A stretch of DNA of 30,739 nucleotides from Deltaproteobacteria bacterium TL4. Its GTDB lineage: Bacteria > SAR324 > NAC60-12. How positions within the stretch are numbered: position 1 is the first letter of the stretch; each line of letters starts with the position of its first letter. The notes under the pieces are model-generated. The model did no database searches. It saw only the letters and a list, made by a program, of their open reading frames with translations, and was not told the origin of the DNA. The position numbers and the translations under genes are program-made. Location: the NCBI GenBank assembly GCA_051382335.1, contig JBBCAX010000333.1, forward strand, positions 1-30,739, written 5' to 3'. Shown here piece by piece: positions 1 to 30,739 of the stretch.

Positions 1-2
1 AC

Positions 3-92
3 AGAAATCTGTTTAACGAACTTTTAAATCGCATGGATTTACCTCTGAGACCCAGAGTCAGAGAAAATTATGCTGTGGCATGGGCAAGCTAG
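3..92 (+). CDS. Possible 3' end of a gene starting upstream of the window (RNLFNELLNRMDLPLRPRVRENYAVAWAS*)
   Basis: Frame is open from the window edge to TAG at 90-92; too short to assign a family. Confidence 0.3.
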   Translation, partial: RNLFNELLNRMDLPLRPRVRENYAVAWAS

Positions 93-296
93 ATTCTAAG
101 GGGGTGGCCGAACTTACGACCAAGCCCCATATGTTTATTATATGCAACTGAATTCATTTAGGTTAAATCCCGAACACCTATGACCTCATACTATACATTT
201 GTAGCTAAAGATCAATGCGTATTTGCTTTCAATTTGTTCCCAAACACCTCTCCCGACCAGACGCGAATTTGGAGTAATAAAATTGTATTTTACTCA

Positions 297-435
297 GGAA
301 TGAGAATTAAATAACTTACCCCTTTGGTTAAAAGCACGGTGACTCTATTTTAACGCAGAGAAATAAAATATAGAATCGCCTCTGCGTTCTCTGCGCCCTC
401 TGCGTTAAAAGGGGAAGTTATTTAATTCTTGTTCC
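297..435. mobile_element. MITE/REP-like palindromic element
   Basis: Imperfect terminal inverted repeats ggaatgagaattaaataacttacccctt (297-324) and aaaggggaagttatttaattcttgttcc (408-435). Inner pair ttttaacgcagag (348-360) / ctctgcgttaaaa (398-410), with ctctgcg units. Confidence 0.65.
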
Positions 436-478
436 CAAGGATCTCCGGATTTGCGTATTTTTATAAAAATATTTTCTA

Positions 479-504
479 TTTTTTAGCGTTTTTAGCGGAC
501 TTTC
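479..504 (+). repeat. 26-nt dispersed repeat, copy 1
   Basis: ttttttagcgtttttagcggactttc, identical to 6784-6809. Confidence 0.85.
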
Positions 505-633
505 ATTTTCAGGCGGGATCGTTACCGCATTTTAAATCAAAATTGCATGGATTTTGTTCGTAATTTGTCATAAATACCTTGTGTGGTGCCCATTTGGAGA
601 TATGATGTGCCCAGAGGAGGACCCCGATGATGA

Positions 634-1068
634 ATGCCTTTACCGAGACAGCCCATGCAACACGAAACCGAATCCCTTTCCCCCAAGCCAGTCAATCCCT
701 CAACCACAACAAGGACTCTCATGGCTCAGCAGCCCGCATCGACGAATCCCGTCGCGAAAGTCGCAACAAAAAAACGAGTGGAAGTCTCAAGCCTGGGACT
801 TAAACTGGGTTCTACGGAAAACGCGCTGGCCAAGATCAAAGAAACGACCTCTGAGCCGCTCCAGGAAATGATTAACGCCATTAATGATTTTGTGAGCTGG
901 CTTTTTGACGCTGGCCGTGCCTTGACAGGCACGAGAGTTCCCCGAAAAACTCCGAAGCAGGGCGCAGAGACTCAGACCTCCAATGATCTTAAAGCGTTCG
1001 GACGTATGTTTTTGTTTACATCCCATGAAGTCGTTAAAAAACGAAAAAATGGTGATAAAAAATCTTAA
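634..1068 (+). CDS. Hypothetical protein upstream of the mamK paralog, carrying the shared C-terminal motif LFTSHEVVKKRK
   Basis: 144-aa ORF with GGAGG at 616-620; C-terminal motif matches the ends of ORFs 2715-4718 and 19186-20454. Start is uncertain. Confidence 0.65.
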   Translation: MPLPRQPMQHETESLSPKPVNPSTTTRTLMAQQPASTNPVAKVATKKRVEVSSLGLKLGSTENALAKIKETTSEPLQEMINAINDFVSWLFDAGRALTGTRVPRKTPKQGAETQTSNDLKAFGRMFLFTSHEVVKKRKNGDKKS

Positions 1069-1095
1069 TAGGAACCCCCTGGCTTGAGAGGCGCA

Positions 1096-2568
1096 ATGAG
1101 TACCAGAACATCAAAAACCCCTAAAAACAGAACCAACTCGTTCCCCCAAAACAAAAAAGAGACGAGAGGAAATTCCAATTCTGTGCGAACAACTTCCGGT
1201 CCTGGTCAAAGGATGGCCGCAAGATCCGCGGAGGGGCATGCCGGCAATACCAAACCAGGTCCCGAGGAGATCCAAAGGAAAGTCGGCCCTACCAAAAAGA
1301 ATCTCGGCGGTGTCAAGAGTCAGGTCAGCACTCCCGCGACCAGTTCGAGCAACTCCAAGCCCGGTACCATTAAAACAGCAAGTGAGGCGATTAAAACAAC
1401 GCGAGAGGCGGTCCGGAATGTCCCCAACGCCATAAAAGCGGCAACAGAAGCGCTGATGTCCGAACGGGAATCGCAAGAAGCGGCACAGGAACAAGAAAAA
1501 TCTACTTCTGCCGCTGCACCTTTTCCTGAAAAACGAGCCGGTGGTCCTAAACTGCTCAGAATAGGCATTGATTTGGGAACCGCGAAAACGGCGTTAATTT
1601 CTGAGAGGGGAATCCGAACACTCATGCCTTCGGTAGTTGGCTATCCCAGAGATATCATCAGTACAAAACTATTAAACGCGAATAAAGCGATTGGTGAGGA
1701 GGCTTTAAAGAATCAATCGCATCTCAACCTTTACTACCCCATCGAACACGGTGTGATCACAGAAAACAGTGAAATTGACATTGAAGCAGCAAAAGATCTG
1801 CTCCAGCATGTCTTGAATCTGGCCCAGCCTGAACCAGGAGATAAATTAGCGGTAGTCATTGGAACACCTTCCGCCGCTTCTTTTTCCGGCAGGGAGGCAC
1901 TCTTGAAGCTGGCAAAAGAAATGACGGATGTAACGCTGGTCGCGTCTCAGCCCTTTTTGGTTGCCTATGGGATGGATCGTTTGAGTCAGACGATTGTGAT
2001 TGATATCGGAGCCGGCACAACGAACATCTGTGCCTTGACAGGTTCCATTCCTCTCCCGGAAGATCAAGTGACCCTCACCAAAGCGGGAGATTCCGTGGAC
2101 ATGGTCTTGAGAACACTGATTTCAGAACACCATTTTGGCATACAGATAACCCAGCAATTTTCAAAAAAAATCAAGGAAAAATTCGGATTTGTCGGTGAAA
2201 CTGAAGAGCCGGCGCTCGTTCCTTTCCGAGAAAATGGAAGGCCAAGAATGATTGATGTCACCAAGGAAGTTAAAGCAGCCTGTGAGACACTGATCACTCC
2301 CATTGTGGAAAATATCCAGGATTTGCTGTTGAGATTTGACCCTGAAGACCAGGGAACAGCACTTCAGAACATCTTCCTCGCAGGCAACAGTGCCAAAATC
2401 AAAGGCTTGGATCAAGCCCTTGCAGAGGCACTTGCGGAATACGGTGAGATTCATATTCGAAGAGTTGAAGATCTGGATTACGCAGGATGCAACGGCGCTT
2501 TGAAAATCGCGACGGAGTTCCCTATTGAGCATTGGAATCAAATTGGTGATGTCATTGGATCCTTGTGA
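1096..2568 (+). CDS. mamK: MamK-like actin homolog with about 150-aa low-complexity N-terminal extension
   Basis: Actin phosphate motifs IGIDLGTAKT and IDIGAGTT, plus SVVGYPRDII; colinear with 20480-21511 through to HWNQIGDVIG. ATG 1096 follows GAGG (ORF track starts at TTG 1084). Confidence 0.9.
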   Translation: MSTRTSKTPKNRTNSFPQNKKETRGNSNSVRTTSGPGQRMAARSAEGHAGNTKPGPEEIQRKVGPTKKNLGGVKSQVSTPATSSSNSKPGTIKTASEAIKTTREAVRNVPNAIKAATEALMSERESQEAAQEQEKSTSAAAPFPEKRAGGPKLLRIGIDLGTAKTALISERGIRTLMPSVVGYPRDIISTKLLNANKAIGEEALKNQSHLNLYYPIEHGVITENSEIDIEAAKDLLQHVLNLAQPEPGDKLAVVIGTPSAASFSGREALLKLAKEMTDVTLVASQPFLVAYGMDRLSQTIVIDIGAGTTNICALTGSIPLPEDQVTLTKAGDSVDMVLRTLISEHHFGIQITQQFSKKIKEKFGFVGETEEPALVPFRENGRPRMIDVTKEVKAACETLITPIVENIQDLLLRFDPEDQGTALQNIFLAGNSAKIKGLDQALAEALAEYGEIHIRRVEDLDYAGCNGALKIATEFPIEHWNQIGDVIGSL

Positions 2569-2635
2569 GTTGTGAGTTTCCACCCCGATACTGAAAAAAA
2601 TTTCATCTAACCTTGACCAACAATAATAAACAACT

Positions 2636-2665
2636 GGCAGTCTGGGATGGCGTTCCCAGACTGCC
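2636..2665. repeat. Perfect 12-bp stem-loop between the mamK paralog and the next gene
   Basis: ggcagtctggga-tggcgt-tcccagactgcc; no U-tract, so it may be an mRNA-stabilising or REP-like hairpin rather than a terminator. Confidence 0.6.
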
Positions 2666-2714
2666 CTCAATTCCTTACTGATACCCTACCAAGACTTAGA
2701 CTAAGCAGGACAAA

Positions 2715-4718
2715 ATGGATAATGAACTTCAACCTGAATCAGGTACGACTTTAGAAGAACTACAGGCAATGCTCCAACAATTACAGCTCACCTTTAATAG
2801 TGAAAAAGAAAATTTGGAGGACATCCAGAAAAAATACCAGGAGGCTCAGTTGGAGCTTCAATACATGCAACAGGAACGGGATCAACTTAAAGCCGAAATC
2901 GCCCCGGAAGCCTCTTGGGAGGGACCTGAGGCGTTGATAAACAACGCTGAGGCCACCGCAGCAGATACAACCGAAGAAAATCAAGAGCTTTCAGTTCAAG
3001 CGGAAGCAACTGTGGCAGAGGCGGAAGAACCCACACCAGAAAACCAACCTGAAGCCGTGCCTGCTCCTGAAGCCGAAGAGCCAGAGCCTGCCGGAGAAGC
3101 GTCTCAAACTGAAAACGCTTTAAATGGCATCATAGCCCGGATCGAAAATCTGGAAACCTTGGATGAAACTGAAAAAAATAAAACAGAAGCCCTGCGGCAA
3201 AAACTGGATCATGCGCCACCTCAGCCTGTTCAGCAGTTGAAAGAGGAACTTGAGGCTGAAAAAAAGAAAGTCGTAACGATTCAGCACAAACTGGACAGCG
3301 TGCAGAGCCAACTCCTTGCCCTTCATTCCTTGAAGGAGGAATTTACCGCTAAACAGCGAATCCTTGAAGACTTCCTTCAAAAAAATGAAAACACCGCCAG
3401 TCAACTCCTTGCCCTTCAGCATCTCAAAGAGGAGTTTTTAATGGAAAGAAAAGAGATAGTGGCACTGCAACAAAAGTTTGAAAACATGGACACACAACTC
3501 CTGGCGCTTCAGTACTTGAAAGAGGAATTCTCCGCTGAAACTAAAAAAATGGTCGCCCTTCAACAAAAGTTTAAAAATCTGGAGACTCAGCTCCTGGCGC
3601 TTCAGTACCTGAAAAATGAATTTACCTCCGAAACTCAAAAAATGGTGCTGCTCCAGCAAAAACAGGACAGCATTGACCCGATGATTTTGGAAATCAAACA
3701 CCTTAAAGAGTTAATAATTTCTGATAAAAAAAAAGTGGAGGTGCTTTATGAAAAAAACGAGGATCACTCCGCTGAAATGTTGGCACTGCAACAGAAATAT
3801 AGCCGATTGATGGCCGGACTCCTGGAACTGAAGCAGGAAAGTGACAAAGCTGAGGAAAGAAGAAGTCAACAGGCAGAAACTCGGTCTATCATTACCACTC
3901 AAGCGATAGAAGAGAACGAGCCTCAAAGAACAGCAGCCCCCCGCCCTCATGAAAAAGAGGAACCAAAAACGGGGGGACTCCCGTTTACGGCCCTTAAGGA
4001 AGAACACTTAACCCCTGAGCAGGAAAATAAACTCAAAAGAGCCGCTTCTATCTCCCTTGGAAATATCATAGGCAGTCTTTCTGCGACCAGACATCGCAAG
4101 GAGGACGATGATAACGATAACAACGATACCGAGGATCATGACGGTGATAACCATGTATTCGGTGGTTTTTTTAAAAAACGAAAAGGACATGAATCCCTTT
4201 TAGAAATCCTGGAGGCAGAATTTTCCCCATCCGAACCCCTGCATGGCCATCCGAAAGCCCCCTCTTTAGTGAAAATTCAAACGGCAATCCCGGACTCCGT
4301 CTCGCAGAACAACACGCTGGAAATTCAACCGGTCGCCCCAGATTCCGTCCAGGATAATGACGCAAATCCCGATGTTTCCCCGGAACAGAACACGGAATTA
4401 CCAGTCGCGGACAATCTCCTGGAGACACAAGGAAAAGAGCTTCCACAAAAAGAAGAAACGAACAACCCCCAGGTGAAAGAACCGACTCCTGTTTCTGACC
4501 TCAATCCCTCCGTGGAAATTCAAAAGTCGGAGGAGTGGCTCAAATCAGAAAAAACTGAACCGAACGTGAGTGAGACTTCTGAACCCCGGAAAGCAACCCC
4601 TTCCATTCCCAAAGAATGGTCTGACTCCATGAGTGCCAAAGCGTCAGAGGTTCGGAACTATACCTCAAAACTTTTTACGTCCTACGAGGTCAGAAAAAAG
4701 CCGAAGCGCTCCAAATGA
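2715..4718 (+). CDS. Coiled-coil, acidic repeat protein; partial paralog of 19186-20454 and candidate MamK-associated scaffold
   Basis: 667 aa with AGGA SD; E/Q/K/L-rich coils, 31-aa repeats, acidic Pro-rich linkers, C-terminus LFTSYEVRKKPKRSK. Confidence 0.85.
   Translation: MDNELQPESGTTLEELQAMLQQLQLTFNSEKENLEDIQKKYQEAQLELQYMQQERDQLKAEIAPEASWEGPEALINNAEATAADTTEENQELSVQAEATVAEAEEPTPENQPEAVPAPEAEEPEPAGEASQTENALNGIIARIENLETLDETEKNKTEALRQKLDHAPPQPVQQLKEELEAEKKKVVTIQHKLDSVQSQLLALHSLKEEFTAKQRILEDFLQKNENTASQLLALQHLKEEFLMERKEIVALQQKFENMDTQLLALQYLKEEFSAETKKMVALQQKFKNLETQLLALQYLKNEFTSETQKMVLLQQKQDSIDPMILEIKHLKELIISDKKKVEVLYEKNEDHSAEMLALQQKYSRLMAGLLELKQESDKAEERRSQQAETRSIITTQAIEENEPQRTAAPRPHEKEEPKTGGLPFTALKEEHLTPEQENKLKRAASISLGNIIGSLSATRHRKEDDDNDNNDTEDHDGDNHVFGGFFKKRKGHESLLEILEAEFSPSEPLHGHPKAPSLVKIQTAIPDSVSQNNTLEIQPVAPDSVQDNDANPDVSPEQNTELPVADNLLETQGKELPQKEETNNPQVKEPTPVSDLNPSVEIQKSEEWLKSEKTEPNVSETSEPRKATPSIPKEWSDSMSAKASEVRNYTSKLFTSYEVRKKPKRSK
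3234..3795 (+). repeat. Intragenic 93-nt (31-aa) tandem repeat, about 6 degenerate units
   Basis: QLLAL..LK[EN]EF units start at 3309, 3402, 3495 and 3588, an exact 93-nt period. Confidence 0.85.
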
Positions 4719-4725
4719 TTGTTTC

Positions 4726-4760
4726 GCTGAGTTCTGAGATTCCATGCTCAGCTTTTTTTT
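4726..4760 (+). terminator. Putative intrinsic terminator
   Basis: gctgag...ctcagc stem followed by T8, just after the stop at 4718; loop is long. Confidence 0.45.
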
Positions 4761-4842
4761 CAATTCACGCTGGACACTATTTTTGAAATCAGATAGAAAC
4801 CCATGTGAAGTACCATAAAACTAAACGAAATCAGGAGGAATT

Positions 4843-5049
4843 ATGCCAATTGGAGAGATAGAAACAGCTGGAACGGGTATTCAGATCATAACCAAAGGAG
4901 TCGCCGTCGCTAAAGGTGCTGGAATTTTCACAGGACTCGGTGTTGGGATTGGGACCCTTGGGCCTTACATTTTGGTGGTTCTCTTGGTGATCGGTGCCGT
5001 TTTGTGGTACATCAATGATAGCAAAGCAGAAGCAACACTTTCCCAATAA
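4843..5049 (+). CDS. mms6: Mms6-like small Gly-rich magnetosome membrane protein (Mms6/MamG/MamD type), copy A
   Basis: AGGAGG SD; GAGIFTGLGVGIGTLGP followed by a TM helix; sits just upstream of mmsF; paralog of 15732-16007. Confidence 0.6.
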   Translation: MPIGEIETAGTGIQIITKGVAVAKGAGIFTGLGVGIGTLGPYILVVLLVIGAVLWYINDSKAEATLSQ

Positions 5050-5161
5050 CTTAAAATTATTTCACGACACTGCCTCAAAAGGTGAGTTCTCCGGTCTTTT
5101 TTAGCTTTTTTTGTGGACTGGGTAGTCACAATTATTTCAACTAAGAAAGGATCAGCGTGTT

Positions 5162-5485
5162 ATGGAAGCAAAGCATGTTTTAGAGAGTGAGTTCTCTATG
5201 AAAACCTACATTTTGGCAATCATGAGTTACCTTGGAATCCTCTGCTTGATTCCCGTTTTATTGAATGAAAAAGATGAGTATGTTTATTTTCATGCCAGAC
5301 AGGGTTTGGCCTTATGGATCTGGAATGTAATTGCTTTTTTTGCGCTTTATATTCCTGGAATTGGACAATTTTTCTTTGGTGTGTCTACATTTCTAATCAT
5401 CATTTTTTCACTGATCGGTTTGATTTCCGTGATATTGACCAAAGCCTGGAAGCTTCCGTTGGTTGGAAATATTGCTGGTGTTTAA
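5162..5485 (+). CDS. mmsF: MmsF/MamF-family magnetosome membrane protein, copy A
   Basis: SYLGILCLIP, DEYVYFHARQGLALWIW and AWKLPLV motifs; three hydrophobic segments. Confidence 0.85.
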   Translation: MEAKHVLESEFSMKTYILAIMSYLGILCLIPVLLNEKDEYVYFHARQGLALWIWNVIAFFALYIPGIGQFFFGVSTFLIIIFSLIGLISVILTKAWKLPLVGNIAGV

Positions 5486-5598
5486 AAATCGTCAGTTCTC
5501 GGCCATCAGTTCTTAGCCTTTTAAGGGAGCTCTCTTTTGCTCCCCAAGACCTCGTTTTGGTGAGTGACGCCTTGTGGTTGACTCACAAGCCCATTCTG

Positions 5599-6000
5599 TT
5601 ATTGTGCCGGTTTTTGATCAGAACTTGGCCTGATTGCCAGCCGTGACAAATCAATGATGGACTGAGTTTTTAAAAGAAAATCAAAACCAAGAATTCCTTG
5701 AATTCCTAAACCATAATCTACTGCGCCAATTTCAATTGGGAAGTTTTCAACTCTCATTGTTCCTAATGCAATTTGATCAATCATTTTCTCTACCACAAAT
5801 TCCGATCCTCCTACCCCACTGATGGTATGGATTTCATCTTCGGGCTCAGGTAATAAATCGATTTTTGCTAACTCATCTATATCAAATATTGTTCCAGCAG
5901 AGCCTGTATCAACTAAAATCTGTTTTAGGGTAATTGTCTTATTTCGATGGATTAGATTCACTGCTATAAATGGCAAGCCCTCATCAATTTTGATTTTCAT
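5599..6000 (-). CDS. Retropepsin-like (clan AA) aspartyl protease
   Basis: ILVDTGS catalytic motif, ISGVGG flap, GILGFDFL C-terminal motif. Confidence 0.85.
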   Translation of the reverse strand: MKIKIDEGLPFIAVNLIHRNKTITLKQILVDTGSAGTIFDIDELAKIDLLPEPEDEIHTISGVGGSEFVVEKMIDQIALGTMRVENFPIEIGAVDYGLGIQGILGFDFLLKTQSIIDLSRLAIRPSSDQKPAQ

Positions 6001-6257
6001 CTATTCCCTCTCACGCCTAACCATCGACGTTCTAAAATGTTTAAATATTCTCGACAAGTATGTAGAACATAGAGTTCTCTTTGAGGAGACTTATGATGAA
6101 TCTCTTTATAACTTCGCATAGCACTCAAGGAGTCAGAAAATAGATCCAATATTGAAAGTTGATCCAAAACACGTTTCCCAGATTCTGAATGTGCTTGGAC
6201 GGCCTCAACTAAAACCCATTGGTTCGGATAACGCTGACGAACAGTTTCCCAATTCAT
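5997..6257 (-). CDS. Small conserved hypothetical protein (DUF5678-like) coupled to the aspartyl protease
   Basis: MNWETVRQRYPNQWVLVE N-terminus; GAGG SD; 4-nt overlap with the protease gene. Confidence 0.7.
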   Translation of the reverse strand: MNWETVRQRYPNQWVLVEAVQAHSESGKRVLDQLSILDLFSDSLSAMRSYKEIHHKSPQRELYVLHTCREYLNILERRWLGVRGNR

Positions 6258-6275
6258 AGGAACCTCTTTAATAAC

Positions 6276-6328
6276 TCATCAGTGATGAGATCTCTATATA
6301 ATGGCTCACGGATTACACGGTTTTTGTA
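6276..6328 (+). repeat. Left copy of an imperfect long inverted repeat
   Basis: tcatcagtgatga...ggctcacggattacacgg matches the reverse complement of 10629-10691. Confidence 0.6.
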
Positions 6329-6548
6329 GTGTGAAATTATGATTTTATCCATCATTTTTCCTTCGATTTAGTATGACTTGAGAGTTATTACCCCTTTGTT
6401 TAAATATAACTTAAACAGCCTTGATCAACAAGTAAATTAGGAATCAAGAATGTACTTAATTGTTTTGTCCTTAGGCTGTATAATTTGGCTAGATTAGGGA
6501 GATCCTGATTCCTAGGAGGTTGTCCGAGAATAGAAGTTGAGCCTAAGC

Positions 6549-6622
6549 AGGGTGCCACTTAAGCGAAGCAAGCGCACCAGCCACAGATTGTTCGGTGTGC
6601 TCGCTTCGCTTAAGCGCACCCT
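6549..6622. repeat. REP-like long hairpin
   Basis: agggtgccacttaagcgaagcaagcgcacc pairs with ggtgtgctcgcttcgcttaagcgcaccct. Confidence 0.75.
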
Positions 6623-6783
6623 CCATGAAGTGTTCCGCCTTAAGTAGGTAGCCGCTAAATAAAGACATGCTTAATTTTAACCTATTGTTTTCAAAGCCTT
6701 ATTTCTAGAGGAATCAGATTCCTCAAAAATGTTCAAAGTCCAGTAAATTGCTACAAAAAATGTTTGCGCTATGAGAGTCCGTG

Positions 6784-6809
6784 TTTTTTAGCGTTTTTAG
6801 CGGACTTTC
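6784..6809 (+). repeat. 26-nt dispersed repeat, copy 2
   Basis: Identical to 479-504. Confidence 0.85.
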
Positions 6810-6971
6810 TCTTTTAAGCTGAGTCCTTCCAGGAACACAAAAAAAACAGGAGCAGACTTGTCAATCAAGAGATTATTTGTCAAAAATAGAATGAGCGTAA
6901 ATAATTAACAAAAATCACTGACACCCCTTCTATACCAAACAGCTTTTTTACTCCCTTATTGGAGTTCCTCA

Positions 6972-9900
6972 ATGAAACGACAAATCCGGCACCAATGGCT
7001 TGTGCTGCTATTAGCGTTACTGACCGCATCCCTGGCTTTTGGGGCTGAGCCGAATAACCACTACATTGTCCTGATCAACGGGACAGGATCCATGATCAGA
7101 GGTGTTTCCTATGATACACAGGGAGGTACGATTGTACGGGAGCTTTTGCCGCGAAAATTGGTTTACGCTTTGAGGAAAGCCCGTATCATCGCTCTGGAGA
7201 AAGAAAGTCTCACCCAGATTTTGAGCCTTGACGAGAATAAAGAGTCCTTGATTCCCGCATTTGAGGATGGGGATTATGTGGAAATTCTCAACTTTGGCTG
7301 GCTGGCTCAACCCGGCGCGACTTTTTCGGTCAAAGATTACATCAGCAACCAGTGGAGTGCTTGTGATAAACAAAGCGTCCTCAACAAGTTGAACGAAATC
7401 CAAAGTCAGAATCCCTCCGAAGGGATGGATTCCGAACTGTCCTACAACTCAGATTATGGATTCAGCACGTTGGCGGTGCCTGCCGCAATCTCAACAAAAC
7501 ATACCCGGCAACCGAGCGGTTGTAAAGTTCCTGAGGGGCGGGTTTTCGTATTCATGATTACCGACTATGACTATAATACCTCCGACCGTAACTCCGAATT
7601 GGCTTCATTCCAAAAACAATACAACATGAGTGGCGCCTTTGAAATCATGGGCCAGTTCAATCGCTATTACCAAAACCCTGTCACCTGGTATCACCAGGAT
7701 AAGGATGACCAGTATCCAGAGGAGTCCTCGCTGGTAAAAACGCATTTGGAAGAACGCATCACCCGAACCAACAGATCCCAAAAACTTAAAGAAGTAGTCA
7801 GTTATTTAATCCTCGTAGGTTATGAGCTGATTCCTAATGTGATTGCCGACTTTGAAAAACAACTCCAATGGCATAAAACATCGAATCCCACACAGCTTGT
7901 AGTCCATCAGACCGAAAAGCAACTCGTGATGCTGGAACCCTTCAGTTTTCCGCTCATCTCCAGCAGTCTTTATTGTCACAAGAATAAATGCCAGAAATTT
8001 CAACTTTTTTCCCCTGATTTCACGACAACGCCCAAACCCTCAATCATCGAAATTCCTTCTGCCGCCCATTCTTCTTTTGACCTGGTTTGGGAACCTTCAG
8101 AAGATCCCAACTGGAAAATCCCGGATCAATTGACGGTTGAAATTAAAATTGAAAGTGAAGATCCTCTGCATGGAAAGCTTGTCCGGGTTTACTCCAAAAC
8201 GTATCCAAAACTGAATATTGTCAAACCAGAGATTTCCCGCGCCGAAGACGGCACAGCGCTGGAGGGCCCACTCACAGTCAAGGTTCCCTCTCCAAGTGAT
8301 GCGGACGCAACTTCGGATTTCTTTCAAAATGAAGCCACCTCGGAAGAGAGATCAACCCCCGCGACTTACCGCGATGGGGATGCAACCTCACCCCTCGCAA
8401 CCTATGAAGAAACACAAAGGACGGCTTCCGCAGCAAAAGCGTCTCAAGCCGAGAAAACTTCTGCCTTCGATCATTTAATCCGCATTCTTGGTTTGATTTG
8501 TGCTCTTCTCGCCTTCTGGTATTGGCGAAAATATAAAAAGGAACGGGAAAGGCTCCAGCAAGCCCCTGCCAAAAAAGAAACAACGCCTGTCCTTCAAAAA
8601 GATCCAAAACTGGAACAGCAAGCTCAGCAAATCAATGAATTAAATCTCAAAGCAGAAGTCCTGAAAAAACAATACCAACAGGAAATCGAAAAACTCAAAA
8701 CCGAAACGCTGTCCAAAGAGCAGTTGGTTGAAAAACAAGCTCAGCAGATCAAAGACTTGAACAACACTAAAGCCTTGTTGGAACAGCAGCATCTAAAGCA
8801 ATTGGATGAACTCAAAACCGAAACGCTGTCCAAAGAGCAGTTGGTTGAAAAACAAGCTCAGCAGATCAAAGACTTGAACAACACTAAAGCCTTGTTGGAA
8901 CAGCAGCACCAAAAGGAGTTTCAAACGTTGATTGAGAAAGACAATCAATTGAAAGAACTCCGGGAGAGTCCAGAGAAAAAGAAACAACAGATTGATGAAA
9001 TTCGTGATCAGCACCAATGGACTGAAACTCCATCCGTCAATGTCGGGGCTGTCATAGAACCCCTAAAAGTTGAAGACACGCTCACTGGGGAAACTGAAGC
9101 CGCTGAGGATCAAAGTAAAACTTCCGAGAAAATAGAACTCACAACAGACGAAAATGAACTCGCAACAGACGAAACGGAGAGGGTTGGGGAAGTTAGAAAA
9201 GTAGAAACGGAGCAGGTTGAGATGGTCGAGAAAATCATGGAAGAAGCAACTGAGGAACCCACAGATAACGTTGGGGAAACCATGGAGGAAAAAACTCAGG
9301 AGAAAGTTCCGGAAGAAGAACCCTCCGAAGGAAAAGAAGTCGTGGAGACCCCGGAAGCAACAACTGAAATAGAAACGTCGGAACGCATCCCTGAAGAGGA
9401 AAAAACCGACCAGTTATTAGGCGAAACGCAGAAAACCCCAGACGCAACCGATGTAACGGACTCGACAACTGAGACTGATCTTACTGAAGAGTTTCAGGAA
9501 GAAGACACGGCTGAGGTACGGGATGAAACTGAAGACCTGAAGGAACAGGAAACAGCTAACGTACTGGATGAAGCGAAAGAAAAAGAAATGACTGACGAAG
9601 AGGTCGAAGACCTGAAGGAACAGGAAACGACTAATGTACTGGATGAAGCGAAAGAAAAAGACATAACTGACGTGCTGGATGTTTCAAAAAAAGAGGCAAC
9701 GGCTAGCGTACAGGAAGAAGTTGAAGACCTGAAGGAACATGAACTGACTAATGTCCTGGATGAAGCGAAAGAAGAAGAAACGGCCGAAGACCTGAAAGAA
9801 GAAATGGTCGAAGACCTGAAGGCAGAAGAAACAGCGAACGTCCTGGATGAAGCGAAAGAGGCAGAAATGACTGAAGTACTGGATGAAACGAAAGATCTGA

Positions 9901-10406
9901 AGGAACAAGAGACGGCTGAAAAAGCACCCTTACAACCAAGGCAAAAGGCAGAAGACACAGACCATTCCGGGCACTTCGTAGTCTTGACACGAAGCCAGTC
10001 ATTATCCATGCAGCGGCTACAGGAAATCGAGGAACTGAATGCCAGATACGAAACGTTAATAGGGAAGCAGCAGCAGGAAATCCAAGAGTTGAAAGCTAAA
10101 TACGAAGCACTCTTGCAAAAAAATGAAAATGTGGAAGGCTCCAAGGAATACGAAGCTTTGATGAAAGAGCTACATCAGGCCATTACCGAATTGAATCTGA
10201 AATATGACACTTTAAAGACAGAATATCGACAAAAGCTGAAAGTACTGAATCTGAAGTATGAGGCGTTAATGAGTCAACGCCTCCCCAGTAAAAAAGTCGT
10301 TCGCTACCGAATGCGTCAAGTTGAAGTGGTTCCCTTGTTTGAAGCGTTGACAAGTTTGATAAAAAAAGTGTTTCAACTGAGCTTTTACCACAAACAGAAG
10401 GATTAA
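6972..10406 (+). CDS. Large single-pass membrane protein: signal peptide, vWA-like exported domain, TM helix, cytoplasmic coiled coils and acidic repeats (McaA-like architecture)
   Basis: 1144 aa with GGAG SD; signal peptide ending AFGA; YIVLINGTGSM (MIDAS-like) and VFVFMITD; TM LIRILGLICALLAFWYW followed by RKYKK; E/D/T-rich repeats. Confidence 0.8.
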   Translation: MKRQIRHQWLVLLLALLTASLAFGAEPNNHYIVLINGTGSMIRGVSYDTQGGTIVRELLPRKLVYALRKARIIALEKESLTQILSLDENKESLIPAFEDGDYVEILNFGWLAQPGATFSVKDYISNQWSACDKQSVLNKLNEIQSQNPSEGMDSELSYNSDYGFSTLAVPAAISTKHTRQPSGCKVPEGRVFVFMITDYDYNTSDRNSELASFQKQYNMSGAFEIMGQFNRYYQNPVTWYHQDKDDQYPEESSLVKTHLEERITRTNRSQKLKEVVSYLILVGYELIPNVIADFEKQLQWHKTSNPTQLVVHQTEKQLVMLEPFSFPLISSSLYCHKNKCQKFQLFSPDFTTTPKPSIIEIPSAAHSSFDLVWEPSEDPNWKIPDQLTVEIKIESEDPLHGKLVRVYSKTYPKLNIVKPEISRAEDGTALEGPLTVKVPSPSDADATSDFFQNEATSEERSTPATYRDGDATSPLATYEETQRTASAAKASQAEKTSAFDHLIRILGLICALLAFWYWRKYKKERERLQQAPAKKETTPVLQKDPKLEQQAQQINELNLKAEVLKKQYQQEIEKLKTETLSKEQLVEKQAQQIKDLNNTKALLEQQHLKQLDELKTETLSKEQLVEKQAQQIKDLNNTKALLEQQHQKEFQTLIEKDNQLKELRESPEKKKQQIDEIRDQHQWTETPSVNVGAVIEPLKVEDTLTGETEAAEDQSKTSEKIELTTDENELATDETERVGEVRKVETEQVEMVEKIMEEATEEPTDNVGETMEEKTQEKVPEEEPSEGKEVVETPEATTEIETSERIPEEEKTDQLLGETQKTPDATDVTDSTTETDLTEEFQEEDTAEVRDETEDLKEQETANVLDEAKEKEMTDEEVEDLKEQETTNVLDEAKEKDITDVLDVSKKEATASVQEEVEDLKEHELTNVLDEAKEEETAEDLKEEMVEDLKAEETANVLDEAKEAEMTEVLDETKDLKEQETAEKAPLQPRQKAEDTDHSGHFVVLTRSQSLSMQRLQEIEELNARYETLIGKQQQEIQELKAKYEALLQKNENVEGSKEYEALMKELHQAITELNLKYDTLKTEYRQKLKVLNLKYEALMSQRLPSKKVVRYRMRQVEVVPLFEALTSLIKKVFQLSFYHKQKD
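8692..8908 (+). repeat. 117-nt (39-aa) intragenic tandem duplication
   Basis: About 100 nt identical at 8692-8791 and 8809-8908 (LKTETLSKEQLVEKQAQQIKDLNNTKALLEQQH). Confidence 0.9.
9530..9920 (+). repeat. Acidic intragenic repeats of the EDLKEQETANVLDEAKE type
   Basis: Recurrent gaagacctgaagg and ctggatgaagcgaaaga units. Confidence 0.85.
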
Positions 10407-10417
10407 AATAATAGCTA

Positions 10418-10609
10418 TATAGACGTTCATTTAAATAAATTCAGAAAGCTCATCCTATTGCATGATCATTTAAAAACGCTGTTTCAGGAGTGCCAAAGCT
10501 TGCTTTGGCCCGAAAGGCGAATGCCTTTCTTTGGTTTTGGTCAAAGCAAGCGTTGACACTCCACAGTCTAGGTTAGACTTAAATGAAATTATCTAAATGA
10601 ACGTCTATA
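10418..10609. mobile_element. MITE-like element with 26-bp TIRs and an internal hairpin
   Basis: tatagacgttcatttaaataaattca (10418-10443) and tgaaattatctaaatgaacgtctata (10584-10609), TA at both ends; internal stem 10487-10562. Confidence 0.75.
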
Positions 10610-10628
10610 GTTATGATAAGTTCAAAAG

Positions 10629-10691
10629 TATAAAACCCGTATCATCCGTGTCATCCGTGAGCCCTTCTAAAGAAAAATTCATTACTGATGA
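10629..10691 (-). repeat. Right copy of the imperfect long inverted repeat
   Basis: ccgtatcatccgtgtcatccgtgagcc...tcattactgatga; inverse of 6276-6328 with one extra 9-nt unit. Confidence 0.6.
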
Positions 10692-10826
10692 AACTTTAAC
10701 CACTCAAAAAACTTTCATAAGTTCAGAATCCCATTGAAACTCTCTTGGAATGGGTGTAGCTTGCGTGCATTTGTCAAAACAGGCACAATGTCTTTTCCTC
10801 CCTTCATCTTAAAACAAGTAAAGAAC

Positions 10827-11051
10827 ATGAAATTAGAGATTTTTAAAACCAAGGTAACTCACGCCAGTTTTATTTTTGGCATTGTGATTCTGGTCATTGG
10901 ACTGTGGCGTTTATCTGTCTGGCGATGGTCTGTGGCTGAGTTTTTGCGCGGAACTGTTCCTATTGTGTTGATTCTATTTGGTTTAACAGCAATCGGTGCT
11001 GGACTTTCAGAATTGAAAAAAGTTAAAAACATAACGGAAAATGAAGATTAA
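10827..11051 (+). CDS. mamI: MamI paralog (copy A)
   Basis: WRWSVAEFLRGTVPIVLILFGLTAIGAG matches WWWSVVELLRGFAPVALVLFGIIAVGAG of copy B; two TM helices; upstream of mamE'. Start uncertain (track gives TTG 10734). Confidence 0.8.
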   Translation: MKLEIFKTKVTHASFIFGIVILVIGLWRLSVWRWSVAEFLRGTVPIVLILFGLTAIGAGLSELKKVKNITENED

Positions 11052-11059
11052 GGAGCGTT

Positions 11060-12538
11060 ATGAACGTGAATGATGAAGAGTGCGCTCAAAAAGAAACATG
11101 CCACGAAGGTGATGCCTGCCACCAGGAGGAATGCTGCCCTTTGAAGGACTCTCGGACCCAAAAATTACGAGGGTACATGCTCCTAGTTGGCGTTTTTGCT
11201 GTCGTCTTGGTGGCCGCAGCTTGGTACAAAGGAAAAGTCACGGTTCCATCCAGCACCACACCCCAACCCCTACTCAAGGTCAATAATCTGCTCCCGCAAT
11301 CCCAAAATTATGCGGCAAACATCCCGTACATGGGACAGAACGTCATGGCGCTGCCTGTCGCGAGGAACACCTTTACCGATGTCGTTGAGCTAGCCGAGCC
11401 ATTCGTTGTCAATATCAGTGCCATACGTTTGACGACCATGGAAAAAGACCAGCCTCTACAAAATGTTTTTAAGTTTGTTTTTCCTTTCAGTGGCGTTGGT
11501 TTTGAAAGCTTGGGTTCCGGAGTGGTCATCACTCAAGATGGATATATTTTGACTAATTATCATGCGATTGAAGGTGCCGATATTATTTATGTCAGTGTTG
11601 TTACAGGAAAAGAAACCACCCTGCATCAGGCGGAAGTCATTCAACTCGCTGAGAGGCTGGACCTCGCCTTAATTAAAATCGAGCCGCCGGTACCCTTGAG
11701 ACCCGCAATTTTAAGCAAGGAAAGACAACTCTGGATTGGCCAGGATGTGATGGCCTTCGGGCGTCCCATGAGTCTTGAAGCCACAGTCAGCAAAGGCATT
11801 GTGTCAGGGTTGGACAAGTCCATCACCATCGATAACATCACTCACCGAAAACTGATTCAAACTGACGCATCCGTCAATCTGGAGAACTCCGGGGGTCCCT
11901 TGGTTGACATGAGGGGTTATGTCGTGGGCATCAACACCGCAATTCAGGCTCCGAATGGAGAATTTGACGGTGCGGGATTTGCTGTCCCATCAAAGCATGC
12001 TGTTGAGTTTGTCGAAGCGTTTGTCGCTTTACCTGACCGCGTGCCTAACTTGAACCAACACGTCCAAGCGGTAACTGTCGCTGCAGTCAATGCGATGCCG
12101 ATTGTTGAAGGAACGGCGAATACTCATGATGACCGAGGCCCTTGTTTTCAGTGTCATCAGATCCTCCCACAAAATGCGGCGTTCAATCAATTTTCAGCGC
12201 CTCAGCCTCAGCCTGCACCAAATGGAACCAATGTTGCTTTCACTTCGCCTCAGCCCAGCACGCTTTGGTTGGGAACGGAGCTCACACCTGTGTCTCAAGC
12301 GTTGAAGGATGGCAACGCAGGGGTTTCCGGGGGTGTTTTCCTGAGCAGTGTTGCGGCGGGTTCCAACTTGGACAATGCGGGATTACGCGCAGGTGATATT
12401 ATTTTTAGAGTCGATGGCAAAACCATGGACTCCCCCAATGACCTCTACGATTTTACCCGGAACAAACAAGGCACAGCGAGAGTCTCAGTGATCCGAGAGG
12501 GTACTAGGCGAAATGTCTATGTTGAACTCACCCCATAA
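11060..12538 (+). CDS. mamE: MamE paralog: TM, trypsin-like domain, one magnetochrome, one PDZ
   Basis: LTNYH, DLALIKI and NSGGPL; HDDRGPCFQCH; LRAGDIIFRVDG PDZ motif; AGGAG SD. Confidence 0.88.
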   Translation: MNVNDEECAQKETCHEGDACHQEECCPLKDSRTQKLRGYMLLVGVFAVVLVAAAWYKGKVTVPSSTTPQPLLKVNNLLPQSQNYAANIPYMGQNVMALPVARNTFTDVVELAEPFVVNISAIRLTTMEKDQPLQNVFKFVFPFSGVGFESLGSGVVITQDGYILTNYHAIEGADIIYVSVVTGKETTLHQAEVIQLAERLDLALIKIEPPVPLRPAILSKERQLWIGQDVMAFGRPMSLEATVSKGIVSGLDKSITIDNITHRKLIQTDASVNLENSGGPLVDMRGYVVGINTAIQAPNGEFDGAGFAVPSKHAVEFVEAFVALPDRVPNLNQHVQAVTVAAVNAMPIVEGTANTHDDRGPCFQCHQILPQNAAFNQFSAPQPQPAPNGTNVAFTSPQPSTLWLGTELTPVSQALKDGNAGVSGGVFLSSVAAGSNLDNAGLRAGDIIFRVDGKTMDSPNDLYDFTRNKQGTARVSVIREGTRRNVYVELTP

Positions 12539-12549
12539 CACGATGCATT

Positions 12550-13296
12550 ATGAATAATACAGGAGCCTTTGTTGTCTCATTGGGATTTGTCGCATTTGCG
12601 GCCCTTCTGCTATACATTCTCTTTGATTCTCCGGGTTACGAAGAGGTCACGGATACCGTGAATAGCCAGGTCACAACCCTCAATGATGCGTTTGGAGTGC
12701 CTGCTGCGCTGGTTACCGAAACAGCTCCCTCTACCGCTCAACCGCCAGTCCTTCCTCCTTACGTTTCTCCAACAATTGCCCTTTCAGAAGGGCACTGGCA
12801 GGGGATGGAAGTGATTGTGCTGACAACGGAACTTAGAACAAAATTAAAAATCCCCATGAACATTGAAGGCGTCTTGATTGATGAAGCCACACTAAACGTG
12901 TTGGAGTCCGGAGTCATGGCAGGAGACATTCTGGTAGCGATTGATCAAAAGAGGGTGAAAACCATCGAAGATGTCGTAAAATTCTCAAAAAGTGTCAGGG
13001 ATCGAACCAGTGTGTCGCTGTCGATTCTTAGAAATTTTAAACCAAGGGTTTTTACGCTGAAAAGCAAGGATTTCCTGGGATTCGCGCAAGCGGAAACAGC
13101 ACCGATGATTCTTCCCAGTGATATTGTTCCTCACCCCTACCGGGGCAAATGCACCCTCTGTCACGCCATCGGAGGAACAGGCGACATGAAACCGGACCCT
13201 GATTTGATTCCCTTGCCTGTGCCGACTATCCTCAAAAACGCACAGAATACTCACAGAGATCGCGGCCCCTGCACCGCATGTCACGTTGTTTTGTAA
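12550..13296 (+). CDS. mamP: MamP: TM, PDZ and two magnetochrome domains
   Basis: EGHWQGME, LGFAQAETAPMI, PHPYRGKCTLCH and HRDRGPCTACH. Confidence 0.92.
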   Translation: MNNTGAFVVSLGFVAFAALLLYILFDSPGYEEVTDTVNSQVTTLNDAFGVPAALVTETAPSTAQPPVLPPYVSPTIALSEGHWQGMEVIVLTTELRTKLKIPMNIEGVLIDEATLNVLESGVMAGDILVAIDQKRVKTIEDVVKFSKSVRDRTSVSLSILRNFKPRVFTLKSKDFLGFAQAETAPMILPSDIVPHPYRGKCTLCHAIGGTGDMKPDPDLIPLPVPTILKNAQNTHRDRGPCTACHVVL

Positions 13297-13323
13297 AAAT
13301 GATCACTAACGCATAGGTTTGAT

Positions 13324-14115
13324 ATGGTGGAGAAGTTCTCTCCTGAAGAAGACAGAAAAGAACGTGCACGCCGGATGAAAGAAATGGCGGAAAGTTTGTT
13401 TCATGACGAAATCAAACCGCCCCCTATATTACATCAAATCCGACGCAGAGGAGCCGTTGTCCTGATGTCTGTCTTTTCTGTCATTATTTTTCTATTCACG
13501 CTATTGTATCTGATCAATCAGTTTATTGTAGAGGAAGAGAGTGTTTTCGCAGCAAAGTCTCATGTTGCCGTCTCACTCAGAAGACGGGACAGTTTATTCA
13601 GAAATATTGTGAATGCCACCCTCAATCAAGCGGCCTTGGAATATGAGTTGGTCCGGTATGTTGCTGATTCACGTTCGGAGAAGCCTAACCCGGATTTGGA
13701 AAAAGAGACAGGACTGAACCTTGAGGCGTTAAAAGGCTTGAAATCCGCGATGGCATCCCCATTCTCCCTGTCCAAGTTGAATGCTTTGGTGGAACAGTAT
13801 CCTCAAATCCAGTTCTCCGCTGTTTACTCCCAGCTGATCAATAACCTGGTAAATATTGAAAATACCATTACTCAAAAACGAGATGCGGAGAATGAAGCCA
13901 TACGCAAATACAATACCACGATTGCCCAGTATCCCTGGGTTTTCCTGTCCAAAATAACAGGCTTTGATCCTTATCCTTACTACAAAGGCACTCTTGGCAT
14001 TCAAAAGGCCCCGGGTTTAAAACCCCAGTTGTTTGACCGACTCCTGCAACCTGAAACGGTGATAAACGCAAAGGAAACTGAAACGCTGAACAGCAACCCA
14101 ACACCTCCTGAGTAA
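13324..14115 (+). CDS. mamQ: MamQ paralog (LemA family), copy A
   Basis: TM, RRRDSLFRNIVNA, ALVEQYPQI, and YN...YPW LemA motifs; paralog of 25618-26370. Confidence 0.88.
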   Translation: MVEKFSPEEDRKERARRMKEMAESLFHDEIKPPPILHQIRRRGAVVLMSVFSVIIFLFTLLYLINQFIVEEESVFAAKSHVAVSLRRRDSLFRNIVNATLNQAALEYELVRYVADSRSEKPNPDLEKETGLNLEALKGLKSAMASPFSLSKLNALVEQYPQIQFSAVYSQLINNLVNIENTITQKRDAENEAIRKYNTTIAQYPWVFLSKITGFDPYPYYKGTLGIQKAPGLKPQLFDRLLQPETVINAKETETLNSNPTPPE

Positions 14116-14117
14116 AA

Positions 14118-14570
14118 ATGTCGATCAGAAGTAAACAAAGAATTCGCATGGTTTATGTCACCATCATCTTGATCAGCCTGGTTTTTGCGCTAACAGCAGG
14201 TTTAATTGTCAAGCATGACTTGGACGTTAAAGAGCTAGGCATCATTTGGGGAAGAATGCCCAGGCCCACGGAACCTCGTTTAGTGGGCTCAATCCTGGAA
14301 CGTTTTACCCCCAAAGAGCAGAAAACAGTGATTCGACGCATTCCCCGGATTAGCGCCAATATGCGGATGCCTCATCCTTACTGGGGACAATGCGACCGAT
14401 GCCATTTGTTTAAGGACAAAACCGTCATCCACAGCATGACCCCCGTTGGCAAAGCCTTGGGAGCGTTTTCTGAAACCTACAAAAAAGTAGGCCCCCCCAT
14501 TTTGCCGGATTCCTCTATGCCCCACCCTGCTGCAGGACGCTGCATCAAATGCCACGATATCGTGATTTAA
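14118..14570 (+). CDS. mamT: MamT magnetochrome cytochrome
   Basis: N-terminal TM; MPHPYWGQCDRCH and PHPAAGRCIKCHDIV. Confidence 0.92.
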   Translation: MSIRSKQRIRMVYVTIILISLVFALTAGLIVKHDLDVKELGIIWGRMPRPTEPRLVGSILERFTPKEQKTVIRRIPRISANMRMPHPYWGQCDRCHLFKDKTVIHSMTPVGKALGAFSETYKKVGPPILPDSSMPHPAAGRCIKCHDIVI

Positions 14571-14709
14571 GAAACGGTACTACTGGTATGAGAATCGAGG
14601 GGAAACGACTCACATGAATATAAAAACTGAAACATCGAGTATTAACTTCCTTGATAATGATACCAAGTATTGATATCATCCATTTTAGAAGTTGGACTTA
14701 ATTTTGTAC

Positions 14710-14813
14710 TATAGATGTTCAGAAAATTAACGACACCGTAGAAGAGGCGTCTCGCCTCTTTCAAGGAGCGGGACGCTCCTTCTACTGTGAATTTATTTAA
14801 ATGAACATCTATA
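14710..14813. mobile_element. Second MITE-like element of the tatagaYgttca family, enclosing a GTAG-type REP hairpin
   Basis: Right end 14788-14813 matches the reverse complement of 10418-10443 at 25 of 26 nt; left end tatagatgttca; internal gtagaagaggcgtctcgc...gcgggacgctccttctac (14738-14785). Confidence 0.72.
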
Positions 14814-14821
14814 CGAAGAAA

Positions 14822-15082
14822 ATGCAACTGAATAAAAAACATGGGAAGGTCCTTGAAACGATATTTAAGGATCCAACTCAGTCAGATATTTTATGGAGTG
14901 ATATTGAAAAACTCATGTATGCCTTAGGTGCAGAGATTAGTGAAGGAAGTGGATCCAGAGTAAGAGTCGCTTTAAATGGGGTACGGATGGTCTTTCACCG
15001 TCCTCATCCTAAGAAAGAAACAGATAAAGGTGCGGTCAAATCGGTTCGTAGATTTTTCCAAACAGCGGGAGTTAGGCCATGA
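14822..15082 (+). CDS. hicA: HicA family toxin (type II TA)
   Basis: WSDIEKL..ALGAEISEGSGSRVRVALNG...FHRPHP...DKGAVKSVR; the upstream ATG 14801 lies within a MITE TIR. Confidence 0.92.
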   Translation: MQLNKKHGKVLETIFKDPTQSDILWSDIEKLMYALGAEISEGSGSRVRVALNGVRMVFHRPHPKKETDKGAVKSVRRFFQTAGVRP

Positions 15083-15408
15083 TGGAATATAAGGGGTATA
15101 TTGGATATGTTGTTTTCGATGACGAGGCAGAGATTTTTCATGGTGAAGTCATCAATACCAGAGATGTTATTACCTTTCAGGGACAAAGTGTCTCAGAAAT
15201 TAAAAAAGCATTTATAGACTCTGTTGAGGATTACTTAGAATTCTGCGAACTACGTGGAGAAAATCCAGAAAAACCATTCTCCGGTAAATTATCATTAAGG
15301 TTAGATCCTGAAATGCATCGTAAAATCTATGTCCAGGCCAGAGGTCAAGATAAGAGTTTAAATTCTTGGATAATGGAAACATTACAACACGCAATAGAAA
15401 TATCTTAA
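15079..15408 (+). CDS. hicB: HicB family antitoxin
   Basis: MEYKGY...FHGEV...DVITFQG...SVEDYL.FC...PEKPFSGK, C-terminal RHH (SLNSWI); ATGA overlap with hicA. Confidence 0.93.
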   Translation: MMEYKGYIGYVVFDDEAEIFHGEVINTRDVITFQGQSVSEIKKAFIDSVEDYLEFCELRGENPEKPFSGKLSLRLDPEMHRKIYVQARGQDKSLNSWIMETLQHAIEIS

Positions 15409-15587
15409 TATCCCGATACCTCTCAAAAACCGGAGAAAGAGTCCAAAAGGGTTACCATCAATGGAAGATTTTCTTTCCAAACACTTTGTTCACCCCCTCC
15501 CCCTTAGAGCCTCTTATCTACATGAAATCATTGCGTTTTTTTTCAAAAAAAAAAAAATAGATTTGTAATAAAAAACTTATAAAAAGC

Positions 15588-15616
15588 TTGTATTTGTAGA
15601 TTATTTTGTTGATATT
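15588..15616 (+). promoter_or_regulatory. Possible sigma70-type promoter for block B
   Basis: TTGTAT-17nt-GATATT in an AT-rich region, downstream of A/T tracts; weak match. Confidence 0.25.
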
Positions 15617-15731
15617 ACGGTTCGAGTTTTGTTACAAGTAAAACGAGTGATGAAGATCAATGTAACAGGGGCAGGAACTTTATCGCGTCCGGCGTTTAAA
15701 ATTCAGCTCAAAACACAAATAAGGAGGATGT

Positions 15732-16007
15732 ATGATTGATGATATTGTTGAAGCAGGAAAAGAGGGCTTGGAGTATTTAGGCATTGTTGATTTTTCCGAT
15801 TGTGGCGTTACAGCGTGTGCTGGCGAAGGTATTTTTGCGGGACACGGCTTTTCCGGTTTTTCAGCGCTTAAAGGCGCAGGGATTTTCGGCATCGGAGGAA
15901 TAGGGTTTAGCGCTTTAGGGCCTATCATCCTGTTGATAGTCGCTCTTGGCGCTATTATGTGGTATTTGAATGCCAGAGAAACCGAAGAAGAAGCCTCGAC
16001 GGATTAG
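15732..16007 (+). CDS. mms6: Mms6-like small Gly-rich magnetosome membrane protein, copy B
   Basis: AAGGAGG SD; KGAGIFGIGGIGFSALGPIIL TM; acidic tail ETEEEASTD. Confidence 0.62.
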   Translation: MIDDIVEAGKEGLEYLGIVDFSDCGVTACAGEGIFAGHGFSGFSALKGAGIFGIGGIGFSALGPIILLIVALGAIMWYLNARETEEEASTD

Positions 16008-16079
16008 GCTCCATTCGGAAAGAGTAAGGTGAATAGTAGTAATTTAAATAATTGAATGAGTAAATTTGGAAGGAGTATT

Positions 16080-16406
16080 ATGGATGCAAAAAAGGTTCTG
16101 GAAAGTGAGTTTTCAATGAAATCTTATTTTTTGGCAATGTGCAGTTATCTCGGCATTTTATGTCTGGTCCCGGTTGTTCTTAACAAGAATGACGAGTATG
16201 TTTATTTTCACTCACGTCAAGGATTGGTTTTATGGATTTGGAGCGTTCTTTCCATTTTCGCTTTGTATATTCCAGTCATCGGACGTCTTTTCTTTGGATT
16301 TTCCGCATTTTTAATTTTGATTTACTCCTTCGTCGGCATGATTTCTGTCATCTTTACCAAAGCGTGGAAACTTCCGTTTGTTGGTGATTTGGCCGACGGT
16401 TTTTAG
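16080..16406 (+). CDS. mmsF: MmsF/MamF-family protein, copy B
   Basis: SYLGILCLVP, DEYVYFHSRQGLVLWIW and AWKLP; ATG 16080 follows AGGAG and aligns with the copy A start. Confidence 0.87.
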   Translation: MDAKKVLESEFSMKSYFLAMCSYLGILCLVPVVLNKNDEYVYFHSRQGLVLWIWSVLSIFALYIPVIGRLFFGFSAFLILIYSFVGMISVIFTKAWKLPFVGDLADGF

Positions 16407-16829
16407 TAAGCTGAGATTTCCTGCTTATGAAAATATTCTGCGAAGTTTTTGCCTGAGCCCTACCCCGGTCGAGGTGAAATTCTGGTAGAATTTTAATTGC
16501 GATTGAGGTTTGTGGAGATGAAGATCGCGTCGTAAACGGACTCTGCTTTCTGACGCCTGTCTGCTCGGGAATGGTGAGAGAGACTTGGTTTTCGTACCGG
16601 ATCAAATCTGATTCGCAGTGTTGTGGCTCTAATATCCTTTGTCAAAGTAGACCCAAAGTTGAGGGACTCCCGCTGGTGCTAAGCTTCTTTGTTAATTTCC
16701 CGCTTTTCAAACTTGATATTCCTACCAATCTTTATTAAGGTCTGTGTGAATTGTGGATTTTTGTATCGATTAAACGTTAAGTACTTCAAGGATACTAACA
16801 CCTGAATAATGAAAGAAGGAGTCAAGGAG

Positions 16830-17027
16830 ATGACAAATGTAATTGTTGGCGTAGTCGCCTGTGCGCTGGGATTTTGGGGGTTATACACGTGGTGGTGGTC
16901 TGTTGTGGAACTTCTGCGTGGTTTTGCGCCTGTAGCTTTAGTTTTATTTGGAATTATTGCCGTTGGAGCCGGTATTACCGCAAAGCGAACCAGTATCAGT
17001 GATGACTCAACCGAAGAAGAGGGATAA
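16830..17027 (+). CDS. mamI: MamI
   Basis: Two TM helices with GLYTWWWSVVELLRG; directly upstream of mamE; alternative start 16809. Confidence 0.9.
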   Translation: MTNVIVGVVACALGFWGLYTWWWSVVELLRGFAPVALVLFGIIAVGAGITAKRTSISDDSTEEEG

Positions 17028-17036
17028 GGAGCGGTT

Positions 17037-19052
17037 ATGGCCTTGAAAAAAGGATCTGCCAACAATGGGCCTTGTGCCAAAAGGTACCGAAAGTTTTTTT
17101 TCATCATTGCTGGGATCGCTTTGCTGTTTATGGCCGGAGAGCGCTATTGGTATCAGCCTAATTTTGGGGACAACCAGGTAAATCAACCTACGTTCATGCA
17201 GCAATTCAATAACCGTAATGCGGTTGCGCCAGCCCAGTCACCTTACGTACAAAATGCCAATGCCGGAACACAGCTCAATTATGGCCCAGGTATCCGTGCG
17301 GAACAGGGCCCCCCCGCTTACAGACAAAATGCTGCTTCTGGAACACAGCCCTATTATGGCCCGGGTGCCCGTGCGACAACAGTGGCGATGCAGCAGAATG
17401 TAATGACTACTCCGGTGCCGGGCCTGCCGAGAAACGACGGCAATAACGCACCCCTTCCAGGGAACGTAAACCAGCAGGATTCAAGTGCCCCAACCCCGGC
17501 AACCATGGTGGCAGAATTTGCCAAACAAACAGTAGTGAATATCAGCGCGGTGCAGTTAATCACTCCTCTCACAGCAAATCAACCCGCTCAAACAGGTGTT
17601 AAATTCGCATCTCCATTTAGTGGTAAATCCATTGAAAGCATAGGTTCAGGAATCATACTGACGCCAGATGGTTACATCCTCACCAATTATCATGTCGTCG
17701 AAAAAGCAACCGAGATTTACGTGAGTGTCTTTGTCCCAAATGGGGTGACCCGTCATCATGCGGAAGTGATTCAACTTGCGGAAAGATTGGATCTGGCTTT
17801 AATCAAAATTGAGCCCAACGCCCTTTTGATTCCTGCGGCTTTAAGTACTGAAAACCGCATTATCCGGGTGGGCGAAGAAGTATTGGCGATTGGAAGCCCT
17901 TTTGGACTGGAGCAAAGTGTCAGTAAAGGCATCATCTCCGGTTTGGACAAATCAATCACCATTGATGGCATCACCCACAAAAGACTGATTCAAACCGATG
18001 CGGCCATCAACCGGGGAAACTCTGGAGGCCCCTTGGTTGACATGATGGGATATGTGGTTGGCATCAACACGGCGATTTATACCCCCACGGCCGCTTTTTC
18101 GGGAGTTGGGTTTGCGGTTCCCTCAACTCAGGCGCTTGAGTTTGTCGGTGATGTTATCCCTTTGCCTAATGTACAACCGAATTTGAACGCGCATGTACGA
18201 GCGTTTGGTATTGCTGCCCTTAATGCACCGCCTATTGTTTCAGGTGCTGTCAGGATACATGAAGACCGAGGGCCTTGTGAAACGTGTCACCAGATCATGC
18301 CTTTCACTGCGGCGCCGCCCGCTGGTGGGCAAAAGGCCGCATTTATAGTGCCCAAAACTCCAACGAATGCCCCTCAGTTTGCGATGTCCCCTTACTTCCA
18401 GGCTCAAGGAGCTCCAATCGCTTTCAACCCTCCAGGCTCAAGTCTCGATTGGATCGGCGCGGAACTTCAAAACATGACCGAAGTGCTCAGCAAGGCGTTT
18501 AACTCCGATATTACCGGTGGAATATTTTTAAGCAATGTCCGGCCCGATTCTATCGCGGACCAAGGGGGTCTGCAAGCAGGTGATATTGTTTTTCGTGTTG
18601 AGGGAAAAAAATTAAGCACCACGGAAGATCTCCTCAATTTCACTCAAGGCATGGAAGGCACCGCAAGAGTTTCCGTGATCAGGGATGGAGTGAAGCAGGA
18701 TGTTTACGTAGAACTTGACAACACTAATCCCCCTGGAGTAGTAAAAGTCGCAGGAACCGTCGCAACACCCGCGGCACCAACCCCGGTAACCGTTGTTCCA
18801 ACCCTGACTGAGCTTGAGATCTTGGGCATGGAGATGTCTCCTAACACGAATGGAGGCGCCTTGATAGGTGAAATCAGCCTGAATTCCGTAGCCTACGCCG
18901 CAGGACTTCGGATGAATGATGTGATTGTGTCTGTCGATAAAAAACCCATCGACACGCTGGATACGATGAACAAAAGCCTTGATGTGGCCAATTTAAACAA
19001 TTTGATTGAAGTGAAGCGCAATGGACGGAGTATATTCTTCACGCTTAAGTAG
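17037..19052 (+). CDS. mamE: MamE HtrA-like protease: TM, trypsin domain, magnetochrome, two PDZ
   Basis: LTNYHVV, DLALIKI and DAAINRGNSGGPL; HEDRGPCETCH; two PDZ-like repeats. Confidence 0.95.
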   Translation: MALKKGSANNGPCAKRYRKFFFIIAGIALLFMAGERYWYQPNFGDNQVNQPTFMQQFNNRNAVAPAQSPYVQNANAGTQLNYGPGIRAEQGPPAYRQNAASGTQPYYGPGARATTVAMQQNVMTTPVPGLPRNDGNNAPLPGNVNQQDSSAPTPATMVAEFAKQTVVNISAVQLITPLTANQPAQTGVKFASPFSGKSIESIGSGIILTPDGYILTNYHVVEKATEIYVSVFVPNGVTRHHAEVIQLAERLDLALIKIEPNALLIPAALSTENRIIRVGEEVLAIGSPFGLEQSVSKGIISGLDKSITIDGITHKRLIQTDAAINRGNSGGPLVDMMGYVVGINTAIYTPTAAFSGVGFAVPSTQALEFVGDVIPLPNVQPNLNAHVRAFGIAALNAPPIVSGAVRIHEDRGPCETCHQIMPFTAAPPAGGQKAAFIVPKTPTNAPQFAMSPYFQAQGAPIAFNPPGSSLDWIGAELQNMTEVLSKAFNSDITGGIFLSNVRPDSIADQGGLQAGDIVFRVEGKKLSTTEDLLNFTQGMEGTARVSVIRDGVKQDVYVELDNTNPPGVVKVAGTVATPAAPTPVTVVPTLTELEILGMEMSPNTNGGALIGEISLNSVAYAAGLRMNDVIVSVDKKPIDTLDTMNKSLDVANLNNLIEVKRNGRSIFFTLK

Positions 19053-19185
19053 TGCTATTTTAAGTGTTTGTCAGGTATTAGGGGCTGGTACTGGCAGCAA
19101 TTCGTGAGTAATCAACATCGCCTGAAAACCCGCACGAAAGTGCTCTGTTTGAATAACCTGTAAAAGGGGAGTGTGAATAGGAGAT

Positions 19186-20454
19186 ATGAGTTTGATTCAG
19201 AGAAAACTATCAACTAAAACTAAAAATCCTGAGAGTTTTGGTAGCAACACCAATGTCAGGATTTCCGGTACTGAAAATCCATGGAAAGCCGAACGGCAGG
19301 TAGTGAGACCTGCGATTCAGGTAAAAATAACGCCGAGGACCAAAAACCTGGATGACTTTATGCCCCGTAAAAACGTGGTGGCCTCTGGTGTTGACAACCC
19401 ATGGGTCGATACCCCTGCCGTAACAACAGCATCTATTCAAAGAAAGACGGCGTCCAGAATTCCAGAAAATCCCTGGAATTTCGAAAAACCCAAATCCCCT
19501 GCAACGGTTGAAGTCAAATCCATATCCTTCGGACGCACGATGCCTCAGACAAACGTACAGAGCGTGTCTTTTGAAGAAAATCCCGCGTTGAAGGAAATGC
19601 AGACAACCCTGCTGCAATTGCAAAACGCGTTTGAAAACGAAAAAAAGAAGATCTCCGATCTTCATCAAAGCCATGACAGTACTTTAAAAGCACTGGAAAA
19701 CGCCAAAAAAGAACGAGATCAACTCCAAGCTCAAAGATCTCAAAAAGAGATTGAGGAACAGCGACGAGCGGAAGAACAGAGAAGGACGGAAGAGCAAAGA
19801 AAAGCGGAAGAGCAAAGAAAAGCGGAAGAACAAAGAAAAGCGGAAGCCGCGTTGCGTGAAGAGCAAAGGATGCAGAGAGAAGCGGAAGCCGCATTGAATG
19901 AAATGAAAGCAAACATCCAAAAGCTCCAGGAGGCTTACCGACAGGAACAAGAAAAAATGGCGGAATTGGAGCGAGTGCAGACCCAAACACGCAATGAGCT
20001 GCGAACAGTTCAAAAAGAGCAGGCTCCGTCAACAGTTAGAAGCCCTCAGAAAACACCTGTTGAAACTAAAGTTGAAAGTCCTCAGAAGATCATCCTTGAG
20101 GCCCGACCGGCACCGGCCCGAGAGCAGCAAAACACGGATACCCCAGTCGCTTCAAATCAGACTGCGGCGCTTGCGCCAAGAAAGAAGAAAAGAACGGTTG
20201 CCGTTTCAGTGGTGAGAGGTCCGTCCAGGATGGTCTTAGACTCTATCCCACAGGCAAAGGAAAAAGTCACAACGTTCATAAAAAAGAAATCGCAACCTGC
20301 TGAACCAAAAGCAGAAATTCAAGTGGTTAAAAAAACAACGGAGGATTCTAAGTTGGGATTCGGAGCATTTAAGGGATTCGGCTTTGCAAGTCAGAATTCG
20401 GGTAAAAAATTGGTTGAATCTTATGAAATCGTAAGAAAGCCTAAACGTCATTAA
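19186..20454 (+). CDS. Coiled-coil protein in the mamJ position (between mamE and mamK), candidate MamK adaptor
   Basis: 422 aa with AGGAG SD; three NPW motifs, EEQRKA repeats, C-terminus LVESYEIVRKPKRH. Confidence 0.85.
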   Translation: MSLIQRKLSTKTKNPESFGSNTNVRISGTENPWKAERQVVRPAIQVKITPRTKNLDDFMPRKNVVASGVDNPWVDTPAVTTASIQRKTASRIPENPWNFEKPKSPATVEVKSISFGRTMPQTNVQSVSFEENPALKEMQTTLLQLQNAFENEKKKISDLHQSHDSTLKALENAKKERDQLQAQRSQKEIEEQRRAEEQRRTEEQRKAEEQRKAEEQRKAEAALREEQRMQREAEAALNEMKANIQKLQEAYRQEQEKMAELERVQTQTRNELRTVQKEQAPSTVRSPQKTPVETKVESPQKIILEARPAPAREQQNTDTPVASNQTAALAPRKKKRTVAVSVVRGPSRMVLDSIPQAKEKVTTFIKKKSQPAEPKAEIQVVKKTTEDSKLGFGAFKGFGFASQNSGKKLVESYEIVRKPKRH

Positions 20455-20479
20455 TAATTTAAATGGAAGGAGAGATGAA

Positions 20480-21511
20480 ATGGCAGACGGTAAAAAGCAG
20501 TTCCGAATCGGTATTGATCTTGGAACTTCAAGAACAGCTATAATGACAGAAAGAGGGACTAGAGCGGATTTTATGTCGGTGGTTGGATATCCCAGAGATA
20601 TCATTGGGACCAAGTTGCTGAATGGGACCAAGGCCATTGGGGATGAAGTCATGGAAAAGCGATCATTTCTCGATGTTTACTTTCCACTGGAGAATGGGGT
20701 TATCAAGGAAACCAGTGAAATTGATATGGAAGCTGCCAGAGATTTGTTAAAGCATGCGTTGCTCCTCGCCAAACCCGAGCCTGGTGAGGAAGTCTGCGTA
20801 GTGATTGGTGTTCCTGCCAGAGCCTCTTTTTCAAACAGGGAATCGCTTTTAAAATTGGCGCATGAATTGACCGATGTGACCTTGGTTGTTTCTGAACCGT
20901 TTTTGGTGGCCTATGGCATGAACGAATTAACCAAGTCGATCGTCGTTGATATCGGCGCGGGGACAACGGATATTTGCGCGTTAAAAGGAACGGTTCCTAA
21001 TGCCGAAGATCAAGCGACCATTTCCAAAGGTGGAAACTACGTGGATAAAGTTTTGAGGGCTTTGCTTTTAGAGCGCTATCCCGATATTCAGGTTTCCAAG
21101 CATATGGTCCAAAAGATCAAAGAACAAAACTCCTTCGTCGGTGAAATCAAGGAACCCATCATGATTGAGTTCAGAGCCAACGGAAAACCAAAGCAGTATG
21201 ATGTGTCCAAAGAGATCAAGGACGCCTGTGAAACACTAGTCCTGCCGATTATAGAGCAGATTGAATATCTACTCATGAGATTTGATCCGGATGATCAAGC
21301 AGAAGCACTTCGACATATCTACCTGGCCGGCAACGGTTCGAGGATTCGAGGCATGGACGCGGCCATCGTGGAAGCGCTACAAGAGTATGGTGAGATTAAT
21401 GTAATGTGTGTGGATGACCCTGATTATGCTTGTTGCAAAGGGGCTTTAGGCATTGCGATGGATCTTCCTGTGGCTCATTGGAATCAGATCGGGGATGTCA
21501 TTGGAACATAG
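20480..21511 (+). CDS. mamK: MamK actin-like protein
   Basis: IGIDLGTSRT, SVVGYPRDIIG, VVSEPF and VDIGAGTTDIC; 343 aa; precedes mamL. Confidence 0.96.
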   Translation: MADGKKQFRIGIDLGTSRTAIMTERGTRADFMSVVGYPRDIIGTKLLNGTKAIGDEVMEKRSFLDVYFPLENGVIKETSEIDMEAARDLLKHALLLAKPEPGEEVCVVIGVPARASFSNRESLLKLAHELTDVTLVVSEPFLVAYGMNELTKSIVVDIGAGTTDICALKGTVPNAEDQATISKGGNYVDKVLRALLLERYPDIQVSKHMVQKIKEQNSFVGEIKEPIMIEFRANGKPKQYDVSKEIKDACETLVLPIIEQIEYLLMRFDPDDQAEALRHIYLAGNGSRIRGMDAAIVEALQEYGEINVMCVDDPDYACCKGALGIAMDLPVAHWNQIGDVIGT

Positions 21512-21514
21512 ACC

Positions 21515-21736
21515 ATGTTTAAGCGTATAGCGACATTTATTATAATACTGCTGCTATTGATCTTTGCCTTGCAGAATTTCGACATTGTGCAAGTGCGATT
21601 CATTGTAGGCCCCGTGATGAGAATACCCTTATCCTTTGTGATGGCAGCGGGGTTCATACTCGGGTATCTCTTGTGTTATTTCGGTAACATCTTTAAAAGT
21701 TTAAAGAACAGGAAAAAAGAGCAAATTGAAGAATGA
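21515..21736 (+). CDS. mamL: MamL
   Basis: 73 aa, two TM helices (IFALQN...GFILG) and a basic tail; located between mamK and mamM. Confidence 0.82.
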   Translation: MFKRIATFIIILLLLIFALQNFDIVQVRFIVGPVMRIPLSFVMAAGFILGYLLCYFGNIFKSLKNRKKEQIEE

Positions 21737-22102
21737 TGAAGGTGCCTCTCCCAAAAAAAGAGGCTTCACTGCTGTTAACATGCCTGTCTTTGTAGGTGAG
21801 GTTAAGCAAGTTTGACTTCGGGCAGTTTTTTAAGAAACGAGGACGGACTTTCAACTCCACATACGAGCTACTTGCGGTTTGAGGCTCCAGTTCTCATTTA
21901 TTGAAGAGCGCCCTCTGGCCTGTTCGGAGGAAACCTACCCCGCCGTAAATGAGCCTCGCCTGTCATGACCTTACACCTTTAATTTGAGAGTTATCAGTTT
22001 TCAGTGTTTGTGAATGATTGTCTTTAGTTTTGCTCCAACGGAACAAAAGTCACTTTGGATGGGGAACCCCATCAATGAGCCAACAAAAGGATAAAACCCA
22101 AG

Positions 22103-23014
22103 ATGCAAATTGCTAATTGTACCGTCTGCTATAGATTTGTCGGCTGGATTGGGTTAGGAAGCAATCTGTTTATGTCGCTGCTAAAGCTGTTTGTCGGTAT
22201 TGTCTCCGGTTCTCAGGCCTTGATTGCGGACGCGATGTATTCGGCCAAGGATTTGGTGACCTCGATATTGATCATCGTAGGGCTGAAGATTTCCGTTAAG
22301 CCTGTGGATAAAGAACACATGTATGGACATGGCAAAGTGGAATTCCTCCTTGCCTTGGTGGTCAGTATCGTCTTTATCATTGTGACCGGAATGATTTTAT
22401 TCTTTACCGCGGATCATTTCATTCAAGGAAAGCACAAAGTTCCTAATTTGATTGCCCTTTTTACTGCCCTGTTTTCGATTGTAACTAATTTATTTCTCTA
22501 TAAATACACTCGATGCGTAACCCGGCAGATCAATAGTCCGATGGTAAAGACCTTGTCCAAACATCATTGGGCGGACATGCTCTCATCCCTTGCGGTAGCT
22601 GGGGGTATTATTGGGGCACACTATTTGGGGCTGACTTGGCTGGACTCTCTGATTGCGATTTTTGAGACCTTACATCTTTTATACCTGGGCGTTGAAGTCT
22701 TGTGGGAAGCGGTTCAAGGACTGATGGATTACTCCGCACCTGAAGAGATGCTGGATGAAATCAAAAAGAACGCCTTGGAAGTGGACAAGGTCAGAAGTTT
22801 AGTGAGTTTGAAGACAAGACGTATTGGTCAGGGATTATGGATTGATATTGTGATTGGTGTGGACCCGGATATGAATGTTGGTGACGCACATAAAGTGATG
22901 AAATCCGTTGAGCTGAATATTTTCAACTCCCTGGATCATATCACCAACATCAATGTACGTTTTGAGTCAGTTGAGGGATTACCCCAAATGGACTTATTAC
23001 CTGTAGGAGAATAA
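22103..23014 (+). CDS. mamM: MamM CDF transporter
   Basis: N-terminal CTVC..VGWIGL, GSQALIADAMYSAKD, YGHGKVEF and HHWAD. Confidence 0.94.
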   Translation: MQIANCTVCYRFVGWIGLGSNLFMSLLKLFVGIVSGSQALIADAMYSAKDLVTSILIIVGLKISVKPVDKEHMYGHGKVEFLLALVVSIVFIIVTGMILFFTADHFIQGKHKVPNLIALFTALFSIVTNLFLYKYTRCVTRQINSPMVKTLSKHHWADMLSSLAVAGGIIGAHYLGLTWLDSLIAIFETLHLLYLGVEVLWEAVQGLMDYSAPEEMLDEIKKNALEVDKVRSLVSLKTRRIGQGLWIDIVIGVDPDMNVGDAHKVMKSVELNIFNSLDHITNINVRFESVEGLPQMDLLPVGE

Positions 23015-23019
23015 GGGCG

Positions 23020-24840
23020 GTGAAAGCACGAAAATTCTTTTGTTTAAGCCCATGGAAAGCAATGGCGGTTTTTCTCTCAATAACAGGGATTGCCTTGTTT
23101 ATGTGGGGAGTGCATATTTTAAGGGAACACTCGGAATATAACGCGTTCAACTATGTCGACAGCACGGAGCCAAAGGCGATTAGCATCAAAGCCGAAATGC
23201 CTCCGCAACCCGCCTTCTCGTCGAACTTTGAGAAAACCGTTGTTTCTGTCGCGGGAGAACTTGAGAATCAATTCATTCCTGTAGGTTCCGGCGTTGTGGT
23301 GAGTGAGTCGGGGCATATCGTTACCGCCTTGCATCTCATTTCCAATTTCAAAATTCTTCGGGTTGAGATCCACCATCAGTTCTATGACGCTCAGGTGATT
23401 AAGAAAATATACGATCATGACTTGGTACTGCTGAAAGTCATATCCAACGACATCTTTCCCTATACCCGTCTCGAATGCCCCCTGCCGGACCGTGGTGAAA
23501 CCGTGTATGCCTTTGGTATTGATAACGGTTTGATCGCCAGACAGGGTATTATCAATGGCGTCGGACTGAATCTCAACATCAATCAAACCACTTATCGGAA
23601 TTTGTTAAAAACGGACGCCATCTATACCTGGACACAAAGCGGCGGCCCGTTAATGAATATCTACGGACACATGATCGGGCTCAATATCGCGGTCAATGAG
23701 CCCACCGGATTTACAGGATACGCCGTGCCGTCACTTGAGGTGTGCACGGGTTTCCGGGATATGGTGGACTTTGATGTTTTAAAAAACTTAGATTTATATA
23801 CTGAAGAAATTCAGGCCAAATGGATCCAGAGAGCCAAGGATTTTGCTGAAAGCGTGCAAGAGGTCATCGTATCCAATAAACTGGAACAAATCGACTTGTA
23901 TGCGGAGGATTATTCGAAACAGGGGTGGGAGCAAGCACGAAGTCTCGCGAATAAAATGGTCGAAGTTTATAATAAAGCGGAGGGGATCGATTACACACTG
24001 AAGATTCTTACAGAACCAGATCTCTATATTTGGGGACATACCATCAACTCGATTTTTGGCCTCTTGCTTTTGGGATTTATCTCTGGTGTCAGTGCGGGCA
24101 TGGTCACCATGGGAGGTGGGATCATCAAGATCAGCGGCTTGATGCTGATCTTTGGTTATGGGCTATCGGTCATCCGCCCTGTAGCTTATATTACCAACAT
24201 CTTTGTCTATGGCGCGGCCGCGATACGGTACAAGAAAGACAAGCTGATTTCATGGGGGAATGTGACGCCCCTGATTCCATTTGCGATTGTGGGCTTTCTC
24301 ATCGGATATTTCACAGGAAACTATCTGGACAATACCACCATACGCTATATGCTGGGTGTCTTTGCGGCATGGATTGGGTTCAAAATGGTGTTGGAAATCT
24401 ATCAAAGCCTGTCCGGTCGAAGTGTAGCAGAACCTGAACCTACACCTGAGGGAGAGGGACATCATCTTAAAAACAGTTGGCTTGGACTGCCGATGGGAAT
24501 CATTAGTGGTATTTTGGGCATCAGCGGAGGCGTGATTGAAGTTCCTTTACAGCGGTATTTTGCCAAAGTTCCCTTGAAAGAAGCGATTGCGAATAGTTCG
24601 GTGTTAGTCTTTTGGACCTCTTTTTTAGGGGCGATTGTCGCCATGGTCCACGGAGGATACATTGGCGCTTTTGATGTTCACACACCGATCATTTTAGCAG
24701 TGATTGTGATCCCGGGCGCCTATTTTGGCGGTATGGCGGGAGCGTGGCTCACCAAAAATATTCCACTCAACGCACTAAGAACAATCTATGCCCTGTTGAT
24801 GTTCCTCATTGCGGCAAGAATGCTTGTTTCTTATGTGTAA
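23020..24840 (+). CDS. mamO: MamO: trypsin-like domain fused to a TauE-like transporter
   Basis: VGSGVVV..GHIVTALH, HDLVLL and TDAIYTWTQSGGPL; C-terminal TMGGGI, GILGISGGVIEVPLQRY and AIANSSVLVFW; GTG start. Confidence 0.94.
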   Translation: MKARKFFCLSPWKAMAVFLSITGIALFMWGVHILREHSEYNAFNYVDSTEPKAISIKAEMPPQPAFSSNFEKTVVSVAGELENQFIPVGSGVVVSESGHIVTALHLISNFKILRVEIHHQFYDAQVIKKIYDHDLVLLKVISNDIFPYTRLECPLPDRGETVYAFGIDNGLIARQGIINGVGLNLNINQTTYRNLLKTDAIYTWTQSGGPLMNIYGHMIGLNIAVNEPTGFTGYAVPSLEVCTGFRDMVDFDVLKNLDLYTEEIQAKWIQRAKDFAESVQEVIVSNKLEQIDLYAEDYSKQGWEQARSLANKMVEVYNKAEGIDYTLKILTEPDLYIWGHTINSIFGLLLLGFISGVSAGMVTMGGGIIKISGLMLIFGYGLSVIRPVAYITNIFVYGAAAIRYKKDKLISWGNVTPLIPFAIVGFLIGYFTGNYLDNTTIRYMLGVFAAWIGFKMVLEIYQSLSGRSVAEPEPTPEGEGHHLKNSWLGLPMGIISGILGISGGVIEVPLQRYFAKVPLKEAIANSSVLVFWTSFLGAIVAMVHGGYIGAFDVHTPIILAVIVIPGAYFGGMAGAWLTKNIPLNALRTIYALLMFLIAARMLVSYV

Positions 24841-24949
24841 AAGGTGAGCCTTCTGCTCCAACGGAGCCTTTTATCAAAGGAAATCCTAGCTTCCAAGCCA
24901 GGTCATTATTCACAGTGTGATACGTAGTATTAAGAACCAACGGAGAAAA

Positions 24950-25612
24950 ATGAGTAACAAAAAGAAAACACCTGTCAAAGATGTTGACATCATGGATAGT
25001 GTAGGTTTTTACCTGCACTCCAGTCTCATAGTGATGAAAAAAATCGCGGATTCTTCTATTGAATTGTACAAAGGCCTTTTTAATGTGGACAGTGAAGATC
25101 AGGTCACTTATTATCGAACCAAAGGGATTGATCACGCAAAGAAAGCAAAGTATCAGAAAGCCCTTCCACTGTTGAATATCGCCAGGCAGGAAAACCCCGA
25201 GGATGAAACGGTTTTATATTACCTTGGGCTGTCCTTGATCAAAACAGGAGATCATAAGCAAGGGATTGAGGTTCTTGAAGAGGGAGCCAAACTTGACAAT
25301 AAAAATATCAAATTATTTACTTTGCTAGGGACCTCCTACAGTAAATTGGAGGAGTACAACAAAGCGATCCAGGTTTTTGAACAAGCCCTTGCTTTTGAAA
25401 AAACGGTCAACCTGTATTATCGACTGGGTTTTGCCTATGATAATGAAAAAAATCATGATAAAGCCATAGCGTGTTTCAAAGAAGCGATGCTCCTCGAACC
25501 TGACAATGTTAAAGTCTGTCACGCTATCGGTTTGGCTTATGAGTCCAAGGGGAATCGTGACGAAGCGGTAAAATTTTTTAAGAAGGCCTTGGAACTCGAA
25601 GAGGATGTGTAA
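24950..25612 (+). CDS. mamA: MamA TPR protein
   Basis: YYRTKGI followed by about five TPR motifs ending A..FFKKALELEE; position between mamO and mamQ; GGAG SD before ATG 24950. Confidence 0.9.
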   Translation: MSNKKKTPVKDVDIMDSVGFYLHSSLIVMKKIADSSIELYKGLFNVDSEDQVTYYRTKGIDHAKKAKYQKALPLLNIARQENPEDETVLYYLGLSLIKTGDHKQGIEVLEEGAKLDNKNIKLFTLLGTSYSKLEEYNKAIQVFEQALAFEKTVNLYYRLGFAYDNEKNHDKAIACFKEAMLLEPDNVKVCHAIGLAYESKGNRDEAVKFFKKALELEEDV

Positions 25613-25617
25613 TTTTT

Positions 25618-26370
25618 ATGAGTGAAGAAAAGTCTCCAGAGACAGCAAAAGCCGAACGTCTGCAGCATATGAGGGAACTGGCGCAGAGTTTGTTTACCGT
25701 AGAGGCCCCTCGACCGAAAAAAAGCCAGCGTGAGCTTGATGCCGATCGGAGGTTTTTTATTGTCGCGAGTATCGCCTTTATTATCTTTGCGGTTGCTATT
25801 TTTTTTAGAGTGAATCGGTTCATTGATTTGGAAGAAAAGGTTACTGCGTCTGACGGTAAGCTGGAAGTAGCCATGCAAAGGCGGGCCAACTTGTTCAAAA
25901 ATATTGTCAACGCAACCCTCAATCAGGCAACCCTGGAATATGAGTTGGTAAAACATATCGCTGATTCCCGTTCACCATTGAAAAACGCGCAAAAATTAAA
26001 AAAAGTGGAATTAGATCTGGAGTCCCTGGAAAAATTAAAATCGTCTCCGAATATTGAGGTTTCTCTGCCACAACTGACAGCCTTGGTGGAACAATATCCG
26101 CAAATCAAATTTTCATCAACGTACTCACAGTTGATTGATAATTTGATGGAGATTGAGAATATTATTTCAGAAAGACGGAACGACCGCACTGAAGCCATTA
26201 AGGCTTACAATACAGACATCTCCATATTTCCGCACTATTTTCTGGCGAAAATAGCAGGTTTCAATCGTTATAAATACTTTGAAATCGAAGAGGTATCGCT
26301 AAAGAACGCGCCTGTGTTAAACGCAGAAAAATACGACAGACTTTTACCAGCAGAAACGCATTCCCAATAG
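25618..26370 (+). CDS. mamQ: MamQ (LemA family)
   Basis: QRRANLFKNIVNATLNQA.LEYEL and ALVEQYPQIK; follows mamA. Confidence 0.92.
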   Translation: MSEEKSPETAKAERLQHMRELAQSLFTVEAPRPKKSQRELDADRRFFIVASIAFIIFAVAIFFRVNRFIDLEEKVTASDGKLEVAMQRRANLFKNIVNATLNQATLEYELVKHIADSRSPLKNAQKLKKVELDLESLEKLKSSPNIEVSLPQLTALVEQYPQIKFSSTYSQLIDNLMEIENIISERRNDRTEAIKAYNTDISIFPHYFLAKIAGFNRYKYFEIEEVSLKNAPVLNAEKYDRLLPAETHSQ

Positions 26371-26433
26371 GTTTCTGAATTATATCCGCGCTGATCAGCG
26401 GCTGAGCCCTAACCATACAAAAAAGATACTCCC

Positions 26434-27297
26434 ATGAGAAGTCAAGAGTGCTATCAGTGTAGAGTCGAAGTAACCTGGTTCTCACTTATCGTCAATATTT
26501 TCCAGGCGTCTCTAAAATGGATACTTGGGATCATGTACAATAGCTCTGCGCTAATCGCAGATGGGGTGCACTCGTCGGTTGATGTAATTTCAAGCTCTGT
26601 AACCATGGTTAGCGTTAAGATTTCCAGCAAACCTCCGAGTGAAAAATATACTTATGGCTACGGTAACGCTCAATTTATTTCAGAGGCGATTGTGGGGACG
26701 TTGTTGATTTTGGGAGCCAGCTATCTTTTTGTCCACTCAACAATCAATATTATGACGGGAAACCTTGAGGTACCTGGGAAAATAACCATTTTGGGCGCTT
26801 CAGTTTCGATCATCATGAACGCTCTTTTGTTCAAATACCAAAGTTGTGTTGCCAAAGAAAACAACAGTCCCGCTATCATGTCCAACGCTTGGGATAACCG
26901 ATCCGATGCCCTTTCTTCTGTAGCAGTACTTGTCGGAATCATCTTTGCTACTTTTGGATTCCCTGCCGCTGACCCGCTTGCGGCTATCGCCGTATCCTTG
27001 GTGATCGTCAAAATTGGTGTTGAACTGATCATGGACGCCATCAATGGTCTGATGGATCATTCTCCCGATCTAAACGAATTGCACGAGGTTTATTACGCAT
27101 CCAGAAAAGTCCAGGGTGTGCGTGGGATTTCCTCACTCCGAATCCGAAGAAGCGGCGAAACCTCCAGTGTTGATATTGGCATTCAGGTTCGCCCCGAACT
27201 CAAGGTTTATGAAGGGGATCTCATTGCACTGGCTGTAAAATCAAAAATTATTAAAGTGCTTGGACGTGCAGAAGTCCAGGTCTTTGTTGGAGTTTAA
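26434..27297 (+). CDS. mamB: MamB CDF transporter
   Basis: CYQCR.EV.W, ADGVHSSVD, YGYGNAQFIS, NSPAIMSNAWDNRSDA and VYEGDLI. Confidence 0.94.
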   Translation: MRSQECYQCRVEVTWFSLIVNIFQASLKWILGIMYNSSALIADGVHSSVDVISSSVTMVSVKISSKPPSEKYTYGYGNAQFISEAIVGTLLILGASYLFVHSTINIMTGNLEVPGKITILGASVSIIMNALLFKYQSCVAKENNSPAIMSNAWDNRSDALSSVAVLVGIIFATFGFPAADPLAAIAVSLVIVKIGVELIMDAINGLMDHSPDLNELHEVYYASRKVQGVRGISSLRIRRSGETSSVDIGIQVRPELKVYEGDLIALAVKSKIIKVLGRAEVQVFVGV

Positions 27298-27298
27298 A

Positions 27299-27850
27299 AT
27301 GAAACTAAGCGATTGGCATCTCATTCTACTGGGGCTTGCCATATTATTAGCCCTTTTTGCGATTTTCTACGAGGGAGCGCCTCCCTCCAATCAGCCAGTG
27401 CAAAATACTCCGAGTCCGAATGCTCAGGGACAAAGCACTCCACTGCAAAACACACAGCCCGCTTTTGCGCCAAACAATCAGGGTGCACCGCAAACCGCTC
27501 CAGCACCAACACCGCCCCAACCTCCGCTAAGATTCAGGGATCGGATGGCTATAAATTTCAGTGGAACCATTGAATCGCTGCTCTATCTGGAAGACAAACA
27601 GGATACCGTTCATATTCTGCTACGGGACGATATCGGTTTCAAAAAAGAACTCTCCGTTTCTCCCGCATGGTTTCTGGAATACAGCGCTTGCCCTTTAGCC
27701 GTTGGTAATCATATTTCCGGTAGTGGCTTTCTGTTTGAGACAGGAAACCAGGGAGCCTTGATTTACGCGAAAAAAATCAGATTAGGCGCACAAGTCTGCC
27801 GCTTTAGAAATGACGAAGGATTTGCCTTTTGGTCTGATAAATTAAGGTGA
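27299..27850 (+). CDS. mamS: MamS
   Basis: N-terminal TM, Pro/Gln linker, then SVSPAWFLEY.AC, IYAKKI and CRFRNDEGFAFWS; follows mamB. Confidence 0.9.
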   Translation: MKLSDWHLILLGLAILLALFAIFYEGAPPSNQPVQNTPSPNAQGQSTPLQNTQPAFAPNNQGAPQTAPAPTPPQPPLRFRDRMAINFSGTIESLLYLEDKQDTVHILLRDDIGFKKELSVSPAWFLEYSACPLAVGNHISGSGFLFETGNQGALIYAKKIRLGAQVCRFRNDEGFAFWSDKLR

Positions 27851-27854
27851 AAAA

Positions 27855-28784
27855 ATGAAATATAACCATTGTCATCCCTGTGTTCAAGAAGCCGCCAGAC
27901 TGGACATGATCGTTGCGCTGTTTCAAGGGGTCTTTAAACTGGTGATAGCGTTCGTCACCGGAAGTGTTGCGTTAAGCGCCTCAGGTTTTTTTTCCCTTGC
28001 AGATTTTTTAACCAAAATCATTACCATGGTCAGCGTCAAAGTTGCCAGTTTGCCTCCAAACGAAAGATTCCCTTACGGTTATGGCAAAATTGAGTTTTTA
28101 TCTTCTATTTTGATTGGCTTTCTCCTTGTCCTTGGAGCCTTTTTCTTTTTACTCAGACAGTTTCTAACTGCGGCGACCCCCCGTGTTACACCGGAGTGGA
28201 TCGCTTTAATCGCCGTTTTGTTATCCGCCGTTCTCGCTGACATGATGTCCCGCCATCTGCACTGTGCCGGCACCGAAAATAACAGCACTGCCATCCTTGC
28301 CGCAGCCTGGGATAACCGCATGGACTCCTTATCCTCCGTTGCTGTCTTTATCGGAATTTCCCTGACTTATTTCGGATGGGAATCCGCGGATTATTGGGCC
28401 GCTTCCATCATTTCGGTGATGATCATTTACGTTGGAGGGAGGATCTTCTATGATGCTTTTCGAAGTTTAATGGACACTTCTATTCCTGAAAAGATCACTA
28501 GTGAAATCATGCGAATGGCAAGAAGAACCACAGGTGTTGTAAAGGTTGAATACTGCCGCAGCCGCAGTCTGGGAGACACCTGGGAATTGAGTTTACAACT
28601 TGCGGTTGATGATCAGTTATCGGTATATGAAATTCATCAACTCGTCAAAACGCTAAGGCATCGGATTTATGAGCTTCATAAGAATTTTGCATTCATTCAA
28701 ATATCCCACACTCCGGTTAAAAAAACCGAGGATCCTGAGGATTCTCATTTATTAAAAAAATTCAGGGAGAAAACTCAAACATGA
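27855..28784 (+). CDS. Third CDF transporter, MamB-like paralog
   Basis: N-terminal CHPC, GSVALSASGFFSLAD, FPYGYGKIEF and NSTAILAAAWDNRMDSLSS. Confidence 0.88.
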   Translation: MKYNHCHPCVQEAARLDMIVALFQGVFKLVIAFVTGSVALSASGFFSLADFLTKIITMVSVKVASLPPNERFPYGYGKIEFLSSILIGFLLVLGAFFFLLRQFLTAATPRVTPEWIALIAVLLSAVLADMMSRHLHCAGTENNSTAILAAAWDNRMDSLSSVAVFIGISLTYFGWESADYWAASIISVMIIYVGGRIFYDAFRSLMDTSIPEKITSEIMRMARRTTGVVKVEYCRSRSLGDTWELSLQLAVDDQLSVYEIHQLVKTLRHRIYELHKNFAFIQISHTPVKKTEDPEDSHLLKKFREKTQT

Positions 28785-28936
28785 GAGAAGAGCTATCCGA
28801 TGCCCGCATGGAACATATTCGTTGGGTAGAGCAAATTAAAGCCGCAATGGAAAAAGGCGTTTTGCCTGAATTGACCAACCATCACGACTGCAATTTAGGT
28901 AAATGGCTGTACACCAAGGGTAAATTAAAATTCTGA
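28781..28936 (+). pseudogene. Truncated CZB (chemoreceptor zinc-binding) domain ORF, 51 aa, missing from the ORF track
   Basis: MREELSDARMEHIRWVEQIKAAMEKGVLPELTNHHDCNLGKWLYTKGKLKF contains HxxW and HxxCxLGKWLY; ATGA overlap with the CDF stop; GGGAG SD. Confidence 0.65.
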
Positions 28937-29276
28937 CAAAGCCAAACGACGACAGGTTTCCGTCTCTTCGCTTTCTTTCGGACGCGGCAACCTGTTTAAA
29001 AGCCAGGAGGAGGAGTTCAAGATTGAGTGGACCAGTCCCAATTATGAAAAGGTGGAACTGTTTTGGGGGTTATACTGCTTCGAAAAAGGGGAGCGGAAGA
29101 CCTTTATCATTCGGGGCAAGCGAGGATTTTGCCAGTCTGTCATTAAAGAGTTATCCGCCAAAGGGATCGTTTCGATTCTTGAAAATTGATTTCACGGCAC
29201 TCCTAAAATAAACTCCAGAGTGATGAGTTTTGAAGTTTGGAAATTTACAATAATTAAAACCTAAGAAAGATCAATC

Positions 29277-30599
29277 ATGGACACTATTGCAAGCTGGATT
29301 TGGAACCCAATGCTCAGTTTTATGTATATTGAGCTTGGGGTGATTTTGCTGTTCCTGACAGGTTTTATCGCGTGGAGGAAAGTCATTCCGTTCTTGCCCT
29401 CTCTTTGGAGTGACCGGCATACCCAGGAGAAACAAGAAACCGATCATGAACGATACATCTCTCCCTGGCAAGGATTTTTTACGGCCTTAGCGGCCAGTAT
29501 TGGAGTGGGAAATTTGGCAGGAATCGGCACAGCCATCCACCTGGGAGGACCAGGCGCGATGTTCTGGATCTGGGTTTCCGCCTTGGTGGGGATGAGTTTT
29601 CGGATGTGTTCGGTTTGGCTCAGTATGCACTACCAAAGCAAGGACCATAACGATGTGGCTTATGCCTCCCCCATGGCATACATGCAACGCCTTCCCCCCC
29701 GTTGGGCCTGGCTTACGATTGCGTTATCAACACTCTTGATGGTCCAAGGATTTGTGGCCTCCAATTTGATTCAATCGAACTCTGTAGCCCATGCGCTTCA
29801 GGATGAACTGGGTATCTCGAATGTGGTTGTCGCCCTTGGAATGTCAGGGTTAGTGGCTTTTGTGATCTTGGGGGGAATGCAAAAAATTGTGGATGTCAGT
29901 GTGACGGTTACGCCCTGGATGGTGCTGAGTTATCTTTTGGGAGGGTTGTTCATTCTGCTGTCAGATCCAATGCAAACCGCTCGTACCTTCGGGTTAATAT
30001 TCAAACACGCGTTCACGCCCTATTCCGCGGCCAGTGGGATTATCGGTTATAGCGTCCTGCAAAGTCTACAGTTTGGGACCTCCAGAGGGATTTTCTCACA
30101 CGCGTCAGGAATCGGGGTTGCTCCCTTTCTGCATTCATCCAATCATTTCAGCAGCAAAGGTAATGCCTACCTTGCGGCCTTTGTCCCGATCGTAGACACG
30201 CTGATTGTCTGTAGCGTCACAGGATTGGTTGTTCTGAGTGTTGGGGATTGGACACAAATCAACGGAGCGTACCTTACGTCTTCATCATTCCAATCTTTTT
30301 ATGGTGAAACGGGGATGGTGCTCATCATGGCGTGTCTGGTGGTCTTTGCCTTTACCACCATGATCAACTGGGCTTATTACGCGGAACGCTGCTTTCAGTA
30401 CTTAGGTGGGAAAAAAATTCTTCAATTCCGTTGGCTCTTTATTTTTGTCACCTTTTGCGGTCCTTTTTTACCAGTTCGACTCATCTGGTCCACAGCCGAT
30501 ATCATCATTGGTCTGATCATCATGTTACACGTTTTTCCCTTGATCTATCTCGTTCTTCATAACCGTAAAGCCATTCTTGCCGAGCTGGGAAATGAGTAA
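29277..30599 (+). CDS. Alanine/glycine:cation symporter (AGCS) family amino-acid carrier
   Basis: ALAASIGVGNLAG...GGPGAMFWIW, RGIFSHASGIG, VDTLIVCSVT and FAFTTMINWAYY. Confidence 0.92.
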   Translation: MDTIASWIWNPMLSFMYIELGVILLFLTGFIAWRKVIPFLPSLWSDRHTQEKQETDHERYISPWQGFFTALAASIGVGNLAGIGTAIHLGGPGAMFWIWVSALVGMSFRMCSVWLSMHYQSKDHNDVAYASPMAYMQRLPPRWAWLTIALSTLLMVQGFVASNLIQSNSVAHALQDELGISNVVVALGMSGLVAFVILGGMQKIVDVSVTVTPWMVLSYLLGGLFILLSDPMQTARTFGLIFKHAFTPYSAASGIIGYSVLQSLQFGTSRGIFSHASGIGVAPFLHSSNHFSSKGNAYLAAFVPIVDTLIVCSVTGLVVLSVGDWTQINGAYLTSSSFQSFYGETGMVLIMACLVVFAFTTMINWAYYAERCFQYLGGKKILQFRWLFIFVTFCGPFLPVRLIWSTADIIIGLIIMLHVFPLIYLVLHNRKAILAELGNE

Positions 30600-30739
30600 C
30601 GGGCATCACCCTGTTTTCCAAACAAAAATATTTTTTGCGATTTCCTGAGCCAGCGCCAGTTCGGTATGTTCATATTTGATACAAAAGGCCGGACTTTTAC
30701 GATGGACGGTGACTTGAACTCCAGGATTAAGGCCAAAAC

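Follow-up and report, generated by a model that had tools for sequence, protein, structure and literature searches.

A short C-terminal motif shared by proteins encoded beside mamK in SAR324 bacteria, carried by candidate MamJ-like chain adaptors

Analysis of a 30,739-nt stretch of Deltaproteobacteria bacterium TL4 (contig JBBCAX010000333.1; hereafter the window, from genome G000) revealed that three proteins of 144, 667 and 422 aa, encoded beside two mamK copies, carry the same short tail near their C-termini, and that the tail is conserved in orthologues, with four further copies beside mamK in three related genera. The three proteins are soluble and lack a membrane helix. Judged from sequence, they are likely highly diverged MamJ-like adaptors of the magnetosome chain, whose tail would probably bind the MamK filament as a short peptide in extended form; we hold this reading tentatively, at somewhat less than an even chance.

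Translation of the window placed the three tails where the initial annotation had reported them (Table 1), the copy in the 422-aa protein being the most diverged. That each gene neighbours a mamK copy was borne out by gaps of 15 nt (144-aa gene to mamK1), 146 nt (mamK1 to the 667-aa gene) and 25 nt (422-aa gene to mamK2). Both mamK copies passed the 400-bit cut-off of the NCBIfam MamK model (NF040964), and the product of copy 1 has an extension of about 150 aa ahead of the actin core. The 422-aa gene does occupy the mamJ slot, as had been claimed, with mamE 133 nt upstream and mamK2 downstream; the gene of its 706-aa orthologue in G009 also lies between mamE and mamK, and the 144-aa and 667-aa genes are outside this slot. 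Two earlier statements held in part. The proteins had been said to end in the motif, which indeed lies near each C-terminus, but its 7-residue core is not the end of the chain, since the core Val/Ile is followed in all seven copies by 4-12 residues, mostly basic or polar. They had also been treated as one family, and the tail is common to all three, but the bodies are not. A PDZ-binding C-terminal ligand, which has a hydrophobic residue at the free C-terminus, was rejected because the core is not terminal.

Table 1. Features of the window discussed in the text
Feature	Position	Strand	Remarks
144-aa protein, soluble, basic (pI 10.2)	634..1068	+	directly upstream of mamK1; motif 2, amphipathic helix, tail
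Motif 2 of 144-aa protein (aa 45-55)	766..798	+	basic patch then VEVSSLG
Predicted amphipathic helix of 144-aa protein (aa 78-95)	865..918	+	hydrophobic moment 0.57
Tail copy 1, LFTSHEVVKKRK	1012..1047	+	LFTSHEV then basic run; in 144-aa protein
mamK copy 1 (mamK1)	1084..2568	+	NF040964, 426 bits over aa 158-491; ATG at 1096 possible start
667-aa protein, acidic (pI 4.8)	2715..4718	+	directly downstream of mamK1; carries tail
Tail copy 2, LFTSYEVRKKPK	4671..4706	+	LFTSYEV then basic run; consensus form; in 667-aa protein
Gly-rich Mms6/MamG/MamD-like gene, mamK1 block	4843-5049	+	weak MamD/Mms6/MamG matches
mamF-like gene, mamK1 block	5162-5485	+	DUF4870, E=0.007; 71% identical to second mamF-like copy
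1144-aa protein	6972..10406	+	signal-like start, one TM helix (aa 497-515), coiled coil, acidic repeats
Second Gly-rich gene	15732-16007	+	duplicate of 4843-5049 type
Second mamF-like gene	16056-16406	+	71% identical to first mamF-like copy
mamE copy	17037..19052	+	upstream of mamJ slot; NF040960 best hit, 356 bits (below cut-off of 800)
422-aa protein, basic (pI 9.9)	19186..20454	+	between mamE and mamK2
Three NPW motifs of 422-aa protein (aa 31, 71, 95)	19276..19476	+	0.014 expected
Degenerate motif 2 of 422-aa protein (aa 334-344)	20185..20217	+	shared with G009 orthologue
Tail copy 3, LVESYEIVRKPKRH	20410..20451	+	LVESYEI then basic run; in 422-aa protein
mamK copy 2 (mamK2)	20480..21511	+	head of mamK-L-M-O-A-Q-B; NF040964, 468 bits
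Start-less frame with motif 2	28929..29189	+	probable gene remnant; 60% identical to 149-aa gene beside second mamK of G009

The initial pattern was derived from three sequences of a single window, which left room for chance likeness, or for a DNA element (a repeat or promoter) overlapping the gene ends. The tails were therefore scored non-circularly, by training on one set and scoring the held-out set. An HMM built from the three window tails gave the four tails of the relatives, from three other genera, 30.2, 27.6, 25.9 and 11.2 bits, far above the best background score of 8.5 bits (9,090 C-terminal 30-mers), and reverse training gave 20-28 bits against a background best of 7.6. Codon-position identity in the tails was 0.73/0.93/0.44, the third position varying most, and 64 of 112 same-residue codon pairs used different codons; conservation thus acts at the protein level. 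Some copies precede mamK and others follow it, and a promoter scan of 1-7000 gave 8 hits, no more than the 9.0 expected by chance. The held-out scores and the codon comparison rule out both explanations, which we regard as extremely improbable. In the tail one Ser is invariant and an acidic residue is conserved, and the make-up of the tail is strand-prone, aromatic and basic. It was also noticed that reversed tails outscore forward tails on motif 2 (basic-VxV[ST]SL[GF], see below), as if both bound one site in opposite directions; this idea was dropped, shuffling of the seven core residues giving p=0.11-0.55, so that the reverse likeness comes down to where the basic patch lies.

A survey of 88 genomes from the phylum placed the tail at E<=4.3e-9 in four (next best E=0.12), and MamK was above the cut-off in exactly these four; occurrence of the motif independently of mamK, which would have spoken against the original proposal, was not seen. 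All seven tail genes of the four SAR324 genomes adjoin mamK or sit one gene away. Of the six mamK copies in the relatives, three lack an adjoining tail gene; one of these three lies about 540 bp from the end of its contig and another on a 6.4-kb contig. The locus of G007 is cut by a contig end, its tail protein being a fragment. In G003, two tail genes and parA lie between mamE and mamK. The two additional copies in G000 lie on either side of the mamK that stands apart from mamE/L/M/O/A/B, and the tail is therefore the sole element common to all these neighbours. Linkage does not single out MamK, because the Gly-rich and mamF-like genes are duplicated in the same blocks. The eight SAR324 MamKs form one clade (99/95) with substitutions of its own, which fits a lineage-specific partner. 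The four tail-bearing genomes are related and hence not independent. The tail was not found in 154 other mamK loci searched, and a single-protein search of the locus found no relative. Searches with the tail alignment, among 2,528 candidates and against 1.84 billion representatives (E<=0.001), each returned only the same five of the seven training proteins, blanks that are weak because two known positives were missed.

The initial annotation had found no recognisable mamJ, and the MamJ model (NF040987, cut-off 100 bits), which recognised Magnetospirillum controls at about 550 bits, indeed matched nothing in G000, G003, G007 and G009 at E<=1, nor any of the seven tail proteins at E<=10. The description of the proteins as non-MamJ is not supported in the form given by that annotation: the 422-aa protein and its orthologues, despite failing the model, keep the mamJ slot and MamJ-like short motifs. 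In the 422-aa protein, a disordered N-terminus with three NPW is followed by a long helix (aa 133-278), and the C-terminal part, again disordered, holds a degenerate motif 2 (leave-family-out p of 0.09 per protein, and 0.014 in the G009 orthologue) and the tail. NPW motifs and a long helix are features of the mamJ-slot orthologues too. Three NPW occur in only one of 3,769 G000 ORFs of at least 200 aa; the G009 orthologue also has three and a 345-aa protein has one. None of 58 candidates matched when the NPW region of the 422-aa protein was used as the query. In the 144-aa protein, which has no Pfam or NCBIfam match, VEVSSLG differs by one residue from the MamJ-type core VEVESLG; a MamJ-core PSSM gave p=0.004 per protein (best of 22 control proteins, 0.15), and motif 2 a leave-family-out p of about 1e-6 per position. 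The helix predicted at aa 78-95 appears to be amphipathic, with a moment equal to that of MamJ-type tails (0.51-0.58). Family searches with the 667-aa protein gave only weak SMC-type coiled-coil matches; it has heptad-like repeats and acidic low-complexity spacers but no NPW, its motif 2 is weak and, though acidic, it lies outside the mamJ slot.

Slot, NPW and the near MamJ core together make a non-MamJ system, as far as sequence can tell, less likely than strongly diverged MamJ-like adaptors that carry a tail specific to SAR324. Whatever the tail binds, the proteins could instead be unrelated to MamJ and have taken over its slot, the likeness of NPW and motif 2 being convergent, a reading that appears somewhat doubtful to us but of substantial weight. 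Besides the failure of the MamJ model, none of eight SAR324 proteins scored 0 or more on a 30-column MamJ-core HMM, hhalign of the SAR324 tail against MamJ-type tails gave a probability of 0.2%, and the likeness motifs are just 3-7 residues long and were spotted post hoc. The PW profile scored SAR324 proteins at just 4.8-5.7 bits, a level that 8-13 of the 3,751 proteins in the background equalled. Whereas MamJ is acidic and unstructured, the 422-aa protein has a basic, helical make-up and lacks the central acidic repetitive domain of MamJ, which is reported to be dispensable. A VPVExL core joined to a Gly-rich amphipathic or membrane helix was not found in the tail proteins, the 7-residue core alone being echoed, in the 144-aa protein. 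Against an unrelated origin, the slot and the motif order (PW first, VxV core late) are the same, two SAR324 proteins match observed core variants at 6/7 residues, and [NS]PW is strongly enriched in the slot across Alpha, Magnetococcia and SAR324: the 50 MamJ-core proteins (27.8k aa) contain 17 NPW, and 1,552 other ORFs (501k aa) contain 18 (slot enrichment about 17-fold for PW). SPW lies at aa 43-70 in the fetched MamJ sequences, and the VxVExLG core also marks mamK neighbours in Magnetococcia and Gammaproteobacteria.

For MamK docking by MamJ-like adaptors we propose that NPW and motif 2 are remnants of the N-terminal SPW and C-terminal VPVExL elements of MamJ, that the basic tail would bind an acidic MamK surface (53 D+E and 38 K+R in the mamK2 product), that the opposite end of the protein (amphipathic helix, coiled coil, motif 2) would hold the magnetosome or another scaffold protein, and that bodies of differing length would serve as spacers. 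By analogy, mamJ-slot proteins invisible to BLAST act as MamJ in MSR-1, according to the available text of PMC10653835 and PMC9938234, and a review (PMC3905215) places regions that interact with MamK at either end of MamJ. Proteins that partner other MamK-like actins have a hydrophobic segment in the N-terminal part and likewise finish with a conserved short motif. All that points to MamK as the tail's partner is genomic context, and we rate it a little below an even chance.

Two other partners have to be weighed. The proteins may be MamJ-like with the tail as a magnetosome-side signal, recognised by a MamF-like or other membrane protein, and with NPW binding the cytoskeleton, as in the MamJ layout. 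In MSR-1, MamJ 334-426, the C-terminal 93 aa, targets the magnetosome membrane and binds MmsF/MmxF, and C-terminal deletions retain magnetoskeleton binding (PMC11628618); the N-terminal interaction domain at aa 23-81, as given in the available text of PMC10653835, covers the SPW position. The window has two mamF-like genes, one per mamK block, and the tails of G007 and G003 come after Gly-rich or amphipathic stretches. However, the Gly-rich, moderately hydrophobic C-terminal helix of MamF substrates (MamJ, MamD, Mms5) was missing in the window proteins and in 6/7 tail proteins overall: the best 19-residue hydropathy was 0.07-0.81 in the five full-length proteins measured (0.69-0.73 in the three of the window, with Gly at 0-8% of the last 60 aa), the G007 fragment alone reaching 1.29 and 18% Gly. 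Three complete tail proteins have no NPW and would on this reading lack a MamK handle explaining their position, and no profile similarity to MamJ tails was found. This reading seems unlikely, if with an appreciable chance. Still less probable is that the tail joins the tail proteins to one another or to another scaffold (a coiled-coil network, a ParA-type positioner or the membrane protein with motif 2), or that its aromatic and basic residues bind anionic lipid. Its strand-prone, aromatic and basic make-up, the long helices of the 422-aa protein and heptad-like repeats of the 667-aa protein, the coiled-coil network that organises Desulfovibrio RS-1 chains (available text of PMC12748827) and the ParA-family genes adjoining a G003 tail gene and the second mamK of G009 are consistent with it, but the invariant Ser and conserved acidic residue are unexpected in a plain lipid-binding patch, the window contains no ParA gene, and a scaffold partner leaves the proximity of tail genes to mamK unexplained.

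Motif 2 recurs on several magnetosome-cluster proteins. The 1144-aa protein has it at aa 1113-1123 and has no tail; its G009 orthologue, about 75 kb from mamK, has two strong copies. A VWA-like domain was suggested by an Atlas lead only (score 0.90), with no Pfam match, and the single-sequence fold of aa 22-429 (pLDDT 35) was too low for use. An Atlas search with a 116-aa protein gave a best score of 0.81 and no family. Extending MamK docking to the whole locus, the SAR324 chain might use a modular code, NPW / basic-VxVSSL / LFTSYEV-basic tail, on at least five proteins, the tail being a portable peptide, about 12 residues long, that docks on MamK and took the place of VPVExL as the MamK of this lineage diverged; we consider this rather unlikely. 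The proteins of such a code would include a VWA-like membrane anchor and ParA-linked genes.

This locus bears on how magnetosomes are tied to MamK in bacteria other than Magnetospirillum: papers on Magnetococcia, in their available text, describe mamJ as missing and the linking protein as unknown (PMC6783814, PMC11950176), and that of PMC10653835 predicts overlooked MamJ-like interactors. The locus reduces the candidate handles to three motifs, each 3-12 residues long, in proteins otherwise sharing no sequence, and peptide-level tests in E. coli or MSR-1 are therefore simple. A minimal MamK-binding peptide would provide a probe for the filament, and a minimal magnetosome-targeting peptide a display tag. 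If the modular code were true, then, with the MamJ core in Magnetococcia and Gammaproteobacteria neighbours, the MamJ-type adaptor would be ancestral and general and its handle swappable. The reach is so far narrow, covering four related genomes.

Among known systems, McaA of M. magneticum AMB-1 (PMC12642318) may resemble the 1144-aa protein in a predicted N-terminal VWA-like domain, one TM helix and a long cytoplasmic part; aa 22-429 of the latter had no match in five Magnetospirillum-type genomes, which may or may not carry mcaA. In Desulfovibrio magneticus RS-1, compared by description from the available text of PMC12748827, several soluble coiled-coil proteins encoded with mamK (Mad20/23/25/26) organise the chain; the window differs in having mamF-like and Mms6-like genes, MamF being counted there among the factors absent from RS-1. 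Maq1 and other hypothetical genes upstream of mamK in Magnetococcia are lineage-specific mamJ-slot genes proposed as chain organisers in the accessible parts of PMC6783814 and PMC11950176, and there, as in SAR324, large and small mamK neighbours have one common short C-terminal element; in most fetched neighbours, among which Maq1 was not identified, this is a MamJ-type VPVExLG core with an amphipathic helix, not the SAR324 tail. The MamJ-like proteins of Magnetovibrio blakemorei MV-1 (Mg-1g50; PMC10653835) and strain G2-11 (PMC9938234), as far as these texts are available, are syntenic, missed by whole-protein BLAST and alike in a few terminal residues, and they restore chains in MSR-1; they were detected via the MamJ termini, whereas the SAR324 tails have no measurable similarity to MamJ tails and are known from sequence alone. 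MamJ/LimJ of Magnetospirillum (NF040987) differ from the SAR324 proteins in that the basic 422-aa protein lacks a Gly-rich hydrophobic helix and, where MamJ has acidic repeats, forms a long helix of 146 residues, and in that SAR324 has the LFTSYEV-basic tail, absent from all MamJ loci fetched, on up to three proteins per genome. They share with them the mamE-X-mamK slot, a hypervariable body flanked by short conserved ends, tentatively [S/N]PW in the N-terminal part and, late in the chain, a VxV[E/S]xL[G/F]-like element that is clear in the 144-aa protein and degenerate in the 422-aa protein.

Translation placed the three tail peptides near the ends of the 144-, 667- and 422-aa ORFs of the window, and an ORF map agreed with the gene order around both mamK copies given in the initial annotation. 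A pattern drawn from these three tails matched only those three among 45,440 frames of the TL4 genome (G000), which is a circular test. A profile HMM built from no sequences but the three window tails scored four tails from mamK neighbours of related genomes (G003, G007 and G009) at 30.2, 27.6, 25.9 and 11.2 bits, above all of 9,090 background C-termini (maximum, 8.5 bits), and leave-one-out scores of the seven tails (15.4-32.6) each exceeded the entire background. The consensus was G-x-x-L-F-T-S-Y-E-V-x-K-K, with the Leu, the Ser and one Lys invariant. Identity at codon positions 1, 2 and 3 was 0.73, 0.93 and 0.44, respectively (21 pairs, 7 codons), which argues for selection on the peptide and not on the DNA. 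The short tail motif is therefore genuine and lineage-specific, and the proteins that bear it are probably MamJ-like adaptors.

MamK exceeded the cut-off in 4 of 88 genomes of the phylum (G000, G003, G007 and G009, two copies each); these represent four genera of one family, and their eight MamKs grouped as one clade (99/95). At E<=4.3e-9 the tail profile matched seven sequences in the 88 genomes, each of them a training copy and each in one of the four mamK genomes; the next-best match had E=0.12. The profile gave no more than 6.7 bits in 76 non-SAR324 loci (within the best 80 of 238 mamK stretches) and, for metagenomes, no match of at least 8 bits in 78 loci (within the best 80 of 96 stretches), deep-branching magnetotactic phyla being poorly covered in both. 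Two large protein searches with the tail recovered five of the seven training proteins and no others. Those named were labelled SAR324 cluster bacterium, as were the closest MamKs (60-67% identity) among the matches listed from a titled genome collection, which points to SAR324 as the lineage. Given these range searches and the single SAR324 MamK clade, the tail appears to be a SAR324 trait linked with mamK. The linkage proposed initially holds for genomes, but tail genes and mamK copies do not pair off: in G003, G007 and G009 no tail gene adjoins the second mamK, which makes the 144-aa and 667-aa genes that flank mamK1 peculiar to G000.

Coordinates and context of the features described
Feature	Genome or locus	Coordinates	Strand	Context
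706-aa tail gene	G009			directly upstream of mamK heading mamK-L-M-O-A-Q-B
Tandem 345-aa and 116-aa tail genes	G003			same position
137-aa tail-gene fragment	G007			same position; cut by contig end
mamK2	window	20480-21511
mamK1	window	1084-2568
Extended second mamK	window	1084-1540		coordinates of the N-terminal extension
Extended second mamK	L021	17441-18997	(-)
Extended second mamK	L027	3189-4412	(-)
ParA-family gene	L025	1310-2134	(-)	G003 magnetosome cluster; overlaps 345-aa tail gene
ParA-family gene	L021	18966-19748	(-)	G009 magnetosome cluster; overlaps second mamK
Doubled cluster parts	window	10734-14570; 15732-28784
mamI-like genes	window	10734-11051; 16809-17027
hicA-hicB	window	14801-15408		toxin-antitoxin pair between both mam operons
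mamS-like gene (presumed)	window	27260-27850		no family hit
CZB fragment and start-less frame	window	28781-29189		frame at 28929-29189
1144-aa protein gene	window	6972-10406
Orthologue of 1144-aa protein	G009, L207	10026-12713	(-)	about 75 kb from mamK
MamK-like actins with H-[LY]-L-P-[GA]-[SG]-V-x-R partner	L113, L114, L117, L120, L124, L126, L128, L131, L136, L170-L176

The window is a complete contig of G000, and its magnetosome gene cluster comprises mamK, mamE and mamQ (two each), mamP, mamT, mamI, mamM, mamO, mamA, mamB, a MamV-like transporter, and two each of mamF-like and Gly-rich Mms6-like genes. It is largely doubled, with mamK, mamE, mamI-like, mamQ, mamF-like and Gly-rich genes in two copies, and includes three CDF transporters (MamM, MamB and MamV-like). 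Residue 285 of MamK2, in an LAGGGS stretch that we take to be the actin adenosine loop, is Asn in seven of eight SAR324 MamKs (Arg in one) versus Gly in 50 of 50 other MamKs; Pro256 (8/8) for Asp/Glu, Asp88 and Ala52 are further substitutions, and such changes may alter nucleotide handling. In three of the four genomes, the second mamK carries a long low-complexity N-terminal extension (about 150, 175 and 65 aa), mutually unrelated by eye. ParA-family genes, absent from the window, lie in the G003 and G009 clusters, so the chain may be subject to a positioner of the ParA type.

Apart from their shared end, the tail proteins gave no alignment with window proteins at E<1e-3, permissive BLAST among the seven found mainly the tail plus coiled-coil noise, and helix prediction found no membrane helix in any of them. 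A single-sequence model gave the 422-aa protein one confident helix (aa 133-278) flanked by disordered ends. NPW, expected by chance 0.01-0.02 times per protein, occurs three times in the N-terminal 110 aa of the 422-aa protein, likewise three times in that region of its 706-aa orthologue, and once in the 345-aa protein, and is absent from the complete 144-, 667- and 116-aa proteins. Motif 2 consists of a basic patch and then V-x-V-[ST]-S-L-[GF]. The 144-aa protein has it, as do a 149-aa gene beside the G009 second mamK, a window remnant of that gene type, and the 1144-aa membrane protein at its cytoplasmic end; the G009 orthologue of the last has two copies. The 422-aa and 706-aa proteins carry degenerate versions, and the 667-aa protein has a weak candidate only (9.6 bits). 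Leave-one-family-out p values per protein were <0.001 (three copies), 0.01-0.02 (three), and 0.09 and 0.48 (two), which are optimistic since the motif was defined by eye. The remnant, a start-less frame 60% identical to the 149-aa gene, comes after a CZB zinc-binding fragment of 51 aa (Pfam, E=2e-8); the stretch resembles a gene that has decayed or been rearranged.

The MamJ family model NF040987 matched neither the tail proteins nor the four SAR324 genomes, while positive controls matched. MamJ is hypervariable, and in MSR-1 its role has been taken over by syntenic proteins undetected by BLAST (PMC10653835, PMC9938234); in that strain its N-terminal interaction domain spans aa 23-81 (PMC10653835). 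Fetched MamJ sequences carry LLESSPW at about aa 40-70, within that span, and VPVEDLL about 70-77 aa before the C-terminal end. Of the 77 genes that precede mamK in Alpha, Magnetococcia and Gamma loci, 50 share a VPVEDLL-type element plus amphipathic helix (40 being training rows), and these 50 proteins contain 17 NPW in 27.8k aa versus 18 in 501k aa of other ORFs. The SAR324 NPW are consistent with this mamJ-slot pattern, but with a PW-site profile they reached no more than the top 8-13 when set against 3,751 background proteins. The 7-residue MamJ core found one match, VEVSSLG, in the 144-aa protein (p=0.004) and another in the 149-aa protein of G009 (p=0.001), each with Glu replaced by Ser; 22 other window proteins had p of at least 0.15, and the 422-aa and 667-aa proteins had no match. 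A 30-column core-plus-helix model scored positive for none of eight SAR324 proteins, and profile similarity between the tail and MamJ-type tails was nil (0.2%). We consider it fairly likely that the mamJ-slot protein descends from a MamJ-like adaptor; it probably lost the membrane helix and acquired a new tail later copied onto other bodies. The label "non-MamJ" is apt as regards the family model, but the NPW and VxV core likenesses point to a MamJ-like adaptor, and the system suggested as undescribed is rather a variant of such adaptors than a separate kind.

The Magnetococcia are said to be without mamJ in PMC6783814 and PMC11950176. Among genes beside mamK in loci L033-L108 and L109-L186, Magnetospirillum MamJ has an element of MamJ type, V-[PE]-V-E-x-L-[GF] together with a Gly-rich amphipathic helix, in common with genes adjoining mamK in Magnetococcales, in Gammaproteobacteria and in other Alphaproteobacteria, and small 64-119-aa genes downstream of mamK carry it as well; one Magnetococcales protein matched NF040987 at E=1.5e-4. 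That Magnetococcia and Gammaproteobacteria have this core may be a more important result than the tail itself, and it merits separate study.

An adaptor would need one end for the filament and another for its cargo. In this scheme, all of whose binding steps are predictions, the tail would be the former, on MamK, and amphipathic helices, coiled coils and motif 2 would form the latter. The tail is the sole element common to all seven mamK neighbours, its binding to MamK would make sense of the position of each tail gene, and it is basic, the mamK2 product being acidic (53 D+E vs 38 K+R). We tentatively suggest that the tail binds the MamK filament, a reading we rate as plausible but short of probable. 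The strongest rival is that it serves as a magnetosome-side signal, as does the MamJ C-terminus, whose 93 aa, according to PMC11628618, target the magnetosome membrane and bind MmsF and MmxF, and whose deletions retain magnetoskeleton binding. Since each window mamK block has a mamF-like gene, gene linkage is compatible with this rival as well; however, the tails in the window have no Gly-rich hydrophobic helix of the kind seen in MamF substrates, and we consider it rather unlikely. That the tail acts by self-association or by binding another scaffold or lipid seems improbable.

The literature searched, chiefly the main texts of open-access papers, gave no account of the tail motif or of SAR324 chain adaptors. 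The motif occurs in a narrow range of organisms, but it shrinks the adaptor question to one that peptide-sized tests can address. As to known systems, the large 1144-aa protein, which combines a putative VWA-like domain, a single TM helix, a coiled coil and acidic repeats with motif 2 at its end, resembles McaA in layout; its G009 orthologue is 53% identical over the N-terminal domain, and none was found in G003 or G007 using this query. In the MamK-like actin loci of the table, the downstream partner has an N-terminal hydrophobic segment and a conserved end unlike the SAR324 tail in sequence; that these partners, too, end in a conserved short motif counts towards the reading of the tail as MamK-binding.

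Follow-up and report, generated by a model that had tools for sequence, protein, structure and literature searches.

The magnetosome gene cluster of Deltaproteobacteria bacterium TL4 consists of two partial mam blocks, A and B, which share diverged paralogs and divide the other mam genes between them, and this plan recurs in further genera of the same family, which is likely SAR324. The best explanation (probability of roughly 0.7) is a single duplication of a mamAB-type operon in the ancestor that the magnetotactic members of the family share, followed by complementary losses that would make both copies necessary today. Operon duplication with differential loss is already published for Alphaproteobacteria; the TL4 lineage is little studied.

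Gene content and order of the two blocks

The window is the entire contig JBBCAX010000333.1 (30,739 nt). Gene order and identities are based on translated ORFs, compared with one another by all-against-all blastp and with the Pfam and NCBIfam models, and every cluster gene listed below lies on the + strand. Block B has the order mms6L-F-I-E-x-K-L-M-O-A-Q-B-S-CDF. It starts with an mms6-like gene (15732 to 16007; blastp match to copy A, NCBIfam) and an mmsF/mamF-like gene (16080 to 16406), assigned by its tree and by homologs that match PF09685, the MamF/MmsF family. These are followed by mamI (16809 to 17027; NCBIfam score of 82.5 bits, cut-off of 80), mamE (17037 to 19052; 671 aa, with canonical active-site motifs, one magnetochrome, and two PDZ domains), a gene for a 422-aa coiled-coil-like protein in the mamJ position (19186 to 20454), canonical mamK (20480 to 21511; 468 bits, with the equivalents of E143 and D161 retained), and mamL (21515 to 21736), assigned by position and a weak NCBIfam MamL match (E = 0.071). 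The remainder includes mamM (22103 to 23014; 385 bits, cut-off of 350), mamO (23020 to 24840; protease-like and TauE domains), the TPR gene mamA (24950 to 25612), and mamQ (25618 to 26370), the last three recognized by both Pfam and NCBIfam, as well as mamB (26434 to 27297; 366 bits, cut-off of 350), mamS (27299 to 27850; NCBIfam), and the gene for a third CDF transporter (27855 to 28784).

Block A is broken by gaps of 1486 and 420 nt into three separate pieces, so that it likely forms about three transcription units, judging from its gaps. Promoter-like sites (29 at positions 1 to 17100, against 23.3 ± 4.0 in shuffled sequences) are of no use for defining operon ends. The first piece encodes a 144-aa protein, putatively the MamJ-position protein of this block (634 to 1068), MamK' (1096 to 2568; 426 bits, cut-off of 400), a 667-aa acidic coiled-coil-like protein with 31-aa repeats (2715 to 4718), an mms6/mamD/mamG-like small membrane protein (4843 to 5049; NCBIfam E values of 1e-4 to 6e-4, below the cut-offs), and an mmsF/mamF-like protein (5162 to 5485; tree). 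The second is a gene for a 1144-aa protein (6972 to 10406). The third, about 8 kb downstream of mamK', is I'-E'-P-Q'-T with spacers of 2 to 27 nt: mamI' (10827 to 11051; 63.5 bits, below the cut-off of 80), mamE' (11060 to 12538; 492 aa, protease with one magnetochrome and one PDZ domain), mamP (12550 to 13296; PDZ domain and two CxxCH motifs), mamQ' of the LemA family (13324 to 14115; Pfam, NCBIfam), and mamT (14118 to 14570; two CxxCH motifs).

Thus, mamK, mamE, mamQ, mamI, the mmsF/mamF-like gene, and the mms6-like gene are each present twice; mamP and mamT, both the sole copies in the assembly, are confined to block A, and mamL, mamM, mamO, mamA, mamB, and mamS to block B. Elsewhere in the assembly there are no further mam copies, only generic MreB, HtrA, LemA, TPR, and CDF homologs. 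For mamA, B, E, I, K, M, O, P, and Q, the best NCBIfam match is the expected core gene. Both mamK genes, mamM, mamB, and the block B mamI pass the curated cut-offs, and A, E, O, P, Q, S, T, and I' fall below them. On gene content, the cluster fits the proteobacterial (magnetite) type.

The original observation that block B keeps the canonical order without mamP and mamT, and that block A carries I'-E'-P-Q'-T, is borne out. Among 75 non-SAR324 loci, with gene order counted within the fetched stretch of each, every one of the 24 that have both genes places mamP between mamO and mamA. Similarly, mamS is followed by mamT in 12 of 14 loci and is the last mam gene found in the other two. Except for P and T, the order of block B agrees with that of the 24 loci. 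Its mamO and mamA are 109 nt apart without mamP, and mamS is followed by a 4-nt gap without mamT; low-stringency tblastn finds no convincing remnants of either gene in these gaps. The blocks are two collinear partial copies, both in canonical order, as expected of a duplicated mamAB operon.

The extra CDF gene, previously listed among the duplicates, is not an in-lineage copy of mamB, as the tree places it apart from the MamB proteins of the family. It is marginally best matched as MamV (279 bits, versus 276 for MamB, both below the NCBIfam cut-offs) and clusters on a long branch with CDFs of Magnetococcia and a gammaproteobacterium (100/99), representing a separate MamB/MamV-like lineage.

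A hicA-hicB toxin-antitoxin pair with low GC3 (0.28 to 0.31; Pfam matches above the cut-offs) lies between the blocks (14801 to 15408). Together with repeats found genome-wide, it flanks block A. None of the 29 ORFs of the window scanned with Pfam is a transposase.

Divergence and ancestry of the copies

Six of the seven paralog pairs proposed originally are recovered by blastp, at 42 to 71% identity: MamK (60% over 342 aa; E = 5e-153), MamE (55% over 405 aa), MamQ (45% over 247 aa), MamI (43% over 60 aa), the MmsF/MamF-like pair (71% over 105 aa), and the Mms6-like pair (42% over 50 aa). Synonymous sites are saturated in all six (pS of 0.73 to 0.80), with dN of 0.18 to 0.53, and divergence within the genome is about the same as that between genera. 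The reading frames are intact, and the blocks are alike in GC3 and codon use. Terminal branches of block A are the longer ones in all three genomes compared (0.71 versus 0.37, 0.57 versus 0.40, and 0.58 versus 0.48). Recent gene conversion is ruled out: there is no high-identity tract, the longest identical run is 17 nt, and the most similar 90-nt windows show identities of 0.70 to 0.86.

Sequences from the family form single clades, each with 100/100 support, in the trees of MamQ (7 family sequences; 30 in the tree), MamK (8 family sequences; 40 of 83 used), and MamE (6 family sequences; 29 of 39 used), indicating that the duplication occurred in the lineage. Six MamF-like sequences also group together (98/94), with one divergent copy from the relative G003 outside; the MamI tree is uninformative. 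With these clades and the saturated synonymous sites, the suggestion of an old in-lineage operon duplication holds up, except that sisterhood of the A and B copies in TL4 itself has weak support (64/82).

Block A could also have reached the common ancestor by horizontal transfer from a close unsampled magnetotactic relative, with both operons trimmed afterwards, but this is quite unlikely. A donor from a sister lineage would produce the same trees as duplication, and operon replacement by transfer has been proposed for Magnetospirillaceae (PMC12724286). The nearest neighbor of MamP is a single Magnetococcales sequence (92/96, unstarred), and the hicAB pair and repeats lie at the flanks of block A. 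However, the MamQ, MamK, MamE, and MamP trees reveal no donor lineage among the 75 non-family loci, so that block A does not group with a different lineage among those sampled. The MamP data are compatible with the tree of the block B-only genes (p-AU of 0.115; 14 of 22 taxa), the blocks match in composition, the repeats are common throughout the genome, and the relative G009 has an amino acid carrier gene at the place of hicAB.

A complication for a single ancestral duplication comes from MamE, whose copies group by genome within the family clade, suggesting either old gene conversion or parallel duplications. MamE rejects all nine single-duplication topologies (p-AU of at most 0.0014 under LG+F+G4 and at most 0.0085 under C20). 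The concatenation of E, K, and Q also rejects such topologies under LG+F+G4 (p-AU at most 0.047) and pairs copies by genome (89/92, 85/93, and 64/82), with neither an A clade nor a B clade. The sister relationship that had been expected of the A and B copies appears weakly in TL4 and, once relatives are included, would not follow from a single ancestral duplication. MamK rejects only two of the nine topologies, and an A clade imposed as a constraint under the mixture model is not rejected (p = 0.169).

The pairing of copies by genome in MamE and the concatenation, along with the sister placement of the two MamK copies of G003 (98/95), could reflect separate duplications in each genus; the losses would then be identical since it is for the same genes each time that extra dosage is tolerated or rewarded. 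The doubling of a similar gene subset in the AMB-1 islet indicates that such convergence happens. This scenario is nevertheless unlikely. It needs the same multigene deletions (one copy losing L-M-O, A, and B-S, the other P and T) at least three times, MamQ leans mildly, albeit not significantly, toward single-duplication topologies, and the within-genome signal of MamE in TL4 (7 exclusive sites, versus 7 to 13 for cross pairs) is no higher than background.

The same split in related genera

Scanning the genome collection with a single MamK query returns nothing, whereas an alignment query yields matches. Among 88 genomes of the phylum, mamP is found in only four, TL4, G003, G007, and G009, in one copy each. 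G009 carries K'(reverse)-I'-E'-P-Q'-T-carrier-mms6L-F-I-E-x-K-L-M-O-A-Q-B-S on a single contig. In G007, the genes are spread over three contigs, as I'-E'-K'-P-Q'-T, F-I-E-x, and K-L-M-O-A-Q-B-S. In G003 (93% complete), which shows the plan in part, K'-P lies upstream of mms6L-F-I-E-x-K-L-M-O-A-Q-B, and a second mamI and mamT are on another contig; a second mamE, a second mamQ, and mamS are not found. The loss junctions recur: O-A in all four genomes, P-Q'-T in three of the four, and K'-P and E'-P in two each. These recurring junctions support the complementary loss envisaged earlier.

The presence of this plan in other genera excludes a recent event and also an assembly artifact. A chimera of clusters from two strains or species might be suspected because the window makes up one complete contig of an assembly in 445 pieces, but it is extremely improbable: G009 has A followed by B inside a 340-kb contig, three other genomes have two mamK and two mamI genes, contamination is 2.6%, and the single-copy genes are complementary rather than doubled. 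It is very unlikely, too, that block A grew piecemeal, by small duplications (I-E, K, Q, and mms6L-F) plus translocation of mamP and mamT. The three pieces of block A in TL4, with mamK' far upstream of mamI', and the location of the second mms6L-F pair of G009 on a separate contig would suit such an origin, but the contiguous I'-E'-K'-P-Q'-T of G007 is in exact canonical order, which is rarely expected from piecemeal assembly.

Under the preferred single duplication, the common ancestor of these genera would have had two mamAB-type operons. Copy A was presumably trimmed to I'-E'-K'-P-Q'-T, still intact in G007, and copy B would have lost P and T. Later, mamK' may have relocated upstream in the line leading to TL4 and G009, and old gene conversion, of which no high-identity DNA tract remains, probably homogenized the mamE copies in some genera.

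Predicted roles of the two blocks

MamK' has 490 aa from its ATG (494 aa from a TTG at 1084), including an N-terminal extension of about 150 aa. At the position equivalent to E143 it has Gln (codon 1948 to 1950); Glu occupies this position in 169 of 172 distinct MamK sequences, and two show no pattern match. The MamK-like protein of AMB-1, which interplays with MamK, reportedly lacks E143 yet retains ATPase activity. The E143A substitution in MSR-1 MamK results in static filaments (PMC5059902). MamK' of TL4 is predicted from its residues to hydrolyze ATP poorly, with slower filament turnover. MamE' keeps its His-Asp-Ser motifs but has the serine loop NLENSGG, not N-x-GNSGG. Both substitutions are private to TL4, the A copies of the relatives having canonical residues, and could for this reason reflect relaxed selection. 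The paralogs are thus diverged with intact frames, as proposed, but two block A enzymes, MamK' and MamE', carry active-site substitutions.

The two coiled-coil ORFs (667 and 422 aa), proposed as another paralog pair, have no blastp match to each other at E ≤ 0.01 and otherwise only short weak segments. They do share a short C-terminal motif, which the 144-aa ORF carries as well, making three carriers rather than two; the motif is confined to clusters of this family. A position between mamE and mamK, a charged low-complexity body, and an E-x-[SN]-P-W-like motif (three [ED]NPW copies in the 422-aa protein) resemble MamJ/LimJ, with a similar published N-terminal motif in MamJ, but the C-terminal motif is a difference. 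None of the three ORFs matches the MamJ model, including two searched again at E ≤ 1, whereas the Magnetospirillum controls reach about 550 bits. A profile of 25 tails of mamK-upstream proteins from other magnetotactic lineages, Magnetococcia, matches neither the family proteins nor the Magnetospirillum MamJ controls, which makes it a weak test. The 422-aa protein has no usable Atlas match, and the predicted complex of MamK with the C-terminal motif scores 0.01, against a mark of 0.32.

The 1144-aa protein has hydrophobic segments at residues 7 to 27 and 497 to 516, one transmembrane helix, a coiled coil, and acidic repeats. Its layout is no more than a lead to McaA (signal peptide, VWA domain with a DxSxS MIDAS motif, transmembrane helix, and cytoplasmic tail in McaA), with NGTGS at the MIDAS position and DQSGS in two distant relatives. 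VWA clusters in the Atlas, at 0.81 to 0.85, are a lead to a possible VWA-like domain. The structure model of the N-terminal part has a pLDDT of 36 and does not resolve the fold; there are no matches in Pfam or to PDB sequences, and a full-library search returns only the protein itself and two weak relatives.

By analogy with Magnetospirillum genetics, block B would provide the core functions in vesicle formation, iron transport, and nucleation (I, L, Q, B, M, A, E, O, and S), as well as a dynamic MamK filament. Block A would contribute control of iron redox state through the c-type cytochromes MamP and MamT, each present only there. The faster-evolving second set in block A (K', E', Q', I', F', and adaptor-like proteins) likely modulates chain assembly and vesicle growth. 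A division into a heme/redox operon and a membrane/transport operon, as first suggested, is not supported in that form: block A also contains the membrane biogenesis genes I', Q', and F' and a cytoskeleton set of K' with two adaptor-like ORFs, and its MamE has no CxxCH motif in G009 and G007 (three and two, respectively, in block B).

Comparison with known systems and significance

The mamAB-1/mamAB-2 pairs of Alphaproteobacteria, such as Terasakiella sp. SH-1, arose by whole-operon duplication with loss of different paralogs (PMC6819731; PMC12724286, PMC9840458). SH-1 resembles TL4 in its differential loss, as one copy alone retains H-I-E-K and the other alone S-T (PMC6819731). However, the alphaproteobacterial pairs described there are mostly >80 to 98% identical, versus 42 to 71% with synonymous saturation in TL4, and their doubling covers L-M-O-P-A-Q-R-B and is interpreted as dosage or buffering, versus I, E, K, Q, F, and mms6-like in TL4 (PMC6819731; PMC12724286, PMC9840458). 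Unlike those duplications, the TL4 plan is common to genera of another phylum. The dual magnetite and greigite clusters of Desulfobacterota, two diverged mam sets ascribed to old duplication, serve two minerals (PMC5955933, PMC7602337); the two TL4 sets belong to a single family-level clade, and each is incomplete without the other.

The magnetotaxis islet of AMB-1 contains K-, D-, L-, J-, E-, I-, F-, and Q-like genes along with mcaA/mcaB (PMC2818848; PMC9512821, PMC13170167). Block A parallels it in K', E', I', F', Q', an mms6/mamD-like gene, adaptor-like ORFs, as well as a membrane protein of possibly McaA-like layout, the D- and J-like matches being weak. The islet identities given there (K, 54.5%; E, 51.9%; Q, 37.5%) are near the TL4 values (PMC2818848). 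The islet is described as strain specific, low in GC, transposase rich, and outside the main island (PMC2818848; PMC9512821, PMC13170167), whereas block A adjoins block B, has the same composition, is cross-genus and in-lineage, is without mamL, and holds the sole mamP and mamT. Tentatively, and with considerable doubt, block A might be a lineage-wide subfunctionalized second module that converged independently on the islet gene set. In TL4, it might position chains with two actins, through a hydrolysis-poor MamK' with its N-terminal extension, a new MamJ-like adaptor family docking by its C-terminal motif, and a membrane anchor similar to McaA; carriage of the sole mamP and mamT would keep the module fixed in the genome.

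The genes doubled here overlap with those of the AMB-1 islet, which suggests a testable rule, with I, E, K, Q, and F-like genes free to diverge and M, O, A, and B staying single. For work in Magnetospirillum hosts, the cluster also offers natural variants: a MamK whose catalytic Glu is replaced by Gln, and a candidate MamK-adaptor motif from beyond the genus in which MamJ is known. In core-gene phylogenies, SAR324 MamK, MamE, and MamQ would be mixtures of paralogs. The TL4 cluster extends magnetosome operon duplication beyond Alphaproteobacteria to an old case spanning several genera, with each copy possessing genes absent from the other, the textbook condition for retaining both.

Gene content and order

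The window is one complete contig from a 6.59-Mb assembly in 445 contigs, for which completeness is rated at 100% and contamination at 2.6%. In 29 window ORFs that were translated and scanned for protein families, all mapped cluster genes are on the + strand. The upstream partial copy, block A (primes mark its copies), starts with ORF144, mamK', a 667-aa coiled-coil-like gene, and mms6-like and mmsF/mamF-like genes, followed by a 1144-aa membrane protein gene and mamI'-mamE'-mamP-mamQ'-mamT. After hicA-hicB comes the downstream copy, block B, with mms6-like and mmsF/mamF-like genes, mamI-mamE, a 422-aa coiled-coil-like gene, and mamK-L-M-O-A-Q-B-S. The paired copies share 60% (K), 55% (E), 45% (Q), 43% (I), 71% (F), and 42% (mms6-like) identity. 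Among the 75 non-SAR324 loci examined, mamP lies between mamO and mamA in all 24 that hold both, and mamT is 3' of mamS in 12 of 14. The gene map of the original prediction thus agrees with translation, family scans, and outgroup gene order. No additional mam copies were found elsewhere in this assembly, and queries with the copies of the related genome G009 found no mamZ/mamH-like or mamX gene; in G009 itself, mamX and mamZ are on a separate contig (G009:C8:39488-42179).

Downstream of mamS are a third CDF gene, a truncated 51-aa CZB (zinc-binding) ORF (28781-28936), a short ORF (29023-29211) resembling one beside mamK' in G009, and an agcS-family amino-acid carrier gene (29277-30599). The CDF, CZB, and carrier genes are on the + strand. 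G009 has a 283-aa CZB-like gene 3' of mamS. The carrier gene travels with the magnetosome cluster: it is located 3' of block B in this genome and G003 and between the two blocks in G009, and three Magnetococcales loci also have it close to mam genes. The intergenic stretches 280-620, 5490-6970, 10410-10730, and 14575-14815 contain inverted repeats that resemble miniature mobile elements, with further occurrences on 27 to 101 other contigs. The third CDF groups, on long branches, with those of Magnetococcia and a gammaproteobacterium; it does not group with the MamB of the family and was rejected as a mamB duplicate.

Three ORFs flanking the two mamK genes share the C-terminal motif L-[FV]-[TEV]-S-[YH]-[ED]-[VI]-x-[KR]-K. 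With a tail profile that excludes this genome, they take the top three ranks among 30,125 ORFs (E values of 0.002, 0.0045, and 0.16; 0.17 for the fourth). At E<0.001, a profile of all seven tails retrieves only the same seven places from 88 genomes, a result that is in part circular; two further matches, near 0.01, are marginal. The block B motif ORF (422 aa) contains three [ED]NPW motifs (about 0.03 expected), as does its G009 counterpart; these resemble the N-terminal motif of MamJ in the accessible text of PMC2818848. By position and motif, the three ORFs are predicted to be MamJ-like; the MamJ family model does not include them. In many loci of Magnetococcia and Gammaproteobacteria, and in one of Nitrospinota (within L029-L098), mamK is preceded by a gene whose glycine-rich C-terminal stretch is shared among them; the MamJ model matched none of four such genes. 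Of the 88 genomes, G009 alone shares an orthologue of the 1144-aa protein with this one, about 68 kb away from the G009 cluster; the layout of the protein might be McaA-like, which we regard as a lead only.

The split in related genomes

For both MamK and the MamF-like protein, the nearest named homologues carry the label "SAR324 cluster bacterium," which suggests that the lineage is SAR324. Only 4 of 88 genomes of the phylum carry mamP: this one, G003, G007, and G009, representing four genera of one family. G009 has both blocks in the same order on one 340-kb contig, with the amino-acid carrier gene rather than hicAB between them. In G007, the cluster is spread over three contigs, with I'-E'-K'-P-Q'-T, F-I-E-x, and K-L-M-O-A-Q-B-S, respectively; its block A is the canonical operon minus L-M-O, A, and B-S, as whole-operon duplication predicts. 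In G003, K'-P precedes the main block, and a second mamI and mamT lie at another place; searches of this genome, which is 93% complete, recovered neither mamS nor a second copy of mamE or mamQ. The O-A junction lacking mamP is present in all four genomes and P-Q'-T in three. The split is real and conserved. The same plan in G009 and G007, and in part in G003, rules out an assembly chimera as its cause, and the arrangement is therefore older than the divergence of the genera.

ParA/Soj-like ATPase genes, assigned by sequence motifs, are found between mamE and mamK in G003 (G003:C78:31309-32133) and next to mamK' in G009 (C33:173965-174747), with none in the window. G003 also has, in the interval from mamP to the mms6-like gene, an apparent aquaporin/MIP-like gene (G003:C78:37882-39087; assigned by eye) whose C-terminal extension is charged. 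The block B MamE is much longer in these relatives, with 1323 aa in G003 (G003:C78:32081-36052) and 912 aa in G009 (G009:C33:182672-185410), as read from the first start codon. The Magnetococcales locus L079 (F-E-K-F-Q-S-T-F, with M-O-P-A-B absent from their usual places) is another partial operon.

Origin of the copies

In trees that exclude four named SAR324 loci, the family copies of MamQ (100/100), of MamK (100/100; 40 of 83 rows used), and of MamE (100/100; 29 of 39 rows used) are all monophyletic. The MamF-like copies group together with 98/94 support, except for one divergent G003 copy that falls outside; the MamI tree is uninformative. MamP does not reject the M+O+A+B tree (p 0.115). 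Synonymous sites of the A/B pairs are saturated (dN 0.18-0.53), and divergence within genomes is about that between genera. Both blocks are accordingly native and old. The proposed old operon duplication with complementary loss is largely right.

Inside the family clade, there is no separation of A from B copies. Copies from one genome pair with each other in the E+K+Q tree (moderate support), and for MamE, each of the nine topologies with a single duplication is rejected under two models, making parallel duplications in separate lineages a possible explanation. The MamE by-genome signal is due to G009 (22 exclusive sites) and G007 (20); this genome has 7, against a background of 7-13. MamQ mildly prefers a single duplication, MamK clearly favors neither side, and under a mixture model, an A clade remains acceptable (p 0.169). 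The shared junctions and the tree discordance would both be accounted for if one duplication took place early in a rapid radiation and was followed by old conversion of mamE. This mamE conversion is inferred; no surviving tract was found.

Such duplication with differential loss is an already known kind of event, proposed for Alphaproteobacteria (PMC6819731; also in the accessible part of PMC12724286). SAR324 magnetosome clusters have been published, with mms genes noted, and the accessible text of that paper describes no duplication within them (PMC7602337). Nor is the split described in the available portions of PMC5955933, PMC9376291, PMC13691129, and bioRxiv 2024.04.27.591411, and searches of the open (nonsubscription) literature on magnetosomes in SAR324 or Lambdaproteobacteria, on operon duplication, and on gene conversion yielded no description of it.

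Functions of the two blocks

With roles taken from Magnetospirillum work (PMC9840458) and general knowledge, block B would comprise the core genes for vesicles, transport, and nucleation. Block A holds the sole MamP and MamT and 5 of the heme motifs, versus 1 in block B. In G009 and G007, MamE' has no heme motif and MamE has 3 and 2, respectively, so that the heme bias of block A comes from P and T alone. I', Q', F', and K' also belong to block A, in which large gaps delimit about three likely units. The division into a redox operon and a membrane operon was therefore too simple, and this functional reading needs revision.

According to the accessible portions of PMC2818848, PMC9512821, and PMC13170167, the AMB-1 magnetotaxis islet contains K-, D-, L-, J-, E-, I-, F-, and Q-like genes and mcaAB. 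Block A works like such a second gene set; however, it adjoins block B, has native composition, and carries unique genes, and is not an islet.

Block A copies evolve faster than their block B counterparts. MamE' of this genome retains the His, Asp, and Ser motifs and, alone among 40 MamE rows, lacks the Gly two residues before the serine, which presumably forms the oxyanion hole. MamK' has a 150-aa N-terminal extension and a Gln at the E143 position, which is Glu in 169 of 172 distinct MamK sequences; the E143A mutation results in static filaments in MSR-1, according to the accessible text of PMC5059902. Among the family copies, these substitutions are found in this genome only and may reflect either specialization or decay of MamK' and MamE'.

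Follow-up and report, generated by a model that had tools for sequence, protein, structure and literature searches.

The window, that is, the whole 30,739-nucleotide stretch of DNA analysed here (contig JBBCAX010000333.1 of Deltaproteobacteria bacterium TL4, phylum SAR324), encodes a canonical MamK, K1, and a second MamK, K2, in which both acids of the MreB hydrolysis motif 'E…T-x-[D/E]' are turned to amides, as read from the alignment. In the reading that we prefer, to which we give a probability of roughly 50%, K2 is a polymerising, hydrolysis-slowed accessory MamK that damps the dynamic K1. For K2 itself, retained ATP binding and polymerisation combined with slow hydrolysis is likely. The genome contains two MamK and two MreB, and no more. 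The relevant features are listed in Table 1.

Table 1. Positions of the two mamK genes, the diagnostic codons of K2 and the neighbouring genes in the window
Feature	Position	Strand	Description	Basis
ORF directly upstream of K2	634..1068	+	144 aa; C-terminal LFTS[YH]EVxKK-type motif	
Second mamK (K2)	1096..2568	+	490 aa: N-terminal extension and MamK domain (residues 153-489)	NF040964, phmmer, model
K2 N-terminal extension	1096..1545	+	150 aa; basic Ser/Thr-rich coil (1-91), then predicted amphipathic helix (92-137)	
K2 phosphate-1 motif	1570..1590	+	DLGTAKT; Asp kept, Ala at position 21	
K2 Glu143-position codon	1948..1950	+	CAG = Gln285, connect-1	Alignment to 5jyg_A
K2 phosphate-2 Asp	2002..2004	+	GAT = Asp303 = Asp161, kept	
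K2 Asp168-position codon	2023..2025	+	AAC = Asn310; T-x-D/E (MreB Glu169, actin His161)	Actin equivalence from PMC9597168
K2 Gly290 site, adenosine motif	2389..2391	+	AGT = Ser432 (AGNSA)	
ORF directly downstream of K2	2715..4718	+	667 aa, acidic, coiled-coil-like; same C-terminal motif; candidate MamJ-like adaptor	
Rest of magnetosome cluster	10734..28784	+	mamI, E2, P, Q2, T, mms6-like, F-like, E1, K1, M, O, A, Q1, B, S, V/B-like	
ORF between mamE and K1 (MamJ position)	19186..20454	+	422 aa; same C-terminal motif	
Canonical mamK (K1)	20480..21511	+	343 aa; four catalytic acids all kept; Glu codon GAA at 20894-20896	NF040964, 468 bits

The original prediction had drawn attention to VASQPF in K2 in place of VVSEPF in K1, and both codons (CAG for Gln, GAA for Glu) were borne out. 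Gln285 aligned with Glu143 of MamK, as had been supposed, in a phmmer alignment to the solved chain 5jyg_A that was ungapped over residues 153-489; this equivalence rests on sequence alignment because the fold search yields no residue pairs. Among 125 aligned relatives, position 143 was Glu in 121 and Gln in 4. The replacement of AGNGS by AGNSA in the adenosine GG motif was also described correctly. As K1 itself carries the Asn, only the Ser is particular to K2, and this Gly-to-Ser change was seen in 1 of the 125 relatives. A further substitution, D168N (reading TTN), had been missed; it occurred in 1 of 172 MamK-clade sequences, and Asn310 of K2 aligned with the T-T-E of the MreBs of the same genome. 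K2 differed at five of 61 columns (L74I, A117S, E143Q, D168N and G290S), these being the columns whose conservation across 107 Glu-type MamK reaches 95% or more, so that E143 counts by construction; the Glu-type MamK themselves showed a median of 0 and a maximum of 4 differences at the same columns. Judged against the 125 aligned relatives, E143Q of K2 lies beyond ordinary variation. The Ala at position 21 (S21A) was dropped as a sign of lost catalysis because 28 intact MamK copies and one of the genome's own MreBs also have it.

The MamK domains of K1 and K2 shared 60% identity over 342 residues with no gaps. K2 scored 426 bits against NF040964 (curated cut-off 400), and its model, built from a 98-sequence alignment, had a pLDDT of 95.3 and matched best the MamK filament chain 5ljv_A (TM 0.94, rmsd 1.1). 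In the tree, K2 nested in the SAR324 MamK clade with support of 100/100. Its phosphate-1 DLGTAKT and phosphate-2 DIGAG fit the DxG and DxGxG motifs; the GYPRD, R-x-x-G-x-P and P-E-D-Q segments are retained; and K2 has Gly at the Ala278 site, at which an Asp mutant does not polymerise. The connect-1 motif, given as xEPx with Glu143 in PMC10653835, reads SQPF in K2, and the T-x-D/E segment that holds the Asp168 acid reads TTN. Because the connect-1 SQPF lacks Glu143, K2 was classed as a MamK-derived paralog, not as a canonical MamK. Compared with the Magnetospirillum MamK (5ljv, 5jyg; NF040964), K2 is alike in the fold (TM 0.94), in sequence (47% identity), in its magnetosome-cluster setting and in D17 and D161, and differs by E143Q, D168N, G290S, the 150-aa extension and its status as a second copy. 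Two other identities were rejected. Mad28 is described as carrying Ser at the phosphate-2 Asp and as sharing 15-17% identity with MamK (PMC10653835), whereas K2 keeps this Asp and is 47% identical to MamK; for BeeR, K2 scored 203 bits with NF053558 against a cut-off of 530.

Within the phylum (SAR324), mamK was found in 4 of 88 genomes, each with two copies. In the other three, neither Glu143 nor Asp168 of the second copy is altered, and the change in K2 is therefore not conserved in its relatives; the K2 protein is a singleton in the database. In G009, the second copy has Glu in place of Asp17, and its adenosine loop reads GRCS. A topology in which the second copies of the four SAR324 genomes form a single clade was rejected (p 0.013).

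Altered catalytic acids were then counted across genomes. The census input comprised 170 matches in 113 genomes, one group being sampled (401 out of a larger set) and Nitrospirota and Desulfobacterota not being included; it was analysed outside the order of G088 (four genomes set aside), that is, for 165 copies in 109 genomes, 43 of which hold two or three mamK copies. D17, E143, D161 or D168 was altered in 9 of the 99 copies of multi-copy genomes and in none of the 66 single copies, a contrast with a Fisher p of 0.009, which is overstated given the kinship among the genomes; copies may also go unseen in incomplete genomes. The altered copies span seven lineages, always with an intact copy in the same genome, and carry Gln (G000, G680), Ala (G544; G657, G659, G660), D161N (G625), D17N with D168N (G676) or D17E (G009). 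Ala143 is common to a clade of three genomes, and in three altered copies the catalytic acid is the sole invariant column changed. The catalytic columns had 2.25 events per column against 0.89 for the other 35 invariant columns (p 0.050; p 0.092 without K2). These counts suggest a targeted loss of catalytic acids in spare mamK, although the enrichment is borderline. Altered extra copies can be found at loci L264, L265 and L268 (G660, G657 and G659, respectively), L269 (G625), L274 (G676) and L151 (G544).

The codons of K1 and K2 differed at 30% of first, 18% of second and 58% of third positions and at 55 of 90 fourfold sites, and the two proteins were identical at 49 of 57 family-conserved columns and 40 of 105 variable columns. 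K2 is under long-term purifying selection and not a pseudogene; it is an intact, selectively kept second MamK descended from SAR324 MamK. It is improbable that K2 is instead a relaxed duplicate drifting to loss, with the amides as tolerated damage that has no selected role. The branch of K2 is long (0.53 against 0.23 for K1), and together with the extra invariant-site changes L74I, A117S and G290S it fits general relaxation; the amide changes, moreover, occur in no relative, and the borderline catalytic enrichment points the same way. Drift is nevertheless opposed by the 490-codon frame, which is intact with no indel in the domain, by silent sites that are near-saturated while second positions are conserved, by the keeping of two copies in all four SAR324 genomes with mamK, and by the isosteric nature of both amide changes. 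Errors of sequencing or assembly are a very improbable source of the amide codons. K2 is known from one contig and one database member, and a single base change separates each amide codon from an acid codon, but two separate errors would be needed, both on catalytic acids in an unbroken frame, and the same Glu-to-Gln change was seen in other lineages.

The acids of the MreB hydrolysis motif, defined as 'E…T-x-[D/E]', have been equated with actin Q137 and H161 (PMC9597168), and the statement of the original prediction that eukaryotic actin has Gln at the equivalent site agrees with the pairing of actin Q137 with MreB E140 in that paper. That Glu143 is needed for filament dynamics was likewise upheld, since E143A is reported to give static MamK filaments (PMC5059902). 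In Spiroplasma MreB5, a change in the second acid alone slowed the release of Pi by a factor of 5.6 or more, and MreB3, a natural paralog without the motif, polymerises but releases Pi too slowly for measurement (PMC9597168). MreB3 resembles K2 as a natural bacterial-actin paralog without the E…T-x-D/E motif and with active paralogs alongside (PMC9597168). It differs in that it belongs to the MreB family and its Asp/Lys/Ser changes are genus-wide, whereas the amides of K2 are so far a single case. In actin, Q137 positions the water and cannot accept its proton, which D154 or H161 accepts via a bridging water (bioRxiv 2022.03.29.486216). Eukaryotic actin (Q137, D154, H161; about 20% identity) is like K2 in having neutral residues at both sites and a kept phosphate-2 Asp, but His161 can relay a proton, which Asn presumably cannot. 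The likeness between K2 and actin is convergent.

In the preferred reading, Gln285, like actin Q137, would still position the attacking water but be unable to take its proton, and Asn310 would remove the T-x-D proton relay. Asp161 would be the only acceptor remaining, so that hydrolysis or phosphate release should be slow. K2 would co-assemble or bundle with K1 and slow its treadmilling, much as the engineered D161A does in trans; MamK D161A showed roughly tenfold slower FRAP and was trans-dominant in the wild type (PMC5059902). Co-assembly is proposed because of the 60% identity and the conserved surface motifs kept in K2. A K2 of slower turnover, or one that modulates K1, had already been put forward on the strength of the Gln; this is also our best reading, but its ground has shifted, as it now stands mainly on D168N and the cross-genome pattern and not on Gln alone.

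The occurrence of Gln143 elsewhere bears directly on this point. Gln143 was present in 33 of 324 distinct MamK and BeeR-like sequences gathered, a share that is inflated because some searches aimed at Gln types, while distant Gln types may be missed. Of these 33 sequences, 32 keep T-x-D and K2 alone has Asn. On a tree of 54 chosen rows with columns 143 and 168 dropped, five changes were needed, and Gln143 has, by this reconstruction, arisen at least four times: in K2 within SAR324, in the second copy of BW-2 (P0034), in an alphaproteobacterial clade (support 100/99) and in a non-magnetosome group (L104, L106, L108). The alphaproteobacterial clade holds one Glu member, the paralog P0022, which represents a return to Glu. 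A single origin of Gln was rejected by AU tests on 20 rows, with p of 9e-32 for K2 joined to the Azospirillaceae-type clade and 6e-57 for K2 joined to the BW-2 second copy. The latter protein (D5085_13205) resembles K2 in Gln143, in the DLGTAKT phosphate-1 loop and in the Glu copy alongside, and differs in its independent origin, its kept Asp168 and its length of 343 aa. A pattern scan of metagenomes returned 13 stretches, of which nine belonged to the alphaproteobacterial clade, three to the non-magnetosome group and one lay outside any MamK frame; five of the nine lay directly before mamM or mamO. A scan of genome contigs covered 5 of 64 parts. The actins of L104, L106 and L108 are MamK/BeeR-like and stand amid housekeeping genes with none of the window's magnetosome genes nearby.

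The alphaproteobacterial Gln clade comprised 28 sequences (11 distinct at 90%), with the Gln copy often in the main operon, and in the order of G088 mamK was found in 4 of 130 genomes, three with a single Gln copy and one with Gln and Glu copies. Azospirillaceae-type Gln143 in the main or only MamK was seen in P0128, P0018, P0036 and P0241 and at L100, L102, L103, L105, L107, L109-L112 and L120-L122. P0128 (365 aa) is the named MamK of Rhodovastum atsumiense G2-11. The supplements of Dziuba et al. (PMC9938234) give gene coordinates and cloning primers that agree with P0128 in length and at either end, and the paper lists one mamK for this strain; the Gln goes unmentioned in its text and readable supplements. 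Like K2, the MamK of G2-11 and its clade has Gln143; unlike K2, it is of independent origin, is the main or sole copy, keeps Asp168 and has no long extension. G2-11 MamK forms filaments, brought normal chains back in most MSR-1 ΔmamK cells and gave long chains in 35-40% of ΔmamKY cells (PMC9938234). Gln143 alone therefore does not abolish chain-building, and the idea that Gln is confined to spare copies was ruled out by G2-11 and the three single-copy genomes; Gln143 in the latter was counted against our best reading.

These findings are also the main support for an alternative, in our view unlikely, in which K2 hydrolyses ATP at a near-normal rate by an actin-like route, with Gln placing the water and Asp161 taking the proton via a bridging water, and acts as a dynamic MamK or an accelerator of K1. 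Actin itself works with Gln137, its proton acceptor being Asp154 or His161 (bioRxiv 2022.03.29.486216), Asp161 is kept in K2, the Gln-type G2-11 MamK complements (PMC9938234), and the 28-sequence Gln clade is often found in the main operon. All other Gln types, however, keep the T-x-Asp that K2 has lost, chain restoration is no proof of hydrolysis because D161A with MamJ also rebuilt linear chains (PMC5059902), and no dynamics of G2-11 MamK came up in the main-text passages found in PMC9938234.

The MamK-like protein of Magnetospirillum magneticum AMB-1 shares with K2 the status of a divergent second MamK that accompanies a canonical copy, although K2, unlike it, descends from SAR324 MamK. In work attributed to Abreu in 2014, AMB-1 MamK-like is said to have Ala at the Glu143 site and still to hydrolyse ATP. 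Its gene lies in a separate islet (PMC2818848), whereas K2 is on the main-cluster contig, 18 kb from K1. The review PMC13052382 states that MamK-like interacts with MamK and increases its turnover, which favours an accelerating role for K2. Given actin hydrolysis with Gln, the chains of G2-11 and this speed-up by MamK-like, the effect of K2 on K1 could be in either direction, slower or faster.

The N-terminal extension of K2, whose ATG is preceded by a GAGAGG-type ribosome site, was the longest among 145 annotated MamK (median 13 residues). Its predicted helix had a hydrophobic moment of 0.68 in a single-sequence model with a pTM of 0.26. Kinship with the extensions of G009 or G007 was sought and not found (best E 1.1), an ESM Atlas search of the extension and of the 422-aa ORF gave no usable match, and the 667-aa ORF had no match in Pfam or NCBIfam. 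The C-terminal motif shared by the genes flanking the two mamK occurred in 3 of 9145 long frames of this genome, all three at these sites. Similar LF[TV]S[YH][ED]VxKK-like ends were present on mamK-flanking genes in all four SAR324 genomes (also L010:428-2548, L011:7761-9167 and L014:1-420), a motif-bearing gene precedes mamK1 in each of the four, and the motif was not seen before mamK in the loci of other lineages inspected. Their position suggests that these genes encode MamJ-like adaptors, as in MV-1 (PMC10653835).

In the weakest step of the preferred reading, the amphipathic helix of the extension and the motif-bearing coiled-coil neighbours would tether the slower filament to the membrane or magnetosomes. 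We see only a small chance that K2 is slow and yet forms a static scaffold of its own, such as a membrane-anchored rail or a second chain, unmixed with K1. The 40% divergence from K1, the adaptor-like genes flanking K2 and the long extension with its predicted amphipathic helix would suit a separate scaffold; the conserved surface segments are nearly identical in K1 and K2, however, and AMB-1 MamK-like, at 54.5% identity, still interacts with MamK (PMC13052382).

Precedent exists both for a second MamK without this Glu and for low-ATPase bacterial-actin paralogs, and it has already been noted in print that BW-2, among others, carries two divergent copies of mamK. A full-text literature search, which excluded the MamK structure papers, did not turn up any mention of Gln143 or Asn168 as a natural residue of MamK; figure S2 of PMC10653835 or supplement file 9 of PMC9938234 could show the residue. 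The exact K2 variant is known from a single sequence, that of an uncultured genome, and the natural Gln143 MamKs of cultured strains (R. atsumiense G2-11, BW-2) matter at least as much. As one of these has been cloned and complements in MSR-1, the bacterial-actin Glu versus actin Gln is directly testable, and K2, with both catalytic acids neutralised, offers a sharp and cheap test of whether extra mamK copies tune filament dynamics. A wider generalisation, tentative and on balance doubtful, is that spare MamK copies may repeatedly have turned into pseudo-ATPase brakes (in at least seven lineages, K2 being the cleanest double-amide case) while the only MamK of the alphaproteobacterial clade moved independently to actin-style Gln catalysis. 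If true, natural and partly cultured intermediates would be available for the Glu-to-Gln switch separating bacterial actins from eukaryotic actin.

SAR324 magnetosome clusters were already known (PMC7602337), and the nearest named proteins to those of the window come from 'SAR324 cluster bacterium'. Genes of the cluster were named by best family or likeness, several scoring below curated cut-offs. The window includes two mamE (11060-12538 and 17037-19052), two mamQ (13324-14115 and 25618-26370), two mamF-like genes (5162-5485 and 16056-16406) and a further CDF gene in addition to mamB (mamB-like, 26434-27297 and 27855-28784). The mamF-like label is presumptive and draws on the mutual likeness of the two genes. 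The doublings suggest an old partial duplication of the cluster. Right after K1 lies a 73-aa hydrophobic ORF (21515-21736) that is mamL-like by position only. Inside the cluster, 6972-10406 encodes an acidic protein of 1144 aa that has repeats, a single membrane span and probably a signal peptide, and that had no Pfam or NCBIfam match. The cluster is interrupted by a HicA-HicB pair and by a small aspartyl-protease-like gene with a partner ORF (14801-15408, 5599-6257). ORFs adjacent to mamK in G009 (L009:8966-9748) and G003 (L011:9164-9988), of which the window has none beside mamK, have C-termini that we take to be ParA/MinD-like.
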